Source of the DNA: an uncultured Gammaproteobacteria bacterium
GTDB lineage: Bacteria; Pseudomonadota; Gammaproteobacteria; UBA9214
Assembly: GCA_963712695.1 (NCBI GenBank)
Contig: CAVQJD010000007.1
Location: forward strand, 3,221 to 67,220
Length of the DNA stretch: 64,000 nt
Direction of reading: 5' to 3'
The notes beneath the pieces were generated by a model, which worked only from the letters and a program-made list of their open reading frames with translations, ran no database searches and was not told where the DNA came from. Below, piece after piece: positions 1 to 64,000 of this stretch. Made by a program: the position numbers and the translations under genes. Within the stretch, counting starts at the first letter, position 1; every line of letters starts with the position of its first letter.

Positions 1-2680
1 GACGGCGGCACATTTTCCACTGCATCGCCTGACGGATCAGCATGTGACGGGCGACCCGGCAGTTAACCCGGGTAACGTGGTCAGGGATACCAATGATGTG
101 GTGTCTTCACAGGGCGTGGTGCTGACCCAGTTCGTGGATATCGTCCCCGGCAGTCCGGTGGATCTCGGTTCGGTCATCCCGGACCCGGCATTTACCAGAG
201 CAGATAATATCCAGGTTCGCCGAGTGGAGCCGCGCAACACGCCCACGGTGATCAATGCCGTGTTCAATTTCGACAACTTCTGGGACGGTCGCGCCAATAA
301 TATTTTCAACGGCAATAACCCGTTTGGCCCGGCGGACGACCGCCAGCACCTGATTAGCAACAGCACCGGAAGCCTGGCTACAGAGGTGCTGCGCCTGCGC
401 CAATCCTCGCTGGCTTCGCAGGCGGTTGGACCACCCCTGAGTGATTTCGAGATGTCCTATCGTGGACGCACCTGGCCCAAGATCGGCAAGAAGATGCTCA
501 GCCTGAGACCGTTGGCTCAGCAACAGGTTTCAGACTCAGATAGTAAACTGGGGTTCCTGTCACAAGGCGCGCCCGGTGGAACCGGTCTCAACACGACCTA
601 TGCCACCATGATCAAGGCCGCCTTCCCGGCGAAGTACTGGAACAACACCACCGAGAAGGTTACCTTTGACGCCAATGGCATACCCAGCTTCGAGCCGTGG
701 GACGGTGTGACGCCGCTGACTACGGATGAGTACACCCAGATGGAAGCCAACTTCGCCTTCTTCTTCGGCGTGGCGGTGCAGATGTACGAGACAACCCTGG
801 TAGCTAATGACTCCAAATTCGACCAGTTTATGGATGGCAGTGGCGCCCTGAGCAACGAGGAACAGCTCGGCATGGCCGACTTTAACGGGGCTGCTGGCTG
901 CATCCTCTGCCATGACGGCGGTACATTGAGTGATATTGATGTGACCTTATTACAGGGCAGAGACCCGGTCAGCGGTCTTCCAATCCCGTTCGACCAGAAC
1001 CCGATCGCGGCGAACGAATTCATGCAGATCGCGACCGGGCTCGGCTTGTATGACACCGGCTTTCACAATACCGGCGTACGCCCGCAGGGCAACCCGGATC
1101 CACTGGCACCCGACTTTCTGGCTGTCAACGAAGACGTCGGTCGTGGCGCTACCACCGGCCTGGGCGGTGCCATGACGGAAGTCTCCCTGTCCAAGGGCAT
1201 CCTGGGTCTGCAGAACGAGTTTCCAGGTACATCACTGTTGCAAATGCCCGGCCTGGATCCGCTGCCTGCCCATATGGCACCCTGGGTTCCACCACTGCCG
1301 GACGGCTTCCTGCCAACTGACACCTTAGGGCCCCCTCCTGCCTTTACCGGGCGGGTGACCAATTTCGGCGCCTTCAAGACCTCCGCCATACGTAACATCG
1401 CACTCACCGGGCCTTACATGCACAACGGTGGCCTGTCGACCTTGCGCCAGGTCGTGGACTTCTATGTGCGTGGCGGTGATTTTGCCAGCACCAACAACAT
1501 GAATTTTGATTCCGAGGGTGTGACCGTCCTCCCGCTGTTAAGGGACTCGGCGTGCTATTCGGGCCTGCCAACTCCTGAGCAGCGGAGAGACAATCTGGTG
1601 CAGTTCATGATGGCGCTGACCGATCAACGTGTGGCTCAAGAAGCGGCGCCGTTTGACCACCCCGAGCTGTTCATACCCGTTACGGGTACTGCGCCGGTCT
1701 CTCCCGGTACCCGCGACGCACTGTTTAACGACACAACGAATTTCCAGCAAGTACCTGCCGTGGGTTCAGGTGGTCGTGGATCGGTGGGTCTGCCGCCACT
1801 GGGCACCTTCCTTGGCCTGAATCCGCGAAGCGATGGTCTTGTGGCTGACCCAGATCTGGATTTAATCGAAGACGCTGCAGACAACTGTCCGCTGGACGCC
1901 AACCCGCTACAGGAAGATGGCGACAGTGATGGCACCGGAGATGTCTGTGACGTCTGCCTCGTCGATCCCGATAACGACATTGACATAGACGGTGTCTGCG
2001 GCGATGTCGACAACTGCCCGCTGATCGCCAACGCCGATCAGCTTGACGAGGACAGTGACGGCTTCGGTGATGCCTGTGACGACGACGATGACAACGACGG
2101 CGTGCCGGATCTGACCGACATCGATTCACTCGATCCATTGAGCTGCACGGATAGCGACGCGGATACCTGCGATGACTGCTCTGTCGGTGTCGATCAATTC
2201 GGACCACTTGCGGACAATGACCCGGCCAATGACGGCCTCGATACAGACGCCGATGGTCTATGCGACGCCGGAGATCCCGACGACGACAATGACAGTGTGC
2301 CGGATACTGGCGACAACTGCCCGGCTACGCCGACTGGCGAAGCGGTTGATACCAACGGTTGTGCGCTGTCGCAGCTGGATACGGATGTTGATGGTGTGAC
2401 CGATGACGTCGACAACTGCACACTGGTTGCCAACGCTGACCAGCGCGATACCGATGGAGATAATTATGGCAACATGTGCGATGCGGACTTAAATGGCGAC
2501 CTCACGGTGAACCTCGACGACTATAGCGTATTCAGGAGCAGATACCGTACGAACGATCCTGATGCGGATTTCAATGGAGATGGCACGGTGAATCTCGACG
2601 ACTATTCAATCTTCAGATCGTTATATCGAAAAGCACCGGGACCCTCTGCACTTGCCCCCTTAGTGGTGACGGGCGAGTGA
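1..2680 (+). CDS. Di-haem cytochrome c peroxidase (CCP/MauG family) fused to C-terminal TSP3 repeats and a double dockerin-like module. The 5' end is cut by the window start.
   Basis: ORF 44..2680 is open back to position 2. It contains the CCP hallmarks RNTPTVINAVFNFDNFWDGRA, the second haem site AAGCILCH and GPYMHNGGLSTLRQVVDFY. The first haem site must lie upstream of the window. Residues ~590-800 hold more than 8 TSP3 calcium-binding repeats (DxDxDGxGDxCDxC, DNCPxxANxDQxDxD). The C-terminus holds two dockerin-type repeats, DADLNGDLTVNLDDYSVFRS and DADFNGDGTVNLDDYSIFRS. Confidence 0.75.
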   Translation, partial: TAAHFPLHRLTDQHVTGDPAVNPGNVVRDTNDVVSSQGVVLTQFVDIVPGSPVDLGSVIPDPAFTRADNIQVRRVEPRNTPTVINAVFNFDNFWDGRANNIFNGNNPFGPADDRQHLISNSTGSLATEVLRLRQSSLASQAVGPPLSDFEMSYRGRTWPKIGKKMLSLRPLAQQQVSDSDSKLGFLSQGAPGGTGLNTTYATMIKAAFPAKYWNNTTEKVTFDANGIPSFEPWDGVTPLTTDEYTQMEANFAFFFGVAVQMYETTLVANDSKFDQFMDGSGALSNEEQLGMADFNGAAGCILCHDGGTLSDIDVTLLQGRDPVSGLPIPFDQNPIAANEFMQIATGLGLYDTGFHNTGVRPQGNPDPLAPDFLAVNEDVGRGATTGLGGAMTEVSLSKGILGLQNEFPGTSLLQMPGLDPLPAHMAPWVPPLPDGFLPTDTLGPPPAFTGRVTNFGAFKTSAIRNIALTGPYMHNGGLSTLRQVVDFYVRGGDFASTNNMNFDSEGVTVLPLLRDSACYSGLPTPEQRRDNLVQFMMALTDQRVAQEAAPFDHPELFIPVTGTAPVSPGTRDALFNDTTNFQQVPAVGSGGRGSVGLPPLGTFLGLNPRSDGLVADPDLDLIEDAADNCPLDANPLQEDGDSDGTGDVCDVCLVDPDNDIDIDGVCGDVDNCPLIANADQLDEDSDGFGDACDDDDDNDGVPDLTDIDSLDPLSCTDSDADTCDDCSVGVDQFGPLADNDPANDGLDTDADGLCDAGDPDDDNDSVPDTGDNCPATPTGEAVDTNGCALSQLDTDVDGVTDDVDNCTLVANADQRDTDGDNYGNMCDADLNGDLTVNLDDYSVFRSRYRTNDPDADFNGDGTVNLDDYSIFRSLYRKAPGPSALAPLVVTGE

Positions 2681-2876
2681 GTGGAGCCGGCGTGCAGGTC
2701 AGGGAAGGCCTGCAAGCAGGGGAAGACAGGCAGGACTTGTAGTTGGCAATACGCAGCGCAATGGATTAGGGGGCTGCGAAACAAACAGGGGACGGCGTGC
2801 CGCGGCAACGCCAGACTGGCAGACAGGATCGGGGACGGGATTACCGATTGGATGAAATAACGTGGAGATTATAATA

Positions 2877-4243
2877 ATGAAACGGTTGCGAGATTACGGT
2901 TCTTATCAAGTGCTCTACTGCTCAGCCTGACACACGCCGGGCAGGCCGCCTGCCCGGGCGACGGTGCAAGACCGATGAATATCGGGCCACACAACCCGCA
3001 GACCACGTTCCCGCTGTGGGTGCAGGACTCGGAGGGACTGGGGTTGGAAATCTGCCCGGGCACCGATCAGCTCAACTGCATTTCGGTGCCGCCGTTTAAC
3101 CCGATCGACGATCCTGGTTTAAGTCAGGCTCAGTATGACCTGTCAGCGCAGATCGGCTCCGGTGACGAGGCCTTCTATGCGTCTGCCGACGCGCTCATCA
3201 CTATTCCGGCCGGAAAGGCGATCCTGGTATCGGCCGTCGAGGCAGCCTTCCTGCCCGATTTCCAGGACGGCAACCAGTTTGCCTTCACCCGCCTGCGCAT
3301 CCGCATCGACCTGCCGAACGCAGGTACCTACATCGTGAAGCACCCTTGGGGCGAGATCACCTACAACATCTCACCCGCTGAGGTAGCCAATGGCATCAAC
3401 GATTCCTTCGACATCCCGTTCCTGGCCGACCAGGTGGGCTACCAGGGTCGCCTCGGCCCGATTCTGACCTGGAGCACCTACCCCGATGACGTTCTGCTCG
3501 ACCAGTACGGAACCTCCGGCCCCCCCAGCGCACCGGATGGCATTCCTGACTACATCGGCACGCTCGTGGTTGACCATGCTGTAAAAGGCAGCCCGTGTGG
3601 CACCAACTTTTTCCGTATAGAAGGACCGAATATCGGCGGACCCAACGTCAATTCCGTCCAGACCAACCTGTTCACCGTCACCGGCAAGGTATATAACGGC
3701 GCGGCACTGCCGACACCCCTGGCCGTCGACCAGGCGACCTACAGCCGCGCCACGGTTGGAACTGTGAATGTCGGACGTGTGAATGTCTTTGCCACCGCAC
3801 CGACGATCGCGGATGTCAGCTTCACCGGAGGCGCAAACATACCGGCCGGAACACAGCTCATGGCCTCCGACGGCAGCAACCGCCATTTTGGCACGGTGGC
3901 ACTCACACCGAACGGCGATACAGTGCCGTCCAGCGTTGATGTGACCGCCAACAATAACGTAATCCCCGTCAACCTGCCGACCACGCTCACCAACATACCA
4001 CTGGTCGACCTGGTCACGGTCACCCGCGCGGAATACGACTTTGCGACCGGTGTCCTCACTATCGAGGCGCACTCGAGCGACCTGGTCGCACCACCGACGC
4101 TGTCCGCGCTCGGCCAGAACCTGACCAATGGCGTGCTGACCACGACTCTGAATCCGGGCGTTGCCCCGCCGACGGTCACCGTGACCTCGCTCGCGGGTGG
4201 TTCGGCCACGCTTCCCGTCACCATCATTCACGCTGTGCCCTGA
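2877..4243 (+). CDS. Secreted protein, short member of an unrecognised paralog family (here called family A). An apparent 1-nt frameshift sits in the signal peptide.
   Basis: The main ORF is 2975..4243. ATG 2877 with an upstream AT-rich RBS region gives MKRLR, then a different frame gives FLSSALLLSLTHAGQAACPGDG, a signal peptide that continues into ORF 2975. Shared with ORFs 4264, 20105 and 21500: C-P-x-D after the signal, FTRLRIRxDxP, GSPCGTNFFRIE, LVDLVTVTRAEYD, TLTxEAxSSD and VTVTS-AGGS. Confidence 0.6.
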
Positions 4244-4263
4244 GACAGGCTGGAGACATTACA

Positions 4264-6063
4264 ATGAGCTACAAAATACAAATTACTCTGGTCGCCGCCC
4301 TGCTGGGCCTGGTCATGGGTTCAACGGCCCAGGCGGTCTGTTCCGTGCCCGGCAATCACGCCACGCCGATTATTGTCGGCCCGCCGAACCCCAACAACGG
4401 CTTCGCGGAATACGTAACGGAAACACTGCCCCCGGCCGGAACTGATCCAGGTCTTTCGCTGGAGTTGTGTCTGGATCCGGCGTTCTGCTTCTTCGACCCA
4501 CCCGATCCGGCCTTTGTCTACTCGACCCAGATCGGCTTCGGCTTCGAGGCCTTCTGGTGGCTGGCCCAGCCCGACACCACGAACTTCCCCCCCGCACAAG
4601 ACTCCATCGCCCTCGGCGGGGACGGTACTGGAGTTGGTGCTGTCCTGGTACTGGGCGCCGAGGCGGCGTTCCTCGGAGACATTTTCGATGGCGGCCAGTT
4701 CCCGTTCACCCGCCTGCGCATCCGGGTGGATGTGAACACGCCAGGTTTCTACCGCATCACCGAACCCTACGGCATACATGTTTACGAGGTCATTAACGTT
4801 GGTGCCGGTAACGAGATCAGCGACAGCTTCGATGTCGAGTTTACCCAGGGCACGATCGATGCCGGTGTCGTGACCGAGGCCACCAACTCGACCAATTGCG
4901 TCGGTCCCTGGCTGACCTGGGATCCGGCCGTGCCACCGCTGGCTCCGCCCGGCTTCATCGGTGACGGTGCCACCCCGCACGAGATCACCGGCAGTCCCAC
5001 CGGCACCAACTTCTTCCGCATCGAGGCCTTCAGTGACGCGGCGCAGGTCGTTCATTTGGACACCCTCGATCCGCTTGACGCGGACGGCGACGGACAAAAC
5101 ACCGTGCAGACCAACCTGTTTACCGTAACCGGCAAGCTCTATGACGGCCGCCTGGCCACGCCCATGGTCGCCGAGCGCGCCACCTACACGCGCGCAAGTG
5201 GTGCCCCATCCGTCGGGCAAGTGGATGTCTTCGCCCGCGGGGCCGGCACGGCAGCGGTCGACTTCACCGGCGGTCCCAATGTGAATGGAACCTTCCCCCT
5301 GCTGGGTAACCTGGGCGGCTTCTTCGACAGCGAACAGCTGATTGACGCGACGGTGTTACCACCCGTGGTGGACATCGACGCGACGGATACTCCAACGGAT
5401 CTCACCCACCTGGTGCAACCGCTGGTGGACCTGGTGACCATCACCCGGGCGGAATACAACATCAGTGTCGGCACGCTGACGGTGGAGGCAAGCTCGAGCG
5501 ATACCCTGGCTCCGCCCACCCTGAGGCTCATCGATCCGGTCCAGATCCTGACCGCCGGCAGTGTCGAGGTGACGCTGTCAGCAACCGGCGCACCGCTGGC
5601 GCCGCCCGGTGTGGTCACCGTGAGTTCGTCGGCGGGTGGGTCCGCCACCCGGCTGGTTGAGGTCATTTCCGACGACCAGGACGGTGACGGTGTACTGGAT
5701 GCGGTGGACAACTGCCCCGTCACCTTCAATCCGGGACAGGCGGATGGCGAGAACGACGGCACGGGCGATGCCTGCGACAACTGCACGCTGGTGGCGAACG
5801 GGCCCAATACCTACCCGCCGGGTGATCCACGCATCCAATATGATAGCAACGGGGACGGTTATGGCAACCGATGCGATGCAGACTTCAACGACGACAACAT
5901 AGTCGATGTACTCGACATCCCGCTGTTTAGAGCAGCCTTTGGCACGTCAGCACCCAATGAAGATCTCAATGGTGACACCATAGTGGATGTACTCGATGTG
6001 CCGATTTTGAGAGCACTTTTTGGCCTGCCGCCGGGGCCCTCCTGCTGCGGGCCGCTGCCCTAA
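4264..6063 (+). CDS. Secreted family-A paralog, long form with a C-terminal TSP3 plus double dockerin-like module.
   Basis: The signal peptide is MSYKIQITLVAALLGLVMGSTAQA. The family-A conserved core includes FPFTRLRIRVDV, GSPTGTNFFRIEAF and LVDLVTITRAEYN. The C-terminus is DNCPVTFNPGQADGENDGTGDACDNC...CDADFNDDNIVDVLDIPLFRAAFG...DLNGDTIVDVLDVPILRALFGLPPGPSCCGPLP. Confidence 0.65.
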   Translation: MSYKIQITLVAALLGLVMGSTAQAVCSVPGNHATPIIVGPPNPNNGFAEYVTETLPPAGTDPGLSLELCLDPAFCFFDPPDPAFVYSTQIGFGFEAFWWLAQPDTTNFPPAQDSIALGGDGTGVGAVLVLGAEAAFLGDIFDGGQFPFTRLRIRVDVNTPGFYRITEPYGIHVYEVINVGAGNEISDSFDVEFTQGTIDAGVVTEATNSTNCVGPWLTWDPAVPPLAPPGFIGDGATPHEITGSPTGTNFFRIEAFSDAAQVVHLDTLDPLDADGDGQNTVQTNLFTVTGKLYDGRLATPMVAERATYTRASGAPSVGQVDVFARGAGTAAVDFTGGPNVNGTFPLLGNLGGFFDSEQLIDATVLPPVVDIDATDTPTDLTHLVQPLVDLVTITRAEYNISVGTLTVEASSSDTLAPPTLRLIDPVQILTAGSVEVTLSATGAPLAPPGVVTVSSSAGGSATRLVEVISDDQDGDGVLDAVDNCPVTFNPGQADGENDGTGDACDNCTLVANGPNTYPPGDPRIQYDSNGDGYGNRCDADFNDDNIVDVLDIPLFRAAFGTSAPNEDLNGDTIVDVLDVPILRALFGLPPGPSCCGPLP

Positions 6064-6293
6064 CGTAGCGGATTAGCAGTCCCTCATTCCGCACCGACAA
6101 AGGGGATGGAGGAGGCAGGATAAACAGGATTGATATTGCACAGCGCAATGAGATGGAGAGAGTGAGCGCACCAGGAGCCGGCGACGTTTGATTGATACCG
6201 AGATACCGAGGCTGTGGTGGAAGACCGAAACCAGGTAATCACGTTACATGTTGACTTGACAGACATAACAATGGAAAGCGCGAGGCGAAGAAA

Positions 6294-9397
<3,104 letters not shown>

Positions 9398-9741
9398 CGA
9401 TTGGCCAGCACAGCGTGGGTGCAGGTTGATGGACAAGCCTGCACCCGCGCGGGAGTGACTGCAGTATCCTGATAAACAGAGCACCGTGGTGCAGCGCAAA
9501 GAGAGGGCGACTGCACCACGGGGACCGGTCAAAGGCTGTCAGTGGCAATAGGGCCACCGACAGCGCAGGTGGTAACGGCACTGACCCGCAGGGTGCGCTG
9601 TCACGGTACACCGGAAATCAGGGGTGAACCGCCCTGTAAATCCGCAAATGGCCAGTCTTGTATATTGAACCCAGACGACAATCGAAAGTCTTTATGATGA
9701 ACCCGGACAATCTGAACTGAGTCGTTATCGGAAACGTGTAA

Positions 9742-10845
9742 ATGAGGCTGCTTATGAGATGCATCCGTATCATCGCAGGGGCCCGGGGCGCTATCGCCGC
9801 CGCTGTCCTGCTCTTCACCACCCTGTCACTGCTGGGCGCTCATACTGCCTGCGCGGCGCCGCAGTTTCCCAATGTCCCCCTGATAAACCAGGACGGCGAG
9901 ACGTTGTACTTCTACGATGACGTCATCAAGGGCAAGGTGGTGACCATCAATTTCATGTTCACCAGCTGCGGCGACTCCTGTCCGATGGAAACCGCCAAGC
10001 TGCGCAAGGTCCAGGAATTGCTCGGCGAACACGCCGGCAAGGACGTCCACATGTATTCCATCACCGTCGACCCCGACCGCGACACCCCGGCGGCACTCAA
10101 GGCGTACATGCAGAAATTCAAGGTCGGCCCCGGCTGGCAGTTCCTGACGGGAAAGAAAGCAGACATCGATCAGGTACGCAAACGCCTGGGCATGTACAGT
10201 GAAGCAGCGGATGAGCTCAGCGATCACGGCGTCAACTTCGTCCTGGGCAATGAGGCGACCGGAAAGTGGTTAAGACGTACGCCCTTTGATCTACCCGAGA
10301 CACTGGTATACGTGCTGCTGGGCCGCCTGCAACAGTACCGGCTGGTTTCAGATGCGGCTGCAGCGCTACCGAGCTACGCCCAGAGCCATGCCATGCCAGC
10401 TGCCCGCCCGGGCGAGGATCTGTTCAATACGCGTTGCACGGCCTGCCATACCATCGGCGAGGGCGACAGGCTGGGCCCGGATCTGCTGGGTGTCGTCAGT
10501 AAACGCGACCGTCAATGGCTGATTCGCTGGCTGCAGGAACCCGATGTGATGCTGAAGGAAAAAGATCCCCTGGCAACGGCACTCTACATCCAGTATGGCA
10601 AGGTACCGATGCCGAATGTGAAGCTGACTGACAAGAATGCGCTTGACCTGATCAAGTACATGCAGGCGGAAACCCGGCGTGTGAACGCACTAAACGGGGG
10701 TACGCCCGCGCAGACAGACAACCTGGAAAGCATCGTAGCGACAGAACCGGCGGTCCAGACGGGCGGGACAACACCGCCTCCGGGCACCGATACCCCGCAG
10801 GATCAGGCACGGGCAGATGCACCACCGATAAAACAGGTTCAGTAA
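9742..10845 (+). CDS. SCO1/SenC-family copper chaperone with a thioredoxin fold, fused to a C-terminal mono-haem cytochrome c domain.
   Basis: Signal peptide, then the Sco motif FTSCGDSCP, with DPDRDTP and GWQFLTG as in the Sco1 family. The C-terminal part carries a CTACH haem-binding site and c-type cytochrome-like spacing (GPDLLGV...MP). Confidence 0.7.
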   Translation: MRLLMRCIRIIAGARGAIAAAVLLFTTLSLLGAHTACAAPQFPNVPLINQDGETLYFYDDVIKGKVVTINFMFTSCGDSCPMETAKLRKVQELLGEHAGKDVHMYSITVDPDRDTPAALKAYMQKFKVGPGWQFLTGKKADIDQVRKRLGMYSEAADELSDHGVNFVLGNEATGKWLRRTPFDLPETLVYVLLGRLQQYRLVSDAAAALPSYAQSHAMPAARPGEDLFNTRCTACHTIGEGDRLGPDLLGVVSKRDRQWLIRWLQEPDVMLKEKDPLATALYIQYGKVPMPNVKLTDKNALDLIKYMQAETRRVNALNGGTPAQTDNLESIVATEPAVQTGGTTPPPGTDTPQDQARADAPPIKQVQ

Positions 10846-10889
10846 AAGGGCAAGATATTAAGAGGCTCATTAAACGGGAACACAATAAT

Positions 10890-11654
10890 ATGAAAAACCG
10901 CTCACACCATGCGAGATTAATCGCGTCCGTTTTCGCCATGTTTGGCCTGCTATGCCTGTTCCCACCCGGCACGGCCCGGGCGATCGGCGTCGGCCAGATC
11001 GATACCTTCAGTGACGGCTCATTACAGGACTGGATGATGGGTATAGCCGCGGTCACGACCAGCCATATGACAAACATCGCCGCTGGCGGACCCGCCGGGG
11101 CCGGCGACAACTTCCTGCAGGTGGTCGCGGACGGGCCGCCCCCTCCGGGAACCTCCGGTCAGGGCAGTCGGATGACCTTCTTCAACCAGCTCCAGTGGAC
11201 GGGTGATTACACCGCCGCAGGGGTCACCGCGATTGCCATGGACCTGAAAAATATGAGCGTCAGTGAAACCCTGTATCTGCGGCTCGCGATCGATGGTGGT
11301 ACTGGTCCCAGCTTTAACAGGACGGGGGGCGTGTTTGCCACCGCGGCGAGTATCAGCCTGGACCCCGGCAGCGACTGGACACGGGTCGTGTTCTCATTGC
11401 TGCCCGCCGATCTGATCTCCGTCAGTAGCATTGGCGGCCACGCCACGGGCAACAATGTCGAGGCTACACTGGCCAACGTGACGGAATTGCGGCTACTGAA
11501 CAGTGCAACCCCCGACTGGAACGGGCTACAGGTTGTTGGCACCCTGGGTATCGACAACATCCAGGCGGTACCGCTACCGCCGGCTTTTGCACTGTTCGCT
11601 TCGGGACTCGTTGTACTCGTGACAAGACGGCGCAAACAAACCCTTCAGGCATGA
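10890..11654 (+). CDS. PEP-CTERM (VPLPA-CTERM variant) sorting-domain protein, a putative exosortase substrate.
   Basis: N-terminal signal peptide. The C-terminus is VPLPPAFALFASGLVVLVTRRRKQ, that is VPLP, a transmembrane helix and a basic cluster. Confidence 0.65.
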   Translation: MKNRSHHARLIASVFAMFGLLCLFPPGTARAIGVGQIDTFSDGSLQDWMMGIAAVTTSHMTNIAAGGPAGAGDNFLQVVADGPPPPGTSGQGSRMTFFNQLQWTGDYTAAGVTAIAMDLKNMSVSETLYLRLAIDGGTGPSFNRTGGVFATAASISLDPGSDWTRVVFSLLPADLISVSSIGGHATGNNVEATLANVTELRLLNSATPDWNGLQVVGTLGIDNIQAVPLPPAFALFASGLVVLVTRRRKQTLQA

Positions 11655-11755
11655 AGGGCAGCTGATCCTTTGCCAGTGGTATTGTTACAACTCGCATTTC
11701 ATTGCAATTTGAGCATGCATTGTCTGACGAATCATAGAAACCAGGGACCGGAAAA

Positions 11756-12274
11756 ATGAAATTTCACGCTGGGTTATTTATCTCAACAATAGTATTACTG
11801 TCTGCTTTCCCTGTGTGCTTCGCTCACGACAATCCGGGGGCAACAGAGGCTGCCATTGATAGCCCGGAAATTCAGAAACCGGCCGACTCCCCGGCTACAG
11901 GTAATAGCCCGGAGATTCAGAAACCGGCCGAAGCCGAAGCCGCTACTGACAATCCGATGACTCAGAAACCGGCCGAAGCCACGACTGCAGGCGATAGCCC
12001 CGAGATTCAGAAACCGGGCGAAGCCGAGGCAATGGAAGCGGCAATGCGGTACGTTAACCCGGATGGACAATTGACCATAAAAAATTCGGAGTTACTTGCA
12101 TGGGGCACGTTCAATGAAAAGCAAGTCTACTGGCCAATCAAATTTCGCGTGACCTATATATCAAAGGGATCTGATAAGCCAAGGCAGAATGAATATGCTG
12201 TGAAGATTGCCAAAGACAGCAACGGTCAATGGGTAGCCACACAGTATTGGGCATGGAGAACCGACTTCAAATAA
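11756..12274 (+). CDS. Secreted protein with four tandem SPEIQKP(A/G)EAEA-type repeats. The gene has lower GC than its neighbours.
   Basis: ORF with signal peptide MKFHAGLFISTIVLLSAFPVCFA. It has 4 copies of a (D/N)SPEIQKPA(E/D) repeat of about 16 aa. Codon usage and GC are visibly lower than in flanking genes. Confidence 0.5.
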   Translation: MKFHAGLFISTIVLLSAFPVCFAHDNPGATEAAIDSPEIQKPADSPATGNSPEIQKPAEAEAATDNPMTQKPAEATTAGDSPEIQKPGEAEAMEAAMRYVNPDGQLTIKNSELLAWGTFNEKQVYWPIKFRVTYISKGSDKPRQNEYAVKIAKDSNGQWVATQYWAWRTDFK

Positions 12275-12562
12275 ATACACGAGGCTGATCTTTGCAAGGC
12301 AACTCCTGAAAAATCTCCGCAGCCGCGGCCCCCCGCTAACAACAATCCATCACAGGATCTGGCCAATGTAGAGGAATTGCGGCTGTTGAACAGCGCAACC
12401 CCCGATTGGAAAGGGCTCCCGGTCACCGCCACCACTCTCGGTATCGACAACATCCAGACGGTACCGCTGCCGCCGTCCCTGGCGCTGTTCGGCTCGGGAC
12501 TGCTTGCGCTGTGGACACAACGGCGCAGACAAGCGCGGCGCAGACTTCCGCCGGGGGCATGA
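12275..12562 (+). pseudogene. Orphan 3' fragment that duplicates the PEP-CTERM tail of gene 10890..11654. It has no N-terminus.
   Basis: The frame is open from 12275 with no ATG. It encodes ANVEELRLLNSATPDWKGLPVTATTLGIDNIQTVPLPPSLALFGSGLLALWTQRRRQ. This is a near-copy of the last ~60 aa of the upstream PEP-CTERM protein (ANVTELRLLNSATPDWNGLQVVGTLGIDNIQAVPLPPAFALFASGLVVLVTRRRKQ). Confidence 0.45.
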
Positions 12563-13205
12563 GTTACAGCGGCATAGGTAAATTCCGAATAAAATTTTGG
12601 TCAGGCACAGGTCTCTAGATAATTGATCTGTGACTGTTTTCAGTCAAATTGTCGTAATTTCTTACGCTTCTTGCAGAGCCTCCAATACAGCATTTTTTCT
12701 TAACTATCTGTTTGTATAGATATTTATCAAAAATAGTGTTAAAAGCTGTCCACTGCGTTGTTCAAATAGTTTACAGCCAGACTGCTCTGGATACTCCCCA
12801 ACACCTCGTCAATTTCTATGCTTTTGATTTATAAGCTTTCTTAATTTTTCTTAAGCTTTTGGCCTGATAATTGCCTTTATATTCATACAGAAGTGCTGTC
12901 AAGCAACTCCAGGCAGTGCAAACAAAATAATAACGACGACCCAGACGACGACGAATCTCATCAGAAAGCATCGCTGGTTTCAGGGGATAACAATGCGGAA
13001 ATTTACACAGGAGCGTCATCCCAGCCGCCGGAGAGACTGCCTGATCCCGCTTGTCTTCTTCTGGCACCCGCATAACCGAATTCCCGCTCGCCAGATGCAG
13101 GAGGGTTTTTTTCTGCCGGCGTGCTGCCCGCCTGCACCCCGAGCCGGATTCCATACCGAATACCTGTTACTCAAAACACCTCAAAACACGCGAGGAGGAC
13201 ACCCC

Positions 13206-16200
13206 ATGTCCACATCATACCCCCAGAATGACAGCACCCTGCAGCGGACACTTCGCACACCTGTGCCCTCTGGTCACCAGCTGCTGACACTTGGCCTGGC
13301 CTCAACCGCCCAGGCAGCGGTCACCTGTGAGCGTGACATTACGGCCAACGTCGTGGCACTCGACCAGCCGATTCTGTTCAATCGCCTGGGTGCCTCCAAC
13401 GTCAACGCGGCGATCTTCGCACTGGAACGCGACGTGGTGGATGCCAACGGTGTGCCGCTCAGCACTCGGCGGCGCTCGCGATCCCGGGACTGGTGCAGCT
13501 GCGTACCGACAAGCGCCCCCGCCCGCTGGTGTTGCGGGTACGCCGTGGCGACTGCCTGACGGTCAACCTGACCAATCTGCTGTCACCGGTGGCCAATCCG
13601 ATCAAGCCGCTGGTCGAAGGCGGTGACCCGCTGCCGAACAATGACCAGTTCAACGTGCCCATCGACGAACAGGTGTTCGACCGCCACGTGAGCTTCCACG
13701 TCTCCGGCATGCAGCTGGTGGATTCCATCGCTGACGACGGGTCCTATGTCGGCCAGAACCCGTCGAGCATCGCCGCCCAGGGCAACTCTGCATCCTACCG
13801 GCTCTACGCCGAGCGCGAAGGCGCCTTCCACGTGACCAGCCTCGGCTCGGTCGTGGGCTCCGACGGCAACGAGGGCAACACCTCCAATCTGCTGTTCGGC
13901 CAGGTGAGCGTCGAGCCGACCGGCGGCGAACATCTACCGCAGCCAGGTGACCGAAGAGGAGATGCGTCTGGTCTCCATGGACCTGGTCTCCACCTCGCCC
14001 ACCTGCGGCGCGCGCAACCTCAACGCGGCCAGCCAGCCGGTCATCGACTACGAGGCGCGCTACCCGACCGTGAACTGCGATGGCATCAACAACAGCGGGG
14101 CCGACCTGGGCGCGGCCGTGTGGATCGCCGAGGGCAAGGCGGGATTGCCCGTGCTCAATATGATCGACAACGACCAGATCGTGCAGTCCGAGATTCATGC
14201 CATGATCGTCGGCCCGAACGCCGACGGCAGCTTCCCGCCCAGCACCTATCCGCTGGAGAGCGTGGGCAAGCGCAACCCCAACCTGCCGAACCGCCTGACG
14301 CCGTTCCGTGAATTCGCCTCGGTGTTTCACGACGAGAGTGCCGCCGCCCAGGCGTTCCCGGGCTTCTTTGTCGACTGACCCGGTCTTCAACGTGGTGCTG
14401 GCCGGCGTCAAGGATGCCTTCATGATCAACTACGGCTCGGGCGGCATCGGCAGCGAAATCATCGCCAACCGCCTGCGGGTCGGACCCATGCACGACTGCC
14501 TCACCTGCGCCTTCGAGGAATTCTTCCTGACCTCCTTCACGGTGGGCGATCCGGCGCAGCTGGTTGATGTATCCGCCAATATCGGCCTCGAGGCCCTGCT
14601 GCCCGGACAGACCCCGGCACCAGGCACCACCGGCCCCAAGGCTACCTTCGTACCCTACCCCGAGGATCCGGCCAACATCCACCACAGCTACACGGGTGAC
14701 TTCGTCAAGATCCGCAACAGCCACACGGTAAGGAACAGCACGTCTTCCACCTGCACAACCACCAGTGGCTGTACAACCCCAACGACGACAACTCGAACTA
14801 CCTGGACGCGCAGGGCATCGGACCGGGTATCGGCTATACCTACGAGATCAACTTCGGCGGTTCGGGCAACCGCCCCAAGAGTTCCGGTGACGCCATCTTC
14901 CACTGCCACTTCTACCCGCATTTCGCCCAGGGCATGTGGTATCACTGGCGCAACCACGACGTGCTCGAAACCGGCACCCTGCTCGAGGCCAGCGGCAGCC
15001 CTGACAGCTTCCATGCCACGCCCTGGGCGCTGGGCAACGGCACCCCGATGCTGGCATCCGTCGCCGGGCTGACCGAGGCCGCACCCGGTGCGCGCGTACG
15101 CGCGCTGCCCGACGCCGAAGTGGTGGTCGGCGCCCCTATCCCGGCCATCGTACCGCTGCCCGGCAAGGCCATGCCGCCGCTGCCTGGCGAAGTACAGCTG
15201 GTGCCCAACCCGCTCACCACGACGGCGTCGATTTTCAATCCGACCCCGCCTGCCGCCGATCTCGACCCGCTCGCGCCGGGCATCCAGGTGCCGGTCGGCA
15301 GTCTGGCCAGCGTCGTGGATCGCGCCACCAACCCCGGTTATCCGTTCTGGATCGCCGGCATTGAAGACGTTGTCGGCCAGCGTCCACCCACCCCGCCGCT
15401 CGACATGGTCTCGGCTGCCCAGGTGGCGGCACTCAACGACGCGGCCTGCCAGGCCGACCCGAACTGCCTGTGGCAGAATCTGGATCCGGCCCAGGCCGAT
15501 GGCTGGGACGGCGGCCTGCCGCGCGCGGCCCTGCAGGGATTCGCGGCCGGTGGCGACACCGAACTCAATATCGTTTCGCGCCTCGATTTCACCAAAACGG
15601 TGGGTGAGGCGAAGGCGGTGTTCTATCCCCGAGGAAGGCACCGACCTCGAACAGCTCGCCATGCGCTTCCATGCCATTCGCAATCACCCCAGCTGCCTGC
15701 CGGATGGCACCTGTGATCCGACCATCGATCCCGGCAGCACTACGGCGGTGAACTTCGTGTCGAACGGCAATCTGCCCGCGGTCGGCGCGCCCTTCCACGA
15801 GCCGTGCATGGACGACCGGGGTGTGCGTCTCGAGACCGGTGTGCAGGGCAACTTCTTCGGCAGCACGCTGACGGCAATGAACGACCCGGCGGGCATGACC
15901 ACGGTCGGCTCGAGCGTCTTCACTGCCAACAACCCGCGCATCTACAAAGGCGCCAACATGCAGTACGACGTGGTGCTGAACAAGGCCGGCTACCACTACC
16001 CGCAGCAGCGCATCATTGCCCTGTGGGAGGACGTGGTGCCGGTGATCAGCAAGACCAAGCCCGACGAACCGCTGGTGATGCGCTTCAACACCTTCGACTG
16101 TGGCGTCTATCACCACACCAACCTGGTGCCTGAATACTACGAGCTCGACGATTATCAGGTGCGCACCCCGACCGACATCATCGGTCAGCACATCCACCTG

Positions 16201-19200
16201 CCCAAGTGGGATCTGACCACCGCCGACGGCGCCGCCAACGGCTGGAACTATGAGGACGGCACACTGTCGCCCGGTTCGGTGCGCGAGCGCATCCGCGCGC
16301 TGAACTGTTTCGCCACCGGCGACAGCGGCGACCCCGCCCACCCCTGCCCGCCCGGGATTCCGCGGCGGCATCGGCAGCCACGTTGCGGGCACCGGCTCCG
16401 GCGGATTGATCCCGCCCACGACCCTGACACCCGAGGCACACCCCTACTGGGCCGGTCAGGCGGCGGCACTGGGCGGCCCCTTCCCCGAGCTCTGGGACGG
16501 TGCCCGGGTCACCACCCAGCGCTGGTTCTTCGACCCGGTGGTCAACACCGAAGGGGTCGACCGGGGACTGGGCATCATCTTCACCCACGACCACTACGGC
16601 CCTTCGACCCACCAGCAGATCGGCCTGTATGCGACCGTGCTGGCCGAGCCGGCCGGTTCGCGCTGGGTGCACAACGAGACCGGCGTGCAGCTGGGCCGCG
16701 GCCCCGATGGTCTCAACCCCAGCGGCCGCATCGATGGCGGTCCGACCTCCTGGCAGGCGGTGATCCTGCCGCCGGGTGGCGGCTCGACCGTGAATCCGCC
16801 CGGCCAGCTGGAGCAGTTCCGGGAGTTCTACTTCGAGTACACCGACTTCCAGCACGCCTACGAGGCCGGCGTCTACGTGGGTGCCGACCAGCAGGGCGCA
16901 CCGATCGGCGGGCCGGTCGGCAACGATCCGGGGTTGACCGGACATCCTCAATACCGGCAATGCCGATTTCACCGGCCTGCCCGAAGATGCGTTCCGCTTC
17001 GCCATCAACCCGCCGAATCGCGAACAGGTCACACCCGTGTTCCCCGACCTGGTGCTGGAGGCGGCCGCAGGGCCTGTTGCCGGGTTGCCCCTTCAACCCG
17101 CTCACCGGCGAGGGCGGACGTCCCTGTCCGACCGCCATCGACGTACAGGACCCGGGTATGTTCTCGGTCAACTACCGCAACGAACCCGTTGCCCTGCGCG
17201 TCTTTGACCCGTTTGCGCTGGGCCCGGACGGCCAGCCGGGCGCCCAGAGTGATGCACGCGCCGGCGATCTCGCCCTCGCGTTCGAGACACGCAATGACCG
17301 TCGCCTGTTCGTGGAAGGCGCCAGTTTCGGCAGCATCGACGGCAACCCGATCCCCGGCTTTGTCCTGAACGAGGTACCGGTAGCGGGTGACCACATCAAC
17401 GGCACCGTCTTCCCGCCGCACATCAACGCCGGTGGCGTCAATGGCGGCGATCCCTTCACCCCGATGATGCGCGCCTTCGCCGGTGACCTGATCCGGGTGA
17501 AGATGCAGGCCGGCGGCGACGAGGAAGAACACGCCGCCACCATCCACGGCGTGAAATGGCTGTACGCCGGTTCCGGCCACGGCGAGGCCCGCAACTCGGG
17601 CTGGCGTGGCAGCCAGTCGGGCGGCATTTCCGAGCAGTTCACCCTCAAGGTACCGCTGGTACCGCTGAAGGGTAATGTCGGGCGCCGTCTCGACTACCTC
17701 TACACCATGGACGCCTCCACCGACGGTTGCTGGAGCGGCATGTGGGGCATCCTGCGTGCCTACGAAAACCGCACCCAGGCCACGGACCCGGCCCAGGGCG
17801 GCGGTCCGCTGGTCGAGTTGACCAACAATCCCCCGCCGCAGACGGGGCTGGTGCAGATCACCAACGAGGCCGATTTCGACGGCGCCTGTCCGCTGTTCAT
17901 GCCCGATGGCGTGACCCCGACCACGGTCCGCGCGTATGACATTACCGTGGTACTGGCCAACGACGTGCTGCCCGTCAACCCCGACGTGATCATCACGGAT
18001 GTCGACCCGGCGGGTCACGTAGGTGCGGCACCGGATCCTCTCGGCGGCACGCTGGTCTACAACCCGCGCACCGACCAGATCGGTGGTGGCGTACTGGTAG
18101 AACCCGGCCATCCGCCGGTGCCGTTGCCGATCCACAACGGCCCGATTCACGATCCGACCGCGATCCTGTATGTCCATACCTCGGATGTCGTCACGGATCG
18201 TACTCGGCAATCCCATCGGCCTCAAGCCGAACACCCCGGTCGAACCGCTGGTGCTGCGTGCCGCCGCGGGCGACTGCATCAGGGTCACGCTGCGCAACGA
18301 ACTGCCGGTGCTGATGCCGGAGCTGCCGACCTATACCAGCCTGCTCGGCGCCAACAAGCGCGACCGGCTGGGCGTCGAGGGTTCGACCACCTTCCAGACC
18401 AACCTGCTGGCTGCCGTCCAATCGCGTCGGACTGCACCCGCAGATGCTGGCCTACGATGTGTCGCGCGCCGACGGCACGGTGGTGGGCGAGAACCACACC
18501 CTGGCGCAGGTCATCGGTCCCAACAGCGCCCCGGCCACGTTCGAGTGGTACGCCGGCGATCTCGGCTTTACCCGCGACGGCGCGGGTCAGTGGACGCTGA
18601 CCGCGACGCCGGTGGAGTTCGGGGTGTCGAACCTGGCACCGGCGGACAAGATCAAGCACGGCATGAAGTCGGCGGTCGGCCAGCTGATCGTCGAGCCGCT
18701 GGGTTCCAGCTGGATCGAGGACGGCGTCAATGAGAATCCGAGCGGTGCCCGTGGCCGACCCGCTGCGCTTTGCCTATGCACCCGGTGCGACCCGGCTCGA
18801 GGCCTCGGTCATCAAGGACGGCGCCCGCATCTTCCGCGACCTGTCGGTGGTCCTGACCAAGCAGCAGACCCAGTACTATGCGGACAGCGAGCCGGTCGAA
18901 CACCTGAACGGTGAAGGTGCAGGCATCCCCGAGGATCCGCAGGAAGCCACGGGCATGGCGATCAACTACCAGATCGATCCGCTCTGGTTCCGGCTCGGCA
19001 TCCTGCCGAATTCGCCCTTCGGCAACGACATCACACCGTCGAGCTTCGGCAATGCGGTGCCACCGAATGCGGACGGGACCCAGTTCGACATCTACAGCAA
19101 CAACCGGCCGCATCCGCCCGGCAGCCCGCTGGTCGGTCCCATCGGTGAGCCGTCCACGCCGGTGTTCCTGGCACGGCCCGGTGAACCCCTGCGCGTGCGT

Positions 19201-19848
19201 CTCGGCGTACCGCACGGCACCAACCGCGGGTCCACCTTCAGCCTGCACGGCCACACCTGGCAGCGCGACCCCTATATCTGCCCGAACGATGCGCGCAACG
19301 GCCTGATTGGCGCCTGTCTGCCGACCAGTGTCGGTTCGCAGGCCATCGGACACAATCCGCAGGGCTTCTACCAGGGTGCGCAGGAGAGCATCTGGTCCAC
19401 CGCGCACTACGATTTCGTGCTGGCGAGCGCGGGCGGTGCGGGTGAGATCCTGGGTGATTACCTGTTCCGCGACACCGCTTCCTTCGGTAATGCCTCCGGG
19501 CTGTGGGGTATCCTCCGGGTCGAGAACCGACCGGATGCCGATGGCGACGGTATCTTCGATGATGTGGACAACTGCATCAACGTGGCCAATGGTCCGCTGA
19601 TCCCGGATGCCGGCGGCTTCAGCCAGCGGGATACCAACGGGGATGGGTTCGGTAACGTCTGCGATGCGGATTTCAATGGCGACGGCGTGGTCGATGCCTT
19701 CGATATTCCCGCGTTCAGAGGGGCGTTTGGCTCGGCACTGGCACCGGATCAGGATCTGAATGGTGACGGTATCGTCGATGCATTCGATATCCCGCTGTTC
19801 AGGGCATCCTTTGGACAACCACCCGGCCTGTCGTGCTGTGGAATTTAG
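13206..19848 (+). pseudogene. Giant (~2200 aa) multi-domain multicopper oxidase of the MnxG/MofA/MoxA type with a C-terminal TSP3 plus double dockerin-like module. The frame is broken about 10-12 times.
   Basis: ATG 13206 follows a GAGGAGG RBS, and the signal region is LLTLGLASTAQAAV. A continuous homologous reading runs through ORFs 12993, 13493, 13947, 14308, 14934, 15088, 16406, 15088 again, 18170, 18444 and 18730. Copper-site motifs: HVFHLHNHQW, IFHCHFYPHFAQGMW (HCHxxxHxxxGM), FTHDHYGPSTH, HIHLPKW and FSLHGHTWQRDP. Paired GMWGILRAYE and GLWGILRVE motifs also occur. The C-terminus is DNCINVANGP...RDTNGDGFGNVCDADFNGDGVVDAFDIPAFRGAFG...DLNGDGIVDAFDIPLFRASFGQPPGLSCCGI. Confidence 0.6.
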
Positions 19849-19874
19849 CCACGGGTTGCTGCTGTGCAGGAACC

Positions 19875-19915
19875 AGGGCGTGTTGCAGGGGTGTTTTTCG
19901 AACCTGCAACACGCC
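19875..19915 (+). terminator. Strong GC hairpin immediately after the giant MCO stop codon. It looks like a terminator but has no U-tract.
   Basis: A 14-bp perfect stem, GGGCGTGTTGCAGG...CCTGCAACACGCCC, encloses a 13-nt loop containing TTTTT. Confidence 0.4.
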
Positions 19916-20104
19916 CGGGGAAAGGAACCCGGGTGACCGGTCAGACCACCCGCGACCCGATGACACTACGCTGCAGGGGGAAAGGCGGTCATCGCGCAAT
20001 GCCCAGGGGGGCAACTGAAATTGCGAACACGGGGGTGGCGAGGTCCCCGCCCAATGAAAAAGGAAACCAGCGCAAGACAGGTTGAAAAACCGGGAGACAA
20101 GACA

Positions 20105-21466
20105 ATGAAGCTATTCAGTATTGGCCTGCTCGCCAGTGCCCTGCTCGGGCTGGGCCAGGCGGCCCACGCTACCTGTCCGGTGGACGGCGCAACCCCCTTC
20201 ACCGCCGGGCCCGTGGATCCCGTCAACGGTTTTGCCACCTATCTCCAGGATTCCGAGGGTCTGGCACTGGAGCTGTGCCTGGACGGGTCTGGCACCCCTA
20301 CCGGCACGCCACCTGATCTTTGCTTTTTCGACCCACCCATTGCGGGCAATGCCTTCTCCGAATTAATCGGATTCGGTCCGGAAGGTTTCTGGTGGCTGGC
20401 ACAGCCCGCGTTTGGCGGCCCCAACTCCCCTCCCCAGCCACTGGGTTTACCCGTAGCGGTACTGGTGCTGGGCGCGGAAGCCGCTTGGGTGGCAGAGATT
20501 CCGGGTCCCGGTGAACAGTTTCCCTTTACCCGGCTGCGCATCCGCCTCGACGTCCTGTCAAACGGATACTACCGGGTGACCCATCCCTACGGCCAGGAGG
20601 TCTACGAACTCTTTGCGGCAACCGGTCTGAACGAAAGTTTCGACATCCAGTTCCAGCCGAACGCGGTGAACCAGGGCCGGGTCGGCCCCTGGCTGAGCTG
20701 GGATCCGGCCGTTGCCCCTGTGGCGCCGGCCGGCTACATCGGCGACGGGGCCACCCCGCACCCGGTGGTGGGCAGTCCGTGCGGGACCAATTACTTCAAA
20801 ATCGAGGCGTTTACCAACGCAGCCCTGACAATCCCGCTGCCCATTGAAGTCGGTGATCCGGGCGGCGATGGAAACAATGTGGTGCAGGTCAATGACTTCA
20901 CTGTGGTCGGCAAGTTGTTTACGGGGGGCCCACTGCCGACACCGCTGCTCGTCGACCAGACTACCTACAGCCGCGCCAACGACGGCCGGGTGAGTGTGTT
21001 TGCCACCGCCCCGACCACGGCGAGCCTCAGCTTCAGCGGGGATCTCAACATCCCGGCCGGCCCACAGGCCATGGCAGGCGACGGCAGCGGCAAGTACTTC
21101 GGCAGTGTGGCGCTTGATCCGGATGCCAGTGCCCTGCCGGCCAGCGTCCAGGTCACCGCCGACAACAGCGCCGCCAATCCGGATAACGATCCAAACACCG
21201 TCAACAGCGACCTGGTCGACGTGGTGACCATCACGCGCGCCGAGTATGACAAGGGCACGGGAACGCTGACCGTCGAGGCCAGCTCGAGTGACCGCTCACC
21301 GACCAATCCGCCCACCCTGACTGCGTCAGGTGGTCTGGGCGCGCTGAGTAATGGCGCCCTCACAGCAACCAGCCTGACCGTCGCACCGGCCAGTGTTACC
21401 GTGACATCGGGCGCGGGCGGGTCTGATACCCAGCCTGTGACCATTATCAACCCCGTCCTCCCGTAA
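20105..21466 (+). CDS. Secreted family-A paralog, short form without a dockerin.
   Basis: ATG 20105 follows a GGGAGA RBS, with signal peptide MKLFSIGLLASALLGLGQAAHA. It carries the conserved family-A core (TCPVDGATPFTAGPVDP, FPFTRLRIRLDV, GSPCGTNYFKIEAF, LVDVVTITRAEYD, TLTVEASSSD). Confidence 0.65.
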   Translation: MKLFSIGLLASALLGLGQAAHATCPVDGATPFTAGPVDPVNGFATYLQDSEGLALELCLDGSGTPTGTPPDLCFFDPPIAGNAFSELIGFGPEGFWWLAQPAFGGPNSPPQPLGLPVAVLVLGAEAAWVAEIPGPGEQFPFTRLRIRLDVLSNGYYRVTHPYGQEVYELFAATGLNESFDIQFQPNAVNQGRVGPWLSWDPAVAPVAPAGYIGDGATPHPVVGSPCGTNYFKIEAFTNAALTIPLPIEVGDPGGDGNNVVQVNDFTVVGKLFTGGPLPTPLLVDQTTYSRANDGRVSVFATAPTTASLSFSGDLNIPAGPQAMAGDGSGKYFGSVALDPDASALPASVQVTADNSAANPDNDPNTVNSDLVDVVTITRAEYDKGTGTLTVEASSSDRSPTNPPTLTASGGLGALSNGALTATSLTVAPASVTVTSGAGGSDTQPVTIINPVLP

Positions 21467-21499
21467 CGCGGTGCAGACGAGCAACTGGAGGCAACTGAC

Positions 21500-23482
21500 A
21501 TGACACACACAATTAGGAATCGTCTGGTCGCGGCAGCCATTGGACTCTGCCTGGGTCCCGCGGCCCATGCAGTCTGTCCGGTGGACGGTGCGACACCCTT
21601 CACCGCGGGTCCCGTCAACCCCAATAACGGTTTCGCCGAATACGTACAGGATTCCACTGGGCTGGCGCTGGAACTGTGTTCCGTGAGCACCATCGACCCC
21701 GTCACGGGGCTGCCCGGTAACCCGCCCAACTGTTTCTTCGACCCGCCACAGGCCGGCAATCCGTTCTCGGAGCAGATCGGCTTCGGGGCCGAGGGCTTCT
21801 GGTGGCTGGCGCAGGCCGACGACACTGCATTTCCAGCGGGACTCTCTGCGGTGCTGGTCATGGGCGCAGAGGCGGCTTTCCTGACCGAAACCCCCGCAGA
21901 TGGCGACCAGTTTCCTTTCACCCGGCTGCGCATCCGCCTCGACGTCCCGGTGCCAGGCTTTTACCAGGTGACCCACCCGTACGGTCAACAGGTATTCGAG
22001 GTCGTCGCCGTGGGCCCCGGACAGGAAGTGCGCGAGAGCTTTGACATCGAATTCGCGCCGGACGCCGTGAACCAGGGGCGGGTCGGACCCTGGCTGAGCT
22101 GGGATCCGGCCGTGCCACCGTTGGCGCCGACCGGCTTCATCGGTGACGGGCTAACCTCCCATGCCATCGTCGGCAGCCCCTGCCCAGACCCAGATAACAC
22201 AAATGAATTCAGCAACTTCCTGCGCATCGAGGCCTTTTCGGACGCAGCACTCCAAAATCCGCTGCCCATCCCAAACAACGGCGGCAGCAACACCGTGCAG
22301 ACCGATCTGTTCACGGTACAGGGCCAGCTCTTCGATGGGGTCCTGGCAACCCCCATGGTCGCGGACCGGACCTCCTACTCACGCGATGGCGCCACGACTG
22401 CACAGGTGGATGTGTTCACCAGCGGCGCCACCACGGCGAGCGTGACCTTCAGCGGCAATCCCAATGTACCGGCCGGGGCCCTGCCTCTGTCCGGCGACGG
22501 CAGCGGTTTGTTCTACAGCAGCGAGTTGCTGGCTCCGAACGGCAACACGGTGCCGGCGACGGTAACGGTGGCTGCGACGGATATAACTGCTCCGACTGAC
22601 CCGACCACCCTGATCCGGCCGCTGACCGATGTGGTGATCATCGCCCGCGCCGAGTACGACCTGGCGACCCAGACCCTCAGCGTCGAGGCAACATCCAGTG
22701 ACACCCTGGTACCGCAGACCCTGACCGTGGGCGAACTGGGTCTGCCAGTACCCGTCTCGGAGGTGCTGACAGTACCGCCGGGCCGGGTGACGGTGACTTC
22801 CACGGCGGGCGGCAGCGACACCGAAGCGGTGCTGGTCGTGGACAGCACGGACAGCGACGGCGACGGGATACCGGATACGCATGACAACTGTCCGATCAAT
22901 GCCAACACCGACCAGGCGGACCTCGACCTTGACGGCATCGGCGATGCCTGCGACCCGGACATCGACGGTGACACCGTGGACAACGGTCTGGACAACTGCC
23001 CGGTCAATGCCAACGCCGACCAGGCGGACCTCGACCTTGACGGCATCGGCGATGCCTGCGACCCGGACATCGACGGTGACACCATAGACAACGGTCTGGA
23101 CAACTGCCCGGTCAATGCCAACTCCGACCAGGCGGACCTCGACCTTGACGGCATCGGCGATGCCTGCGACCCGGACATCGACGGTGACAACGTGGACAAC
23201 GCTGCCGACAACTGCACACTAGTTGCCAACATCGACCAGCGTGACAGCAACGGGGACAATTTCGGTAATGTCTGTGACGCGGACTTCAACAACGACTGCG
23301 TGGTCGATGCATTCGATATTCCGGCGTTCAGAACGGCCTTTGGCTCGGCTGGACCGGATGAGGACCTGAATGGTGACAACATCGTGGATGCATTCGATAT
23401 CCCGCTGTTCAGAAATGCATTTGGACAGCCTCCGGGCCCGTCCTTTGTCGGCGCCTGCGTGGGGGTGCCGCCGCTGCCCTAG
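21500..23482 (+). CDS. Secreted family-A paralog, long form with four TSP3 repeats plus a double dockerin-like module.
   Basis: A GGAGG RBS and a signal peptide precede the family-A core. The C-terminal 200 aa are three near-identical 36-aa TSP3 repeats, then DNCTLVANIDQRDSNGDNFGNVCDADFNNDCVVDAFDIPAFRTAFG...DLNGDNIVDAFDIPLFRNAFGQPPGPSF. Confidence 0.7.
   Translation: MTHTIRNRLVAAAIGLCLGPAAHAVCPVDGATPFTAGPVNPNNGFAEYVQDSTGLALELCSVSTIDPVTGLPGNPPNCFFDPPQAGNPFSEQIGFGAEGFWWLAQADDTAFPAGLSAVLVMGAEAAFLTETPADGDQFPFTRLRIRLDVPVPGFYQVTHPYGQQVFEVVAVGPGQEVRESFDIEFAPDAVNQGRVGPWLSWDPAVPPLAPTGFIGDGLTSHAIVGSPCPDPDNTNEFSNFLRIEAFSDAALQNPLPIPNNGGSNTVQTDLFTVQGQLFDGVLATPMVADRTSYSRDGATTAQVDVFTSGATTASVTFSGNPNVPAGALPLSGDGSGLFYSSELLAPNGNTVPATVTVAATDITAPTDPTTLIRPLTDVVIIARAEYDLATQTLSVEATSSDTLVPQTLTVGELGLPVPVSEVLTVPPGRVTVTSTAGGSDTEAVLVVDSTDSDGDGIPDTHDNCPINANTDQADLDLDGIGDACDPDIDGDTVDNGLDNCPVNANADQADLDLDGIGDACDPDIDGDTIDNGLDNCPVNANSDQADLDLDGIGDACDPDIDGDNVDNAADNCTLVANIDQRDSNGDNFGNVCDADFNNDCVVDAFDIPAFRTAFGSAGPDEDLNGDNIVDAFDIPLFRNAFGQPPGPSFVGACVGVPPLP
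22883..23206. repeat. Tandem DNA repeat of 3 x 108 bp, ~95% identical, that encodes the TSP3 repeats of gene 21500..23482.
   Basis: The unit is gacaactgcccggtcaatgccaac...gacctcgaccttgacggcatcggcgatgcctgcgacccggacatcgacggtgac. Copies start at 22883, 22991 and 23099. It is in-frame and coding (DNCPVNANxDQADLDLDGIGDACDPDIDGD). Confidence 0.8.
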
Positions 23483-23794
23483 CATTCAGCCGTAATGACA
23501 GGCTGCAGCAGCCATGCTGAAGGTAAGTGGTGTCGGCCGACTGCCGACACCACCCTTGAGGTGCAATGAGAGCGGCCCGGAATACCATTCAGACTATTTC
23601 CGATCGTGACTTCTGCCCGCAGAGTGACCCAACCACCACGCATAGGGATATTTCCAACCGGGCTGAAACTACGTCCGTGCCGATATCCGTGATATGTTTT
23701 GAAACTATTCCCAGTTAATCTTGACGAAAGCAAGCAGGAACTTAACAACGCGCCTGCTGACGAAAATTACAGGCGCAAAGCCAAGGGGTAAACC

Positions 23795-25774
23795 GTGTAC
23801 GCCAGCTCTACAAACTGCCGCCTATGGTGGCCTTTCCTCCTGCTGTTACCCTTATTCCTGGCACTGATCACCGTCGGCCGCACCGCGGAGCCAGAGCCGG
23901 TCGGAGCCCGACTACGGGCCGCCTGGTCAGACACGGCATCGTGGTCGATTTCGAGGCACTGCCGCTCGCAGGCAACGATCAGGGCCTCATGGAAGGGCAA
24001 CTGGCCGAGATCCGCTTCCGACTCACCGAGGAAGCGACCGGCGCACCGGTCCGGGGTATTACGCCCGGCGCCTGGATGGACATGGGTGAAGTCATCCAGG
24101 GCCAGTCGGGGGCCGAGCAGAAAACCTGCAAGGAAAAGATCGCGCTCTATCTCAAGGGTGTGGTCGGCATCCGCCCCATGATCGACCTCAACAGCTACTA
24201 TGTACTGATCCTCAACAAGGAACCGAGTATCTCCGTCGTTGATCCGCTGGTATCGATGGTGGGCAAGACCAGCACCCTGGCGAATATCCGTCTCGAGGCC
24301 GCGGGGGCCGACTGGGCCAGCAGCGCGGACGAAAAGCGTGTCTTCGTGAGCATGCCCAAGGCCGGCAAGGTGGCACTGCTGGATACCAGCAAGTTCAAGG
24401 TGACCGACAACATCCCGGCCGGCAGTGCACCGACCCGGGTGGCCCTGCAACCCGATGGACGCTATCTCTGGGTCGGTAACAACGCGCCAACCGCGGATGC
24501 CAGCGGGGTCACCGTTATCGACACTGGCACGCTGGAATCCCTGGCCACCTTACCCACCGGGGCCGGACATCACGAGATCGCCTTCACCGCCGACAGCCGT
24601 TATGCCTTCGTGAGCAATCGCGATGCCGGCACGGTCAGTGTCATCGACGTCCAGTCACGCACCGTGCTGAAGAACATCGAGACCGGCCCGCTGCCCATTT
24701 CGCTCGCCTATTCAGCGCTGTCCCGGGCGCTGTACGTCGCCGACGGCAAGGACGGCCACATCAGCGTGATCGACACCGAGCAGTTCAAGGTGCAAAAACG
24801 GATCGAGGCCAGTCCCGGGCTGGGACCGTTGCGTTTCGCACCGGACGGCCGCTATGCCGTGGTGGTCAACCCCAGCCAGGAAACGGTCTACGTAATCGAC
24901 GCGGCGGCCAACGAAATCGTGCACCGCATCGCCGTGACCGGGCAGCCCTACCAGGTCGTGTTCAGCCGTGCCTTTGCCTACGTGCGCCCGCTTGCCAGCC
25001 AGAGCATCTCCATGATCGACCTGAAGCAGTCTCGGGGCGGGCAAGCAGCCGATCGTGAAAAGCTTCGAGGCAGGCAGCGTAGCACCCAGCCTGGCCGGTG
25101 ACCTGTCGCTGGCCGACTCGCTGGCCGCGACCAGCAGCGAGGCAGCCATGTTCATCGTCAACCCGGGAGACAACACCACCTATGTCTACATGGAAGGCAT
25201 GAACGCACCGTCCAGCAACTACTCGGTGCGCGGTGCCAGCGCGCGCGGCGTGATGGTCGTTGATCGCAGTCTGCACGAAATCGAGCCGGGGTTGTTTTCC
25301 GCCAAGGTGAAGCTTCCCGCCCCCGGCCGCTACGATGTGGCGTTCCTGCTGGATACGCCACAGATCCTGCATTGTTTTTCGGCAGAAGCACAGCCCGATC
25401 CCCGGATTGATCATGCCACCACGCCACTGACCATCGAATACCTGCTGCAAGACCGGCGCATGCATCTCGACACCCCGGCGCCACTACGCTTCCGGCTCGT
25501 CGATCCGCATACCGGCCAGCCCATGACCGGGTTGAAGGACGTGGGCGTGCGCTACTTCCGGGTACCCGGCACTGACCGCAAGGAGATGCGTGCCAGTGAG
25601 GAAGGTGACGGCGTGTACCGGGCCGATCTGGCACTGTCGCATCCGGGTGCCTATTACGTGCACGTGGGTGTGCCCTCCGTGGGCATCGCCTACCAGGATC
25701 TGCCCTACTTCACCCTGGTCGCCGTCCAGACCGCGGCCGGTGCACAACGCACGCCACAGGAGACATCGCCATGA
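23795..25774 (+). CDS. Secreted YVTN-type beta-propeller repeat protein with two apparent frameshifts.
   Basis: ORF 23795 has the signal peptide WPFLLLLPLFLALITVG. ORF 23824-25101 has repeated about 40-aa YVTN-like blades (RYLWVGNN..., RYAFVSNRDAGTVSVID, ALYVADGKDGHISVID, RYAVVVNPSQETVYVID). The tail continues in ORF 25055-25774. Confidence 0.5.
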
Positions 25775-26739
25775 ACCTGCGCCTGACTGGCGCCCTCTGC
25801 GCCCTCGTCCTGGGATTCGGCCCGTTGCCGGGTGTACTGGCCGATGCCTTCGGCCTGGCGGCCCGGGTCAACGGCATGGAGATCTCCAGCGAAAAGCTCG
25901 AGAAGAGCTTTGAGGAATACCTGCGCGAGAACAACGTGAACGTGGGCGCCATTCGCTATCCCGATCGATACAAGGCCATGAAGCGGGAGACGCTCGACTT
26001 GCTTATCGACCAGCTACTGCTGTGGCAGGCGGCTCAGGACAGCGACATGGTAGCGACACCTGCAGAAGTCAGCGCCGCGTTCGATGACATGCGTGCCCAG
26101 TTCAAGTCGGCGGAGAACTTTCGCGACCGGCTCGCTGCCGAAGGTTACAGTGAGGACAGTTACCGGGAACACCTCAAGCAGCTGGTCTCGGCCAGCAAGT
26201 ACCTGGAGAGCCTGAGCGGCGACATCGGAGTGAGCGATACGGAAGTACACGACTTCTATACCCGGAACCCGGATAAATTCCAGGTGCCCGAAGTCGTCCG
26301 GGCGCGCCACATCCTGATCAAGCTGGATGCCTCGCACTCCGATGAGGAGCAGCGCGGCAGGCGCAAGCAGATCGAGGACATCCTGGCACAGGCACGCGCG
26401 GGTGCCGACTTCGCCCGGCTCGCCAGCGAGCATTCAGAAGATACCAGCGCCGCCCAGGGCGGTGACCTCGGCTACTTTCCGCGCGGGAGAATGGTAAAAC
26501 CGTTCGAGGACGCCGCGTTCGGTTTGCAGCCGGGCGAGCTGTCCGGGGTAGTGGAAACCCCGTTCGGCCTGCACATCATCAAGCTGGAGGAGCGTCACGC
26601 GCCAACGATACTGCCCGAAGCCGATGCCCGCGAACGGATTACCGGGTATCTCACGGCGCTGAAGCGTGAACAGGCCGTATCCACCGGCATGGAAACGCTG
26701 CGTTCCAGCGCCAAAATTGAAATACTGGTACCGTTATGA
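25771..26739 (+). CDS. Parvulin-type peptidyl-prolyl cis-trans isomerase, a SurA/PpiD/PrsA-like periplasmic chaperone.
   Basis: Signal peptide and a chaperone-like N-domain. The parvulin domain contains ARHILIK, GGDLGYFPRGRMVKPFEDAAF and GVVETPFGLHIIK. The start overlaps the upstream stop by 4 nt. Confidence 0.7.
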   Translation: MNLRLTGALCALVLGFGPLPGVLADAFGLAARVNGMEISSEKLEKSFEEYLRENNVNVGAIRYPDRYKAMKRETLDLLIDQLLLWQAAQDSDMVATPAEVSAAFDDMRAQFKSAENFRDRLAAEGYSEDSYREHLKQLVSASKYLESLSGDIGVSDTEVHDFYTRNPDKFQVPEVVRARHILIKLDASHSDEEQRGRRKQIEDILAQARAGADFARLASEHSEDTSAAQGGDLGYFPRGRMVKPFEDAAFGLQPGELSGVVETPFGLHIIKLEERHAPTILPEADARERITGYLTALKREQAVSTGMETLRSSAKIEILVPL

Positions 26740-28097
26740 AACACCCTGCCGCACGGAGCGTAACCGGATTGCCGAAGCCCTGCTTGCACCCTGCGCACCT
26801 GCCGGTCGCGCTGCTGATGCTGGTCCTGCTGGCGCCAGCGGCCGTGCAGGCGGCTGAGGAGCACCACCATCATCTGCACCCCGAGCCGGTTTCCGCCGCT
26901 GACCCGCACGCGCACCACCGGGCCATGCTCGAGCAGGCACAGCCGGGGCCTGCCACCGCCACCGATGTCACACTGCACAATGCGACGCTGCTGACCCAGA
27001 ACGGCACGCAGGTGCGGTTCGCCAGCGAGGTCATCGCTGACCGCATCGTGGTAATGGACTTCGTCTACACCACCTGTACCACCGTGTGCCCGGTGCTGTC
27101 CGCGGTCTTCGGCCAGGTGCAGGAACGTCTGGGCGACCGGCTCGGACAGGAGGTGTCGCTGGTATCAGTCAGTGTTGACCCCGTTCGCGACACACCGCCA
27201 CGACTCAAGGCCTACGCCGACCGGCACCGCGCACAGGATGGCTGGATCTGGCTCACCGGGGATAAATCGCAGGTGGACCAGGTGCTGACCGGGCTTGGTG
27301 CCTACGCGCCGCGTTTCGAGGACCATCCGGCCATGGTCCTGGTGGGCGATGGACGTTCCGGGACCTGGATCCGTTTCTTCGGCTTCCCGGGCACGGACCA
27401 GATCCTGGCTGCGGTGGATGAACTCTCGGCGGCCCGGCAGGCGTGCCGCCCAACACCTGCAGGAGTAATGCACCATGCGCACGTTTTTCAGCTTGTTTCT
27501 CACTTTCGCCCTGGCCTGGCTAGCGCCTGCCGTGTCCGCAGCACCACGCAGACGACGGGCGGCGCGGCGGCGACACCCGCTGCGCCAACCCAGGCCGACG
27601 CTGACGAGGCCTCGCGTCAGTACTTCACGGACCTGAAGCTGGTCACCCAGGACGGCAAGGATGTGCGCTTCTTCAGCGATGTCCTGCAAGACAGGATCGT
27701 GCTCATCAATTTCATCTTCACCCACTGTGAGGGTGCCTGCCCGCTGATGACCCGCAAGCTCAAATCGAGCCGTGACCTGCTCGACGCACCATTGCGTGCC
27801 AGGGTGCATTTCGTCTCCATCAGCATCGACCCGGAACGTGACACGCCGGCGGCGATGAAGGCATTTGCCACCCAACACGAACTCGCCGACGACAAGAACT
27901 GGCTGTTTCTCACCGGTGATCCGCAAAACGTGAACCAGATCGTCAGGAAGCTCGGCCAGTACACGCCGGACGTCGAGGAGCACTCGACACTGGTGCTGGC
28001 CGGCAATGTCAGGGATCACTACTGGATGAAGATCTCGCCCATGGTGCCGGCGGAGGGTATCGCGGACAAGCTGCGCCTGCTGGCACAGGAGCAGTGA
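26736..28097 (+). CDS. Tandem double SCO1/SenC copper-chaperone protein with a His-rich N-terminal segment.
   Basis: The His-rich stretch is EEHHHHLHPEPVSAADPHAHH. Two Sco-type thioredoxin-fold domains carry CTTVCP...DPVRDTP...GWIWLTG and HCEGACP...DPERDTP...NWLFLTG. It overlaps the upstream gene end, so it sits in the same operon. Confidence 0.7.
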   Translation: MKHPAARSVTGLPKPCLHPAHLPVALLMLVLLAPAAVQAAEEHHHHLHPEPVSAADPHAHHRAMLEQAQPGPATATDVTLHNATLLTQNGTQVRFASEVIADRIVVMDFVYTTCTTVCPVLSAVFGQVQERLGDRLGQEVSLVSVSVDPVRDTPPRLKAYADRHRAQDGWIWLTGDKSQVDQVLTGLGAYAPRFEDHPAMVLVGDGRSGTWIRFFGFPGTDQILAAVDELSAARQACRPTPAGVMHHAHVFQLVSHFRPGLASACRVRSTTQTTGGAAATPAAPTQADADEASRQYFTDLKLVTQDGKDVRFFSDVLQDRIVLINFIFTHCEGACPLMTRKLKSSRDLLDAPLRARVHFVSISIDPERDTPAAMKAFATQHELADDKNWLFLTGDPQNVNQIVRKLGQYTPDVEEHSTLVLAGNVRDHYWMKISPMVPAEGIADKLRLLAQEQ

Positions 28098-29738
28098 GGC
28101 GCATCATCACGGCCAGGCGCCGGACGCGTCCCTGGTCAACGGCTGCGCTGGCCCTGTTGCTCGCCGGCACTGTCGCGGCCACCCCACTCTCGCCCCAGGA
28201 ACAGCGCGGCAAGCAGATCTATATCCACGGCACCAGCGCCGCCGGCACGGCTATCACCGCGCACGTGGGCACGCAGGCGGTTGCATTGCCCGCGAGCGCG
28301 ATACCCTGCGCCAGCTGCCATGGCCCCGACGGACGCGGTCGCCCCGAAGGCGGCGTGAACCCGACCGACATCACCTGGCAGAACCTCACCAAACACTATG
28401 GCCACCGGCACGACTTCGGCCGCCAGCACCCGGCTTTCGACACGGCTTCACTGGCGGCCGCAATCACCCGGGGGATTGATCCGGCCGGCAACCGGCTGGA
28501 TGCGGCCATGCCACTCTACAGCATGGAACCGGACGACCTGGCTGCCCTGATCGCCTATCTGAAGTGCATCGAGACCGACAGCGACCGCGGCCTCTCTGCA
28601 ACAAACATCCGACTGGCCACGCAGCTGCCCCTGTCGGGTCGTCTGGCTGGACTGGGCGAGGCCATGCGTGCGGTCATGCTGGCCTATTTCGCGGAGCTCA
28701 ACGCGGCCGGTGGCATCCACGGCCGCCACCTCGAACTCGTGGTCATCCCGTTCGGCGACTCGCCGCGCACGGCGCTGACCAATCTCGAGCAGGGCCTGGC
28801 CGAACAGGAAATCTTCGCCCTGGTCGGCAGCTACAGCGTAGGCCTGGAAGACGAGACGGCACGGCTGATGGAACAGCAAGCAGCTACCCCTGGTCGGTCC
28901 CTTCACCCTGCAGCCGCAGTCCGGCGAGGGCCTGGACCGCCACACCTTCTATCTGTATCCCGGGCAGGAACAACGGGTGCGGGTACTGGTCGATGTCGCG
29001 GGCGACAGGAAGTCAGCGCGGGCGCCCCGCCTCGCCGTTGCAGGCCCCGACACGCCCACCCTCGCCAGGCTTGGCCAGGTGATCACAGAGCAGGCACGCC
29101 GTCACGGCTGGGACACGGTACAGACTTTCGCTTATCCGCCCGGCCAGCTGGTCCCGGCGCAGCTGGCCGCGGCACTGCAGGATGCAGGGCGTACCGCGCT
29201 GTTTTTCTTCGGCACCAGCGACGAGCTGAATGCCTTGCTCGTCACCCTGGGTGAATCAGACCAGCCACCGGCGGTTTATCTGCTCTCAAGCCTGGCGACG
29301 CCTGCCCTGCTCACCGCCCCGGCGGTGTTCGACCAGCGGATCTTTATTGCCTACCCGACGCTGCCGCGTGACGTAACAGCGCGCGGCCAGCAGGACTACA
29401 ACGCACTCAGGCAGAAATACGATCTGCCCGAGGCACACGTCTCGGGACAGATCGCCGCCTACGCCGCCGCCAGAACGCTCGTGGAAGGCCTGAAACGCGC
29501 CGGCAGGGATCTGAGCAGGCAAGGGCTGGTCAGTGCACTGGAAGGCCTGTACCGTTTCGACACCGGACTCACCCCGCCGCTGACCTACAATGCGAATCGT
29601 CGCATCGGGGCACTGGGTGCCCATGTGGTCGCAGTGCAGCTCGCAGCCGGGGGCTACGCTCCCGGTGGGCGCGTGGCAACCGCTCGATTAGCCGTGCAGG
29701 TGCAGCGCACAACTCCGCTGGTGAGATATACGGGCTAA
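28094..29738 (+). CDS. Cytochrome c domain fused to a LivK-like type-I periplasmic binding protein (branched-chain amino acid binding-protein fold). One apparent frameshift near 28900-29000.
   Basis: The N-terminus has a signal peptide and CASCH haem-binding site with c-type context. PBP-like sequence then follows (LSGRLAGLGEAMRAVMLAYFAELNAAGGIHGRHLELVVIPFGD...) and continues in ORF 28977-29738 (LSSLATPALLTAPAVFDQRIFIAYPTLPRD...). Confidence 0.55.
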
Positions 29739-30598
29739 CGATCGGACTGGCCGGTGCTCAGATAGGCCTGCCAGAAGCGGGCGGCGCCATCGATGTTGCG
29801 CCATACCGGGCTCTGTAACACCGCATCGTCGAACACCCGCGGCCATTGCGGCGGCTGGGGCTCGACCCGGGCACGAATGGTGTGCATGTCCTTGAAGCCA
29901 TACACGTAGTCGTCCTCGAAGGTGACCTGCCGGACATGCTCAAAGTCGTGAGCGTACGATGTCTCACCAAGAAAGCGATAGATACCCTCCAGCGTCGCCT
30001 GCGGCGCACGTGTCAGCGCGTCGTAATCAACGAAGTGCATGCGGTCCTTCCAGCCGCGGGTGACGGCATCGCGAATGGCGTTGTACGCCCGGCCGACCGG
30101 TTGCGCATCGTCTGCGAATACCTCCACGCGACCCAGCGCCGTTTTGAATTTCAGGGCGGTGGCCGCTTCCTGCGGCAACTGCCCGAGCGCCGAGGTCTTG
30201 CGATAGAGCTGCTCGAAAGACGCCAGCACATCGCGCAAGTCCCGCACCGTCACCAGGACTTTCACCCGCTCCCTGCCACCCACCAGCACCGCCGCCATTT
30301 CCAGGAACTCCGCCCAGTACCGGTTCTTGTCGATGCACAGCGGCTGACTGACATGCGCGAAGTACGCCTGCAGCATCGCCCGCAGCACGCGTTCCTTGAC
30401 CTGCTCGCTCAGGCCGTGCGCCATCGCCTGGAAGGCATCGTTGCGGTCCCAGCCGTTGCGCACCGTCACCAGCATGTCGACGATGCCCGACGTCGGGGTC
30501 ACGTGCACGCGGGGATTTTGTGCGAGTATGTTCGCCAGCAGCGTCGAACCGCTGCGTGGCAACCCGGCGAGAAAGTAGATGGTCTTGTCGCTCGTCAT
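29735..30598 (-). CDS. Sulfotransferase-family protein.
   Basis: It carries the 5'-PSB-like P-loop GLPRSGSTLL near the N-terminus and the 3'-PB-like RDxxD region RDLRDVLASF. Met at 30598 is the likely start. Confidence 0.55.
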   Translation of the reverse strand: MTSDKTIYFLAGLPRSGSTLLANILAQNPRVHVTPTSGIVDMLVTVRNGWDRNDAFQAMAHGLSEQVKERVLRAMLQAYFAHVSQPLCIDKNRYWAEFLEMAAVLVGGRERVKVLVTVRDLRDVLASFEQLYRKTSALGQLPQEAATALKFKTALGRVEVFADDAQPVGRAYNAIRDAVTRGWKDRMHFVDYDALTRAPQATLEGIYRFLGETSYAHDFEHVRQVTFEDDYVYGFKDMHTIRARVEPQPPQWPRVFDDAVLQSPVWRNIDGAARFWQAYLSTGQSDR

Positions 30599-30680
30599 GA
30601 TGCCGTCCCTGGCTGCCGTTTGTGATACAGACATACGTTGCAGCCCGCGCAACCGTACCCGTTCCGTTAGTAATCTGTGT

Positions 30681-32616
30681 TCATTTTACAGGGCGCGGGG
30701 CTGATCGCGCAGTGGCGGACTTGCGGCGTGCGACGACTGTCATGCCCACCAGGCCGCCGAGGAACAGCCAGACACTTGCGGGCAGCGGCACAGGTGCCGC
30801 TGTAAAGAATAATTGCAGGTCCCATTCAGGGGTGAGCAGCACCTCGAAGTCCAGCCCCAGCCCCGGGTTCAGGTCCGGAAAACTGAAGAAAATATTGTCA
30901 AAGCCGCTCGCATGCTGTGCGAACAGGAAGTCGACATGCTCACCGATGCCGGGCTGGTAGCCATTCAGGCTGAACATGATCTGACTGTTCGGACCGAAGT
31001 CGATGTTGCCCAGGATATTAACGCTGTCGAAGTCGAACAGACCCAGCTCGAAGCTCACGGAGCCGTTAAAGTCGACGTTGCCACCAAAGGTCAGCGTTCC
31101 GAAAATATCGCTCGCATCGCTGGCTGCGCTGTCTCCCGGATTGACACTCGCCGGGGCATCGATCGTTACCGGTTGGGCAGTGGAGGTGATCACGCCTGTG
31201 CCCGTCAGGCTGCCGCCGCTGAGCGTGACCGCCGCCTGGGTGAGACTGCCATCGACCCGCGTGCTGCCTGCACCCTGTGTAAAACTGCCACTGCCGGTGA
31301 CGGCGCCAGTCACGGTCACTTCGAATGCACCGCTGTTAACCAGGCTGCCGGCATTGTTCAGGCTGCCGGCATTGACCAGCACGGCACCCGGGTTATTGGT
31401 CAGCGTGGCGGCGAGGCTGTTCCTCAGCGCGGCACCCGGAGCGCTGATCAGGACCGCGCCGGACTGATTGGTCAGAGTGACATAATTGTTCAGGTCCCGG
31501 TTGTTGACCAGGGAACCTGCATTAGCCAGGGAACCGTAATTGATCAGTGCGCCGTGATTGGTTACCGCGCCCGTGTTGGTCACGGTATCCAGATTCGCCA
31601 GGCTGGCGCCGGCGCTATTGGTGAATGTTCCTGTGTTATCGAAGTGACCGTAATTATTCAGACGCACGCCATTGGTCAGGCTGCCGCCTGACTGGTTGTG
31701 GAGGGTCCCGCCGTTGTACATGCTGTGCGTGATCAGCACGCCGGCATTGGCGAGTGTTCCATAATTGGTCAGGTAACCGCTGCTGGTGAGGCTGCCGCCG
31801 GACTGGTTGGCCAGGGTAGCGCCATCCTCGTTAACCAGCGTGTCACTGCTGGTCAATACGCCACTGTTAGACAGGTTACCGTAGTTGTACAGGCGATAAC
31901 TGTTGGACAGGGTGCCTGCGAACTGATTGATCAGGGTGGCGCCGGCCTCGTTGAAAAAATCGCCGCCGTTATTCAATGCACCCGTGTTGCTGAGGCTGCC
32001 GTAATTAGCTCAGATAGTTGCTGTTCGACAGCGTTGCACCGGACTGGTTGGACAGGTGGCGCCGTACGCGTTAACCAGCTTGACATTGTTAGTCAGCAAA
32101 CCCGCGTTGATCAGTGTGCCGGCATTGGCAAACAGGTAGTTGTTCGTGGTGCTGCCGCCGGTGCCGTTGGTCAGCATGCCTGCCGCCAGGTTATACAATG
32201 CTCCGGTATTTTCCAGCATGCCGTAGTTGCTGAAGGCTCCGCTGTTATTCGTAGTGCCACCGGACTGGTTGTTCAGTGACGCGCCAGCCAGGTTGCCGAG
32301 GTTGCCGGCGTTGTTCAGCAGGCCGGCGTTGTCGAGACTGCCAGTGTTCGCGAGGTCGCCAGTGGTCTGGATGTCGAGCTGACCACTGGCAGTGATCAGG
32401 CACGAAACATTATTGGTATCCAGTGTGCCAAGACTCACCTGACCGGTGATAGGACAATCGAGCTGTGCCTGGACGATCGGACTGACCGAGTACCCCGGCG
32501 CCGAGCGCCAGCGTCAGCCTGATAGCCCGGTCGAGGTGACGAAGCCGAAACACCGGCTGGCAGTGCCGTTTATGGTATTGCTTGTCACTGCTATTGCTGA
32601 ACACGCTGAGATCCAA
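30681..32616 (-). CDS. Large secreted repeat protein of autotransporter-associated beta-strand-repeat type with a C-terminal PEP-CTERM (VPLPA) anchor. It is frameshifted near 32000-32040.
   Basis: Dozens of degenerate 20-aa repeats of the form N-x-G-x-L-x-N-x-G-x-L-x-N-x-x-x (for example NSGALTNYGTLANAGVL). The C-terminus is VPLPASVWLFLGGLVGMTVVARRKSA. The N-terminal pieces are ORFs 32010-32438 and 32410-32616, with signal-like LTLALGAGVLGQS. Confidence 0.5.
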
Positions 32617-32639
32617 CCTGAAACGTCTTGTTATAGTTA

Positions 32640-33762
32640 TCGAGTGGCCTGAACGGTAACCACCCTGCTGTCCGGAGCTTCCGGGTCGGAAGGACAGAGG
32701 ACCTTTATTTATGGTTTATTAATACCCTGAACAAATATTGCATACCCCTCCACTTGACATCAAGACTATTTTTCAGTAATCGATGACGCCCCGCGTCGCC
32801 CGGTGCAGGGTCAAGTCACCTGCAGCGCGGCCTGTTAGCGGGTGGCTGACAGGCGGCGAACGCAACTGCTGTTTTGCCCTGTCCGGCGTAATGGACGGCG
32901 CTGTGACTGATCAGTACCCTCCACTCGCAAGTGCAGCGCCAGTGTGCTTCGTAAAATGTAAATAGCAAAAAGATTATCTATAAACCGCTATTTAATTAAT
33001 TCAGTATCAGGCACCGGCTGATAAGTCGGAAATTCTTACATGCTTAAATTCTGACTTGAATTGTTAGCTACTGATTTTTATGTATTTAACTGAAAATGTC
33101 GTTCGACCTGTCGGTTGAAATGTCACAATTGTTTACAAATCAATTTGCCCGCGCTTCCGTAGAAAATACCATCTCAACTGCAAGAAGCTGATCTAACGAT
33201 AAAAAATATTTCTGGCCTAATATTTGCCTTGATTTAACCAATAATAGCTGTCTCCGAATGGTGACGGTCGAACCTGATTGACTGGACAGATGCAAACTGA
33301 ACAAATAGTTTCGTATTGCTATTCACTGCGTGCGCACAGATTTACTATTTTCAAAATAAATAACAATGGCTTTCATGCGAAATACCGGAACAGGACTGAC
33401 AAAGCTGCCCGTTTTCATGATCAGAACGGGCACACGGGTGTGTCACAAATGACACATCTGTCTGCGATAAACTGCCACATCTGTCAGAATTGTCAGGATT
33501 GACTGTCGGGATGTGGCAACAGGCAACAGAATTTTGACATTAATCGATTTATAACCACTTGTTAACTATGGACTTACTGCGTGACCTAACTAATGACACA
33601 AAATCGGCACTGAAATTGCAGCACGGGTTATATGCGCTACCAGCTGTAAGTTTGTCATAAGCCGGAACGAAACGATGAAAATGAACTAACGATTTATGGT
33701 TGTTTTTTACTGAACTGAAACTTCCAAACGACAACCTCATGTACAGGGGAGAGGAGATTACG
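32640..33762. promoter_or_regulatory. AT-rich non-coding region of ~1.1 kb upstream of the third MCO gene. It holds clustered TGTCA/TGACA motifs and repeated CACATCTGTC elements.
   Basis: No ORF of at least 60 aa fits the local codon bias. GC is far below the flanks. Between 33430 and 33530 it reads gtgtgTCACAAATGACAcatctgtctgcg...ccacatctgtcagaattgtcaggattgactgtcgg. This includes the perfect inverted repeat TGTCA-N4-TGACA and two direct CACATCTGTC copies. Confidence 0.35.
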
Positions 33763-36698
33763 ATGTCAAGAAAAATCAAGAGAGAAGAGTCGCCAGGTGC
33801 AACACCGGCCGGATCGACTGTCACCTTATCAACACACAGGCTCGCGACACCTTTACAGATTGCTGCCGGAATTCTGTTTACATTGACGAGCGCCAGTGCG
33901 TTTGCCGTGGATACAGACGGCGATGGCGTAGACAACAACCTGGATAACTGCATCACCGTTGCGAACGCCGACCAGCGCGATACCAACGGCAATCAGATCG
34001 GCAACGTTTGCGATGCGGACTTCAACGGTGACGGGATAGTTGATGCATTCGACATTCCATTGTTTCGAACGGCCTTTGGTCAAAGCACGTTCCCGAATGA
34101 GGACATGAATGGCGACGGGATCGTCGACGCATTTGATATTCCGCTGTTCAGGGCAGCCTTTGGAAATCCACCGGGGCCGTCCTGTGCCGGTCTGTTCTAC
34201 GGCTGCGTGGCACCGCTCGACCCGCTCGCGATCCCCAAATACGTGTTGCCGCTGGTCATCCCGCCGGCAATGAACCCGGTCGGCGGACCCGGAGGCGCCC
34301 CTGATAACTACGAGATCGCCGTCAAGCAATTCCAGCAGCAGATTCTGCCGGGTGGACACTGGAACGCGGTATCGGCGAAATGCTGCGCGATCCGACAGCT
34401 CTGCGACCTTCCCCGCCACCACCGTGTGGAGCTATGGTCCGGCCGCGGATCCGCTGCCTGACTCCTCGGGCATACCGGGCGGTGCTGTCGGTCTGGCCCC
34501 GGCCCCGAACTCCCAGTACAACTACCCGGCCTATACCATCGAAACCACTAACGGCGGACGGGTACCGGTTGGCAACTATCAACCTAACCCCATCAGCATC
34601 ACCTGGATCAACGGCCTCAAGGAAAACTTCGGCGCGGGACCGAATTTCCTGCCGCACCTGCTGCCGATCGATCAGACCCTGCACTGGGCCAATCCGAAGG
34701 CAGACTGCATCGCCGGCTCGCCGCGCACCGACTGCATGGGTCCTAATCCCGACTATTACACGGGACCGGTCCCGATTGTGGTACACGTCCATGGCGGCCA
34801 CAACAACCCCCAGTCTGACGGCTACACGGAGGCCTGGTACCTGCCCGACCCGACCGGGAGCAACTTCAACTGCACCAATAACCCGGCCGTGGCGGCCAAT
34901 CCGCAGAACCCCAACACCTACGTGTGCGGTGGCAGCCTGATCAACCAGCTCGGCGTCGTCACCAACCCGGCCCCGAATGCGGCAGGCTTTGCCAACTTCA
35001 CCTACGACAATGATCAGCCCTCGACCACTATCTGGTATCACGATCATGCCCTGGGCATGACGCGCAGCAACGTGTACGCGGGCCCGGCCGGCTTCTTCCT
35101 GATCCGGCAGCCGAGTGGCGGTGAGGACGGTCTGGTGGCCGGCGTACTGCCTGGACCGGCCCCGGTCAGAGGCCAGGACGTGCTGTCGCTGAACATTCCG
35201 GGCAATCCGGTCAGAAGCAGCATCCGCGAGATACCGATCGCGGTTCAGGACCGTTCCTTCAATGCGGACGGCTCCCTGTTCTATCCGGCGGACCGGGCCT
35301 TCTTCGAAGGTCTGGGTGACGGCTTTGGTAATATCGAAGGCCAGTACAACGGTAACGCGGCGGCAGGACTGAACGTTGACTTCATCCCCAGCCCGACCTC
35401 CGACATGCCACCGATCTGGAACCCGGAGGCCTTCTTCAACACCATGGTGGTCAATGGTTCGACCTGGCCCGAACTGCAGGTGGCACCGGCGCAATACCGC
35501 TTCCGTCTGCTGAATGGCTGTAACTCCCGCTTCATTAACCTGGCGCTGATTGTCACGGATCCGGTCACGGGTGCGCAGACCACGGTCAACCGCACGGTGT
35601 GGGACGACACCACGGTTCCGCCCACCGCCTCGACGGTACCGGTCAATGAGCTCAGCTTCTTCCAGATCGGTACTGAACAGAGCATCCTGCCACAGGTGGT
35701 CAAGGTGGAAACCGGTGCCGCAACCCAACTGCCGGGTGATGGCACCATTCCGGCTCCTGTGGCTGCACCCGCTCCCCAGCAGGCCCTGCTGATGGGCAAC
35801 GCCGAACGTCCCGACGTGATCGTGGACTTCCGCGGTCTGCCCGACGGTACCGTGGTACGCGTGATCAATACCGGTCCCGACGAGCCGTTTGGCGGTTTCG
35901 ACCCCGCCAGCGTCCCGGCCGATCCGGCTACCACCGGACAGGTGATGCAGTTTGTGGTCAACTCGGCGCTGCTGGGCTCCTCGCCCACCGACGAGCTCCG
36001 CGGCACCGGACGGCACTCTGCAGAACCCGCTTACCCGCGCCACACCGCCGGAGTCTCTGGTGCTGGGCCCGGCTGACAATCCGCTGCCCAACACCCAGAT
36101 CCTGCGCCGACTCGCCCTGCTCGAGGAAGAGTCCGCTCTGGTGTGTGTGACGATCGACGGCGTAACCGGTGAAATCACCCAGGTACCCGGGGATATTCCT
36201 CCCTGTGTGACGCCGGAGGCCGAAGCTTTCGCACCGCTGGCGGCGGTACTGGGCACAGTGAATCAGGGCGGCGTACCGACCGTGCAGCTGTGGTCTGATC
36301 CGATCTCCACCAACCCGGCGCTGGGTGCCACGGAAGCCTGGCAACTCCAGAACTTCTCGGCTGATGCCCATCCCGTCCACCTGCACCTGGTCAAGTTCAA
36401 TGTGCTCGGACGTGAGGCACTGGGTGGCGGACCCTCGGTCGGCGGCGATCCGTTAAATGGGGGTATCAACGCGTGGGAGAACGGCTGGAAAGACGTCGTG
36501 ATTTCCTATCCGGGTGAGGCCACCACAGTCGCCGCTACCTTCGATATCCCGGGCCTTTACGTCTGGCACTGCCATATCGTCGAGCACGAGGACAACGAGA
36601 TGATGGTGCCCTTCTGTGTGGGTAACACGAACTGCGGTGGTCTTCCGCTCCCGGCAGCGGCCACGCAAGCCGCGTTCACCACCGGGCTCACTCCATAA
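33763..36698 (+). pseudogene. CotA/bilirubin-oxidase-type multicopper oxidase carrying the TSP3 plus double dockerin-like module at its N-terminus. Two apparent frameshifts.
   Basis: A GGAGAGGAG RBS and ATG 33763 start the gene, with signal LQIAAGILFTLTSASAFA. Next come DNCITVANADQRDTNGNQIGNVCDADFNGDGIVDAFDIPLFRTAFG...DMNGDGIVDAFDIPLFRAAFGNPPGPSC. The MCO body follows: IPKYVLPLVIPPAMNP, VVHVHGGHNN, TIWYHDHALGMTRSNVYAGPAGFF, HPVHLHLVKFNV and LYVWHCHIVEHEDNEMM. Frame shifts occur near 34400 and 36000. Confidence 0.65.
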
Positions 36699-36728
36699 AC
36701 CAGGGGTAGTTTCTTACCCGCCAATACT

Positions 36729-36756
36729 GGGCCGCCTTCGGGCGGCCCTTTTCTTG
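36729..36756 (+). terminator. Rho-independent terminator after the MCO gene.
   Basis: GGGCCGCC-TTCG-GGCGGCCC followed by TTTTCTTG. Confidence 0.55.
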
Positions 36757-36912
36757 CCAGAGGACGGCTGCGGCTGTTATGTTTTTAAACAGATCAGCAC
36801 ATGTCTGTCCCACGGGCAGTAGAATGGTTGATCATCTCCGCTCCACCGGCAATCCCCGCGGTATCTGCGGTTCAGTACAAACAGAAACACACGTTCGGGA
36901 GAAGACTGCACT

Positions 36913-37677
36913 ATGCGTCTGCACAGACTATCAGCGATGACCGCACTGATCCTGCTCGTCGCAGCCTGCACGGCCGATGAGCCACCCGGCCTGAAACAGG
37001 AAGCCGACCGGATTAACTACAGCCTCGGTCACCAGATCGGGACAGATTTCAAGCGCCAGGGCGTGGCGCTGGACGCTGCCGCCATCGCGCGGGGCATGCA
37101 GGACGCGCTCGGCGAGGCCGAACCCCTGCTGCCGAAGGACGACATGGAGCAGCGCCTGGTGAAGCTGAAAGGACAGATCACCGAAGACATGCAATCCGAG
37201 CAGCTGCAGCGGGTCAAGGCGCGTAAAGAAGTCAATGAGCGCAAGCTCCGCGAGGCCCAGGCGTTCCTCGAGGAGAACGCCAAAAAACCAGGCGTTCAGA
37301 CCCTTTCCAGTGGCCTGCAGTACCGGGTGATCAGCGAGGGCAGCGGCGCCAGGCCAGTGCCCCTGGACCAGGTGAACTTCCATTATACGGGCCGACGAAT
37401 CGACGGGAGTGAATTCGACAATTCCCATGCTGCCGGCAAGCCCAGATCCATCCGCGTAGCGGACATGATTCCGGGCCTCAGGGAGGCCGTGCTGATGATG
37501 CAACCGGGCGCCAGGTGGGAACTCTATATTCCACCTGACCTGGCCTATGGCAGGAGATCTCCGCTCGCCTACCAGGCGGTGATCATTGAACTCGAATTAC
37601 TCTCTGTGGACAGTGATGACAGCAAGTCGACCTCAACTACCACGCCTGAAAGCGTGCAGGATACCCAACAGCCCTGA
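36913..37677 (+). CDS. FKBP-type peptidyl-prolyl isomerase lipoprotein (FkpA/Mip-like). It resembles MofB, the FKBP encoded next to the Leptothrix MCO gene mofA.
   Basis: Lipoprotein signal MRLHRLSAMTALILLVAAC. FKBP domain: GLQYRVISEGSG...VNFHYTGRRIDGSEFDNS...IRVADMIPGLREAVLMMQPGARWELYIPPDLAYG. Confidence 0.75.
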   Translation: MRLHRLSAMTALILLVAACTADEPPGLKQEADRINYSLGHQIGTDFKRQGVALDAAAIARGMQDALGEAEPLLPKDDMEQRLVKLKGQITEDMQSEQLQRVKARKEVNERKLREAQAFLEENAKKPGVQTLSSGLQYRVISEGSGARPVPLDQVNFHYTGRRIDGSEFDNSHAAGKPRSIRVADMIPGLREAVLMMQPGARWELYIPPDLAYGRRSPLAYQAVIIELELLSVDSDDSKSTSTTTPESVQDTQQP

Positions 37678-37762
37678 CGCAGCGGATAGTAGCCTGGCCC
37701 GCACAGGCGTCCTGCATTTTCATACTCATGACCTTAGACCATAACGACAACGGAGAATCCGG

Positions 37763-38833
37763 ATGAAACAGTTATTAATCCTCACCACCGCGCTGCTCAC
37801 CCCCCTGTGTCTGGCTGGCGAGCCTGATCTCGGCACGGATGCGGCCAAGATCAATTACAGTGTCGGCTACCAGATCGGTGGCGACTTCAAACTGCAGGGT
37901 GTCGAGATGCAACCGGACACGGTGATCCGGGGCATCCAGGACGCGCTGTCCGGCGCGCAGCCGCTCATGACAGCCGAGGAGATGAACACCACCATGGGTG
38001 AACTGGGCAAACGCATCGCGGACCAGCGCACCCGGGAAAAGCATCTCGCCAAGACCCGGATCGAGAAGGAAAACATGGACTTCCTGACGGCCAATGCCAA
38101 AAAGGAAGGCGTGGTGACCACCCCCAGCGGACTGCAGTACAAGATCATTGAACCGGGCACGGGCAGGACACCCGGGGCAACGGACACCGTCACGGTCAAT
38201 TACCGCGGCAGCCTGATCGATGGCAAGGAGTTCGACAGCTCGGCCAAGCATGGCAAACCGGCCAGTTTCCGCGTGGACGGGGTCATTGCAGGCTGGAGCG
38301 AGGCCTTGCAGATGATGCAGGAAGGCGCCAAATGGCAACTGTTCATTCCCCACCGACTCGCCTATGGCGAGAAGGGACCGTTGCGCGAGAAGACCCTCAT
38401 CTTCGATGTCGAACTGCTGTCGGTCGATACCCCCGAAATTATGGCGCCAGAGGCGGAAGCCTCCGCAACCGATGCCGCACAGAGCGAAGCGCCAGCCTCG
38501 GTTGAACCTGCGACGCCAGTCGAGCCCGTCGTCGCCACCGGCCGGGACGGACTGACCGCCGCCCGGCGCATACCCGCCATCAGACCGGCAACCGGCACGG
38601 ACTTCAGGTCCGTTGCCGGGCGGTCGATTCAGCCTGTATCCGACCCTGTGGCACAGTTCAGTCCGTCAGATATCACAAGTGAACAAAACAGTCCTTCGCA
38701 ACCTGCCATTCCGCACCTGCGCGCAGCTGTTGCCCGTGCTGTTGCTGGCCGTGCTGCTGCTGGCCGGCTGCGGACCGGACACGGCAGACCGGCCTGCCGT
38801 CGCGGAGGACACCGTAGCGACCGACCTGCTTGA
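37763..38833 (+). CDS. FKBP-type peptidyl-prolyl isomerase (second copy). The 3' end is uncertain, because the ORF tail past about 38560 looks like read-through.
   Basis: Signal peptide. FKBP domain: GLQYKIIEPGTGRTPGATDTVTVNYRGSLIDGKEFDSS...FRVDGVIAGWSEALQMMQEGAKWQLFIPHRLAYGEKG. An Ala/Pro/Glu-rich tail follows, then the sequence becomes implausible, suggesting a missed stop or indel. Confidence 0.65.
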   Translation: MKQLLILTTALLTPLCLAGEPDLGTDAAKINYSVGYQIGGDFKLQGVEMQPDTVIRGIQDALSGAQPLMTAEEMNTTMGELGKRIADQRTREKHLAKTRIEKENMDFLTANAKKEGVVTTPSGLQYKIIEPGTGRTPGATDTVTVNYRGSLIDGKEFDSSAKHGKPASFRVDGVIAGWSEALQMMQEGAKWQLFIPHRLAYGEKGPLREKTLIFDVELLSVDTPEIMAPEAEASATDAAQSEAPASVEPATPVEPVVATGRDGLTAARRIPAIRPATGTDFRSVAGRSIQPVSDPVAQFSPSDITSEQNSPSQPAIPHLRAAVARAVAGRAAAGRLRTGHGRPACRRGGHRSDRPA

Positions 38834-40103
38834 AGCGGCCGGCGAGCACACCCATGCGCATTACGTCTGCCCCATGCATCCGCAGATCGTGCGCGATGAG
38901 GCCGGCACCTGCCCCATCTGCGGCATGAACCTGGTGGAAAAACACCTGGAATTTCCCGTCCCGGAAGAAACCGCTGATCATAAGCACGCGCATTATGTCT
39001 GCCCCATGCACCCGCAGATCGTGCGTGATGAGGCCGGCACCTGCCCCATCTGCGGCATGAACCTGGTGGAAAAACACCTCGAGCCGGCCACGGACGACCG
39101 GCCGCAGGTCACACTGGATGCCTCCGTGGTGCAGAACATGGGGGTGCGTACGACGAAGGTGAAGCGCGGGGTGCTGCAACGCCATATCACCACGCAAGGC
39201 AATGTCGCCTACGACGATGACCGCATCGTTCAGGTGCACGCCAGAACGCCCGGCTGGATCGAAAACCTCAACATCCGCACCGACGGCATAGCGGTCAAGC
39301 GCAAGGATGAACTGGCGCAGTTTTTCTCGCCGCTGATCGTCCAGCTGCAGCTCGAGTACATTACCGCCCTGGAAGAGCTTGACCTGGCCAAGCTGAAATC
39401 CGCCGACCAGACCGAAATCAGTGCCCGGGTGAAGTCGCTGCGCAACAACCTGAGGCTCCTGCATGTCATGGATATGGACATCATGAGCCTCGAGAAATAC
39501 CGCACGGTCAAGAACACGATCCCGATCGTGGCCCCCCGGACCGGCGTGATCACCCAGCTCGGGGTCCGCGAGGGCATGTACGTGGAGCCGGACGACAACA
39601 TGTTCACCATCGTGGATTTCAGCCGCCTGTGGGTGATGGTGGATATCTACGAGCACCAGATGAGCTGGATGAAACCGGGACTCAAGACCACCATCACGGC
39701 ACCGGCCCTGCCTGAGCGGAGCTGGGAAGGCACGCTCGAATTCATCTACCCCGAGGTGGATCCCCTCACACGCACGCTGCGCGCACGGATTGCGGTCGCG
39801 AATCCGGACGGGATCCTGGTGCCGAACATGTTCGTCGAGGTAACGATTGCCAGCGCTCCGAAACAGAATGTGCTGATCGTCCCGCGCGAGGCCGTCATTC
39901 CGACCGGCGAGCGCGAGACGGTGGTCAAGGCACTCGGAAAGGGCCATTTCAAGCCTGTCGAGGTCACCAGCGGCATGTGGGTTGGCCCCGATGTCGAAAT
40001 CCTGTCCGGCCTGCAGGAGAACGACGACGTGGTCGTGTCGGGCCAGTTCCTGATTGATTCGGAATCCAGTCTGCAGGCCGACTTTTCGCGCATGACAGAG
40101 TAA
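38679..40103 (+). CDS. cusB: CusB/CzcB-family RND membrane-fusion lipoprotein with two tandem N-terminal heavy-metal-binding (CPMHP...CPICGM) domains.
   Basis: GTG 38679 with lipoprotein signal [11 protein letters not shown]. Two copies of [33 protein letters not shown]. The MFP body carries biotinyl/lipoyl-like and beta-barrel segments ([16 protein letters not shown]..., [18 protein letters not shown]) and sits immediately upstream of cusA. Confidence 0.7.
38853..39083. repeat. Recent tandem duplication, 2 x 99 bp at a 132-bp period and ~94% identical, encoding the duplicated metal-binding domain of cusB.
   Basis: cacgcgcattatgtctgccccatgcacccgcagatcgtgcgtgatgaggccggcacctgccccatctgcggcatgaacctggtggaaaaacacct is repeated with 6 substitutions. 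Confidence 0.75.
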
Positions 40104-40108
40104 TCAGC

Positions 40109-43100
40109 GTGCCGATTCGACTGATACGCTGGTCCATTGAAAACCGCCTGCTGGTCATCCTGGCCACCCTGGTGCTCACCGGCTGGGGATGGCTGTCGGT
40201 GCTGCAGACACCGCTCGATGCCATTCCGGACCTGTCCGATGTGCAGGTCATCATCCGCACCAGCTACCCGGGCCAGTCCCCGCAGGTCATCGAGGACCAG
40301 GTCACCTACCCGATCACCACCACCATGCTTTCGGTACCGGGGACACGCGTGGTGCGCGGGTATTCGTTCTTTGGCGACTCCTATGTCTATGTCATTTTCG
40401 ATGATGACACCGATCTTTACTGGGCGCGCGCGCGGGTGCTCGAGTACCTCGACCAGGCGGAGGACAGCCTGCCGCCGGGCGTGCGGCCCAAGCTGGGGCC
40501 AGACGCCACCGGTGTCGGCTGGATCTACAGCTATGCCCTGGTGGATCAGGCGCGGAAACCACGATCTGGCGCAGCTACGCAGCATGCAGGACTGGTTCCT
40601 GAAATTCGAACTCCAGGCCGTGCCGGGCGTGGCCGAGGTGGCGACGGTTGGTGGCATGGTGCGCCAGTACCAGGTGGTGGTGAATCCCGAAAAACTCAGG
40701 GCCTACGGCATTCCCCTGACCCGCGTGGCCGAAGCCATTCGCAGGGCCAATCGGGAAACGGGTGGCTCCGTGAGTCGAAATGGCGGAATCGGAATACATG
40801 GTGCGCACCCGGGGCTATATTCAGTCGCTCGAGGATATCGAACACATACCGCTCGAGCAGACCGACAAGGGTATCCCGGTGCTGTTACGGGACATCGCGC
40901 ATATACAGGTCGGTCCGGAAATGCGCCGGGTGGTGGCCGACCTGGATGGCGAAGGGGAAGTTACCGGCGGCATCGTGGTCATGCGCCATGGCGAGAATGC
41001 CCTGCAGACCATCGCCGCGGTCAAGGAAAAACTGCGGGAACTCCAGAGCGGCCTGCCGGAAGGCGTCGAGATCGTCACGACCTACGATCGCTCGGAACTG
41101 ATCCTGAGAGCGGTGGACAACCTCACTGAAAAGCTCGTCGAGGAATTCATCGTGGTCGCGCTGGTGTGCCTGGTGTTCCTGTTCCACCTGCGCTCCGCCT
41201 TTGTTGCCGTCGTCACCCTGCCACTGGGCATCCTGATCTCGTTCATCATCATGAAACAGGCGGGGATCAATGCCAATATCATGTCCCTCGGCGGTATCGC
41301 CATTGCGATCGGCGCCATGGTCGATGCTGCGATCGTCATGATCGAGAACGCCCACAAACACCTGGAAAAAGCCGGCCCGGACCTGACCGGCAAACAGCGC
41401 TGGGAGACCATCACCCGGGCCGCACAGGAGGTCGGACCGGCCCTGTTTCTATTCACTGCTCATCATCACCCTGAGTTTCGTTCCCGTGTTCACGCTGGAG
41501 GCACAGGAGGGCCGGCTGTTTGCGCCGCTCGCGTTCACCAAGACATTTGCCATGGCCGCATCGGCCGGGCTCGCGGTTACGCTGGTGCCGGTGCTGATGG
41601 GTTATTTCATTCGCGGACGCATTCCCGGAGAGTCCGTCAATCCGCTCAGCCAGTTGCTGATCTGGCTGTACCGGCCTGCACTGAAGCGGGTGCTGGACGC
41701 GCCCGGAAATGACCGTGCTGCTGTCGATTGTCGTGGTCCTGAGCCTGCTGATTCCGCTGTACGGCATCAGCGGTTTCCTGGCGCCGCTCAAGTGGCCCCT
41801 GCAACTGGTACAGCTGGCAGAACCGTCATTCGCGGCCGGTGCCATCACCGCAATCGAGGACAGTCAGGAACGACTTGCCGTGGGCTGGCAGGCATGTTCC
41901 GCGACATTCCCTGGCTGGCGAGCCTCGGACAGGGACTGGGCTCCGAATTCATGCCGGAACTGTTCGAGGGCGACCTCATGTACATGCCCACCACGCTGCC
42001 CGGCATCTCCATCGGCAAGGCGCGCGAACTGTTGCAGCAGACCGACCGGCTGATCAGCCAGACACCGGAGGTCAAGCGGGTGTTCGGCAAGATCGGCCGG
42101 GCCGATACAGCCACCGATCCCGGCTCCGCTCACCATGATCGAAACACTGATTCAGCTCAAGCCGCGGGATGCAATGGCGACCCGGCATGACGGTAGAAAA
42201 ACTGATGGCGGAACTCGATGACAGAATCAGCTTCCCGGCACTGACCGATGCCTGGGTCATGCCGATCAAGACACGTATCGATATGCTGGCAACGGGTATC
42301 AAGACGCCCGTCGGGGTGAAAATCTCCGGGCCTGACGTCTACGAAATCGAGCGCATCGGCAAACAGCTCGAGAAAATCCTGATGCAGGTGCCGGGCACCC
42401 GGTCGGCCTATTCCGAGCGCGTCGCCGGCGGACGCTACATCGAAATTATCCCGCGGCGGCTGGAGGCGGCAAGACTGGGGCTCAATGTCGATGATATCAA
42501 TGACATCGTCAGCGCGGCAGTGGGCGGCATCAATGTCACGCAAACGGTAGAGGGACGCGAACGCTACACCGTGAACCTGCGCTTTCCGAGGGAACAGCGC
42601 GACGACGTGAAAAAACTCCAGCAACTGCCCCTGGTCACGACGAGCGGCGCCCAGGTGCCCCTGTCGCAGGTCGCCGAGGTGAAGGTGGTGGATGGACCAC
42701 CGATGCTGAGAAGCGAGAATGCACGCCTCAATGGCTGGGTGTTCGTGGATATCCGCGATGTCGATCTCGGCAGTTATGTCAACCGCGCCCGCGATACTGT
42801 GCTCGAGCAGATGGACTTGCCGCCGGGCTATTCCATTGCCTGGTCAGGACAATATGAGTACATGCTGCGGGCACAACAGAAACTGCGCCAGGTGGTCCCC
42901 CTGACCCTGATCATCATCTTCGTGCTGCTCTACCTGGCACTGCGCTCTGCCGGCGAGGCCACGCTGGTCATGCTGTCTTTGCCCTTCGCGCTGGTGGGCG
43001 GTTTCTGGTTCCTGCTGTTTCTCGACTATAACCTGTCGGTCGCGGTAGCTGTCGGGTTTATCGCCCTGGCCGGTGTAGCGGCGGAATTCGGCGTGGTGAT

Positions 43101-43462
43101 GCTGGTCTATCTCGATAATGCACTCGACACGCACCGTCGCCAGGGAGGCACAGCTCAGCGACAGTGCACTGCGCGAGGCCATCATGGAAGGTGCCGTGCT
43201 CAGGGTGCGCCCCAAGGCCATGACCGTGGCGGTTATCATCGCCGGCCTGCTGCCGATCATGCTGAGTGAGGGAACCGGGTCGGAAGTGATGCAGCGCATT
43301 GCGGCGCCCATGATCGGCGGCATGGTCACCGCACCGCTGCTGTCCATGTTCGTCATTCCGGCGGTGTATTACCTGCAGCAACGACGCAGCACTGAACAAG
43401 TCCTGAACACTAGCCCGCTTCAATCCCCTGCCTGCTTCTTGCCGGTAATCAGCCCCGTGTAA
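40109..43462 (+). pseudogene. cusA: CusA/CzcA-family heavy-metal RND efflux pump. The frame is broken about 6 times, by sequence error or pseudogenisation.
   Basis: The N-terminus [49 protein letters not shown] is typical of CusA. Homology continues through ORFs 40137, 40780, 41166/41486, 42169 and 43118. The C-terminus is [27 protein letters not shown]. Confidence 0.7.
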
Positions 43463-44183
43463 TCGTCCGCGGGCTGCAGCTTTCTCGTACTCTGCCGGAA
43501 CGCGGAAGTATATCCCGGGGCACTATGTCGTGGGAAACCGACTTGAGTATGAAGGTCGGTTCGCCCTCCGCGGGACGGCTTCGAATCGTTATAAACTGCT
43601 CATCCGACTGGATGGCAATCCAGTCCGGATCGGTCCTCTGCCGGGAAAACTCGATCAGGCGGGCCATGCTGATGAGTTCACGCGGCGTCATTCCCAGGGC
43701 GTACGCATCTACCAGGCAGTGTTCGGCCAGCAGTTTGTCATCGCGCATTTCCCTGACCACCCTGCAGCTGATCCCCGCCACCGTGTTCTTTTCTGTTGTC
43801 GGTGACAAAATGTTCTTTGGCGGTGATTTTGCAGCAGCCTGCCCCGCTGCAGCAGGGGCCGGCGCAGCAGCGCTCTCCGCCTTGGGCGCTGCAGCAGGGA
43901 GCCGCGTGCCACCCTGATGATGGGGTGAATCCCCGAAGGTGGTGAAAGTCTGCTTTTCGCCGTTGACAACGTTCATGTACAGGAATCCGCCATCCAGCAG
44001 CAGGAAATTTTCCGGTGCCTCGGTGCTCTTGTCCACCCGCAAGAAGCGGCCACGAATACTGTAGGTCTGCTGGGTTGCCTGACCCGCGGCGTCGACCAGA
44101 TCGTAAACCAGGGTGGTATCGGCGTGAACGGAAAGGGACAGGAAGGCGGCGACGGCAGATACGATACTCAGGCGTGTTTTCAT
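43449..44183 (-). CDS. Hypothetical secreted or periplasmic protein.
   Basis: ORF with signal peptide [21 protein letters not shown] and an Ala/Pro-rich linker. No recognisable motif. Confidence 0.4.
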
Positions 44184-44373
44184 GCATAATTCCCGTGTAT
44201 TTTGATTATTAAAGTAATTTTATAACCCAATATGACCTCGATTTCTATCATTTATTAACCCGTGATTCCAAATTACACAGCGGTGCATTATGGTAGCAAT
44301 CGGGATGACCCCGGTCCCGTAGCGGGTACCCGTGTTTTCGAACCATAACGACAGAATCAGGAGAAAATCCGAC

Positions 44374-45066
44374 ATGAAGAATACAGGACTAATCGCCATC
44401 GCCGCCCTGCCGCTGCTCTGCGGCCTCTGCTACGCGGACGAACAGCCAAAATTTACCGACGAGGATGACAAGATCAATTACATCATCGGCTACCGGCTCG
44501 GTGGGGATTTCAAACGCCAGGATCTGACAATCAGAAAAGAGATGGTAGTCAAAGGGCTGGAGGATGCCGTATCCGGCACAACCCCGCTCCTGACCCAGGA
44601 AGAGATGCGCACGGTGCTGATGAACCTGCAACAACGGGTTGCCGCGGAAAAACAAGCCAAGCTGGATGAACTGCAGGCAGCAAACCTCAAGGCCGCAGAG
44701 GCCTTCCTGGCGGAAAACACCGGCAAGGACGGCGTGCAGACCCTGCCAAGCGGATTGCAGTACAAAGTTCTGGCGGAAGGTTCCGGCGACAGCCCGCAGA
44801 AAACCGACAAGGTCACGGTCAATTATCGTGGCACCCTGATCGACGGGACCGAATTCGACAGCTCCTACAGCCGCAACCAGCCAGCCACATTCGGCGTCAG
44901 CCAGGTCATTGCCGGCTGGACGGAGGCGCTGCAGCTGATGCATCCGGGTGACAAGTGGCAGCTGTTCATTCCGCCGAAGCTCGCCTACGGTGAGCGCGGT
45001 CAAGGCGCCAAGATACCCCCGAACAGTGCACTCATCTTCGAGGTCGAGCTGCTCAGCATCAACTGA
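44374..45066 (+). CDS. FKBP-type peptidyl-prolyl isomerase (third copy, FkpA/Mip-like).
   Basis: An AGGAGA RBS precedes ATG 44374, with signal IAIAALPLLCGLCYA. FKBP domain: GLQYKVLAEGSGDSPQKTDKVTVNYRGTLIDGTEFDSS...VIAGWTEALQLMHPGDKWQLFIPPKLAYGERG. Confidence 0.7.
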   Translation: MKNTGLIAIAALPLLCGLCYADEQPKFTDEDDKINYIIGYRLGGDFKRQDLTIRKEMVVKGLEDAVSGTTPLLTQEEMRTVLMNLQQRVAAEKQAKLDELQAANLKAAEAFLAENTGKDGVQTLPSGLQYKVLAEGSGDSPQKTDKVTVNYRGTLIDGTEFDSSYSRNQPATFGVSQVIAGWTEALQLMHPGDKWQLFIPPKLAYGERGQGAKIPPNSALIFEVELLSIN

Positions 45067-45299
45067 TTGCGGGTCACGGCTTTACCCGGCACCCTGCTGC
45101 TGTATATCGCACAACCGGTTTTACAGTAGCGCCGGATTGCACAGACACCGCCACCCGCAGCGTGGCGGTGTCTGGACAATAACATTGACCGGGTGAGTTA
45201 TTTTCAACCAGGCATTGCAACCAGCCGGCGCCGGCATCATATACAGTGACAGGCACAACAGGCTGTCAGTATGGCAGCATCAGGTCAGACAGGTAGCAA

Positions 45300-45450
45300 G
45301 ATCACTCGCGTTTCCACCCCTGCCCTGCTATAGTGTGCCAAGTTGCAAGTTGGCTGCACCATTTCAGAAGTCACCTCCGGTATCTCCTGTGAATTGTATT
45401 AGCATCATTTGCATCAACACCCACATCATTTATTCACAGAGGTAATTCAC
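45300..45450 (+). promoter_or_regulatory. Putative cspA promoter (-10 TATAGT near 45329) and a long 5' UTR of about 110 nt.
   Basis: TATAGT at 45329-45334 with a weak upstream -35. The AGAGGT RBS sits 8 nt before ATG 45451. A long leader is characteristic of cold-shock cspA genes. Confidence 0.3.
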
Positions 45451-45657
45451 ATGATTTCAGGTACCGTCAAATGGTTTAACGAGTCCAAGGGTTTCGGTTT
45501 CATTGCGCCGGCCGATGGCAGCGCAGACGTTTTTGTACACTTTTCCGCGATCAGCGGCGATGGGTTCAAGACGCTCAACGAAGGTCAGGCAGTCAGCTAC
45601 GATGTCGAGCAGGGCCCCAAGGGACTGCAGGCCAGCCGGGTTGCACTCCAGGACTAA
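45451..45657 (+). CDS. cspA: Cold-shock protein of the CspA family.
   Basis: [34 protein letters not shown]... carries the RNP1 (KGFGFI) and RNP2 (VFVHF) motifs over 68 aa. Confidence 0.85.
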
Positions 45658-45681
45658 CCCTCCGGACAGCCATTAACACAG

Positions 45682-45711
45682 CCCCGCAGCGAATCTGCGG
45701 GGCTTTTCTTT
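45682..45711 (+). terminator. Rho-independent terminator after cspA.
   Basis: CCCCGCAG-CGAATC-TGCGGGG followed by CTTTTCTTT. Confidence 0.7.
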
Positions 45712-45756
45712 AGCGCGAACTCAGCGCATCATCTCCTCAACAGGGAGGGACAGCCA

Positions 45757-46017
45757 TTGAAGACCATGTTTGTATCCAATTTACCGGCGGATGCATCTGA
45801 ACAGAGCGTGCGCGAGCTGTTCTCCGAGTTCGGCATCGTTCGCGCCATCAGTATTTCCAGCGACATCTTCACCGGAAAATGCCGCGGCTTCGGCACCGTC
45901 GCCATGGAAGGTCATGAGGCCCGGGCGGCAATCGCACGCCTCGACGGCAAAACGATGGGCGACAAATCGCTCAGGGTGCGCTATGAAGACCCCAGGGCAA
46001 AGGGCCGTCGGCGCTGA
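45757..46017 (+). CDS. Small RRM-type (RNP-1) RNA-binding protein with a glycine/arginine C-terminal tail.
   Basis: MFVSNLPADASEQSVRELFSEFG...CRGFGTVAMEG...GKTMGDKSLRVRYEDPRAKGRRR has the RRM beta1 and RNP-1-like motif. It resembles cold-inducible Rbp proteins. Confidence 0.7.
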   Translation: MKTMFVSNLPADASEQSVRELFSEFGIVRAISISSDIFTGKCRGFGTVAMEGHEARAAIARLDGKTMGDKSLRVRYEDPRAKGRRR

Positions 46018-46128
46018 CAGGCCGGCAACCGCAACATCGCAGCCGCAGCAGTGGTGTTGCGGGTCGTTGCAGGTACATCCTGTGACCTGCATTTTACATA
46101 ACCAGAGAAATATCATTCAGAGACTTGC

Positions 46129-47302
46129 ATGCTAGACGGATTACTGGATTTATCTTTCCAGGGTTACATCGGCGCCACCCTGCTGCTAACCCATATCACC
46201 ATCGCCAGCGTCACCATTTTCCTGCATCGTCACCAGGCGCATAACGCGCTCACCCTGCACCCGTCTGTGAGTCACTTTTTTCGTGGCTGGCTGTGGCTGA
46301 CAACCGGCATGGTCACCCGGGAATGGGTGGCCGTGCATCGCAAGCATCACGCCAAATGCGAAACTGTGGACGATCCACACAGTCCCCAGGTCAGAGGCAT
46401 CCTGCAGGTCCTGTTCGGTGGCGTCGGCCTGTACAGAACTGCCGTGCGCGACCAGGAAACGCTTGATCACTACGGCAACGGCACGCCCGATGACTGGCTG
46501 GAGCGTCACGTGTACAGCCGCTCGCCACTTACGGGCATCCTGATTATGGGTGCCATCGACGTGCTGCTGTTCGGCGTGGCCGGACTGATTATTTTCACGG
46601 TGCAGATGCTGTGGATTCCGCTCTGGGCCGCCGGCGTCATCAACGGCCTGGGTCATTTCTGGGGCTATCGCAACTTCGAAACCACGGATGCCTCGCGCAA
46701 CCTGTCCCCGGTCGGCATCCTGATAGGTGGCGAAGAGCTGCACAACAATCACCATGCGTACCCGCAATCGGCCCGGCTCTCCAATAAATGGTGGGAGTTC
46801 GATATCGGCTGGCTGTACATCAGGATCCTGGCAGTGCTGGGTCTGGCGCGCGTGCGTCGCATCGCCCAAAGTACGGTTAGAGCGCGGCAAGCAGGTAGTC
46901 GACCTGGAAACACTGCGGGCTGTCCTGCGCGACCGCTACCACGTGCTCACACTCTATGGCCGCAAGGTCATCCGGCCGGTCGTACGCAATGAACGGCGTG
47001 CCAGCGACGGTGCCGGACGCAGACTGCTGCGCCAGGTACACAAGCTGATGACCCGTGAAGATATCGCGCCGGACGCAACAGCACGTGCCACCCTCAACGA
47101 CGTGCTGCAAAAAAGCCAGGCCCTTGCCACGGTGTACCGCTTCAAGTCGCAACTCAAGGCATTGTGGGCCCACACCGCCAGCGACGGTGCCGGTCGGGTC
47201 GAACGCCTGGAGGCCTGGTGCAACGAGGCCGAGCGCTCCGGCATCAAGGCGCTGCAGGACTTTGCCAATGTCCTGCGCAGCTACACACTGCAGACTGCCT
47301 GA
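46129..47302 (+). CDS. Membrane delta-9-type acyl-lipid/acyl-CoA fatty acid desaturase with a C-terminal extension. One apparent frameshift near 46875.
   Basis: Three His boxes: HRHQAH, HRKHH and HNNHH, with hydrophobic spans between them. ORF 46727-47302 continues the protein after the shift. Confidence 0.65.
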
Positions 47303-47502
47303 ACGGATCTGACGGCTTAATGATTACCGGTATACAACCCTTGTAAACATGGTAGTATGCCACCTGCAACAGCGCACTACGGTCTGCGCCTGACTCCTTC
47401 GCGGTAATCCCCTCCGGCAAACCCCGAACATCAACTATCGAATTCCGCCTGGACCGTTCCAGCACATGCTGCGACAGGCCGACTCAGGAGCAACAATCCA
47501 TC

Positions 47503-48888
47503 ATGTCATTTGACGATCTCGGCCTTACGGCCGAATTGCTCCGTGCTGTATCCGAACAGGGCTACACTGAACCGACCCCGATACAGCGCCAGGCCATACC
47601 GGTGATTCTCGCAGGACGCGATGTCCTGGCGGGCGCCCAGACCGGCACCGGCAAGACCGCCGGGTTCACCCTGCCGCTGTTGCAACGCCTGTCGCCAGAC
47701 GCCGTCCGCCGGCAAACACCGTCCGGTACGTGCGCTGATCGTGCTGACCCCGACGCGCGAACTCGCGGCCCAGGTCGGGGCGAGCGTGGACACCTACGGC
47801 AAATACCTGCCGCTGAAATGCGCCCAGATCTACGGCGGCGTCAGCATCAACCCGCAGATCGCGACCTTGCGCCGCGGCGTCGATATCCTGGTGGCCACAC
47901 CGGGCCGCCTGCTGGACCTGATCGGGCAGAACGTGCTGGATCTTTCCCGGGTCGAAATCCTGGTCCTCGACGAAGCCGACCGCATGCTGGATATGGGTTT
48001 CATCCGCGATATCCGCAAAATCCTCGCACTGCTGCCCAAGCAGCGCCAGAACCTGCTGTTCTCCGCCACCTTCTCCGACGAGATCAGGCAGCTGGCCGAC
48101 AGCCTGTTGCACAATCCGGCACAGATCGAGGTCGCACAACGCAATACCGCCTGCGAACTGGTCGCACAGGTCGTGCACCCGGTGGATCGCGAGCGCAAGC
48201 GCGAGTTGCTGTCGTTCCTGATCGGCTCGCAAAACTGGCGCCAGGTGCTGGTGTTCACGCGCACCAAGCACGGAGCAAACCGCCTGGCGGAACAACTGGC
48301 GCGCGATCGGCATCCAGAGCGCGGCCATTCACGGCAACAAAAGCCAGGCGGCGCGCACACGCGCACTGGCGGATTTCAAACGCGGCGCGGTGCGGGTGCT
48401 GACGGCCACCGACATCGCCGCGCGCGGCCTGGACATCGACCAGCTGCCGCACGTGGTGAACTACGAGCTGCCGCACGTACCGGAAGACTATGTGCACCGC
48501 ATCGGACGCACCGGCCGTGCCGGCAACGCCGGGCGAGGCGATCTCGCTGGTCTGCGTGGATGAGCACAAGCTGCTGCGTGATATCGAGCGCGTGGTACAG
48601 CGCAGGATTCCGCAGGTCGTCGTAAACGGCTATGCGCCGGACGCCGCGATAAAGGCCGAACCGATCTTCAAGGGACGTAATCCCGGTGCAAATACACCAC
48701 GTCGTGCGTCTAATGCCAGTGACCCGCCGCGCCGCAAGCCGCGCAGTCAGTCAGCCAGCGGCAACAGCACGAACAGCGGTAGTGCGGGACGTAATTCGAC
48801 GCAGGCCCGGCGTGGGCCGGGACAGGGCGCCGCGAGTACGCCGACGCGCCGCACAGGTAATACCCGGCCCCGACGCACGCCGGGTTGA
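47503..48888 (+). pseudogene. rhlE: DEAD-box ATP-dependent RNA helicase (RhlE-like). The frame is broken about 4 times, most likely by sequence indel errors.
   Basis: Q-motif GYTEPTPIQ, motif [19 protein letters not shown] ([14 protein letters not shown]), SAT, motif [12 protein letters not shown] and a basic RG/S-rich tail. Homology is split over ORFs 47503, 47621, a third frame near 48300-48540, and 48490. Confidence 0.7.
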
Positions 48889-49345
48889 ACAGGGCTCCAT
48901 CACTGCTCCCCATCCGCAACCGGCCGGAAAGCATTCCGGCCGTGTGACAGCAAGCGTACGATCTGCGTCAGCACAACCTGCCATGTATCTCAATCTAGCG
49001 CGATACGCGTAAAAACACGTCGTCCCCGCTCAGACGTGGGCCCGACTGTATGAAAATCCCTGGATTCCCGCCTGCGCGGGAATGACAAAACACTACGCTC
49101 TACTCATACTTACCGACAGTTGTATACGTTAAGCATCTTGCCTCTCACTGTGCATCGATACCTGTCAACTCGCACTTGATCCGCACTCTGCCGGCCTGCA
49201 ACGAATCCGCCCGGAGCGGGTATACTTCAGTCATGAATTACAGATCATCATTCGGCACGAAACTGATGAACCTGTCAAAATGGTACTGTTCTGATGTATG
49301 TTAGGCGCAATTGCCGAACAGGTCAGAGGCTACAGGAGGCAACCG

Positions 49346-49822
49346 ATGCGCAAACAGATCAAAGGTCAGGACACTCAGGCATCCCGGCCCGCTGGCAGCC
49401 AGGACTGGCTTGACCTGGAGCACCTGGTACAGGTGGAACTGACGTCCGAGGCAACCGACTATCCGATCGAGTCCGCTCTGATCCTGAATGCGGGAGGCGC
49501 CTGGCGCGCACAACAGCCGGGAAAGCAGACGATCCGGCTGCTGTTTGACCAGCCGCACCGGATCAGTCGTATTCAGTTGCAGTTTGAGGAAAACGAGCGC
49601 GCTCGCACCCAGGAATTTGTGCTGCGCTGGTCAACGGGCAACAGCGCATCTGCCCGGGAAATTGTACGGCAGCAATATAATTTCAGTCCGCCGGACAGCA
49701 CCCGTGAACTCGAAGACTACGTCGTTGATCTCGACGGACTGATGCTACTGGAACTGAGCATTATTCCCGATATCAGCGGCAGCGATGCGCGGGCCTCACT
49801 TGCACAGTTGCGACTCGCCTGA
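49346..49822 (+). CDS. Hypothetical protein.
   Basis: ORF with plausible codon bias and no recognisable motif. Met 49346 (MRKQIKG) is the likely start. Confidence 0.35.
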   Translation: MRKQIKGQDTQASRPAGSQDWLDLEHLVQVELTSEATDYPIESALILNAGGAWRAQQPGKQTIRLLFDQPHRISRIQLQFEENERARTQEFVLRWSTGNSASAREIVRQQYNFSPPDSTRELEDYVVDLDGLMLLELSIIPDISGSDARASLAQLRLA

Positions 49823-50125
49823 TGGGATTAAATGCAGGGTGCGTTTCATTCACCGCAAATGGTGCGCGCAGCGCACTCTGCATTTGAGCGCAAATTTCGA
49901 TATCTCAGCCAGCTTCACGGGTCTGCCGGGTCAGCACGCCATGCATGCCGGACAACGCACAAATCCTGTTCCCATGAGACCCTCCTGCACTTGCCCGTTC
50001 AGGGCATCTCAGGCAGGAACCGGCAACACCCTCATATGCCATTGCAGCCCTGAAAACGGCAGCGTACGTGCGATTGGTTAAGCGTACTGCTGGATCATCG
50101 TAACAAGACATCAGGAAGCAATCCT

Positions 50126-50923
50126 ATGTGGATCCATACTACCTGTAACCTCGATTTTCAAATGGGTGACCCGACCCCGCTGATTCTCATGCTGCGCCCG
50201 CGCAGTGGCATCCAGCAATGGGTGGCACAGGAAGCGTACACGCTCACACCCAGCGTCCCGGTGGTCGAGTATACGGACATCTTCGGCAACCTCTGTCAGC
50301 GCCTGGTGGCACCGGCCGGGATTTTCACTGTGCATACCACAGCCGCTGTAATGACGGCTGATTTCGTGGATAAGGACCCCGACGCCAGTTTTGTGGAAAT
50401 TCAGAATTTACCCGATGAGGTACTGTTGTACCTGCTGCCAAGCCGTTACTGCGAATCGGACAGGTTCGGCAATCTCGCGCGGGAGATCGTCGACGGAGTT
50501 CAGCTCGGCTATGACCAGGTGACCCGGATCAGCGACTGGATTCGCGGCTCAATACGCTACGTACCCGGATCCAGCGCATACCCCCTGTCTGCCGTTGAAG
50601 TGAATGGGCAACATGAAGGGGTCTGTCGTGATCTGGCCCATCTTGGCATCGCACTTTGCCGCAGTATCAGCATCCCTGCACGCCTGGTCGTCGGCTTCCT
50701 GTACGGGCTCGAGCCTATGGATCTGCATGCATGGTTCGAGGCCTACGTCGGCGGCCGCTGGTACACCTTCGACCCCACTGAGCATACGCTGCGTGGCGGG
50801 AGGCTTGCCGTGGCTTACGGGCGCGATGCAGCAGATGTTTCGGTGTACCATCAATTCGGTCCGCCGGCCCTGTTCAGCAGCATGGAAGTCCGCGTGGAAT
50901 TGCTGGATGGTCCTCCGCACTGA
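50126..50923 (+). CDS. Transglutaminase-like superfamily protein, a putative cysteine protease.
   Basis: Cys-His-Asp core: [27 protein letters not shown]...[18 protein letters not shown]. Confidence 0.6.
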
Positions 50924-51100
50924 TACTGGCAACACTCGAATCACATCGTCCCCGCGCAGGCGGTGACTTTATGTGTCACCCTGATTACGCCGGCTGTGCA
51001 ATTTGCAGGGTGCGCTGCGCGCACCATTAACGGTGCGTGAAGCACACCCTGCACTTTATCCGAATCCAGTTAATACCACGGCCCACGATGCAACCAGCCT

Positions 51101-54238
<3,138 letters not shown>

Positions 54239-54265
54239 GGACCGCTGCCTCAGTGCTGGTGTATT

Positions 54266-55503
54266 TCAAAACCCGACTTGGCGAGCTCCGACTGCAGAAA
54301 GAAGGCGCCCTGGGTAACCACCCGTACATCCGGCACGAGGCCCTCGATCACGGTGTGGGTGTCTGACGAGCGCAGCACCCTGACTTCCCTGGACTCGAAC
54401 ACATTGTCCTCGTGCTTCGACAAACACCTGCCAGTCACCATCCGGACTGCGCAGTACCGCATGTGCCGGAATGGCCAATACTGCTTCGTTCACACTCCCT
54501 TCAATGCGCACGTCAACAAACAACCCGGGATGCAGCCGGTCATCCGGATTCGGGATCTCGATACGCACACCCAGCGTCCGGGTATCTTCGTCCAGGGCAT
54601 GATGCACCTGGATCACACGCCCCTCTACCTGATGCTCGCCAATCACTATGGTCGCCCGCGCATTCACCTGTATCCGGGCGGCCTCATCCGGGGTCAGCCG
54701 TGCTTCGACCCAGAGCACGGATTCATCACTGATCTCGAACAGTACGCGCCCGGGCTCGACCAGTTCGCCCACGATGAAATCATCACGAATCACCGTGCCA
54801 TCCTGTGGCGCCAGTAACTGGAATCGCCCATCGGCGAGCTCCGCCTTACCACTTGCCAGGAGTTGCCTGATTTCGTCCTCCGTCATGCCATAGGCACTCA
54901 CCCGTGCACGCGCCTGTTCGCGTGCGATACGTGCCTCGGTATAACGCTGCTCGGAGACGACATCCCGACCGAGTTTGCTGACCCGCTGCCATTCGCGCTC
55001 GGCAACCAGCAACTCACCCTGGGCCTGCGCCATCTCGACACTGGAGAGCATGACCAGTGCCTGTCCTTTGTGAACACTGTCACCGAGTCGCGCCTGTCTG
55101 TCAAGCACCTGGGCTGCAATTCTCGGCGCCACCCTGGTCGTGGCATAGGCATTCAGTTGAATTTCGCCCGGCGCGCGGAGTTCGTTCACGAATGTCGCGT
55201 GGCTGCAGGCGCTCACCACCACGCCGGCCATTTCCTGTTGTTCCGGCGTCAGGCGGACACCATCCTCGCCGTGTCCTGCGCTGTTCAGTCCGTGCTCACC
55301 TGCATGTTTATCTTCGGCTCATGCTCATCTGCGTGTTCATGTCCATGTTCATCTTGATGCTCAAGTTCACCTGCATGCGCAGGCTCATCTACATGCTCAT
55401 GCCCAGGTGCATGCTTTACCTGTTCAGCTTGCTCGGCGTGCAGCGAGACAGGCATGGCAGTGCCAAGCAGGCCCGCGAAAAACCAGATACCTATTCTGTT
55501 CAT
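54266..55503 (-). CDS. czcB: CzcB/CusB-family RND membrane-fusion protein with a His-rich N-terminal metal-binding segment. One apparent frameshift near 55260.
   Basis: ATG at 55503 follows an AGGAGA RBS. Signal MNRIGIWFFAGLLGTAMPVSLHA is followed by HAPGHEHVDEPAHAGELEHQDEHGHEHADEHE. The MFP body lies in ORF 54266-55231. Its start overlaps the czcC stop. Confidence 0.65.
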
Positions 55504-56743
55504 TGTGTGTCTCCTGTAAGGTTCAGCCACTGGTCGGCCTGACCGGAAGCAGCCAGCCAGTCCGCCCACGCCCGCCACATCCGGCCACGTTGTTCGGTGG
55601 CGCCGACTTCGGTATCCAGCGCCTGTTTCAGTTGCACCAGATAATCCGTGGTATTGAGTTCACCGGCCTGCCATAACCGATCGAGCAGATCAGTGCGTTG
55701 ACTGAGACGGGACGCACCGGATGCCTCCCAGGTTTTCCAGGCAAGGCTTGCATTCCGATAGACCTGCGCCGCTGCGATCAGATCGGCATGCGCCTGTTGC
55801 ATGTGATTGGCTGCCTCACGTTCTGCCTGAATCAGGTCGGCATTGGCGACATCGACTTCCGCACTGAAGGTGTTGCGCACGAACAGCGGCACGGAAACGC
55901 TGAGCCCGGTCAGCGTCTCGGAATCCTCTTTCCCGACCCGGAAACCAATAGTCGGGTCCGGAGTTTGTTCACGGAGACTCAGCTGAACTGAAGCACGCCC
56001 GGCTGCAACCCGCGCCAGGGCAGCCTGCATCGAAGGCAGATCATCCAACAGGCGATCCACATCCACCTGTTGTGGATCAATGTCTGGAAGCAGTTCGTCA
56101 AATGCGGGCCAGCCGGATGCATCACTGCCGGTCAGCGCCGTCAGCACCTGCTGTGCCCGGATCAGCTGCTCGCTGGCATTTGCGCTCCTGAAGCCGGCAT
56201 CAGCAGTGGCCAGATGTGCCAGATCGAGTTCCACCTGACCGAGATCACCCGCCCGCCGGCGCTGTTCCGCAAGGTGCGCAAAACGCGTCATTAACGTGGT
56301 CTGTTTTTCACTGATACCGACAATGGCCCCGGCCGTGTGCCAGTCCGCAAGGGCCCGCAACAGATCAGTGGCCAGGCGCTGACGTTTTGAGTGTAGTTCG
56401 GCGTTTGCAGCGCCAGCTCAAAATCAGCAACGGCCGTGCGTGCACCGCGCTTGTCAGACCAGTCGATGGTCTGGCTGAGTCCCCCAGTGGTCGTATCGAT
56501 TTCGCTGTTTTCGTAATCGAATTCCAGCTCGGGATTGAACAGGGGTTGATCGGCGGCACGCAGCCGCCCGCCGGCGGCATCGACTGCTGCCTGTGCGGCC
56601 TGTATCTCCGGATTTTGCGAAAGCACTGCGTTGATCCAGCCTGATAGTGCCGGACTGGCAACGGTTGACGACTCGGCCACTGTGGCGGGTGCAATCACCA
56701 GACAGGCGGCCGCGACCACAGTAATAAGATATTGCTTGAACAT
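55500..56743 (-). CDS. czcC: Outer-membrane efflux factor (CzcC/CusC/TolC family). One apparent frameshift near 56330.
   Basis: Signal MFKQYLITVVAAACLVIAPATVA in ORF 56291-56743. The TolC-like coiled-coil body lies in ORF 55500-56360. Together with the two genes above it forms a czcCBA-like operon on the minus strand. Confidence 0.65.
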
Positions 56744-56838
56744 CGGTTGAATCCTTCATCGACAATGGACAACGGCGCAGCCCGTCAGCTACGGCACACC
56801 GACCTGCCGGCAGTCTTGCCGGCGAATAGAATCAGGAT

Positions 56839-57165
56839 TCAGCCACGAGGGGGGTGCTCCGGTGGAGCAGCCGGAAGATTGGAAAGCGTCTTTTGATAAA
56901 GTGTGTGGCCGGTGCAGCTGCCCGGAATTGCCAGGTTCGGCTGAACAGGTGACAGGGCCAGGGTATGAGCCGAGGCATGGCAACTGTGGTCACAAGCGGG
57001 GGAATCCCCGTCCTCATCGGACGCGTGGTTGATATCACCCGCCAGGTCTTGATGTTCATCCGCTGCATCGATATGGCCGTGAAATGCCCATGCAGTCCCG
57101 CAACCGAGGGTACTGATGACAAGCCATATCAGCAAAATACTCTTAAGTCTATGTTTATAATACAT
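56839..57165 (-). CDS. Small secreted His/Cys/Asp-rich protein upstream of czcC, a putative periplasmic metal-binding protein.
   Basis: A signal peptide is followed by FHGHIDAADEHQDLAGDINHASDEDGDSPACDHSCHASAH. Confidence 0.4.
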   Translation of the reverse strand: MYYKHRLKSILLIWLVISTLGCGTAWAFHGHIDAADEHQDLAGDINHASDEDGDSPACDHSCHASAHTLALSPVQPNLAIPGSCTGHTLYQKTLSNLPAAPPEHPPRG

Positions 57166-57461
57166 AATATTGCCATACTACGTGCTGGTACGGGATGAAC
57201 GGCACGTGTGGTTCAACCCCGGACATTTAGTCGGCAAGCTGCAATATTACCTGAAAAAAACGCCTTCTCGACGCCTCTGCCGTCGATCGCCTGGTACACG
57301 AGGCTTCTGTAACGTAATGACCACGTCTGTTGCAGTCGTGTCGCTTTGTGCCGCGGTGCTGAATCTGATCACAGATAATTCGCGAACATTGCCTCCATGT
57401 TCGGAATGAAGACTAACTAACTGCCTGTTTGTTTAATGTCAGTTGACACCCGTTTCAGGGA

Positions 57462-58118
57462 ATGCGTCACGGAAATATCCGTAGCCTGCAGTTAAGTTAT
57501 TCCATGCATTTTCGCGTTACTCCAGGGCTTTTTAATTCAGTGAAATCCGGGCATGGGAGTCTTTGCATGAAGCGTAGTCCTGTCTGCTGCATCGTCACTA
57601 TCGGCTTGTTCTGGGCTGGACAAACGCCAGCCATACCACTTGACCAGCAGGACACTGCAGCTGGTACGCACAGCATGGATTGCACCCTTCCCGACTGCAG
57701 TAGCGCTGGTGTTTTATTCTTCGATCCGGACATAAGAAGCCCGGCCAGCAGTGGTCACAACAAGACATTCGCCAGGCTGCTGGCGCATGAGAATCATGTT
57801 GGCACAATCACGCCAAGCGCCAGCACAACTCCAGAAGATGGCGTATCCAGAACGCCAGTCAAGGCCAGGATTGAGCCGGTTGCTGTCAAGGGATGGAGCA
57901 GTGTAATGACGATGGAGATCCAGGGTTACAAGTCCCGCGGCAGCGAGAAATCAACCATCAGCCTGGACTCTGCATTGTCAGGCAGTCTGATCAGGATGAT
58001 TCAATCCGATATCACCGGGCCTGCTTTTGGCGTCTGGCTGGTGATGGATGATCCGGCTGTTGCATTTCCCGAGGTTACTTCGATGTCGCAGCTGCTCGGC
58101 AGTTCCCGGCATGAGTGA
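57462..58118 (+). CDS. Hypothetical secreted protein with an uncertain start.
   Basis: ORF with an internal Met followed by a hydrophobic stretch (MKRSPVCCIVTIGLFWAG). No recognisable motif. GC is lower than the locus average. Confidence 0.3.
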   Translation: MRHGNIRSLQLSYSMHFRVTPGLFNSVKSGHGSLCMKRSPVCCIVTIGLFWAGQTPAIPLDQQDTAAGTHSMDCTLPDCSSAGVLFFDPDIRSPASSGHNKTFARLLAHENHVGTITPSASTTPEDGVSRTPVKARIEPVAVKGWSSVMTMEIQGYKSRGSEKSTISLDSALSGSLIRMIQSDITGPAFGVWLVMDDPAVAFPEVTSMSQLLGSSRHE

Positions 58119-58723
58119 GTGTTCAGGAAAACACAATGTTTAAAGGAATCGCCAAACCCGCATTCATGCTGTTGATCATCATCTGCCGGCAGACACCTGT
58201 CTGCGCTGCAATCGTGTATGACGAATTCATCAGTGGAGATTTGCCTGACTCGAATGCAGTGACACCGATTCTTGCTGTTGGCGCCGGAAGTAACGAAATC
58301 ACAGGTGAGCTTGGGATAGATCCGGACACGTCGGATAGTTTTTTCATCGATCTGCGCAACGGTTTTCGGCTTGACTCGATTATTGTTACAAAGTTTCCGG
58401 TATCAGCGAATGGGTACCAGATTGGATTTAATCTTCTCTACGCAAACAGCTTGTACTATCTCAGCATTGACCAGGCTCAATCAGGCGTTGACATCCTGCC
58501 ATTACTGAACCCGCTTTGGGGGCCTGGTTTTTCCTTGCCGTTTCAAAATGACAGTATTGAAATAATCCTGATCAGCACGTTAAGCCGTAACGCGTATGGG
58601 CTTGATTTCGTGGTCTCACAGACACCGCTACCCTCGGCACTGATTTTGTTGTTATCAGGAATGTTTACCCTGGTCTTGGCAGGAAACCGGAAAAACAAGT
58701 CACACAAACGAATGCATACCTGA
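58115..58723 (+). CDS. PEP-CTERM-type sorting-domain protein.
   Basis: Signal peptide. The C-terminus is TPLPSALILLLSGMFTLVLAGNRKNKSHKR, that is a (V/T)PLP motif, a transmembrane helix and a basic tail. Confidence 0.5.
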   Translation: MSVQENTMFKGIAKPAFMLLIIICRQTPVCAAIVYDEFISGDLPDSNAVTPILAVGAGSNEITGELGIDPDTSDSFFIDLRNGFRLDSIIVTKFPVSANGYQIGFNLLYANSLYYLSIDQAQSGVDILPLLNPLWGPGFSLPFQNDSIEIILISTLSRNAYGLDFVVSQTPLPSALILLLSGMFTLVLAGNRKNKSHKRMHT

Positions 58724-58751
58724 GCTGTCAGATACACTGGCGATTTCCAGC

Positions 58752-59693
58752 CTAGAAACGACAGCTGCTCTCACCGCCCTTTTCAATCCAGCCATGAATC
58801 ATTTTCTTCGTGGTAAATCCGCTGGCACAATTCCCGTCTTTGTCGATAACGATGACGCCGCCGCGGCCCTTTACCTTGCGCACCAGGTATTCGATGCCGG
58901 CGGCGGTTGCCTGCTTTGCATCCATACCTTTCATGTACATGAAATCGGCGATGGTTTTAGCAATGACAGTGCGCATGAAGTCCTCGCCGAAACCGGTGGC
59001 AGAAACGGCACAGGTCTCGTTGTCAGCATAGACACCTGCGCCAATTATGGGCGAATCACCCACGCGCCCCATACGCTTGTTGACGATACCACCGGTTGAA
59101 GTTGCAGCGGCCAGGTTACCTGCCTGGTCACGGGCAATGGCGCCGATGGTGCCGTATTTCTGGTCTTCCGTGTCCTGCTCGGCGTCATCATGGTCGAGCA
59201 TGACCTTGTGGCTCAGGCGTGCCTGGTGAAGCTGTTCCACCCGGTCAGGCGTGTAGAAATAGTCTTCGGGAACCCGCTCCATGCCGCAATGGTCGGCAAA
59301 ACGCATGGCACCCTCGGCAATAAGCATGACGTGCTCGCTCAACGTCATGACCAGGCGCGCGAGCTGGATGGGGTTGGCAATATTATCGACGGCGGCGACT
59401 GCACCGGCTGACAGGTCACGGCCATCCATGATCGCCGCATCCATCTCGACCTTGCCGTTCTCATTCAGCACCGATCCGCACCCGGCGTTGAAAACCGGGT
59501 CGTCTTCCAGCAACAAAGCACAGACTTCTACTGCCTGCAGCGCCGAGCCGCCCAGCTCCATGACATCACGGCCATGTTCGAGAGTCCTGCGAATACTGTC
59601 GAGATACCGAAATGCGGTTTTGTCGCCCCTGACGTTATCGAGCGCACCCGCGCCACCATGAACCATCAGGGAATAGGTGCCGGTGCCGCTCAT
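58752..59693 (-). CDS. iaaA: Isoaspartyl peptidase / L-asparaginase (Ntn-hydrolase, IaaA family).
   Basis: HGGAG near the N-terminus. The autocleavage and nucleophile region is GTIGAIA, with GAGVYADNE and GFGEDFMR as in the plant-type asparaginase/IaaA family. Confidence 0.8.
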   Translation of the reverse strand: MSGTGTYSLMVHGGAGALDNVRGDKTAFRYLDSIRRTLEHGRDVMELGGSALQAVEVCALLLEDDPVFNAGCGSVLNENGKVEMDAAIMDGRDLSAGAVAAVDNIANPIQLARLVMTLSEHVMLIAEGAMRFADHCGMERVPEDYFYTPDRVEQLHQARLSHKVMLDHDDAEQDTEDQKYGTIGAIARDQAGNLAAATSTGGIVNKRMGRVGDSPIIGAGVYADNETCAVSATGFGEDFMRTVIAKTIADFMYMKGMDAKQATAAGIEYLVRKVKGRGGVIVIDKDGNCASGFTTKKMIHGWIEKGGESSCRF

Positions 59694-59861
59694 GGGTTGA
59701 TCAGGTCGTTATCTCGCACCCGCACATTGTTACACATCAGCAAAGCAAATTCTCCGGGGCTCTTCCCTGAATTGAGTGGGTAGATTACCGTTGCAGGGTA
59801 GAATTCATTCGGCCAACAACCTTGCCATCAGCAGGAATTTCCTGCCCTCCGGCACAGCAAA

Positions 59862-59891
59862 AGACCCGCACCAGGCGGGTCTTTTGGTTTG
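59862..59891 (-). terminator. Bidirectional rho-independent terminator downstream of the mamK-like gene.
   Basis: AGACCCGC-ACCAG-GCGGGTCT is flanked by TTTGGTTTG on the plus strand and TTTTG on the minus strand. Confidence 0.5.
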
Positions 59892-60073
59892 TATTACGGA
59901 CAACTGGGAGACGCGCAGCGCGTTCAGGAAGTACTTGAGGTGAGCGGATTCCGGCTATTCCGGTTTAACAAGCCCTGATGAGAGCAGGCGGATTCAGGAA
60001 AACACCGCAGGGTCTACCGGTGTGCCATGACTGTGTGCAGTCAGGCGGTGGCATCCAGGCAGACCCGCGGGTT

Positions 60074-61093
60074 TTATAATTTCTCCAGAAATTCTTCAGG
60101 CATATCCACCGCCAGCTCCAGGGCACCATCGGCGCCTGCATACAGCGGGTCATTGATGCAGGTAAACGTGCAGGGACCGAACGGCTTGGTGGCTTCGGTG
60201 AGATAGGCATCCAGACCCGTGAGCTGGCTGCCGCCACCGGCCACAACGATGTTCTTGCGCACACTTTCCTGGAATTCAGGATCAAAACTGGCAATGAGGT
60301 CGATGGCAGTTTCGATAATGGCTGGCATAGGACTTTCGCAGGCCTTGCGCATTTCCACGGTGATATCGAATTCCGTGAATTTGCCGTCCACCGGGGCCTC
60401 GATCTTGACCCGACGTTTCGGCTCCCCGACGAAGCCGTGTTTTTCCTTGAACTTGCGCACCGTGTTCAGGGAGAAATCCGCCTCGGGGTGTTTCTCGGTC
60501 AGTAGTTTCAGCAGCTGTTCGTCCACGTAGTCGCCAGCCATGAGAATGCTGCGCTGGTCTTCATCCGTGGGAACCGTGCCATGCATGATGCAAAAATCCA
60601 CGGTACCGGCACCGATGTCGATGATCATGGTGTTGTCCAGCGTGCCCAGGCCATAGGCAACCGAGAACGGTTCGGAGACCACCATCAGCTTCTTGGCATG
60701 CTGGGCCACGGAATTCTTGATGGCCATCTTGTTCACCTTGAGCGCCTCTGCCGGTACGCCGACGGCAACACAGACCTCGTCGTCCGGGCCGACACCGGCC
60801 AGTTCCATCAGGTGGTCGATCAACTCCTGCACCGCAGCCTCGTCCCGCTCGGTACCTTCCGTGATGATGCCGTTGCGCAGTGGCCGGGAGAGATTCAGCG
60901 CAAGCCGGTGCTCCAGCGCCTCGCTGCCAAACAACACCCGCTTGCCGAGCATTTTCTTGGCGACGAAATCCTTCGGCCAGCCGACATAGCTTTCCACCCA
61001 TTTGCGGTTGCCGTTGCTGGCAGCCACCACGGACCTGGATGTGCCCAGGTCAATACCAATGTGCAGCAGGTTATCCTTCTTTGTTGGCGACAT
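60074..61093 (-). CDS. mamK: MamK-family actin-like ATPase, a homologue of the magnetosome-associated cytoskeletal filament protein.
   Basis: Motif-by-motif agreement with MamK along the whole protein: IGIDLGTS, VGWPKD, DDEVCVAVGVPA, LMVVSEPFSVAYGLGTLDNTMIIDIGAGTVDFC, HGTVPTDEDQ, AGDYVDEQL, KHPEA, PMPAIIETAI, FQESVRKNIVVAGGGSQLTGLDAYL, KPFG and FTCINDPLYAGADGALELA. This match is from memory of MamK sequences, not from a search. The gene is distinct from MreB, ParM and FtsA. Confidence 0.75.
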   Translation of the reverse strand: MSPTKKDNLLHIGIDLGTSRSVVAASNGNRKWVESYVGWPKDFVAKKMLGKRVLFGSEALEHRLALNLSRPLRNGIITEGTERDEAAVQELIDHLMELAGVGPDDEVCVAVGVPAEALKVNKMAIKNSVAQHAKKLMVVSEPFSVAYGLGTLDNTMIIDIGAGTVDFCIMHGTVPTDEDQRSILMAGDYVDEQLLKLLTEKHPEADFSLNTVRKFKEKHGFVGEPKRRVKIEAPVDGKFTEFDITVEMRKACESPMPAIIETAIDLIASFDPEFQESVRKNIVVAGGGSQLTGLDAYLTEATKPFGPCTFTCINDPLYAGADGALELAVDMPEEFLEKL

Positions 61094-62246
61094 GTTGCAT
61101 TTTCCCTCTGTCTATTGTTCTTCGGTCAGTGCGTTGTTCAAGGTATTCAATGATACCCGTCTCCAGGTAGCTGGCGACATTATCCCGGTATTCCGGCTTG
61201 CTCAGGCGGGTTTCCTCCGCCTTGTTGCTGATGCAGGAAACCTCCACCAGCACGCTGGGCACTTCAACTCCCAACAGTACCATAAACGGCCCGGTCTTTG
61301 ATCTGGCATCCATGAGATCGCGGTTGTGGCGCTTCAGGCTGCTGTAGAGACGCCGGTGAATGGAGCCGGCAAGCTGCTTCGATTCCTCGGTCTTCAGGGT
61401 GTCGCCTATTCTGGCAATGACCTCGCGAAAATCGCCCATGAGATAGTCAGATTCACGGTTTTCCTGCTCGGCCAGATCGAGTGAACGCTGATCCGTGTGC
61501 GGCCCGAAGTAATAGGTCTCGACATAGTTAACGTGTCTGACCTCATCTGGCAGGGAATTGATATGAATGGAGATGAACAGGTCCGCCCGGTGCTCTTTGG
61601 CGAAGGCCACCCGCTCCTTCAAATAGACCTTCCTGTCATCCTCGCGGGTGAGCAGGACACGATACTTTCCGGAGCTGGTGAGCTTGTCCCTGAGTCGTTT
61701 TGCGATGTCCAGCACGACGTCCTTTTCCTTCAGACCCTGGTGGCCCGTGGCACCCGGATCGATGCCACCATGTCCGGGGTCGATGACAATCGTCTGAATC
61801 CTGAGATTAAACAAATCTGCCATCGGCATACCGAGTCCGGCCAGCATGTCAGTATAGCGACCGGTCCGGTTCGTGGTATCCCTGACAACCTGCAACGGCT
61901 CAAGGCCGGCCGGCCAATCGTCATGAATGACGGGGGCTTCATCCGGGCTGGTCAGCAGGGACAGGCTTGTGACAGGCAATGGTGCGAACTGTCTGTCCAG
62001 CACCTGCATCGCGACCGGTCCGGCATCGTCAACCGTGACCAGTCGAAAATTGATACCGAACAGGGCGATGAAACCCAGTACTAGCGCCAGGATCAGCCGG
62101 TAGCGGTACCCCAACCTCAGCCCGGGGGGCTGTGACCCAACAGCGAATCTTGATCGCCCCTTGCCACGATTGGAGCGGGGGATGCCCACGTTATCCTCAT
62201 AGACACCCTGTAAAACCGCCCTTTTTATGTCTGATTGAGACATCAT
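61071..62246 (-). CDS. N-acetylmuramoyl-L-alanine amidase (Amidase_3 / AmiC family) with an N-terminal membrane anchor. It is co-operonic with the mamK-like gene.
   Basis: Transmembrane helix LILALVLGFIALFGINF. Amidase_3 motifs: IVIDPGHGGIDPGA, LFISIHINS and GPFMVLLGVEVPSVLVEVSCISN. Its 3' end overlaps the mamK-like start by 23 nt. Confidence 0.75.
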   Translation of the reverse strand: MMSQSDIKRAVLQGVYEDNVGIPRSNRGKGRSRFAVGSQPPGLRLGYRYRLILALVLGFIALFGINFRLVTVDDAGPVAMQVLDRQFAPLPVTSLSLLTSPDEAPVIHDDWPAGLEPLQVVRDTTNRTGRYTDMLAGLGMPMADLFNLRIQTIVIDPGHGGIDPGATGHQGLKEKDVVLDIAKRLRDKLTSSGKYRVLLTREDDRKVYLKERVAFAKEHRADLFISIHINSLPDEVRHVNYVETYYFGPHTDQRSLDLAEQENRESDYLMGDFREVIARIGDTLKTEESKQLAGSIHRRLYSSLKRHNRDLMDARSKTGPFMVLLGVEVPSVLVEVSCISNKAEETRLSKPEYRDNVASYLETGIIEYLEQRTDRRTIDRGKMQHVANKEG

Positions 62247-62484
62247 AAACCTAGCCGGTCATGATCCAGACGCATGCTTTGAATACCGGCAGTCGGAACA
62301 CTGCGAGCAAAATATTATTCCGGAGCAACAATCTATCGCACCTCAGGCGCAAGTTTATTACATCTTTCAATACAGTGTTACAGCCAGTGCGTCTGGCATA
62401 TCCCCTGCCAGACCTTTATACTCTTTGAAACGACTGGCCTGCCTGATATGGCCAATATAATATTTATATAAAACAATATAATAA

Positions 62485-63354
62485 ATGGCAAACCTGTTGA
62501 TTAACCTCAAACAATACTGGCGCAAGGCAGTGGCCAGTATAAACAAATCCTTCAGTGAGCAGGAAAATACCCGGCAACGCCAGGAAGCGCTCGAACGGGA
62601 GATGCTGTCTCTCGATACAGCGTATCAAACCCTGGTCGGGAAGCTGGAAGGCATGCGGGCTGAATCCGAGCGCGTCGGTTCGGAAGCATTCCGGAAAATC
62701 GCGACACTCGAGCAATCGCACCAACAAACCGAGTCCGCCAGAATCGAAGCAGCCGAAAAGCTCGCCCAACTAGAGCAACGATTGCTCGAGACAGCAAATG
62801 AGCGTCAGCTCGAACACCAGCAGGTCGCGGCACTCGAAACGGCACTGGCAGAATCGACACGCCAGCTGGAAACCAGAGCCAACCAGCTCAAGTTCCTCCA
62901 GGATTCTGCACGCGAGCAACTCCAGGCACTCAAGACCGCACTGGCCGAGACTGAAAGCCGCCTGGAAACCCGAGATAATGAAATCAGGCAACTGCAGGAT
63001 TCAGCGCATGAGCAGATCACTTCACTTGAAATCGCGCTGGCCGAAGCAGTCAGCCGCTTTGAAACCATAGAGGGCGAACTCAGGGAATTACAGGCAACGA
63101 AACAGGAACAGGCGCATCAAATTGACGCTTTCCTTGCATCCTCCAGCATCCAGCTGGCAGCGACCACTAACCAGATCATGGCGCTGGAAAAAAAGCTCGA
63201 TGTTGAACGTAAGCTCCAGCAGCACCAGGCCGAAGATACCCAGGCGCTGTTGCGCAAGCAGGAGAAGCGCTTGAGATGGGCGCTGGTGGTCGCAGTTTGC
63301 GCGCTTATCCTGGCGGCCGTGGAAGGCGCATTCTTCTTTGGGGGTACGCGCTAG
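62485..63354 (+). CDS. Coiled-coil protein with internal ~40-aa repeats and a C-terminal transmembrane anchor. It is divergent from the amidase/mamK-like operon.
   Basis: Heptad-rich sequence with three repeats of QLETR(A/D)N(Q/E)(L/I)(K/R)(F/Q)LQDSA(R/H)EQ(L/I)...L(K/E)(T/I)ALAE. It ends in WALVVAVCALILAAVEGAFFFGG. Confidence 0.5.
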   Translation: MANLLINLKQYWRKAVASINKSFSEQENTRQRQEALEREMLSLDTAYQTLVGKLEGMRAESERVGSEAFRKIATLEQSHQQTESARIEAAEKLAQLEQRLLETANERQLEHQQVAALETALAESTRQLETRANQLKFLQDSAREQLQALKTALAETESRLETRDNEIRQLQDSAHEQITSLEIALAEAVSRFETIEGELRELQATKQEQAHQIDAFLASSSIQLAATTNQIMALEKKLDVERKLQQHQAEDTQALLRKQEKRLRWALVVAVCALILAAVEGAFFFGGTR

Positions 63355-63738
63355 TTCCTTGCGGTCAGACACCTGCCGCTCCTCGACGCGCCGGAGCAGA
63401 AACAATCTTGATGTATGAAATGACCTCCATTGAGCGAAACAGGTATCGCGCTTGGCCTTAAGTCTTACTCACCGTATTTCCGTCAGTTCCGGTGCATTTA
63501 CTCAGATCAGGCTCGTTACCCAGGCGCTGTTCATGAGTAGCGTATGAATATTCACAGCTACGAGGGATCAACCGCTTCGATGACAAAAATGGTAATGGAT
63601 GACGGTTATTCTTTATTAATTATTTAAAATAATGCTTGTATGTTTATGATAAATATCATATATTACGCATGGTAACAATTTAGTCATTTTAATGTAACTT
63701 CTTATTATTTATAGATAATTTGTAGCTATAAATACAAC

Positions 63739-63773
63739 TTATCCACATATTTATCCACTGACTCTGTGGATAA
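63739..63773. promoter_or_regulatory. Cluster of three consensus DnaA boxes inside an AT-rich region (63560-63800), a candidate replication origin or DnaA-regulated site.
   Basis: TTATCCACA at 63739-63747, TTATCCACT at 63751-63759 and inverted TGTGGATAA at 63765-63773. They are flanked by more than 150 bp at under 30% GC (63600-63735). Confidence 0.5.
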
Positions 63774-64000
63774 CCCATCATTAAATTCCGGTCATTCAGA
63801 ACCTGTTTCCCAACAGGGTTCTTCAGGACTGCCAGGCTTTCGCTCCGGGTGAATGTTTTTTGTCATCCATTCCGGGCAATTCGTCTGTTTTTCGGGTGGC
63901 AATACCTGTTAGATAGCCCGGGCGATTTTGAGTTGAGGTCAGCGATCTAACGCGAGAGACTACCTGATGGAACACAAACAGAGCCTGGAAAGAATGACCA

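Follow-up and report, generated by a model that had tools for sequence, protein, structure and literature searches.

The window analysed here, a 64,000-nucleotide stretch of DNA from an uncultured gammaproteobacterium, raises the question of whether its numerous interrupted reading frames reflect genuine gene decay or errors in the sequence itself. About 64 frame-changing events were identified over 16 of the 35 genes in the window, more than the "at least ten genes" of the first-pass annotation of this DNA. The affected genes are encoded on both strands and are unrelated in function. The density amounts to about 1.2 events per kb of coding DNA, rising locally to 7-10 per kb, insertions outnumber deletions 48 to 16 (p = 8e-5), and most of the breaks consist of one extra base at a non-repeat position. 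The frame breaks exist as previously described, with conservation running on through them, as confirmed by alignments of Pfam profiles and orthologues in alternating frames; they had been thought to span positions 44-63354, but all the events are confined to approximately 2.9-56.4 kb of the window, and the region between 57 and 64 kb contains none. Homology and codon usage continue over each break and the orthologues are intact, and the events fall irrespective of what a gene encodes, which strand it lies on or where it ends. We therefore regard it as highly probable (roughly 0.86) that the breaks are consensus errors of a draft assembly, and that in the living organism the genes are whole and subject to ordinary purifying selection.

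The events were delineated chiefly by comparison with related sequences. The nearest relative is contig_2405 of the Nanopore-only MAG MFD02832.bin.1.93, which is syntenic with, and 90-94% identical to, the window over positions 9.7-48.8 kb. Because many +1/-1 pairs obtained with lenient gap penalties were spurious, any event offset by another within 12 nt was dropped and blastn-based events were used. Events at window positions 15966 and ~18093-18110 were reassigned as errors of the relative L001. A metagenome scan for contigs of the same species gave a best match of 79% at the amino acid level, the plasmid collection contained no relative of the window, and searches of the window with Rfam and for tRNAs gave no match.

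The 5'-most lesion affects a secreted TSP3-family paralogue (2877..4243, + strand; 'gene 2877'), in which three-frame translation confirms the previously suggested 1-nt shift within the signal peptide. This is a single -1-type shift at ~2880-2900, between the start codon and the core of the signal peptide: the ATG at 2877 opens the reading MKRLRDYG..., and the signal-peptide core and mature protein lie in another frame without an upstream start codon. Comparison with its paralogues showed no internal shift in the mature part. The densest patch of events in the window coincides with MCO1, a multicopper oxidase with C-terminal TSP3 repeats (6384..9394, + strand; Pfam Cu-oxidase_2 and TSP_3), which contains 14 shifts, namely +1 at ~6915, 6937, 7010, 7149, 7255, 7361, 7585, 7918, 7976, 8241 and 8908, and -1 at ~7381, 7416 and 7686. 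In a frameshift-aware alignment with its intact homologues P0241 (994 aa) and P0253, the repaired protein is 94% identical to P0253 and has no in-frame stops. The giant MnxG-like multicopper oxidase (~13205..19848, + strand; ~2,200 codons) was examined by DNA alignment to L001 and by a frame map against the intact L004 protein, which revealed 12 shifts: +1 at 13465, 13476, 13926, 14376, 15625, 16938, 17069, 18199, 18412 and 18742, -1 at 14725 and -2 at 16362. At 33 loci/genomes this oxidase is a single ORF of 1,640-2,300 aa; the NCBIfam model NF041487 (MnxG) covers homologues over their full length, and the MnxG structure PDB 9bxa is a match at E = 1e-65. MCO1, the second multicopper oxidase (6384-9394), had not been singled out in the earlier reading of this DNA.

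Further downstream, a +1 shift at 25023 splits the gene at 23824..25774 (+ strand), whose counterpart in the relative is one ORF of 659 aa. The 453-aa ORF at 26736..28097 (+ strand) is false: owing to a +1 at 27444 and a -1 at 27547, the frame runs on past the genuine stop codon and through both the spacer between the genes and the signal peptide of the following one, so that two genes are fused. In L001 and the outgroups the first gene ends here at a stop codon, and the second begins with its own start codon and signal peptide. The gene at 28094..29738 (+ strand), a 589-aa ORF in the relative, has +1 shifts at 28882 and 29660, and that at 30681..32604 (- strand), coding for 663 aa in the relative, has +1 shifts at 32007 and 32486 and a -1 at 32056. 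The inserted base at 32007 itself creates a TAA, the only stop encountered. A multicopper oxidase that is intact in the relative (33763..36698, + strand; 974 aa) shows a net +1 at ~34383-34408 and a +1 at 36003, and an FKBP-related gene (37763..38560, + strand; 269 aa in the relative) has a +1 at 38529, close to its 3' end. A fatty-acid desaturase with a C-terminal ISL3-transposase-like region (46129..47302, + strand), which is one intact 391-aa gene in the relative, is interrupted by a -2 at 46872. The RhlE-like DEAD-box RNA helicase (47503..48885, + strand; an intact 460-aa protein in the relative) is in four pieces, separated by three breaks (+1 at 47694, 48308 and 48528).

The CusA-type RND pump (40109..43414, + strand), an intact protein of 1096 aa in the relative, contains nine +1 shifts (40548, 40774, 41445, 41701, 41891, 42118, 42171, 43150 and 43389) and a -2 at 41897. 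Successive frames match positions 2-144, 147-218, 223-435, 449-527 and 632-964 of the Pfam ACR_tran profile, and the intact orthologue aligns in alternating frames over residues 1-148, 147-221, 222-472, 445-671, 687-1012 and 1012-1096. The error-dense patch continues over the gene boundary (43389, 43481, 43512) into an opposite-strand neighbour of 253 aa (43423..44183, - strand), whose 3' end contains +1 shifts at 43481 and 43512. In the czc operon, the CzcA-type RND pump (51119..54238, - strand) contains seven shifts (+1 at ~53791 and 53190; -1 at ~52132, 51902, 51882, 51682 and 51353), and the repaired protein has no stops and is 87.5% identical to an intact 1063-aa homologue. The membrane-fusion protein CzcB (54253..55388, - strand) has +1 shifts at ~55316 and 54415, and the outer-membrane factor CzcC (55503..56743, - strand) a -1 at ~56418. 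Earlier estimates of ~4 shifts for rhlE, ~6 for each of the two RND pumps and ~12 for the giant oxidase were of the right order, the corresponding counts being 3, 10, 7 and 12. The idea that the breaks are limited to a few genes is weakened by the events at 25023, 27444/27547, 28882, 29660, 32007/32056/32486, 38529 and 43481/43512, which were seen via the relative. The distribution is patchy at the kb scale, with events spanning gene ends and dense patches at 6.9-8.9, 13.4-18.8, 40.5-43.5, 47.7-48.5 and 51.3-56.4 kb; the over-dispersion is moderate (variance/mean 2.5, gene-level p = 0.001), and could also be produced by a gene-specific process.

A rival explanation is genuine pseudogenisation, in which real frameshifts remove the copper/manganese oxidases, the two RND metal pumps, the helicase and other genes. 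It is consistent with the concentration of breaks in MCO1 (14), the MnxG-like oxidase (12), CusA (10) and CzcA (7), while others of comparable length are free of them, and with the accessory metal-handling roles of several affected genes. However, dN/dS is not raised, with values of 0.07-0.23 in broken genes versus 0.07-0.29 in unbroken neighbours (CusA 0.09, helicase 0.10, MnxG-like oxidase 0.07-0.16), so that the Ka/Ks comparison over the breaks, which the first-pass annotation had proposed as a check, gives no sign of relaxed selection. After frame repair not one nonsense substitution was found in ~9,000 codons, whereas 7-13 would be expected under decay at a substitution:indel ratio of 5-10 (P(0) = 1e-3 to 2e-6). 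The repaired proteins are 94-98% identical to their intact orthologues, and the presence of at least 10 independent frameshifts in an otherwise constrained gene would mean that decay had set in only very recently, and in 16 genes at once. Bacterial mutation is deletion-biased; hence, the excess of insertions counts against decay, and the placement of events at non-repeat sites is likewise unlike real bacterial indels. Decay also fits poorly with events at gene ends and over gene boundaries, including those that fuse two genes. Given the intact orthologues, the lack of nonsense substitutions, the unelevated dN/dS, the high identity and the 48:16 insertion excess, genuine decay is very improbable and is excluded in practice.

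The sequence context of the events offers further clues regarding their origin. Among base-resolved insertions, 26 of 33 (79%) differ from both neighbours, the run length of the extra base being 1 in 26 cases, 2 in six and 3 in one. None of the 35 homopolymers of at least 5 nt carries an event, and only 2 of the 224 of at least 4 nt do so. Homopolymers are avoided beyond random placement, as 21% of the insertions extend a run versus ~44% under uniform random insertion (p ~0.005), and GC content at event sites is only marginally elevated (0.664 vs 0.634), which leaves little room for a role of GC-rich runs. The events of the window lack the classic mark of older long-read chemistries, deletions in homopolymers. 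The conclusion of the first-pass annotation, sequence error and not decay, is strongly supported by the dN/dS values, the lack of nonsense substitutions and the intact orthologues, but its argument from a clustering of shifts in homopolymers or GC-rich runs was wrong. A k-mer scan at event sites found no enriched motif; the methylation motif GATC was observed 6 times versus 2.4 expected, which is not significant over 115 k-mers. Collapse caused by repeats within the window was also considered, and no repeats longer than 313 nt at 85% identity or more were detected. Event positions are not predicted by local divergence from the relative.

These contexts bear on two further explanations. Programmed recoding, i.e. 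ribosomal frameshifting, transcriptional slippage or RNA editing restoring the frames in vivo, can draw only on the continuation of conservation over the breaks. The sites share no slippery or other motif and lie outside homopolymers, there are as many as 14 per gene, and the relative, at 90-94% identity, conserves none of them, its reading frames running unbroken through every one. The lack of a motif and of site conservation effectively refutes this explanation. Corruption of the contig after assembly, simulated or accidental, would place random single-base insertions and deletions in parts of it. The near-uniform composition of the inserted bases (G 12, T 8, A 7, C 6) and the lack of an enriched motif would agree with this, as would the absence of the window's proteins from a collection of 15 billion proteins in an exact look-up. 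But uniform random insertion does not account for the low frequency of run extension, the patchiness requires an added assumption, and L001, a natural relative, has a lesion of this type too (at L001 8894, where a T has been added between A and C), at a density ~20-fold below that of the window. We hence consider such corruption quite improbable.

A possible, though still unlikely, source of the extra bases is the co-assembly of strains, wherein the polisher keeps both alleles of a SNP in tandem, resulting in a +1 base, the patches then being stretches where microdiversity is high. This model predicts that ~75% of extra bases differ from both neighbours, close to the observed 79%, against 56% for random insertion, and the extra base and a neighbour are synonymous alternatives in 16 of 25 cases versus 49% expected. 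Several broken genes also have a higher dS to the relative, about twofold in some (CusA 0.21 vs CusB 0.10, with dN ~0.02 for both), a difference that consensus error in general leaves unexplained, and microdiversity is a recognised factor for such MAGs (PMC12313526, PMC9262707). Conversely, the synonymy test is not significant (p ~0.10), hand tallies of codon phase (25/33 vs 67%) and transition partners (17/26 vs 56%) are near chance, the events show no relation to local similarity with the relative, and five consecutive -1 events in czcA are left unexplained by the model. It is rather doubtful that the extra bases are footprints of strain SNPs, with patches marking hot spots of microdiversity or recombination, or else that a minority of the breaks is genuine. 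If they were such footprints, the patches (the two multicopper oxidases, the MnxG-like oxidase, CusA, the czc operon and the helicase) would represent microdiversity/recombination hot spots in metal-handling genes.

As for how consensus errors might have arisen, the contig is most likely long-read and metagenome-derived, with incomplete polishing; low or uneven read depth may be the cause of the patches. The error process would add, and less often drop, single bases at essentially arbitrary non-repeat positions, in kb-scale patches regardless of gene identity, strand or gene boundaries, as in the patch shared by CusA and its neighbour and in the 27444/27547 fusion. An origin in uncorrected long reads is plausible. 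Since consensus error in a draft assembly almost certainly accounts for the breaks, they serve as a data-quality warning rather than as biology. Unrepaired frames lead to wrong gene calls, pseudogene counts, coding density and functional inference from the contig, among them the fused 453-aa ORF, a hypothetical ORF of 1170 aa, a helicase that looks 'truncated' and copper efflux that looks 'lost'. The errors seen here avoid homopolymers, showing that a homopolymer check alone is an insufficient screen for long-read consensus errors. Even without reads, artefact can be told from decay by dN/dS, by the number of nonsense substitutions left once the frames are repaired and by the ratio of insertions to deletions.

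These features can be compared with known systems of error and decay. In decaying genomes, such as those of Mycobacterium leprae, Sodalis and Shigella, many genes are affected, with several frameshifts per gene, a pattern which the window shares. True pseudogenes also accumulate nonsense substitutions and have raised dN/dS, and their indels are biased towards deletions and lie in slippage-type contexts; the window shows none of these traits. Homopolymer errors of Nanopore R9.4.1, 454 and Ion Torrent sit in runs and are mostly deletions; they resemble the events of the window in that frameshifts break gene calls while conservation continues, but differ in that no run of at least 5 nt is affected here and insertions exceed deletions 3:1. 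To our knowledge, strong insertion bias combined with homopolymer avoidance is the textbook profile of no citable platform. This combination is also not described in PMC12313526 or PMC9262707, and the window's event density is far above that of its Nanopore-only relative. R10.4-type data resolve homopolymers, so that residual errors need not be linked to them, and MAGs below ~40x still retain residual indels that fragment genes (PMC9262707). The nearest relatives of the window (L001/L056 and L137) belong to the Microflora Danica long-read catalogue, which is Nanopore-only and was produced with Flye --meta/--nano-hq and one round of Medaka (PMC12313526), and extra polishing has been reported as necessary for low-coverage MAGs (PMC12313526, PMC9262707). 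It is low-coverage Nanopore-only MAGs of this kind that the window resembles, in that 1-nt indels fragment the genes, homology persists over the breaks, and a relative from that catalogue, L001, bears a like lesion.

The window, with a GC content of 55-67% and coding mostly on the plus strand, encodes a metal-handling gene neighbourhood; tRNA and Rfam searches of the 64 kb returned no matches. Along it lie a MauG/MbnH-like di-haem peroxidase carrying TSP3 repeats (44-2680), four secreted paralogues (2877-4243, 4264-6063, 20021-21466 and 21500-23482), two multicopper oxidases (MCOs) of ~1,000 aa each (6384-9394 and 33763-36698), a SCO1-cytochrome c protein, a giant MnxG-like oxidase (~13205-19848), cusBA (38679-43414), a group of cold-shock, RRM, desaturase and DEAD-helicase genes (45.4-48.9 kb), minus-strand czcCBA (51119-56743) and housekeeping-type genes (58.7-63.4 kb).

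A six-frame Viterbi decoding of codon usage revealed many gapless frame switches on the same strand. In CusA and the DEAD helicase the Pfam profile coordinates continue from frame to frame, and in a 1170-aa ORF (15088-18600) protein-like stretches alternate with out-of-frame Arg/Pro-rich text. Base-level alignment to the closest relative, and, for the first ~1,000-aa MCO and czcCBA, frameshift-aware protein-to-DNA alignment to intact homologues, give ~64 frame-changing events in 16 of the 35 genes. These alignments confirm the frame breaks with continuing homology reported in the first-pass annotation, which had under-counted them as affecting at least ten genes; the shift it placed in the gene at 2877 is genuinely present. 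In the genes that appear free of breaks, cross-alignment of paralogues detected no concealed compensating shifts.

The closest relative is a 1.05-Mb contig (loci L001 and L056) of the MAG "uncultured Gammaproteobacteria MFD02832.bin.1.93", a GTDB species representative, which is syntenic with 9.7-48.8 kb of the window at 90-94% nucleotide identity. CusA (1096 aa), the helicase (460 aa), the MCO (974 aa) and the desaturase (391 aa) are called intact there. Its MnxG-like gene has two frame breaks of its own. At L001 8894 an extra T separates an A from a C at a point that the window reads correctly, a lesion of the same kind as those in the window; the second break lies at ~11032-11050. At least one of the two is a single-base insertion outside a homopolymer, and the error load of L001 is ~2 events in 43 kb. 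The tandem paralogues (481 and 660 aa) at 19913-23598 are missing from the otherwise syntenic relative (L001 12830-12951), a 3.7-kb insertion or deletion difference with no frame errors in that stretch. A low-GC (~49%) stretch of ~1.2 kb upstream of the 974-aa MCO (32500-33750) aligns poorly with the relative and contains no ORF. A Pfam "ISL3 transposase" match proved to be the C-terminal part of the conserved 391-aa desaturase gene (46129-47302; L056 16130-17305), a single ORF in the relative, and is not a free-standing IS fragment.

Genuine pseudogenisation would be expected to leave relaxed selection across the breaks, which is absent. After frame repair, Nei-Gojobori dN/dS against the relative is 0.07/0.16/0.14 for the MnxG-like gene, 0.09 for CusA, 0.10 for both helicase and desaturase and 0.23 for the 974-aa MCO, not above that of unbroken neighbours (0.21 in CusB, 0.22 and 0.29 in the FKBPs, 0.07-0.17 in others); dN is ~0.02 in CusA and CusB alike. 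The ~9,000 repaired codons contain no nonsense substitutions, and the sole stop, at 32007, is created by the inserted base itself. Random substitutions create stops in the broken genes at a rate of 2.5%; with 5-10 substitutions per indel, a ratio taken from general knowledge and the window's intergenic alignments, neutral decay therefore predicts 7-13 nonsense codons. Bacterial mutation is deletion-biased, whereas the events here are insertion-biased (48 insertions to 16 deletions, p = 8e-5). The events are also indifferent to genes, falling on both strands and in functionally unrelated genes. One run (43389, 43481, 43512) passes from CusA over the gene boundary into the neighbouring gene on the other strand, at its 3' end, and a +1/-1 pair 103 nt apart (27444/27547) carries the frame past a real stop codon and the signal peptide of the next gene, an SCO1-like protein. 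The apparently intact 453-aa ORF at 26736-28097 is thus a false fusion of two genes, showing that long ORFs can conceal such errors. The agreement of these four sequence-only tests effectively excludes pseudogenisation, and the earlier preference for sequence error over genome decay is borne out.

The proposed clustering in homopolymer or GC-rich runs did not hold. Among 33 base-resolved single-base insertions, 26 are unlike both flanking bases, six extend a dinucleotide and one touches a run of three, against 56%, 28% and 16% expected if base and site were both random. None of the 35 homopolymers of at least 5 nt, and only two of the 224 of at least 4 nt, carry an event, and local GC is raised only marginally. 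No 4-mer is enriched at event sites; GATC looked suggestive and was rejected as not significant. A consensus in which the polisher has recorded SNPs between strains as both alleles would be a weakly favoured, specific form of artefact: it agrees with 79% of the extra bases being unlike both neighbours, and a synonymy test leans slightly towards it (16 of 25 versus 49%, p ~0.10).

The events, at a mean density of 1.19 per kb of coding DNA, are clustered (variance/mean 2.5 per kb bin; gene-level simulated p = 0.001), with dense patches at 6.9-8.9 (up to 10 per kb), 13.4-18.8, 40.5-43.5, 47.7-48.5 and 51.3-56.4 kb, few events at 23.9-38.6 kb and none at 0-2.8, 3-6.9, 9.4-13.2, 18.8-23.9 and 57-64 kb. 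Local divergence from the relative and within-window repeats were both rejected as causes, as the patches do not track the former and are not accounted for by the latter. Error type seems locally correlated along the window: the 3' half of czcA (51353-52132) has five consecutive -1-type events, and nine of ten in CusA are +1. CusB has a tandem duplication of ~98 nt (95% identical, 38844-39083) in its N-terminal heavy-metal-binding region, corresponding to two HMBD repeats. Two ORFs (57462-58118 and 58115-58723) have no family match, and the codon model scored most of the surrounding 56750-58730 as non-coding; this region may represent foreign DNA or sequence read in the wrong frame.

The giant oxidase is one ORF of 1,640-2,300 aa in 33 other genomes, including cultured Ramlibacter isolates. 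No Pfam model matches the protein; the family matches NCBIfam MnxG (NF041487) end to end, with homologues at 2300-2440 bits, below the equivalog cut-off of 3100 bits, and the solved MnxG structure (PDB 9bxa). These matches place the gene among the Pseudomonas-type MnxG proteins (manganese-oxidising multicopper oxidases) and justify the "giant MCO" label it had been given. With neighbours at 44-12300 and 20021-29738, and set among the two ~1,000-aa MCOs, two SCO1-like proteins and the di-haem peroxidase, it forms a candidate island for Mn/Cu oxidation in this uncultured gammaproteobacterium. A TSP3 plus dockerin-like module ("NGD..VDAFDIP.FR.AFG") recurs on several different enzymes, including all three MCOs. 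The secreted paralogues (2877-6063 and 20021-23482) share an N-terminal "CP(V/G)DGA..." domain of ~430 aa for which neither Pfam nor NCBIfam gives a match; beyond these genes, the loci concerned are the C-termini at 9110-9394, 19534-19848 and 23174-23482 and the N-terminal part of 33763-34440.

The frame breaks are not a biological feature; most likely they would be errors in the consensus of a probably metagenomic long-read assembly of low or uneven depth, and we infer both the platform and depth as the source of the patches. The window's nearest relatives belong to the Microflora Danica long-read catalogue, assembled solely from Nanopore data using Flye and a single round of Medaka, the lower-coverage MAGs of which lost coding density through errors according to its authors (PMC12313526). 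R10.4-type data resolve homopolymers and require ~40x depth for a near-finished consensus (PMC9262707). The contig requires frame repair ahead of any annotation-based inference, and the problem would escape a homopolymer check used alone. Insertion bias and homopolymer avoidance are unusual details, not tied to a documented error model. Among known systems, the pattern behaves like the residual indel error of long-read MAGs at low coverage. It lacks the feature that defines classic homopolymer-type errors, their location, and likewise lacks each of the testable features that define true pseudogenes and programmed frameshifting.

Follow-up and report, generated by a model that had tools for sequence, protein, structure and literature searches.

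A PP3183-type Sco–cytochrome c fusion gene next to an McoA-type multicopper oxidase gene in an uncultured gammaproteobacterium

In Pseudomonas putida GB-1, McoA oxidises Mn(II). The mcoA operon of Mn(II)-oxidising Pseudomonas includes a SCO1/SenC gene (IMG 641547787 in P. putida GB-1), and the published gene order is mnxS1 – mcoA – SCO1/SenC – mnxS2 – mnxR (PMC11409713). The mnxG operon of GB-1 comprises mnxG and genes for a YVTN propeller protein, two SCO1/SenC proteins, a substrate-binding protein with a cytochrome c domain, and SurA (PMC11409713, PMC8218464). Mn oxidation in Pseudomonas further requires the ccm genes and a TlpA-like thiol-disulfide isomerase (PMC11409713, PMC13631088). A protein in which a Sco domain is fused to a cytochrome c domain has been characterised in P. 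putida (PDB 2L4D; Banci et al., J Biol Inorg Chem 2011, PMID 21181421), and the title of that PDB entry is “cytochrome c domain of pp3183”, from P. putida KT2440.

Here, we describe a locus from an uncultured gammaproteobacterium, within a 64-kb stretch of DNA (64,000 nucleotides) that we refer to as the window. Judged by its gene content, the window is a metal-oxidase island that holds an mcoA–Sco–cytochrome c gene pair and an mnxG-type operon (Table 1). These two systems, known in Mn(II)-oxidising Pseudomonas, thus co-occur in an uncultured lineage of soil or sediment gammaproteobacteria.

Table 1. Features of the window discussed in the text (positions are those of the window; aa, amino acid residues)
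Feature	Position	Strand	Basis
McoA-type multicopper oxidase gene with C-terminal TSP3/dockerin-like module	6294..9397	+	tblastn, Cu-oxidase_2, TSP_3
Sco–cytochrome c fusion gene	9742..10845	+	Intact ORF, 367 aa; Pfam PF02630 and PF00034
Predicted Sec-type signal peptide, aa 1-38	9742..9855	+	A36-C-A38 / A39; translation
Sco (thioredoxin-fold) domain, aa ~43-200	9868..10341	+	Pfam, Foldseek, conservation
Sco active-site motif C76-G-D-S-C80-P81 (in FTSC76GDSC80P)	9967..9984	+	Sequence
H162, equivalent of the Sco copper-ligand histidine	10225..10227	+	Invariant; aligned with 4hde
Class-I cytochrome c domain, aa ~220-315	10399..10686	+	PF00034, 2l4d, Foldseek
Haem attachment motif C232-T-A-C235-H236	10435..10449	+	Sequence; C232, C235 and H236 invariant
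M290 in M-P-N, putative distal haem ligand	10609..10611	+	Invariant; aligned to MPN of 2l4d
PEP-CTERM-type secreted protein gene	10890..11654	+	45 nt downstream of the fusion; C-terminal VPLPPAFALFASGLVVLVTRRRK
MnxG-type giant multicopper oxidase gene	13206..19848	+	tblastn; at least 6 frame changes
Beta-propeller (YNCE/Cytochrom_D1-like) and YtkA-like protein gene	23824..25774	+	Pfam; frameshift near 25027
SurA-like periplasmic PPIase/chaperone gene	25771..26739	+	Pfam Rotamase_3, SurA_N_3; same operon position in locus L084
sco1 of the mnxG-type operon (His-rich N-terminus, C-TTV-C-P)	26736..27468	+	Inferred end TAA 27466-27468
sco2 of the mnxG-type operon (C-EGA-C-P)	27475..28097	+	Inferred start ATG 27475
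Cytochrome c (CASCH) and Peripla_BP_6 fusion gene	28094..29738	+	Pfam; frameshift near 28886

The fusion protein and its family

A preliminary description of this DNA had read the gene at 9742-10845 as a Sco domain fused to a mono-haem cytochrome c, and Pfam, a search of the PDB, a fold search and the invariance of the ligand residues all bear this out. Both Pfam matches lie above their cutoffs: SCO1-SenC (PF02630) covers residues 47-168 (E 3.3e-25, 89 bits against a cutoff of 22.8) and Cytochrom_C (PF00034) covers residues 223-308 (E 9.5e-7, 30.5 bits against 21.3). The thioredoxin-like Sco fold is confirmed. In the AF2 model the Sco core has pLDDT values of 80-96, and the top 25 Foldseek matches of the model in the PDB are Sco structures only, with target TM-scores of about 0.61-0.75. 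H162 is aligned with the Sco ligand histidine of 4hde, that of “IHGTSFYL”. For the cytochrome domain, the PDB sequence search matched residues 223-315 to 2l4d (“SCO1/SenC family protein/cytochrome c”) with an E-value of 1.3e-27, and Foldseek with the AF2 model recovered the same entry at 47% identity and a target TM-score of 0.67.

We aligned 30 homologues that are 57-84% identical to the protein. Conservation extends past the Pfam SCO1-SenC match, up to about residue 200, and C76, C80, P81, H162, C232, C235, H236 and M290 are invariant in all 30 sequences, as is D78. Since the ligand residues are invariant, the CxxCH motif is not a chance match, and M290 is a probable haem ligand. The true start of the gene is probably the ATG at 9754, because GAGG lies 6 nt upstream of it and the homologues begin at the same place. 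Residues 12-33 form a hydrophobic helix in the AF2 model, and the N-terminal signal peptide with its AxA site predicts a periplasmic or otherwise extracytoplasmic protein. An exact-sequence lookup returned no identical protein on record.

The architecture had been described as unusual, but it is that of a large known family with a characterised member in P. putida, and the gene is listed in the mcoA operon (PMC11409713). A homologue search gave 570 matches, the best 120 of which all carry PF02630, most with a recorded cytochrome c domain as well; relatives are encoded in the genomes of 256 species. Hence, on sequence grounds, the product of the gene is a PP3183-type Sco–cytochrome c fusion, from a family with a structurally characterised member. 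Given the many frameshifts in the window (see below), the fusion might itself be an assembly artefact, with a sco gene and a cytochrome c gene joined by an indel. We regard the chance of this as negligible. The homologues, from many independent assemblies and from isolate genomes, are single ORFs that align without breaks, the closest of them colinear with the query over ~99% of its length; the PDB holds an entry named as the fusion; and the inter-domain linker residues R195, Y212 and G224 are kept in the 30-sequence alignment.

A conserved place downstream of mcoA

In the window, the fusion gene is separated from the mcoA-like gene directly upstream by an intergenic gap of 345 nt. The pairing is widespread: when only MCO core matches are counted, and TSP3-repeat matches are left out, 67 of 76 usable related loci, drawn from the best 80, have an McoA-type multicopper oxidase (MCO) gene immediately 5ʹ of the fusion gene and in the same orientation. 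The co-occurrence with MCO genes anticipated in the preliminary description therefore extends to other genomes. In most loci the McoA orthologue is a single ORF of 930-1150 aa; tblastn with intact orthologues places about four frameshifts in the window gene, near 7147, ~7940, ~8241 and 8908. In P. psychrophila (locus L074), the order is histidine kinase – MCO (942 aa) – Sco–cytochrome c – histidine kinase – sigma-54 regulator, which is exactly the published order from mnxS1 to mnxR (PMC11409713).

A scan of positions 9300-12400 gave no promoter-like sites, with terminator-like sites at chance level, and no convincing sigma-54 promoter was seen by eye in the 345-nt gap. The PEP-CTERM-type gene downstream, whose product has no Pfam match, is probably co-transcribed with the fusion gene; such a gene lies 3ʹ of the fusion in 16 loci.

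The canonical function of Sco/SenC proteins is copper delivery to CuA or cbb3 haem-copper oxidases, and a fusion with this function would dock to the respiratory chain through its cytochrome c. The CxxxCP motif and the histidine are intact, the nearest solved folds are those of CuA chaperones, and a review cites the P. putida work under oxidase metallation (PMC3817396). However, no haem-copper oxidase (cox) genes were found in the 64-kb window, and the neighbour kept across the related loci is the MCO gene instead of the cox or cco genes expected beside a CuA assembly factor. Moreover, the P. putida homologue is reported to lack Cu(II) binding by its Sco domain, which reportedly binds Cu(I) weakly and without the histidine. 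We therefore consider the canonical function highly improbable for this protein.

The pairing with mcoA has exceptions. The closest MAG carries a second copy of the fusion with no McoA gene upstream, and in five Pseudomonas species the fusion gene lies between mnxS1 and mnxS2 without mcoA. Indeed, the gene is found between two kinase genes in many Pseudomonas, as might be expected if its product were not a maturation factor but a periplasmic accessory that senses redox state or copper for the MnxS1/MnxS2/MnxR two-component system. Outside Pseudomonas, however, and this includes the window and its nearest relatives, the gene keeps its MCO neighbour but lacks flanking kinase genes of this kind, and an MnxR-like regulator is present in only 23 of the 80 loci. 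A sensing function is thus very unlikely.

The mnxG-type operon and the frameshifts

In gene content, the region at 13.2-29.7 kb agrees with the mnxG operon of GB-1, with the mnxG operon in Table 4 of PMC11409713 and with the related loci L084 and L085. Its order downstream of mnxG (propeller – SurA – Sco – Sco – cytochrome c/periplasmic binding protein) is that of L084, unlike that of GB-1. It also differs from the GB-1 operon in that two extra secreted paralogues are encoded between mnxG and the propeller gene, and in that many of its genes are frameshifted. The two paralogues have no Pfam match, and a PDB search with the one at 20021-21466 gave no match.

The preliminary description placed the Sco genes beside genes for secreted MCOs. 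MCO genes do flank them, but in the sequence of the window these genes are broken by frameshifts. The 2087-aa protein of L084 aligns by tblastn to the MnxG-type gene in frames 3, 1, 2, 1, 2, 3 and 1 in turn, and the gene retains copper-site motifs such as FTHDHYGPSTHQQIGL. The propeller–YtkA-like protein and the cytochrome c–periplasmic binding protein are each encoded by one gene in L084 (659 and 526 aa, respectively); in the window, the former passes from frame 1 to frame 2 and the latter from frame 2 to frame 3. The genes for CusA, a second RND pump and a CopA-like MCO are likewise frameshifted, as is, probably, that for a DEAD-box helicase. Several of the junctions lie at CCC or CCCC runs, and homopolymer density did not separate broken from intact genes. 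Selective loss of the MCO genes by pseudogenisation is not the explanation that we prefer, as the frameshifts hit CusA, the RND pump, the CopA-like MCO and other genes too.

An ORF at 26736-28097 had been described as a tandem double-Sco protein with a His-rich N-terminus. The two Sco stretches (E 2.7e-41, Pfam) and the His-rich segment stand, but the single protein probably does not: two indels seem to have joined two neighbouring genes into one ORF. The putative stop codon of sco1 is reached through a change from frame 3 to frame 1, and the putative start codon of sco2 opens a signal peptide, MRTFFSLFLTFALAWLAPAVSA, in frame 1, after which the sequence returns to frame 3. The first gene is 65% identical to a separate 277-aa Sco of L084, the orthologue of the second is a separate 205-aa gene there with its own signal peptide, and L084 and L085, the closest relatives, both have two separate Sco genes. 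It is this combination of an out-of-frame stop and signal peptide where the two genes would meet, two-gene relatives and a frameshift-rich window that argues for merged genes. Genuine tandem double-Sco proteins exist, such as a “SCO family protein” of Cystobacter fuscus and a betaproteobacterial protein, and the ORF aligns to them over both domains (45-49% identity, 83-86% of the query). However, their linkers are 10-30 residues long, whereas that of the ORF is about 60 and contains the stop and the signal peptide in another frame. Both the “double Sco” and the interrupted MCO genes of the window most likely stem from sequence errors, and neither should be read as biology.

Proposed function and comparison with known systems

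What might the fusion do for McoA? We propose that it is a periplasmic protein, composed of a thioredoxin-fold Sco domain and a mono-haem cytochrome, that serves as the conserved downstream partner of the McoA-type MCO and aids its copper loading, and we consider this likely. After Sec export of the fusion, the Ccm system would attach haem to C232 and C235. The N-termini of McoA proteins look, by eye, Sec-type and not Tat-type; since McoA is thus apparently Sec-exported, it would be unfolded at export. The Sco dithiol would act as a reductant of Cu(II) to Cu(I) and as a transient handler of Cu(I), and would help to fill the four copper sites of McoA. The tethered haem could exchange single electrons with the cysteine pair, setting and resetting its thiol/disulfide state. 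We infer copper delivery; the P. putida protein reportedly has thioredoxin activity and reduces both Cu(II) and its own haem, and these properties favour a redox relay over a classical tight-binding chaperone. A periplasmic copper or redox route dedicated to MCOs is plausible and has already been suggested in the literature, where our search turned up no deletion study of the Sco gene adjoining mcoA.

The requirement of Pseudomonas Mn oxidation for ccm genes and a TlpA-like protein would fit accessory proteins that depend on c-type haem and on Sco. We suggest, tentatively, that this requirement is explained by the c-haem accessories of the two systems, namely the Sco–cytochrome c protein encoded beside mcoA, and the cytochrome c–periplasmic binding protein fusion and two Sco proteins encoded beside mnxG. 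Together, these could be a dedicated periplasmic system for reducing Cu(II) to Cu(I) and loading it, essential to giant Sec-exported MCOs. The system appears to be widespread, reaching lineages of iron and ammonia oxidisers (Gallionella, Sideroxyarcus and Nitrosomonas).

Alternatively, the fusion might serve mainly as an electron carrier. Its cytochrome c domain, together with a second redox centre formed by the Sco disulfide, would then link the MCO or Mn(II)-oxidation machinery to the respiratory chain, for energy conservation and not copper loading. The need for c-type cytochrome biogenesis in Mn oxidation and a proposed respiratory link (PMC13631088) are consistent with this function, as is the second cytochrome c fusion in the mnxG-type operon. 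Intramolecular electron transfer from thiol to haem, reported for the P. putida homologue, would also agree with it.

However, no membrane partner is encoded in the window, and the strictly kept Cys/His triad of the Sco domain points to metal or thiol chemistry. Furthermore, as a matter of general enzymology, MCOs pass electrons from their substrates to O2 at their own trinuclear centre, so that an external acceptor is not needed. We consider an electron carrier unlikely.

The fusion is a routine new member of its family, since the family has already been described and the gene occupies its usual place downstream of an McoA-type MCO gene; as another member of a characterised family, it adds little by itself. 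Nonetheless, the synteny with mcoA provides firm ground for testing a possible role of these Sco and cytochrome proteins in the maturation of Mn and multicopper oxidases, and the comparisons below place our protein among those already known.

The protein resembles PP3183 in the order of its two domains, in the CxxxCP/His and CxxCH/MPN residues and in its cytochrome domain (47% identical). Pseudomonas orthologues, which are syntenic with mcoA, are 43-52% identical to it over the best tblastn segment. In contrast to PP3183, it has a low-complexity C-terminal tail of ~50 residues, which in the 30-sequence alignment is common only to close relatives; its gene is followed by that for a PEP-CTERM protein instead of regulatory genes; and it comes from an uncultured gammaproteobacterium. 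The SCO1/SenC gene of GB-1 has the same operon place relative to the McoA-type oxidase, and the fusion is confirmed in the P. psychrophila locus, although PMC11409713 names the GB-1 gene SCO1/SenC only and does not discuss a cytochrome c domain. The McoA protein of the window differs from those of Pseudomonas in its extra TSP3/dockerin-like C-terminal module. With canonical Sco proteins (B. subtilis, 1XZO/1ON4; B. japonicum ScoI, 4WBJ/4TXO; human SCO1, 2GGT) our protein shares the thioredoxin fold, the CxxxC motif, a histidine ~82 residues past that motif and an extracytoplasmic location, predicted in our case. In contrast to it, the canonical proteins are single-domain, associated with cox genes and tight binders of Cu(II). 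Its identity to them is only about 20-30%, and its neighbour is an MCO, not a haem-copper oxidase.

The Sco–cytochrome c protein

The gene analysed here encodes a Sco domain fused to a mono-haem cytochrome c domain, as the preliminary description had proposed; the open reading frame, domain matches, residue motifs and fold search agree. In Pfam, SCO1/SenC (PF02630) covers residues 47-168 (E 3.3e-25, 89 bits, cutoff 22.8) and Cytochrom_C residues 223-308 (E 9.5e-7, 30.5 bits, cutoff 21.3). The translation begins with a predicted signal peptide (A36-C-A38 followed by A39) and contains the Sco motif FTSC76GDSC80P, H162, which lies 82 residues C-terminal to C80, and the haem motif C232-T-A-C235-H236. 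In alignment with the Bacillus anthracis Sco protein 4hde, H162 falls on its copper-ligand histidine. Across an alignment of 30 homologues (57-84% identity to the window protein), C76, D78, C80, P81, H162, C232, C235, H236 and M290 are invariant. M290, within an M-P-N motif, presumably occupies the usual distal ligand position. Because its residues are invariant in this alignment, the CxxCH is a genuine, conserved haem site rather than a coincidental match. The AlphaFold2 model has a mean pLDDT of 67, with 80-96 in the Sco core and ~80-89 in the cytochrome domain. All of its top 25 Foldseek matches in the PDB are Sco proteins, confirming the Sco fold, and a further match, 47% identical, is 2l4d, the PP3183 cytochrome c domain of Pseudomonas putida. 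Judged by its sequence, it is an exported two-domain protein in which both the Sco Cys2His triad and the c-type haem site are complete. ATG 9754 is likely the true start, since GAGG lies 6 nt upstream and homologues start there.

How common is this architecture? It had been called unusual, a view that does not hold. Among the best 120 of 570 matches in a collection of 5.8 billion proteins, all 120 carry PF02630 and most a recorded cytochrome c match, and the closest homologues are colinear over ~99% of the length. For these reasons the fusion is a real single protein, and an artefactual joining of two genes is so improbable that we set it aside. Scanning one genome for each GTDB species gave 256 stretches encoding a relative. 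Many are from Pseudomonas (putida, fluorescens, psychrophila, resinovorans and others); the rest include Gallionella, Sideroxyarcus, Nitrosomonas, Usitatibacter and myxococcal, acidobacterial and planctomycete MAGs. The nearest (66-84% identity) are uncultured Gammaproteobacteria MAGs from the Microflora Danica project. A PDB sequence search matched the cytochrome domain to 2l4d (E 1.3e-27), deposited as 'SCO1/SenC family protein/cytochrome c'. The architecture is therefore already known, and the window gene belongs by sequence to the PP3183 family. All testable features that define the Sco family, class-I cytochromes c and PP3183-type fusions are present; the one it lacks is the 'cox association' of canonical CuA chaperones. 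Searches across the 64-kb window found no haem-copper oxidase genes, and a canonical oxidase chaperone role for the protein is very improbable.

Features of the window
Feature	Position (nt)	Strand	Remarks
Sco–cytochrome c ORF	9742..10845	+	367 residues; intact, without frameshift
McoA-type oxidase gene	6294-9397	+	Cu-oxidase_2 and thrombospondin-type-3 (TSP3) repeat matches (Pfam); split relative to intact orthologues
mnxG-like gene	13206-19848		split relative to intact orthologues
Propeller gene	frameshift near 25027		split relative to intact orthologues
Cytochrome c–Peripla_BP_6 gene	frameshift near 28886		split relative to intact orthologues
CopA-like multicopper oxidase	34352-36698 (34.3-36.7 kb)		split
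CusA	40137-43269 (40.1-43.3 kb)		split
Second RND pump	47503-48625		split
DEAD-box helicase	52107-53925		probably split
PEP-CTERM-like protein	10890-11654	+	sorting tail VPLP…RRRK; starts 45 nt after the fusion gene
TSP3/dockerin-like modules	2414-2659, 5671-6054, 9038-9394, 19534-19833, 22922-23443, 33916-34182		
Four paralogous secreted proteins	2975-4243, 4264-6063, 20021-21466, 21500-23482		38-47% mutual identity

The McoA-type neighbour

The proximity of the fusion to multicopper oxidase genes, noted at the outset, extends to other genomes. We probed the best 80 related loci with the copper-oxidase core taken from an intact orthologue. A McoA-type oxidase lies directly upstream on the same strand in 67 of the 76 with sufficient upstream sequence, and somewhat farther upstream in 2 more. 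One ORF of ~930-1150 residues encodes this oxidase in most loci. A position downstream of a McoA-type oxidase is thus conserved for the fusion gene.

In five Pseudomonas species (L056, L065, L066, L077 and L081; match at 8001-8930) the fusion lies between genes for an mnxS1-like and an mnxS2-like kinase, and mcoA is absent from the vicinity. These loci may reflect a McoA-independent role or recent loss of mcoA. Retention between two kinase genes favours a role as a sensor accessory, which we nonetheless consider improbable.

The contig of the closest MAG encodes a second Sco–cytochrome c copy ~12 kb past the first (L005, 8001-9104), 81% identical to the window protein and with no McoA core upstream; the window holds a single copy. 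The same MAG keeps, at the same position (L001), the di-haem cytochrome c peroxidase/MauG-like protein with TSP3 repeats that opens the window cluster (44-2680). A PEP-CTERM-like protein gene follows the fusion in 16 related loci, and a truncated tail paralogous to the window's copy lies in the window at 12377-12562 (within 12197-12562).

The mnxG-type locus and split genes

At ~13.2-29.7 kb, the window encodes, in this order, a giant MnxG-like oxidase, two uncharacterised secreted paralogues, a beta-propeller/YtkA protein, a SurA-like PPIase, a Sco ORF (26736-28097, + strand) and a cytochrome c–Peripla_BP_6 fusion. In P. putida GB-1, the mnxG operon comprises mnxG, a YVTN propeller, two SCO1/SenC genes, a cytochrome-c-domain substrate-binding protein and SurA (PMC11409713, PMC8218464). 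Two metagenomic loci, L084 and L085, share the window's own order: MnxG (2087 aa), propeller (659 aa), SurA (336 aa), Sco (277 aa), Sco (205 aa) and cytochrome c/substrate-binding protein (526 aa). Directly after this operon they carry a GspD secretin gene (11077-13296), recalling the Gsp-related pathway reported for secreting the Pseudomonas Mn-oxidising factor; the window has an opposite-strand sulfotransferase gene there.

The Sco ORF had been described as one tandem double-Sco protein. Its two Sco domains (C-TTV-C-P and C-EGA-C-P, each with a downstream His) and His-rich N-terminus, with a DPHAHHRAM motif kept in homologues, stand; the single protein is doubtful. Frame 1 of the ~60-residue 'linker' contains a stop at 27466-27468, and ATG 27475, six bases past it, encodes MRTFFSLFLTFALAWLAPAVSA, predicted to be a textbook signal peptide. 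Both coincide with the sco1 end and sco2 start expected from L084, where sco1 and sco2 are distinct genes, the latter with a signal peptide of its own. The nearest relatives of the first domain (65-66% identity) are single-domain proteins. True double-Sco proteins are known from other lineages, such as Cystobacter fuscus; they have linkers of 10-30 residues and only 45-49% identity to the window ORF. We consider two adjacent Sco genes the probable arrangement; two indels within ~100 nt would suffice for the read-through.

Relative to intact orthologues, the mcoA-like gene has ~4 frameshifts, the mnxG-like gene at least six, and the propeller and cytochrome c–Peripla_BP_6 genes one each. Since housekeeping-type genes are broken as well (the helicase is judged from two overlapping ORFs in different frames only), assembly error, perhaps long-read, is a likelier explanation than selective oxidase decay. 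Several frame junctions lie at short C runs and the nearest relatives were sequenced by deep Nanopore from soils and sediments (PMC12313526), which is suggestive of the same cause.

At least six secreted proteins share a C-terminal module of TSP3 repeats and a dockerin-like 'DADFNxDxxVDxxDIPxFR' motif: the peroxidase/MauG-like protein, two uncharacterised paralogues, McoA, MnxG and a protein upstream of the third multicopper oxidase. The shared module may point to a calcium-dependent system, used in common by the oxidase set, for anchoring or assembly. One pair of the four secreted paralogues lies upstream of mcoA and the other after mnxG; those at 20021 and 21500 have a common conserved N-terminal 'CPVDGATPFTAGPV' motif. 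Pfam gave only TSP3 tails for the four, and a PDB sequence search with one gave no match. The third, CopA/CueO-like oxidase (Cu-oxidase_3 and _2) belongs to a copper-handling neighbourhood (33700-45066) with three FKBP-type PPIases with FKBP_N, a CusB with two HMBD heavy-metal-binding domains, and CusA. GC content is ~0.49-0.50 at 32001-34000 and 62001-64000, against ~0.6 or above in most of the window (range 0.54-0.68).

Proposed function and known Mn(II)-oxidising systems

What might the fusion protein do? Multicopper oxidases require four copper ions and themselves reduce O2. In a 2011 study of P. putida, the Sco domain reportedly did not bind Cu(II) and bound Cu(I) weakly, the His not being involved; it is said to have thioredoxin activity, to reduce Cu(II) to Cu(I) and to reduce the Fe(III) haem carried by its own cytochrome domain. 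A pure electron shuttle between the oxidase system and the respiratory chain is nevertheless an unlikely role. Sco proteins are in turn said, after Abicht et al. 2014, to be reduced by TlpA-type thioredoxins.

We propose that the fusion protein would serve as a periplasmic accessory factor for the McoA-type oxidase. By eye, McoA N-termini look Sec-type rather than Tat-type, from which it would follow that the oxidase is exported unfolded and metal-free. Cu(I) would come from the Sco dithiol, which would reduce copper and bind it transiently, and the thiol/disulfide state of the Cys pair would be gated or reset by the tethered haem. Mn oxidation in Pseudomonas needs ccm genes and a TlpA-like isomerase (PMC11409713, PMC13631088), a requirement that would fit Sco/c-haem accessory proteins of the oxidase. 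Tentatively, these operon-encoded Sco and c-haem proteins might account for this dependence and make up a loading system that reduces copper and is dedicated to giant multicopper oxidases.

In P. putida GB-1, McoA and MnxG are the Mn(II) oxidases (PMC11409713, PMC3056050), and the SCO1/SenC gene right after mcoA has been named a predicted copper chaperone (PMC11409713). In a P. psychrophila locus (L074), the order is histidine kinase, multicopper oxidase (942 aa, Cu-oxidase_2), Sco–cytochrome c, histidine kinase and sigma-54 response regulator, exactly the succession mnxS1 – mcoA – SCO1/SenC – mnxS2 – mnxR that has been published for Mn(II) oxidisers resembling P. psychrophila (PMC11409713). 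Unlike the Pseudomonas members, the window fusion protein carries a low-complexity C-terminal tail, its gene is followed by that of a PEP-CTERM protein, and its partner oxidase bears a TSP3/dockerin-like tail; these are lineage details.

Follow-up and report, generated by a model that had tools for sequence, protein, structure and literature searches.

Genetic evidence for Mn(II) oxidation by a Pseudomonas-type MnxG comes from Pseudomonas putida GB-1 only, in which deletion of mnxG slows Mn(II) removal approximately ten-fold and the mnxG mcoA double knockout forms no oxide (PMC11930936). The published mnxG operon of GB-1 (PMC8218464) has the same accessory gene set as the locus described here. 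The MnxG protein of Bacillus is about 25% identical to that of P. putida (PpMnxG) and works with the small proteins MnxE and MnxF (bioRxiv 10.1101/2022.11.10.515945). Little is understood of how bacterial Mn oxidases are anchored at the cell surface or arranged with respect to other redox enzymes.

In this study, a 64,000-nucleotide stretch of DNA (the window) was analysed, and the Pseudomonas-type mnxG operon is now extended to an uncultured gammaproteobacterial lineage (Table 1). We consider it likely that the mnxG gene in the window encodes a functional, secreted multicopper oxidase of about 2,211 aa belonging to the Pseudomonas-type MnxG family, that its frame breaks are consensus errors, and that the enzyme would work and be tethered as proposed below. 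What is new is the C-terminal module, a thrombospondin type-3 (TSP3) repeat plus a dockerin fold, which is the only unusual feature of an otherwise known MnxG-type oxidase.

Table 1. Features of the mnxG locus and its surroundings (positions in the window)
Feature	Position	Strand	Remarks
SCO1/SenC-cytochrome c fusion, upstream of mnxG	9742..10845	+	same position kept in L081
mnxG-type giant multicopper oxidase CDS	13206..19848	+	ATG 13206, stop 19846-19848; 2,211 aa after undoing 14 private indels
Sec-type signal peptide	13206..13316	+	MSTSYPQNDSTLQRTFAHLCPLVTSLLTLGLASTAQA / AVTCERD; predicted, read from sequence
Assembly-private frame-breaking indels (n=14)	13250..18742	.	three-way alignment with L081 and L082
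One extra base	13250, 13465, 13476, 13925, 14376, 15626, 16938, 17069, 18200, 18413, 18742
One missing base	13280, 14723
Two missing bases	16362
HVFHLHNHQW motif	14739-14768	+	frame 3
HCHFYPHFAQGMW motif	14901-14939	+	frame 3
HxxHxH (H510, H513, H515) and HCHxxxHxxxxM (H564, C565, H566, H570, M575)	14739..14939	+
Third HxH pair, H993-I-H995	16189..16197	+	98% conserved
Fourth HxH pair, H1125-D-H1127, and H1133, within FTHDHYGPSTH	16580..16612	+	frame 2; 98% conserved
FSLHGHTWQ with H2012	19237..19263	+	frame 1; H2012 96% conserved
C-terminal module of MnxG, ~106 aa: TSP3-type calcium-binding repeat, then two dockerin-like loop-helix repeats	19528..19845	+
Dockerin-like loop-helix repeats	19669-19716 and 19753-19800	+
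Lineage-specific insert: 481-aa Ig-like array gene and 660-aa paralogue	20021..23482	+	between mnxG and propeller gene
Beta-propeller (cytochrome D1/YncE-like) and YtkA-like protein	23824..25774	+	658-aa single gene in sibling
PpiC/SurA-type peptidyl-prolyl isomerase	25771..26739	+	conserved mnxG-operon member
Two SCO1/SenC copper-chaperone genes	26736..28097	+	243 and 205 aa in siblings
Cytochrome c and periplasmic-binding-protein fusion	28094..29738	+	524-aa single gene in sibling; split in this contig by an indel at 28882
Other oxidase, ~970 aa	33700-36698		FKBP genes directly after it and around CusBA
FKBP genes (n=3 in total)	36913-38833 and 44332-45066		17-25 kb downstream of mnxG

A dynamic-programming path based on third-position GC and the avoidance of stops divides the deposited mnxG coding sequence into 12 frame segments with 11 frame switches. 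All 12 segments are collinear with intact homologues of 1,992 and 2,225 aa, and third-position GC stays at 0.8-0.95 along the whole corrected frame. The sequence-only reading had taken this region for one homologous reading of approximately 6.6 kb with roughly 12 frame breaks. Two sibling assemblies, L081 and L082 (~90% nucleotide identity), were compared with the contig in a three-way nucleotide alignment. The alignment gives 14 frame-breaking indels, in agreement with the earlier figure of roughly 12, and when these are reversed the gene does not fall apart into several separate small genes but forms a single 2,211-aa ORF without in-frame stops. Because the siblings read through every break, and thus already resolve the breaks as errors, the integrity of the gene can be decided without the resequencing that had been recommended.

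None of the 14 indels is shared by L081 or L082, which agree with each other against this contig at each site. The sibling copies are themselves interrupted elsewhere (L081 at 2 break sites, L082 by 5 private indels), and the density of private indels in mnxG is about twice that in the downstream operon genes (14 in 6.6 kb versus 6 in 6.0 kb). Together with the 14 breaks in the deposited gene, these observations could mean that mnxG is a real pseudogene, the frameshifts existing in the organism and the oxidase decaying in this lineage. However, we regard this as very improbable, since the marks of a pseudogene (shared or inherited breaks, relaxed selection, in-frame stops) were not found: no break is common to any two of the three assemblies; dN/dS against L081 is 0.138 over 2,068 codons and below 0.3 in every segment; in-frame stops are absent across the 2,211 codons; third-position GC holds in the corrected frame; and every copper ligand is intact. 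Furthermore, the same single-base insertions strike unrelated neighbours, including pumps and chaperones. Private insertions of this kind occur in flanking genes at approximately 1.0 per kb, as compared to 2.1 per kb in mnxG, and the same error type disrupts an RND pump and the other oxidases of the window. Eleven of the 14 events are one-base insertions, mostly outside homopolymers, a pattern typical of consensus error. Judged from these comparisons, the breaks in mnxG are consensus errors of a noisy assembly and the gene is undecayed; its roughly two-fold higher private-indel density is attributed to putatively uneven coverage.

Two other origins of the breaks were considered. Programmed frameshifting was ruled out because the shifts are private to a single assembly, and homopolymer-type errors were ruled out because an identical base adjoins only 2 of the 11 inserted bases. 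Gene callers fragment mnxG in all three public assemblies, and the Mn-oxidase potential of the lineage is therefore invisible to annotation-based surveys. Comparison of sibling assemblies can tell such consensus errors from real pseudogenes.

The four copper-site motifs that had been picked out beforehand are all present on the plus strand where they had been placed. Those between 14739 and 14939 supply the T1 ligands (H510, C565, H570 and M575) together with two of the trinuclear cluster's four HxH pairs, and they are 98% conserved among 46 family members. With the third and fourth pairs, the ligand set of a multicopper oxidase (T1 plus four HxH) is complete, conservation in the 46 sequences being 96-98%. 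H2012 lies outside the four canonical pairs and may mark an extra metal site. At the other end of the protein, the cleavage region of the signal peptide lines up with its counterpart in P. putida MnxG (...ATSEA/AVQCQRN).

MnxG is the only curated family matched over the length of the oxidase. The NCBIfam MnxG profile, NF041487, is matched from position 1 to position 1894 of 1894, with 2,282 bits for the corrected protein and 2,255 bits for the stitched one, both below the equivalog cutoff of 3,100. P. putida II-2 MnxG (3,836 bits) was the only tested sequence above this cutoff, the intact non-Pseudomonas homologues P0001 (2,428 bits) and P0020 (2,453 bits) also falling below it. The score therefore indicates a more distant member of a homologous family rather than a certified equivalog, and it does not certify functional identity with PpMnxG. 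Against P. putida II-2 MnxG, the identity is 49% over 2,130 aa, and the oxidase is collinear with P. putida MnxG over its full length; Bacillus MnxG (9bxa_A) was also matched, in six aligned stretches (E = 2.6e-61, 210 bits). The alignment against MnxG that had been suggested thus bears out the label “MnxG-like”, and the type is that of P. putida: by sequence, the oxidase is a member of the Pseudomonas-type MnxG family. This family is large and already named, with 2,486 homologues at E <= 1e-20, the best 120 being single proteins of about 1,700-2,400 aa, and hence the oxidase is a known kind of enzyme. The family is essentially invisible to Pfam, which gave only sub-threshold matches on the whole protein (TSP_3, 23.6 bits; Cu-oxidase_3, 17.3 bits).

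The gene neighbourhood is that of an mnxG operon, with mnxG at its head. Genes for the propeller/YtkA, SCO, cytochrome c-binding-protein and PpiC proteins follow mnxG in 57-69 of 80 related loci, including that of P. putida, and all of these partners are present here, at 23824-29738. The propeller/YtkA gene, the immediate partner of mnxG in 68-69 of the 80 loci, is interrupted in this contig by private indels at 23906 and 25023, and further private indels, at 27444 and 27546, make the two SCO1/SenC genes read as a single 453-aa ORF. L082 has both genes of the insert that follows mnxG, whereas L081 and all of the 80 other loci lack them. A small ORF beside mnxG (10890-11654) had no Pfam or PDB match.

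The sequence-only reading had likened this locus to the Leptothrix mofABC arrangement, on account of its FKBP isomerases and cytochrome c domains. Both are indeed in the window, and mofB and mofC encode a Mip/FKBP protein and a cytochrome c protein, respectively (PMC8218464), which would speak for a MofA-like oxidase in an operon of oxidase, FKBP isomerase and cytochrome c. However, the gene order contradicts this: mnxG is followed by the two Ig-like/TSP3 genes and then by the propeller/YtkA, PpiC, SCO and cytochrome c-binding-protein genes, with no FKBP gene among them, and the FKBP genes belong beside the ~970-aa oxidase and the CusBA-like pump, outside the mnxG cluster. As MnxG is also the sole curated family that matches along the oxidase, we hold a mofABC-type operon to be extremely improbable; of the earlier comparison, the co-occurrence of the genes stands and their arrangement does not.

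Scans for regulatory and RNA elements gave little. Rfam and tRNA scans of the whole window found no RNA genes. Given the control by MnxR in Pseudomonas, a sigma-54 promoter was expected upstream of mnxG, but the consensus was not found there, and the window's three matches with one mismatch are no more than chance would give. A scan of the gap upstream of mnxG for sigma-70 promoters and terminators likewise gave only chance-level matches.

The earlier call of a candidate manganese or metal oxidase is supported by the MnxG orthology and by the operon; a role as Mn(II) oxidase is plausible by orthology. It might instead be an intact MnxG-family oxidase acting on a substrate other than manganese, such as Cu(I), Fe(II) or an organic compound, within a copper/metal homeostasis island. 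The sub-cutoff score would fit this, as would an identity of only 49-53% to the genetically tested Pseudomonas enzyme and the copper-handling genes of the window: two Cus-like RND efflux systems, several SCO1 genes and two further multicopper oxidases, for which NCBIfam gave only weak PhsA/CueO-like matches. Moreover, multicopper oxidases are promiscuous enzymes, CotA and CueO being poor oxidisers of Mn (bioRxiv 10.1101/2022.11.10.515945). However, the full-length collinearity and the accessory operon are the same as in P. putida, and a non-manganese substrate seems fairly unlikely. The homologue matches also include the names Caldimonas, Ideonella sp. A 288 and Burkholderiales JOSHI_001, which are known Mn oxidisers.

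For a Mn(II)-oxidising MnxG, we propose the following: the two SCO1/SenC chaperones and the YtkA/propeller, cytochrome c-binding and SurA/PpiC proteins are most likely responsible for loading and folding the enzyme in the periplasm; Mn(II), and then Mn(III), would each give single electrons to the T1 site, as suggested by orthology with GB-1 MnxG; these electrons would pass to the trinuclear cluster, where O2 would be reduced to water; and Mn(III/IV) oxide would be laid down outside the cell. The TSP3 and dockerin-fold tail is most likely a calcium-dependent tether, a role we infer from its predicted fold, and it would keep the oxidase on a cell-surface or matrix partner.

This tail, which ends in ...PPGLSCCGI, is retained in all three assemblies (dN/dS 0.05 and 0.20). 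Scanned alone, it scores 38.8 bits for TSP_3 (PF02412), above the gathering threshold of 25, and 18.9 bits (E = 0.0017) for Dockerin_1 (PF00404), below the threshold of 22.9; the same module on the oxidase at 33700 reaches 23.7-25.0 bits for Dockerin, above threshold. An AlphaFold model, made from a shallow alignment of 35 sequences, has pLDDT values of 81-93 across the two loop-helix units, and this predicted structure has the duplicated calcium-loop-plus-helix (F-hand) fold. In a Foldseek search of the PDB, the best 19 matches were all dockerins from cohesin complexes, led by 2y3n_B (probability 1.00, rmsd 1.4 A over 53 columns). Structure prediction thus places the tail with the dockerins. 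The dockerin tail reported on this giant oxidase is therefore real as a TSP3 repeat with a predicted dockerin fold. That such an enzyme had not been described also agrees with our searches: none of the 120 nearest intact MnxG homologues has the tail, and a full-text literature search brought up no Mn oxidase or multicopper oxidase that naturally bears a dockerin. The module itself is a common accessory module. Its profile matches >51,000 representative proteins of very varied architecture, and no multicopper oxidase is among its best 150 carriers, although proteins rich in TSP3 repeats dominate that list, so that it says little about rarer fusions.

A less favoured but quite possible reading is that the tail is a generic calcium-binding TSP3/EF-hand-like module rather than a cohesin-binding dockerin, and that it would stabilise the protein or bind exopolysaccharide, mineral or calcium in the matrix. 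On the tail, TSP_3 alone among Pfam families exceeds its threshold, Dockerin_1 falling short of it; no cohesin-like partner was found among the ORFs of the window and the sibling loci; and the module is shared by a very large number of proteins with varied architectures. The function of non-cellulosomal dockerins is given as unknown in a passage of PMC5244752 that cites Peer et al. 2009. On the other hand, the 19 best structural matches are all dockerins, as are all PDB sequence matches of the tail, and relatives of the module bear precomputed PF00404 matches. In the sibling comparison, the calcium loops stay conserved and the variation lies on the helix faces, a pattern that fits a recognition surface. 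The dockerin-fold tether is the preferred reading.

Six proteins of the window, MnxG included, have the tail module in common, the other five being the two smaller multicopper oxidases, a di-haem cytochrome c peroxidase/MauG-like protein and two Ig-like-array proteins. The predicted fold of the first inserted gene (20021-21466) consists of tandem Ig-like domains resembling those of adhesins and S-layer proteins, with no cohesin among its top structural matches; its 660-aa paralogue carries four TSP3 repeats and the same dockerin-like tail. A 663-aa divergent neighbour had no Pfam or PDB match. That this module joins the six proteins into a calcium-dependent metal-oxidising multi-enzyme complex on the cell surface, as a non-cellulosomal counterpart of the cellulosome, is an unlikely, speculative extension. 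Nevertheless, an MnxG with a dockerin-fold tail in common with two other oxidases and a peroxidase provides a handle for finding the anchoring partner.

Among described systems, P. putida GB-1 is the closest. Its MnxG (PputGB1_2447) has the same copper-ligand motifs, is collinear over the full length and has a similar signal-peptide cleavage region, and its operon carries the same accessories (“lactonase family” propeller/YtkA, SCO, cytochrome c/binding-protein fusion and SurA/PpiC). In contrast to the Pseudomonas system, the oxidase here is about 250 aa longer, partly through the TSP3 and dockerin-fold module; PpiC precedes the SCO genes; two extra genes directly follow mnxG; and the sigma-54 consensus is missing upstream. 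The MnxG of Bacillus sp. PL-12 (9bxa) is homologous, the best stretch spanning the HxxHxH...HCH region, but it has 1,227 aa as compared to 2,211 aa here, and the operon partners here are of the Pseudomonas type, with no MnxE or MnxF among those identified. MofA of Leptothrix discophora SS-1, which has been implicated in Mn oxidation, is likewise a secreted multicopper oxidase of large size. As in mofABC, Mip-like FKBP genes and cytochrome c genes occur somewhere in the window, but mnxG is followed neither by an FKBP gene nor by a cytochrome c gene that stands alone; the mofABC-like order of oxidase and then FKBP belongs to the ~970-aa oxidase.

As in the dockerins (PF00404; 2y3n_B, 2ozn_B), the tail has two tandem D-x-N-x-D-G-x-V-D-x-x-D calcium loops, each followed by a helix, and the predicted structure superposes on them with a TM of 0.76 normalised to the target, an rmsd of 1.4 A and 34% identity. 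Unlike known dockerins, the MnxG tail scores under the Pfam threshold, and the module is found on a redox metalloenzyme of a Gram-negative bacterium, where it comes after a thrombospondin type-3 repeat and has a conserved PGPS(C/G) motif at its end.

From position 13206 to 19848, third-position GC is high (0.8-0.95) in exactly one frame at every point, and the high-GC3 frame switches eleven times along the way. A dynamic-programming path, in which stops were forbidden and frame changes were penalised, joined 12 segments into a stitched protein of 2,209 aa, with its start codon (ATG) at 13206 and its stop at 19846-19848, and intact homologues of 1,992 and 2,225 aa are collinear with all 12 segments. 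The four copper-site motifs named in the sequence-only reading were all recovered on the + strand where it had placed them, spread over three different frames. Its estimate of roughly 12 frame breaks was correct, as there are eleven switches between 12 segments, corresponding to 14 indels in the alignment described below.

These breaks could reflect either errors or decay of the mnxG gene. Two assemblies from the same lineage, the siblings L081 (ena:ERZ25039499:contig_2405, 1.05 Mb) and L082 (ena:ERZ25039603:contig_35019, 83 kb), show ~89-91% nucleotide identity to the window over mnxG, and in each of them the gene is called in three pieces, with breaks at different positions. Indels of lengths other than multiples of three within the coding sequence were compared by three-way alignment. 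The window carries 14 private frame-breaking indels, i.e., indels present in one assembly only (eleven one-base insertions, two one-base deletions and one 2-nt deletion), while L081 has two such sites (15965, and 18093-18111 with a net change of -7) and L082 has five (16035, 16284, 16641, 16711 and 16777). None of the frame-breaking indels in the mnxG coding sequence is common to any two of the three assemblies, and L081 and L082 are identical at every window-private site. Reverting the 14 events yields a single ORF of 2,211 aa, in line with the earlier claim of one giant ORF as opposed to several small genes. Comparison of the window with L081 gave a dN/dS of 0.138 (2,068 codons), with values below 0.3 in all 12 segments, and revealed no in-frame stops in mnxG. 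Private indels of the same kind (single-base insertions) are found in the downstream genes as well (6 in 6.0 kb of the window, 4 in L082 and 1 in L081). In the window, such errors split the propeller/YtkA gene (658 aa in L081) and the cytochrome c/binding-protein gene (524 aa in L081) and make a single ORF of the two SCO genes; the CusA-like pump gene is in at least four pieces. We conclude that the mnxG breaks arose as consensus errors in a noisy assembly and that the gene is intact in the organism. The "contig_N" naming is in the style of long-read assemblers. Homopolymer-length errors were ruled out, since an identical base adjoins the inserted base in only two of the eleven insertions. Private indels are about twice as dense in mnxG as in the genes downstream of it, probably owing to uneven coverage. 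Two in-frame differences, either real or artefacts, were also seen: at 18009 the window gene lacks 27 nt (9 aa) present in both siblings, and at 17095 the L081 gene lacks 18 nt.

The assignment of this protein as MnxG-like was upheld by a full-length match (profile positions 1-1894) to NF041487, NCBIfam's profile of the manganese-oxidising MnxG multicopper oxidases, though the scores (2,255 bits as stitched, 2,282 bits with the 14 indels undone) are below the curated equivalog cutoff of 3,100 bits. By the same profile, a P. putida MnxG reaches 3,836 bits, and two intact homologues from outside Pseudomonas reach 2,428 and 2,453. Because its score is below the cutoff and near those of the other non-Pseudomonas homologues, the window protein is a typical non-Pseudomonas member of the full-length MnxG family, not a certified equivalog. 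There are 2,486 homologues at E <= 1e-20, the best 120 of which are single proteins of ~1,700-2,400 aa with 51-63% identity, and 524 further relatives occur among species-representative genomes; several homologues carry the JGI label "manganese oxidase". The catalytic ligands are 96-98% conserved in a 46-member family alignment, and the full set is present in the window protein (H510-x-x-H513-x-H515; H564-C565-H566-x3-H570-x4-M575; H993-x-H995; H1125-x-H1127); these residues make up a T1 site and, for the trinuclear cluster, four HxH pairs. The fourth motif of the sequence-only reading, FSLHGHTWQ, contains a conserved histidine, but this lies outside the four canonical pairs. A Sec signal peptide can be read at the N-terminus, with a cleavage region that can be aligned to the corresponding part of the Pseudomonas protein.

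At its C-terminus, MnxG carries a tail of ~106 residues consisting of a thrombospondin type-3 (TSP3) repeat and two D-x-N-G-D-G-x-V-D-A-F-D-I-P-x-F-R repeats. When scanned alone, the tail passes the TSP_3 cutoff (38.8 bits against 25) and falls below that of Dockerin_1 (18.9 against 22.9), while the same module on the oxidase MCO_B passes the latter at 23.7-25.0 bits. Sequence matches of the tail in the PDB are weak and are to dockerins only. An AlphaFold model of the tail, built from a 35-sequence alignment, has pLDDT values of 81-93 over two loop-helix units. In a Foldseek search against the PDB, its 19 best matches are all dockerins from cohesin complexes (best match 2y3n_B, probability 1.00, rmsd 1.4 A over 53 columns, 34% identity), and thrombospondin appears only at ranks 20-21. 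The predicted fold of the tail is thus that of a dockerin, and a full-text literature search found no natural dockerin-bearing manganese oxidase or multicopper oxidase, consistent with the earlier suggestion that such a tail on a giant oxidase had not been described. All three assemblies have the tail, and its dN/dS values (0.05 and 0.20) show purifying selection; between assemblies its calcium loops are conserved and its helix faces vary. It is found in none of the 120 nearest intact homologues, most of which stop a few residues past a GxWG(I/L)(L/M)RV motif. A few intact homologues (P0002, P0004 and P0014) have another C-terminal addition, cysteine-rich and ~55 aa long, ending in CCSG(S/N)C(G/A)G..RRRGRTCR, and the tail of a further one (P0104) is FG-GAP/VCBS-like, so that members of the MnxG family differ in their C-terminal accessory modules.

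The module as such is common, its profile matching 51,459 representative proteins (1,786 at E <= 1e-30) of varied architectures. No oxidases are among the best 150 of these carriers. Six secreted proteins of the window, lying within 37 kb and including all three of its multicopper oxidases, share the module (~90-110 aa), made up of one TSP3 repeat and a pair of dockerin-like repeats, with PGPS(C/G) at the end (see table). No cohesin-like partner was found among the window ORFs or in the sibling loci.

Coordinates of features in and around the mnxG region (window positions)
Feature	Positions	Strand	Remark
Di-haem cytochrome c peroxidase/MauG-like protein	44-2680		module C-terminal
First Ig-like gene pair	2975-6063	+	
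orf4264	4264-6063	+	module C-terminal
MCO_A, second multicopper oxidase	6294-9394	+	~1,030 aa; module C-terminal
SCO1-cytochrome c fusion	9742-10845		upstream of mnxG
orf10890 region	10890-12535	+	
45-nt tandem repeats (four)	11831-12025		second small gene
Copy of orf10890 end	12359-12532		79-83% identity
MnxG	13206-19848	+	module C-terminal
MnxG tail	~19528-19845	+	
Second Ig-like gene pair	20021-23482	+	directly after mnxG
orf21500	21500-23482	+	module C-terminal
mnxG operon partners	23824-29738		
Low-G+C segment	32001-34000		G+C 0.49
Sigma-54-like site	33605-33620		one mismatch
Oxidase-FKBP region	33700-45066	+	
MCO_B, third multicopper oxidase	33700-36698	+	~970 aa; module N-terminal, after signal peptide
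FKBP (Mip-like) gene 1	36913-37677	+	
FKBP (Mip-like) gene 2	37763-38833	+	
CusA-like pump	40109-43269	+	
FKBP (Mip-like) gene 3	44332-45066	+	
Second RND-type efflux system	52107-56360	-	

MCO_A has the motifs HWFHDH, HPVHIHFE and EHCHNTTHEDKAM and finds only weak PhsA/CueO-like matches in NCBIfam; with ~14 frame switches over its 3.1 kb, it is also the most error-dense stretch of the window. The two paralogous gene pairs each encode a protein with a ~440-aa domain and a paralogue with TSP3/dockerin-like extensions. This domain has 361 homologues and is found in Methylobacter and Sphaerotilus; elsewhere it frequently occurs in fusion with cadherin-like, FN3, TSP3 or dockerin modules. In its model (pLDDT 87.5), Ig-like beta-sandwiches are strung together, with a likeness to adhesins and S-layer proteins. 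The product of orf10890 (254 aa, conserved in L081) gave no family or PDB match and ends in VPLPPAFALFASGLVVLVTRRRKQ, which we take to resemble a PEP-CTERM/VPLPA-CTERM sorting signal. A second small gene, absent from L081, carries four tandem repeats and ends in a duplicate of the last ~175 nt of orf10890.

The analogy drawn earlier between mnxG and the mofABC arrangement fails, as the FKBP genes directly follow MCO_B and flank a CusBA-like pump. That region is the true oxidase-FKBP arrangement of the window. Downstream of MCO_B, which is uninterrupted in L081 (974+ aa), lie in this order two FKBP/Mip-like genes, the gene for a CusB-like protein with heavy-metal-binding domains, the frame-broken CusA-like RND pump and the third FKBP gene. 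A sigma-54-like site, CGGCACTGAAATTGCA, lies just upstream of MCO_B; such matches occur at chance level. The low-G+C segment, flanked by values of 0.60-0.66, sits between a divergent gene for a 663-aa unknown protein and MCO_B and in places shares no more than 73% identity with L081; scans for RNA genes gave no match in it. The second efflux system consists of AcrB/CusA-like, HlyD/CusB-like and outer-membrane factor genes, fragmented into partial ORFs.

MnxG would be exported by Sec, and its copper loading and folding would be aided by the SCO1, YtkA-like and SurA/PpiC partners. As proposed for the P. putida orthologue, the T1 site would oxidise Mn(II) and Mn(III), with the trinuclear cluster reducing O2; deletion of that orthologue made Mn(II) removal ten-fold slower (PMC11930936). 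The tail would most likely act as a calcium-dependent tether to a surface or matrix partner, alongside the other module-bearing redox proteins. The shared module also allows a more speculative and rather improbable reading, in which its carriers assemble into a multi-enzyme complex at the cell surface. The main uncertainty is the substrate of the window MnxG, because its identity to the tested enzyme is ~50% and the region is rich in copper homeostasis genes.

The earlier finding is real and was largely well interpreted, the giant oxidase being one member of a large family that already has a name, and having the operon usual for it. What is new here is the domain architecture, namely a TSP3 repeat plus a predicted dockerin-fold tail on an MnxG-type oxidase, a tail that five neighbouring secreted proteins share with it. 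In 57-69 of 80 related loci, P. putida included, mnxG is followed by genes for a beta-propeller/YtkA-like protein, two SCO1/SenC proteins, a cytochrome c/periplasmic-binding-protein fusion and a PpiC/SurA-type isomerase, the same set as in the operon described for GB-1 (PMC8218464). All partners of the P. putida-type operon are present in the window, but PpiC is ahead of the SCO genes; the two genes inserted directly after mnxG occur in L082 and not in L081 or the other 80 loci. The window protein matches the solved structure of Bacillus MnxG (9bxa_A) with E = 2.6e-61, and is 49% identical to P. putida MnxG over 2,130 aa (tblastn), or 53% over aligned columns.

Follow-up and report, generated by a model that had tools for sequence, protein, structure and literature searches.

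Organization of the locus

The features described here (Table 1) lie within a window of 64,000 nucleotides, the whole stretch of DNA analysed, from an uncultured gammaproteobacterium. A gene for a large multicopper oxidase (MCO) is succeeded on the same strand by two genes for FKBP-type isomerases and by cusB and cusA, and beyond an oppositely oriented gene for a conserved hypothetical protein (hyp244) lies a third FKBP gene, with which hyp244 forms a divergent pair in relatives. The original prediction had the MCO followed directly by two FKBPs and cusB-cusA, and this order of genes stands, but the junction is less direct than supposed, as 214 nt separate the MCO stop codon from the start of FKBP1 and enclose both a hairpin and a promoter-like site.

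Table 1. Positions of the features in the window
Feature	Position	Strand	Characteristics
Upstream accessory cluster	23824..29738	+	beta-propeller, YtkA-like, SurA-like parvulin, SCO1/SenC, cytochrome c + periplasmic-binding-protein gene
SurA-like parvulin	25771-26739	+	
SCO1/SenC	26736-28097	+	
Cytochrome c + periplasmic-binding-protein gene, MofC-like architecture	28094-29738	+	frame-broken
CotA-like multicopper oxidase (MCO)	33763..36698	+	~974 aa with frames joined; Sec-type signal peptide; four copper motifs
TSP3 + dockerin-like calcium-repeat module, MCO N-terminus	33829..34383	+	TSP_3 36.5 bits, Dockerin_1 25 bits
Intrinsic-terminator-like hairpin, GGGCCGCC-TTCG-GGCGGCCC + T-tract	36729..36755	+	31 nt past MCO stop; -19.9 kcal/mol, z -3.7
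Promoter-like site, TTGCCA, 18-nt spacer, TGnTATGTT (extended -10)	36754..36783	+	abuts terminator
FKBP1, Mip/FkpA-type	36913..37677	+	lipobox VAAC; pocket W59L, F99I, F46R; 80s loop 5 residues shorter
FKBP2 ORF, Mip/FkpA-type	37763..38833	+	short 80s loop, W59 present; homology stops near 38512
cusB, membrane-fusion protein	38679..40103	+	lipobox LAGC, two HMBD metal-binding domains
cusA, Cu(I)/Ag(I)-type RND pump	40109..43462	+	~9 single-base insertions break frame
hyp244, conserved secreted hypothetical protein	43449..44183	-	C...EHC motif; weak LolA/RseB-like predicted fold
FKBP3, canonical Mip/FkpA-type	44374..45066	+	full 80s loop, W59
Terminator-like hairpin, downstream of FKBP3	45680..45704	+	

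The MCO combines Cu-oxidase_3 and Cu-oxidase_2 domains with an N-terminal TSP_3 and Dockerin_1 module, and all of the four copper motifs by which a CotA-type MCO was recognized (HxHG, HxH, HxxHxH and HCHxxxHxxxxM) are found in it, as HVHGGH, WYHDH, HPVHLH and HCHIVEHEDNEMM; the four are furthermore invariant across an alignment of 28 sequences of the family. The nearest solved structures include CotA laccases, the top matches (7z5p, 8z5b and 9bd5) being other copper or multicopper oxidases and a spore coat protein A. Compared with the CotA laccase of Bacillus subtilis (1GSK, E 2.7e-44), the four copper motifs and the axial Met are common to both, whereas the window MCO has approximately 300-450 additional residues, a Sec leader, the N-terminal calcium-repeat module and a Gram-negative route of export. 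Domains, copper motifs and structure matches to CotA thus agree with the earlier description of a CotA-like MCO with an N-terminal dockerin. The dockerin/TSP3 module is also repeated at the C-termini of at least five further genes of the window.

The three cupredoxin domains of the window MCO contain about 11% proline and 16 cysteines, the corresponding ranges in the family (n=28) being 7-12% proline and 6-16 cysteines and the mean proline content of the window genes 6.7%. A Tat motif was found in none of the 28 family members, the leaders of which are of the Sec type. A need for chaperones is plausible, since this is a family of proteins rich in proline and cysteine that are exported by Sec without a Tat motif.

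Each of the three FKBPs contains FKBP_N and FKBP_C domains, which confirms the predicted third copy downstream. FKBP1 and FKBP2, the two that were searched, can be aligned end to end with Legionella Mip (1FD9) and with E. coli FkpA (1Q6U), at E values of 1e-54 to 1e-27, and share with these the FKBP_N dimerisation and FKBP_C domains, a signal peptide and the residues D37 and Y82, but both are five residues short in the 80s loop, and FKBP1 in addition carries the W59L, F99I and F46R replacements. Measured against a canonical pocket, taken as Y26, F36, D37, W59, Y82 and F99 together with a full 80s loop, FKBP3 is complete, FKBP2 lacks just the five loop residues, and FKBP1 lacks these and deviates at positions 59 and 99 as well. 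None of the FKBPs of the window reaches the NCBIfam cut-off for FkpA or that for FklB.

That the FKBPs are lipoproteins, as had been proposed, applies to FKBP1 only. Its signal peptide closes with VAAC, in accordance with the lipobox pattern [LVI][ASTVI][GAS]C, but the corresponding TPLC of FKBP2 and PLLC/CGLC of FKBP3 do not fit, all export signals having been judged by eye, and FKBP2 and FKBP3 look like substrates of signal peptidase I. The lipobox is missing from the FKBP1 orthologs of two related loci (L084 and L001). A SlyD-like role as metallochaperones was also considered for the FKBPs and rejected, their C-terminal tails being acidic and of low complexity, with no His, Met or Cys. The open reading frame of FKBP2 overlaps cusB by continuing to 38833, and the part past approximately 38512 is probably read-through following an indel, since homology to orthologs stops there.

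CusB has a barrel-sandwich domain in addition to its two HMBD domains, and the CusA ortholog of locus L001 matches E. coli CusA (3K07) with 1340 bits and with Met573, Met623 and Met672 of the methionine triad all aligned. Neither a cusC outer-membrane factor (OEP) nor a cusF gene was found between 33.7 and 45.7 kb. An OEP fragment does occur in the window, but it is part of a second RND cluster that occupies 51-56 kb of the minus strand.

In the sequence as it stands, the MCO lies in three different frames, with breaks near 34400 and 36010, and cusA is in about seven pieces. Two contigs are intact, one at 99% DNA identity (L003, with the MCO protein P0001) and one that is 95% identical (L166), and against these the window shows single-base insertions outside homopolymers; likewise, the comparison of the stretch from cusA to hyp244 with relatives gave 11 insertions versus one 2-nt deletion, and the first break in the MCO is a mixture of small insertions and deletions. 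Besides those at the two MCO breaks, the inserted bases lie at about 40548, 40774, 41445, 41701, 41891, 42118, 42171, 43150, 43389, 43481 and 43512. The breaks are probably sequence errors, because relatives as close as 95-99% are intact. Were the insertions genuine, the window strain would carry a decaying module, with the MCO and cusA as true pseudogenes in a relic neighbourhood of no present function. This could be read from the two breaks of the MCO and the nine or so of cusA, as well as from the lost stop codon of FKBP2 and the altered C-terminus of hyp244. We nevertheless regard such decay as improbable, given that the differences from the intact relatives are nearly all single-base insertions outside homopolymers, that divergence by substitution amounts to just 1-5%, that frame breaks affect further long genes of the window, namely those of the second RND pump and the mofC-like protein, and that a sister assembly (L002) is fragmented in the same way relative to L001, a pattern which overall suits assembly error better.

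Predicted transcription units

The order of genes invites the notion of a single operon running from the MCO through the two FKBPs to cusBA, as was originally claimed. This is not supported, because a terminator-like hairpin of -19.9 kcal/mol and then an extended -10 promoter separate the MCO from FKBP1. Behind the MCO stop codon, 13 of the 13 loci checked that have the MCO-then-FKBP order show a GC-rich hairpin and T-tract, and the hairpin does not vary among the window, L167, L084 and L001. The hexamers of the promoter-like site, its TG and the 18-nt spacing are kept in four relatives while the remainder of the spacer diverges. No terminator was seen between the last FKBP gene and cusB in 10 of 11 gammaproteobacterial loci. 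The predicted units are consequently the MCO by itself and FKBP1-FKBP2-cusBA, and with a conserved terminator in between, co-expression of the MCO and the FKBPs is not guaranteed. No non-coding RNA emerged when the window was scanned against Rfam and for tRNAs.

Linkage of the oxidase and the isomerases across genomes

Among the best 80 genome loci selected by MCO similarity, 19 have an FkpA-like FKBP gene within 1.5 kb of the MCO, on the same strand in every case. The linkage is concentrated among the closest MCOs, being found in 13 of 19 loci at 44% MCO identity or above versus 6 of 61 below that value; of the six close loci with no FKBP gene within this distance, three lack one flank. When metagenome loci were instead selected by FKBP similarity, the MCO-linked FKBP clade had an MCO in 10 of its 11 informative loci, and an MCO was present in 10/22 loci with short-loop FKBPs as against 3/55 with long-loop FKBPs. 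The MCO-linked FKBPs indeed form clades of their own. The short 80s loop was tried as a unique mark of MCO linkage and rejected, since a separate short-loop clade adjoins genes for carboxyltransferase, aldehyde dehydrogenase and other housekeeping functions. Annotated relatives were also sought in a plasmid database, which returned distant actinobacterial and haloarchaeal MCOs only.

Same-strand adjacency of MCO and FKBP is found in Gammaproteobacteria, in Desulfuromonadales and other Deltaproteobacteria, in Nitrospirota and in Bryobacterales. A cusB gene follows the FKBPs in Gammaproteobacteria only, the order MCO-FKBP-FKBP-CusB recurring in L001 (72% MCO identity) and L084, and the deltaproteobacterial and Nitrospirota loci that have no CusBA nearby still have the FKBP beside the MCO. 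Judged by these synteny counts the arrangement is far beyond chance, and since same-strand adjacency is conserved across phyla, a functional tie between the MCO and the FKBP isomerases is supported. The earlier proposal of dedicated folding support can be retained as far as this conserved adjacency goes, but not in its inclusion of the parvulin, which belongs to a separate cluster upstream and the link of which to the window MCO is only suggestive.

Adjacency could of course arise with no partnership, if the FKBPs merely travelled with the MCO in a mobile or co-transferred cassette and served other clients. The presence of the module in distant phyla implies horizontal spread, remnants of transposases and integrases are found close to it both in the window and in L165, and the order and number of the FKBP genes differ between loci. 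We find this explanation hard to credit, however, since the same-strand adjacency has survived many rearrangements, the FKBP gene lying upstream of the MCO in six of the 19 linked loci and downstream in 13, in one, two or three copies. Linkage that is retained through such reshuffling is a classic sign of selection for linkage.

A possible maturation neighbourhood or copper island

In Leptothrix discophora the MCO gene mofA is part of a mofA-mofB-mofC cluster (Brouwers et al. 2000, via PMC5566968 and PMC8218464). According to these two sources, the description of mofB dates from 2000, MofB is an FKBP/Mip-type isomerase adjoining MofA, as the original prediction had stated of the Mn-oxidising MofA, and its role in folding MofA was proposed from sequence and never tested; PMC5566968 gives MofC the architecture of a cytochrome c and a periplasmic-binding protein. 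The claimed resemblance holds insofar as an FKBP/Mip-type gene, here on the same strand, stands beside a secreted MCO, as one does in the Leptothrix mof cluster and in the ompB/mofA-like clusters that Fe(II) oxidisers carry, and insofar as a SCO1/SenC copper chaperone gene and a gene with the architecture of MofC occur in the vicinity, but it does not extend to a common operon. The latter two genes lie 4-7 kb upstream of the MCO, in a separate cluster at 4-10 kb across two opposite-strand genes; the MofC-like gene, 4 kb away and outside the cluster of the MCO, is absent from most related loci, and SCO1, mofC-like and parvulin genes occur near the MCO of relatives only sporadically (L008, L020, L061 and L077). 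The window differs from mof furthermore in the number of its FKBP paralogs, of which there are two or three instead of one, in the fusion of cusBA to the FKBP unit, and in the conserved terminator and promoter that part the MCO from the FKBPs. Its MCO is a CotA-like protein in the range of 750-1000 aa, for which homology to MofA would be putative, and the lack of any Leptothrix, Ferriphaselus or Gallionellaceae locus among the 80 best genome loci (at least 38% identity) argues, if indirectly, against close membership of the MofA family. We take the locus as a further variant on the mofA-mofB theme, with a mechanism that is a proposal.

The reading we prefer, with a probability of roughly 0.55, is that the locus is a conserved neighbourhood devoted to the maturation of a large CotA-like MCO, an extracellular enzyme exported by Sec. 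The enzyme would pass the inner membrane unfolded and would then have to fold and acquire its four copper atoms in the periplasm, where dedicated Mip/FkpA-type chaperone-isomerases encoded alongside could help it fold. The MCO would form a unit of its own, ending at the conserved intrinsic terminator, and a sigma-70-type extended -10 promoter immediately after it may serve FKBP1-FKBP2-cusBA; in the gammaproteobacterial lineage the FKBP genes would share one transcription unit with the Cu(I)-type CusBA pump, which might regulate periplasmic Cu(I) while copper is loaded into the MCO. Both the action of the FKBPs on the MCO and the substrate of the oxidase are matters that we infer from the arrangement, and a role of CusBA in maturation is pure conjecture.

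Copper homeostasis provides a different account, less probable but by no means negligible, in which the MCO would be a periplasmic or surface cuprous oxidase similar to CueO or PcoA, CusBA would export Cu(I), and the FKBPs would be general envelope-stress chaperones that are co-induced by copper and not specific to the MCO. The CusA pump is indeed of the true Cu(I)/Ag(I) type with its Met triad, CusB has two metal-binding HMBD domains, the FKBPs are predicted to be transcribed together with cusBA and not with the MCO, and copper-handling SCO1 and YtkA-like genes are nearby. There are also clusters of TGTCA/TGACA half-sites upstream of the MCO, which we take to resemble CusR/CopR boxes and which are putative. 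However, the MCO is CotA-like and not CueO-like, reaching 86 bits against the CueO NCBIfam model where the cut-off is 525, it has about 1% Met and no Met-rich segment, and it carries a dockerin/TSP3 surface module. In addition, MCO-FKBP pairs are kept in lineages with no cusBA nearby, and dedicated FKBP clades that co-occur with the MCO are not to be expected of generic stress chaperones.

The E. coli pair of CueO and CusCFBA is comparable in that an MCO shares its compartment with an RND pump, CusBA, of the Cu(I) type, with the Met triad of CusA kept. The genes for CueO and CusCFBA are unlinked in E. coli, however, and CueO is exported by Tat and has a Met-rich insert, whereas the MCO of the window is a CotA-like enzyme that leaves by Sec and bears a dockerin tag, neither cusC nor cusF is adjacent, and CusB has N-terminal HMBD domains.

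The maturation reading may be carried further. The co-inherited Mip-like FKBP lineage, with its truncated 80s loop and one paralog with a rebuilt pocket, might be an obligate maturation factor for widespread Sec-exported CotA-like oxidases, and the co-transcribed CusBA might deliver or buffer Cu(I) for metallation instead of detoxification. Taken together these two proposals are speculative and rather unlikely, but if true they would amount to a specific periplasmic assembly line for oxidases.

At the level of gene arrangement, the pairing of MCO and FKBP is not an oddity of Leptothrix but a conserved multi-phylum module with FKBP clades of its own, and a defined architecture of predicted transcription units, to which a copper pump has been fused in one lineage. 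If the FKBPs do help, this would explain the difficulty of expressing large bacterial MCOs in active form, and would offer helper genes for the production of laccase-like enzymes and for work on how Mn, Fe and Cu are oxidised in sediments and in symbionts. The module supplies concrete, cloneable gene sets; intact copies are found for example in GCA_041395565.1, and on a 653-kb MAG contig (L167) the gene order is identical to that of the window with all genes intact.

Linkage of the oxidase and isomerase genes

The association of the CotA-like multicopper oxidase (MCO) gene with Mip/FkpA-type FKBP isomerase genes (FKBP1 to FKBP3) exceeds chance, as judged by gene order in relatives, by loci selected on the MCO and by a reverse test, and the functional linkage proposed in the original prediction is well supported by these synteny counts and by the FKBP clades. 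The exact order of the window, namely MCO, FKBP, FKBP, CusB, CusA, an opposite-strand hypothetical gene and FKBP, recurs with all genes intact on a 653-kb MAG contig (L167), and a relative whose MCO shares 72% identity (L001) has MCO-FKBP-FKBP-CusB with FKBP3 nearby. Among 80 genome loci selected on the MCO, an FkpA-like FKBP gene lies within 1.5 kb of it in 19, always on the same strand (19/19), 13 times downstream and 6 times upstream, and the FKBP-bearing fraction is 13/19 for MCOs of at least 44% identity versus 6/61 below 44%. Carriers include Gammaproteobacteria, Desulfuromonadales and other Deltaproteobacteria, Nitrospirota and one Bryobacterales MAG. For the reverse test 80 metagenome loci were picked on FKBP similarity alone, and in a neighbour-joining tree the MCO-adjacent FKBPs form clades of their own; in the main MCO-linked clade an MCO lies within the locus for 36 of the 37 informative leaves, and the FKBP-selected loci inside this clade have one in 10 of the 11 informative cases. 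Since cusB follows the FKBP genes in the gammaproteobacterial group only, the pair standing without a pump elsewhere, we take MCO and FKBP to be the core and cusBA to be lineage-specific.

In L014, L016 and L018, MCO matches extend across 5-9 kb, suggesting that the FKBP-cusB unit is preceded there by MCO genes in tandem. Downstream of FKBP3 the window has a fragment of an ISL3-family transposase, and a 95% identical relative (L165) carries a phage-type integrase on the equivalent side (779-1306), a hint of a mobile or variable region at the edge of the module.

Gene content and sequence quality

Features of the window
Feature	Position	Strand	Remarks
MauG/MbnH-like di-haem peroxidase	44-2680		878 aa, fused TSP3 repeats
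TSP3/dockerin-like modules	1838-2647, 5671-6060, 9041-9394, 19525-19845, 22850-23464, 33829-34383		last one in MCO
Second MCO	~6900-9400		C-terminal dockerin-like module
SCO1/SenC-cytochrome c fusion	9742-10845		after second MCO
AT-rich non-coding region	32440-33760		1.3 kb, upstream of MCO
TGTCA/TGACA half-sites	especially 33441-33510		upstream of MCO
MCO	33763-36698	+	Cu-oxidase_3, Cu-oxidase_2 (Pfam)
FKBP1	36913-37677	+	FKBP_N, FKBP_C
FKBP2	37763 onward	+	FKBP_N, FKBP_C
cusB	38679-40103	+	two HMBD domains
cusA	40109-43462	+	after cusB
hyp244 (secreted hypothetical)	43449-44183	minus	between cusA and FKBP3
FKBP3	44374-45066	+	FKBP_N, FKBP_C
ISL3-family transposase fragment	46727-47302		
Second RND gene	51.1-54.2 kb	minus	frame-broken

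Domain searches, alignments to Mip and FkpA and comparison of a CusA ortholog bear out the earlier gene calls and their coordinates. The MCO has all four copper motifs (4/4) and an N-terminal TSP_3 and Dockerin_1 calcium-repeat module (Pfam), and its top relatives among solved structures are copper and multicopper oxidases and CotA laccases (E ~1e-44 to 1e-47); no NCBIfam equivalog reaches its cut-off, the CueO model scoring 86 bits against 525. FKBP1 and FKBP2 can be aligned over their whole length with Legionella Mip and E. coli FkpA, and the CusA ortholog of L001, which retains Met573, Met623 and Met672, reaches 1340 bits with E. coli CusA versus 523 with ZneA. The description of the FKBPs as lipoproteins holds for FKBP1, which has a canonical lipobox, but not for the others, which lack one, as do the FKBP1 orthologs. 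In relatives (L164-L168, L167, L001, L006, L018) hyp244 is always divergent to the FKBP3-type gene and adjoins cusA; its homologs, only 19 in a database of 5.8 billion proteins with Thiogranum sp. as the closest named, share invariant Cys and His-Cys residues (C...EHC), and its AF2 model (pLDDT 72) bears a weak likeness to LolA/RseB half-barrels.

While this gene set is essentially correct, MCO and cusA are not intact as sequenced, the former occupying three reading frames (break sites ~34400 and ~36010) and the latter about seven pieces. L003, a JGI contig 99% identical at the DNA level, carries an intact MCO (protein P0001), and CusA is intact (1096 aa) on a 95% identical contig (L166). Over 6 kb the window differs from L166 by 11 single-base insertions, none within a homopolymer (0/11), and a single 2-nt deletion; the breaks of the cusA region fall at 40548-43512. 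The second RND gene and a mofC-like gene (break ~28.9 kb) are likewise frame-broken, and two assemblies of one locus of a relative (L001 and L002) differ in the same way; from these comparisons the breaks are probably assembly errors. Their density is uneven: they concentrate in certain genes, with ~9 in cusA, and spare other long ORFs of the window. The FKBP2 ORF runs to 38833, overlapping cusB, and the ortholog stops correspond to ~38515.

Predicted transcription units

The notion of a single MCO-FKBP-cusBA operon finds no support in the conserved elements between MCO and FKBP1. A hairpin, GGGCCGCC-TTCG-GGCGGCCC followed by TTTTCTT, lies 31 nt past the MCO stop (-19.9 kcal/mol, z = -3.7), and a GC-rich hairpin with a T-tract is found 20-55 nt past this stop in 13/13 loci where FKBP follows MCO. 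In the window, L167, L084 and L001 the hairpin, an overlapping TTGCCA and TGnTATNTT 18 nt on are invariant, the other spacer having diverged. Because of these terminator- and promoter-like elements, and since 10 of 11 gammaproteobacterial loci have no terminator-like hairpin between the last FKBP gene and cusB, the units are predicted to be [MCO] and [FKBP1-FKBP2-cusB-cusA], with read-through possible. The non-coding region upstream of MCO holds a cluster of half-sites, among them TGTCACAAATGACA and, twice, CACATCTGTC, and TGACAATCATGTCA is found upstream of the L001 ortholog (L001 9580); these candidate sites resemble CusR/CopR copper boxes.

Export, isomerase anatomy and the mof clusters

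CueO and many other bacterial MCOs are exported folded via the Tat system. A twin-arginine motif was found in 0/28 aligned members of the present MCO family, and where the N-terminus is complete the leader is of the ordinary Sec type. The family has 7-12% proline and 6-16 cysteines, the window MCO having 11.2% proline and the window genes a mean of 6.7%. For a Sec-exported three-cupredoxin MCO of 90-100 kDa, folding, disulfide formation and the uptake of four coppers would all fall to the periplasm, and it is plausible from export route and composition that such an enzyme would need dedicated prolyl isomerase and chaperone help there, as well as tight Cu(I) control while maturing.

The FKBP3-type has a canonical pocket and 80s loop, whereas the FKBP2-type lacks five residues of this loop (GPLA-- versus GxGxKIPPNS) and retains W59. 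The FKBP1-type, invariably the MCO-adjacent copy within Gammaproteobacteria, combines the short loop with L, I, M or F in place of W59 and I or V in place of F99. All types retain D37 and Y82, and the FKBP1- and FKBP2-type changes, as read from the alignments, remodel the pocket without loss of activity following from them. Loci of short-loop FKBPs contain an MCO in 10/22 cases versus 3/55 for long-loop ones; as a mark exclusive to MCO-linked FKBPs the short loop was rejected, another short-loop clade adjoining housekeeping genes. FKBP2 (37763-38520) and FKBP3 match the NCBIfam 'BamJ family' model at 104 and 125 bits (cut-off 100), but as mainly the shared FKBP domain is covered, this is probably a domain-level match and no evidence of a BAM role.

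In the literature searched, an MCO paired with a prolyl isomerase occurs only in Leptothrix mofA-mofB and related Fe-oxidiser clusters, where the isomerase role is putative (PMC5566968, PMC8218464). The window locus follows the same principle, but differs in its CotA-like MCO clade, its dedicated FKBP clades with two or three paralogs, its fused CusBA pump and its conserved terminator-promoter junction, and no Leptothrix-type locus is among the 80 best genome matches to the MCO. A second cluster on the same (plus) strand, 4-10 kb upstream of MCO, encodes a beta-propeller, a YtkA-like protein, a SurA-like parvulin and a double SCO1/SenC protein; a further gene of the cluster combines cytochrome c with a periplasmic binding protein, as described for MofC (PMC5566968). 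By gene content, every mof-type accessory function is within the window, divided between clusters; in relatives these upstream genes accompany MCO only sporadically, and in one Bryobacterales locus a MauG-like gene, a parvulin gene, an FKBP gene and an MCO gene stand consecutively.

At least six secreted window proteins carry a TSP3 and dockerin-like calcium-repeat module of ~100 aa, C-terminal in five and N-terminal in MCO, and in L001 an S8 peptidase and a SPOR protein bear it too. The module appears to be a common tag for surface anchoring or sorting; no cohesin-like partner was identified. The second MCO is unrelated (~25% identity) and possibly frame-broken, and has no adjoining FKBP. MauG-like genes such as that at the start of the window also lie near MCO in L042 and L061.

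Follow-up and report, generated by a model that had tools for sequence, protein, structure and literature searches.

A MamK-family actin-like gene and the gene of a membrane-anchored N-acetylmuramoyl-L-alanine amidase form a conserved pair across several named bacterial lineages. We examined the 80 loci that best matched the actin at GTDB species level; 79 were informative and one ended at a contig edge. An amidase ortholog stood immediately upstream on the same strand in 77 of the 79 informative loci and was absent from two, which proves linkage of the two genes and not physical contact of their products. According to the record titles, the pair occurs in Gammaproteobacteria, Desulfobulbaceae/deltaproteobacteria (Desulfobacterota), Nitrospirota, Rhodothermales, Acidobacteriota, Gemmatimonadota, Rokubacteria, Schekmanbacteria and Binatia, with at least nine named lineages overall. 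All carriers are metagenome-assembled genomes of uncultured organisms. Because the pair recurs in so many lineages, it is probably an undescribed module for cytoskeleton-guided remodelling of the cell wall; in the literature, we found no paper describing an amidase-actin pair. On balance, we favour a two-gene module of cytoskeleton and cell-wall hydrolase, in which a MamK-family polymer would work together with a bitopic amidase.

The features of the window, i.e. the whole 64,000-nt stretch of DNA that was analysed, are listed in Table 1. All three open reading frames were found where an earlier note on this sequence had placed them, and the overlap that it described between the amidase and actin genes is real. 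The actin ATG is preceded, at a distance of 10 nt, by the sequence GAGGG, and the public record begins the amidase at the second Met, which gives a protein of 390 aa. Scanning of the divergent intergenic region gave a single, weak promoter-like site (62393-62422, + strand), and the hairpin downstream of the actin gene is a possible operon terminator. Past the coiled-coil gene, the window contains an AT-rich, non-coding stretch with DnaA boxes. The genes are under purifying selection, with dN/dS values of 0.09-0.11 for the actin, 0.19-0.33 for the amidase and 0.26-0.40 for the coiled-coil protein.

Table 1. Coordinates of the amidase-actin locus and its neighbouring features in the window.
Feature	Position	Strand	Description
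MamK-family actin-like ATPase	60074..61093	-	339 aa; amidase-linked clade, not magnetosome MamK clade
Bitopic N-acetylmuramoyl-L-alanine amidase	61071..62246	-	391 aa; Pfam Amidase_3
Amidase/actin overlap	61071..61093	-	23 nt, amidase stop codon to actin start codon
Tail-anchored coiled-coil protein	62485..63354	+	289 aa; divergent; lineage-specific neighbour
Amidase cytoplasmic N-terminal motif	62184..62231	-	Residues 6-21, DIKRAVLQGVYEDNVG; proposed filament docking peptide
Amidase transmembrane helix	62049..62108	-	About residues 47-66; AF2 helix 47-63
Periplasmic Amidase_3 catalytic domain	61149..61790	-	Residues 153-366
Divergent intergenic region, amidase/coiled-coil gene	62247..62484	.	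AT-rich
12-bp GC-rich hairpin	59858..59886	.	~190 nt downstream of actin stop codon; consensus scan only

The close spacing of the two genes is also conserved. The 23-nt overlap is identical in two of the related loci (L001 and L005), and the junctions in other lineages mostly show an overlap of 1-38 nt or a gap of 0-5 nt. When the flanking open reading frames were clustered, only the two families of the pair recurred (81 and 74 loci); the next family was found at 7 loci, and the flanks of the pair loci held no third conserved gene. Furthermore, the distance matrices of the amidase and the actin were strongly correlated (Mantel r = 0.91; permutation maximum 0.14). In several other MamK-family clades (P0124, P0130, the ANME-2 group and the planctomycete L083), the actin gene does not stand next to an amidase. 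Hence, the link to the amidase is clade-specific. The conservation of the pair supports the suggestion in the earlier note of a stand-alone MamK-like module that is linked to peptidoglycan hydrolysis.

The divergently transcribed protein has the build that had been described from the sequence, namely a repeat-containing coiled coil with a C-terminal anchor. Its 32-aa repeats span residues 121-184 (62845-63036), with a self-score of 91 (shuffled sequences: mean 32, maximum 53), and a hydrophobic, putatively transmembrane segment lies at about residues 261-286. A Pfam search with the 289-aa protein gave no family. Orthologs with 39-52% identity occupy the same divergent position at three related loci (L001, L005 and L092). 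Adjacency of the gene to the pair is confined to gammaproteobacterial relatives with an actin identity of at least 81%; at loci with an actin of at most 78% identity, and in all other lineages, the gene is absent. The protein does not belong to the module in general and would be an accessory of the closest gammaproteobacterial relatives.

Pfam Amidase_3 was the only domain detected in the amidase (158 bits over residues 153-366). The N-terminal transmembrane helix noted earlier was recovered both as a hydrophobic helix at about residues 47-66 and in the AF2 model (residues 47-63, pLDDT about 72). The label 'AmiC-type' stands only in part: the catalytic domain is like that of AmiA, AmiB and AmiC, with AmiB 3NE8, AmiA 8C2O and AmiC 4BIN as nearest solved structures, but the Pfam search gave no AMIN domain and the equivalog scores were under their cutoffs (AmiC 110/700, AmiA 129/400, AmiB 83/532). 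The protein also aligns through the regulatory-helix segment of AmiA/B/C (3NE8, 8C2O), where the AF2 model has a pLDDT <50 at residues 265-281. As its catalytic domain resembles those of the auto-inhibited AmiA/B/C enzymes, the amidase may need a LytM-type activator; clustering of the flanking open reading frames gave no LytM-type gene that is encoded nearby or co-conserved.

The zinc ligands and catalytic Glu of the amidase (H159, E174, H228 and E335) are invariant in all 67 orthologs, and this argues for enzymatic activity rather than for binding alone. It weighs against an alternative in which the filament would place a different kind of cargo (a non-magnetic organelle, for instance, or a protein complex) and the amidase would chiefly tie the filament to the wall by binding peptidoglycan, instead of being the regulated output. 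MamK-family filaments do position cargo in magnetotactic bacteria, a bitopic protein with a periplasmic peptidoglycan-binding fold would suit anchoring, and the lineage-specific coiled-coil protein could serve as a cargo adaptor. However, no candidate cargo gene is co-conserved in the flanks, and we consider this alternative unlikely.

The cytoplasmic tail of the amidase carries a conserved motif. The pattern [KRQ]..[ILVMF][ILVMFA]..[ILVAFM][FYVIAL].[DENQ]N matched 60 of the 67 full-length amidase orthologs across lineages, compared to six of 4138 control open reading frames, and near-variants occur in at least four further orthologs. In the AF2 model, residues 3-20 are predicted as helical, with a low-confidence pLDDT of about 45-48. 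The motif keeps a fixed spacing from the transmembrane helix (median 20 aa), with a basic linker whose net charge has a median of +4 among the orthologs and is +7 in the amidase of the window. The basic linker in front of the helix implies an N-in topology.

Instead of the filament, the motif could bind the membrane or a different partner encoded elsewhere. This would suit a reading in which co-transcription is a regulatory convenience and the two proteins act independently, for example as a housekeeping amidase beside a second MreB-like shape protein. Against it, the adjacency of the genes, mostly with overlapping frames, persists in at least nine named lineages while every flank changes, the tail motif is restricted to this amidase subfamily, and the amidase is missing from the sister clades of the actin. 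Independent action is therefore quite improbable, and we retain the two-gene module as the preferred reading.

The actin belongs to the MamK sequence family, albeit marginally, with 406.9 bits on the NCBIfam MamK model NF040964 (cutoff 400). Other models scored lower in the profile search, with 195 bits for BeeR and 87 bits for MreB. Residues 7-337 align without gaps to MamK of Magnetospirillum magneticum (5LJW; 300 bits, 43% identity), compared to 132 bits for BeeR (8R2N) and about 55 bits for MreB, and no ParM structure was among the PDB matches at E <= 1e-5. The affinity to MamK rather than to MreB or ParM, as proposed earlier, is thus borne out. Moreover, the MamK structures 5LJW and 5LJV were the top Foldseek matches of the AF2 model of the actin (TM 0.84-0.87). 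The nucleotide-binding and catalytic residues D15, G17, T18, E141, D159 and G161-T164 are shared with MamK encoded in magnetosome gene clusters (MGC).

The identification as MamK does not extend to the magnetosome-encoded clade. MGC-encoded MamK was monophyletic, without any amidase-linked sequence, in 92 of 100 neighbour-joining (NJ) bootstraps, and scored 451-549 bits on the MamK model versus 364-424 bits for the amidase-linked clade. Identity is 57% inside each class and 41% between the two. Both classes share 41 invariant positions, including the equivalents of the ATPase residues E143 and D161 of MamK, and differ in six class-specific substitutions (S21, W39, A45, V88, A144 and P234, versus T, Y, G, A, M and R in MGC MamK). 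The amidase-linked actins themselves were monophyletic in 32-43% of the NJ bootstraps, a weakly supported grouping.

The earlier note had also considered that the locus might be the edge of a magnetosome gene cluster continuing past position 64000, with the actin as a true magnetosome MamK. The score above the NCBIfam MamK cutoff and the best structural match would fit this idea. However, tblastn searches with MamI, MamE, MamM, MamO, MamP and MamF from a genuine magnetosome cluster (L096) found no mam gene besides the actin in the 64-kb window, which extends the reported absence within 4 kb, or in 948 kb around 84 related loci. Relatives in a complete genome and on long contigs keep the module among unrelated, housekeeping flanks; in the complete genome, of 2.6 Mb, all three genes are present and their surroundings differ. 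The non-coding stretch beyond the coiled-coil gene and the position of the actin outside the MGC clade likewise speak against a cluster edge. These results refute the proposal of a cluster edge, which we regard as very improbable, and neither gene context nor phylogeny places the actin with magnetosome MamK in the functional sense.

Plasmids and phages can encode actin-like proteins as well as amidases. A ParM/Alp-like segregation or phage cytoskeleton on a mobile element, with the amidase as a lysis or transfer hydrolase, would fit this and the flanks that vary between genomes, but hardly any credence can be given to it, as 72,556 plasmid and 50,697 phage records held no close homolog (MreB-level matches only, 27-29% identity), integrase, ParR-like or phage families never recurred in the flanks, PADLOC gave no matches of note, and the sequences cluster, for the most part, according to the host lineage that the record titles give. 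A plasmid-partition actin of the ParM/Alp type was likewise rejected, with Alp7A_like_C at 16 bits, under its cutoff.

For the two-gene module, we propose the following mechanism. The downstream gene would encode a cytoplasmic, ATP-dependent MamK-family polymer, and the upstream, overlapping gene a bitopic amidase with a cytoplasmic N-terminus of ~45 residues and a periplasmic Amidase_3 domain with an intact active site. The amphipathic tail motif (K-x-x-h-L-x-G-V-Y-E-D/E-N-h) would dock onto the filament, so that the position or dynamics of the filament could set the sites at which stem peptides are cut off the glycan strands, and possibly also decide if they are cut at all. In the gammaproteobacterial lineage of the window, the divergent, tail-anchored cytoplasmic coiled-coil protein may be an extra adaptor. 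The physiological output would presumably be daughter-cell separation, cell shape or local wall remodelling. A bolder view, which we hold only tentatively, regards the amidase-linked actins as a branch of the MamK family that is widespread and either older or parallel, and whose native task would be actin-guided peptidoglycan cleavage, forming a new system for cell separation or morphogenesis. If so, many uncultured diderm lineages would carry an amidase-linked actin system of this kind, the tail motif would represent a novel type of peptide that binds actin and works across the inner membrane, and magnetosome MamK would have specialised out of a cytoskeleton associated with the wall.

These results bear on the use of MamK in annotation. 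A preprint describes mamK as serving as a marker gene for magnetotactic bacteria (bioRxiv 10.1101/682252). Some public records carry the label 'MamK family actin-like protein' for members of the amidase-linked clade, and many such calls in this clade stand without any magnetosome connection. Furthermore, the pair gives a bacterial actin that is so far uncharacterised a concrete candidate partner to test. The origin of MamK also becomes addressable: magnetosome MamK may have arisen within the amidase-linked group or as its sister.

Compared with known systems, the actin shares sequence family and fold with magnetosome MamK (Magnetospirillum magneticum AMB-1; 5LJW, 5LJV, 5JYG). The partners differ: MamK works with MamJ, MamY or Mca, whereas the conserved partner of the actin in the window is the amidase. 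BeeR of Verrucomicrobiota (8R2N; PMC11929497) and Bbp, the 'big bacteria protein' (PMC10580974), are MamK relatives of non-magnetotactic bacteria, and hence provide a precedent for a non-magnetosome role of MamK-like actins. The actin scored far below the BeeR cutoff (195 versus 530 bits; 28% identity), and has only ~10 residues before its first strand, in contrast to the disordered N-terminal extension of 30-50 aa in BeeR. Bbp, compared here by description only, is known from Ca. Electrothrix gigas, Thiomargarita and Beggiatoa, where it clusters with a hypothetical and a Kelch-like protein and an amidase is never mentioned (PMC10580974). None of the Bbp hosts named there is among the best 80 actin loci, and no Kelch neighbour was found in the flanks of the pair loci.

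The catalytic domains nearest to that of the amidase, by sequence and fold, are those of AmiA, AmiB and AmiC (E. coli; Bartonella AmiB 3NE8). Unlike these enzymes, the amidase of the window lacks a Tat/Sec-type export signal and an AMIN domain, and has a cytoplasmic tail and a membrane anchor. The HAD motif of AmiA/B/C is replaced by an invariant HxN in its family, with N230 conserved in all 67 orthologs where AmiA/B/C have Asp.

In overall design, the pair resembles BacA-LmdC of Hyphomonas neptunium and Rhodospirillum rubrum, where a bactofilin recruits a bitopic M23 endopeptidase via its cytoplasmic tail, as verified experimentally (PMC10945521). In both systems, many species have the two genes side by side in one operon, with the polymer gene second, and the bitopic hydrolase carries a conserved cytoplasmic N-terminal motif. 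The components are different: a nucleotide-independent bactofilin with an M23 enzyme there, an unrelated actin-like ATPase of the MreB_Mbl/MamK family with Amidase_3 here. The LmdC tail motif is a beta-hairpin, whereas that of the amidase is predicted to be helical, and binding of the tail to the polymer was demonstrated for LmdC and is only inferred for the actin-amidase pair. The resemblance is one of analogy, not homology. By this analogy, the pair would add a second, independent case, after bactofilin-LmdC, of a cytoplasmic polymer steering a periplasmic hydrolase via a short tail.

An ORF check of the window recovered all three genes that an earlier note had described, exactly in place. 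The amidase stop codon lies 23 nt within the actin ORF, and a GAGGG motif stands 10 nt upstream of the actin ATG. The window actin scored 406.9 bits on the NCBIfam MamK model, just passing the cutoff of 400, versus 195 bits on the BeeR model, a score that excludes it as BeeR, and 87 bits on the MreB model. In the PDB search, MamK of M. magneticum (5LJW) gave a gapless alignment of 300 bits, compared with 132 bits for BeeR and ~55 bits for MreB, while no ParM structure matched at E <= 1e-5. Hence, the resemblance to MamK, and not to MreB or ParM, that had been read from the sequence held up. An AF2 model of the actin (pLDDT 79) likewise found its best fold match in MamK (TM 0.84-0.87, 43% identity); BeeR and MreB ranked next, in that order.

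Features of the window, with two loci of relatives that carry other MamK-family genes
Feature	Position	Strand	Description
MamK-family actin, 339 aa	60074-61093	-	MamK-family by NCBIfam, PDB and fold matches
Amidase, 391 aa	61071-62246	-	Upstream of actin; Amidase_3 (residues 153-366) is the sole Pfam domain
H-x-N of the amidase	61557-61565		Residues 228-230
Coiled-coil protein, 289 aa	62485-63354	+ (divergent)	Without Pfam family
AT-rich stretch, then DnaA boxes	63600-63790		Beyond coiled-coil gene; no further coding sequence
DnaA boxes	63739-63773		Within 35 nt
Thrombospondin-repeat protein	44-2680		Large; type 3 repeats
Thrombospondin-repeat protein	21500-23482		Large; type 3 repeats
Low-GC segment	32001-34000		GC 0.49 vs background ~0.60-0.66
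RND/AcrB-family efflux gene	40109-43269		Apparently broken up: four or more overlapping ORFs in different frames
Second efflux locus	52107-56743		Fragmented-looking
ORF, 202 aa	58115-58723		Without Pfam family; N-terminal hydrophobic signal-like segment
ANME-2 clade gene, then giant ORF	L099, 5001-11077		ORF of at least 1940 aa, directly following, without Pfam family
Fusion protein	L089, 7944-11570 and neighbours		Adjoins second actin, four Roadblock/LC7 proteins and an Arf/Ras-like GTPase

We drew the genomic context of the module from the loci of relatives. An actin profile run over one genome per GTDB species yielded 429 relatives, of which the best 80, all MAGs with 47-88% identity to the window actin, were used. 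In 77 of these 80 loci, the gene directly upstream, on the strand of the actin, was an ortholog of the window amidase. One of the other three was truncated by a contig edge, and two (L067 and L083) lacked the amidase; L083 is a planctomycete whose actin also falls outside the amidase-linked clade. Record titles among the best 80 of 429 named Gammaproteobacteria, Desulfobulbaceae and other deltaproteobacteria, Nitrospirota, Rhodothermales, Acidobacteriota (Thermoanaerobaculia, Holophagales, Aminicenantes), Gemmatimonadota, Rokubacteria, Schekmanbacteria and Binatia. After homology-weighted ORF choice and clustering of every flank ORF, the sole recurrent families were the actin, in 81 loci, and the amidase, in 74 loci and another four where spurious ORFs hid it; the third commonest family occurred in 7 loci. 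At most junctions the two genes overlapped or were separated by at most 5 nt. Long ORFs in L043, L047, L049 and L056 had suggested amidase-actin fusions, which proved to be frame artefacts when the reading frames were checked. The distance matrices of amidase and actin were strongly correlated (r = 0.91), which implies that the pair diversified as a unit.

Phylogeny supported one part of the proposed MamK placement. In a neighbour-joining (NJ) tree that comprised 180 sequences, with E. coli MreB as the root, the window actin, which is 100% identical to one cluster representative (P0001), belonged to the MamK family but fell outside the clade of labelled magnetosome MamK. All 85 amidase-linked actins, together with three unlabelled cluster representatives, formed one clade disjoint from the latter. 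The clade of MamK encoded in magnetosome gene clusters (MGC MamK) was recovered, without amidase-linked members, in 92% of NJ replicates of a reduced-taxon set, and exact monophyly of the amidase-linked group was recovered in 32-43% of replicates; with such uneven support, the two groups may be sister or nested (paraphyletic). Identity was 57% inside each class and 41% between classes, and six positions were class-specific. Further MamK-family clades comprised a stand-alone gene near parAB and a bactofilin gene, a Gemmatimonadota clade, and a clade of ANME-2/Methanosarcinales archaea (cluster of P0137). Moreover, ~13 cluster representatives were fusion proteins of 520-1232 aa with a C-terminal MamK-family domain; the locus of one of these (L089) is a different, uncharacterised actin system. 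None of these four contexts (parAB/bactofilin, Gemmatimonadota, ANME-2 and fusions) had an amidase neighbour.

The amidases shared a common architecture across lineages, consisting from N to C terminus of a motif, a basic linker (median length 20 residues, median net charge +4), one transmembrane helix, a variable and probably disordered linker, and the catalytic domain. Of 67 full-length orthologs, 60 carried the motif, K/R-x-x-h-h-x-x-h-[Y/V]-x-[D/E]-N, which reads DIKRAVLQGVYEDNVG in the window amidase; at least four others had near-variants, and among 4138 control ORFs the motif matched 6. By the positive-inside rule, the motif is predicted to be cytoplasmic and the enzyme domain periplasmic. 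A moderate AF2 model (pLDDT 58) placed a helix at residues 3-20, the transmembrane helix at 47-63 and disorder at 64-137. In 67/67 orthologs, H159, E174, H228 and E335, which are the zinc ligands and the catalytic Glu, were invariant. The label 'AmiC-type' proposed in the earlier note fits the catalytic resemblance, as the closest solved structures were Bartonella AmiB, E. coli AmiA and E. coli AmiC, but not the protein as a whole: Pfam detected no AMIN domain in the window amidase, which scored far below the AmiA, AmiB and AmiC equivalog cutoffs. At the second zinc-binding His, an invariant H-x-N in the MamK-linked amidases takes the place of the H-A-D of AmiA, AmiB and AmiC; H-x-N is a signature of this subfamily.

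E, Q, L, A and R are abundant in the coiled-coil protein, which ends in a hydrophobic C-terminal anchor. Judging by its sequence, it may be a cytoplasmic coiled coil that this anchor ties to the membrane. A 32-residue repeat (self-score 91 vs a shuffle maximum of 53) is seen at the protein level only; Tandem Repeats Finder detected no DNA-level repeat in the gene. In four species with actins at least 81% identical, orthologs with 39-52% identity were placed divergently in the same way. Loci with 78% and 68% actin identity lacked the gene, as did every other lineage examined, and outside the close gammaproteobacterial group no positional analogues were found near other loci. It is under purifying selection (dN/dS 0.26-0.40 against three relatives, compared with 0.09-0.11 for the actin and 0.19-0.33 for the amidase). 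Magnetotactic bacteria are known to have coiled-coil proteins that partner MamK (PMC12748827), and the protein may be a lineage-specific adaptor, linked to the pair by synteny among close relatives only.

The best-supported reading, which we hold to be moderately probable, is a cytoskeleton-tethered hydrolase in which actin and amidase are functionally coupled. A cytoplasmic filament would bind the conserved amidase tail and thereby place or gate periplasmic peptidoglycan cleavage; for this module we infer alike that the actin polymerises, that the tail binds to it, that the amidase is active, and what the pair does in the cell. Alternatively, but with less probability given its invariant active site, the amidase could passively anchor a cargo-positioning filament to the wall.

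The earlier note had also considered the locus as the edge of a magnetosome gene cluster, and this is contradicted by our search. The control cluster, around MamK of a Mariprofundus MAG (L096), was recognisable by the expected set of MamF, MamI, MamE (with magnetochrome), MamK, MamM, MamO, MamP and FeoB. When its proteins were searched by tblastn in the window and in 84 related loci (948 kb overall), MamK alone matched, besides one generic protease match. The remaining window genes scanned encoded heavy-metal efflux components and thrombospondin-repeat, cytochrome-related and isoaspartyl peptidase/asparaginase-family proteins. Furthermore, a complete gammaproteobacterial genome of 2.6 Mb (CP070821.1; GCA_020344335.1), with an actin 85% identical to that of the window, has the same three genes and 23-nt overlap, and its flanks are unrelated. 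A plasmid or phage segregation protein is very improbable, as close homologs were absent from 72,556 plasmid and 50,697 phage records. As to a defence system, PADLOC gave negligible matches in the window.

Several other features were observed in the window. Two perfect DnaA boxes (TTATCCACA), the sole ones in 64 kb, are accompanied by a one-mismatch copy and preceded by ~150 nt of AT-rich sequence, and may mark a replication origin or a DnaA-regulated promoter. The last piece of the RND/AcrB-family gene, the sole piece tested, matched positions 632-964 of the ACR_tran profile; the fragmented efflux genes are either pseudogenes or assembly indel errors. The actin, amidase and coiled-coil genes are intact. 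One thrombospondin-repeat protein additionally carries a di-haem cytochrome c peroxidase (MauG-like) domain, and the low-GC segment may be a horizontally acquired island. By eye, the C-terminus of the 202-aa ORF (TPLPSALILLLSGMFTLVLAGNRKNK) resembles a PEP-CTERM sorting tail. No Rfam families were found in the window.

In the library searched, two papers mention both MamK and an amidase, and the title and abstract of neither deal with a pair of this kind. Our literature search found no paper combining MamK, peptidoglycan and non-magnetotactic, and no mention of the relatives' accession numbers. BeeR (PMC11929497) and Bbp (PMC10580974) are MamK relatives in non-magnetotactic bacteria, but neither is described with an amidase; Bbp was compared with the window actin by its published description. 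The layout of the module resembles that of lmdC and bacA, which are neighbouring genes in many species (PMC10945521). LmdC is a bitopic endopeptidase of the M23 type whose cytoplasmic N-terminus carries a conserved motif, and this tail has been shown experimentally to bind bactofilin (PMC10945521). The parts of the amidase-actin module, in contrast, are unrelated to those of lmdC-bacA. The proposed module pairs a MamK-family actin with an Amidase_3 enzyme and would be a new combination within a known kind, the peptidoglycan hydrolases guided by the cytoskeleton.
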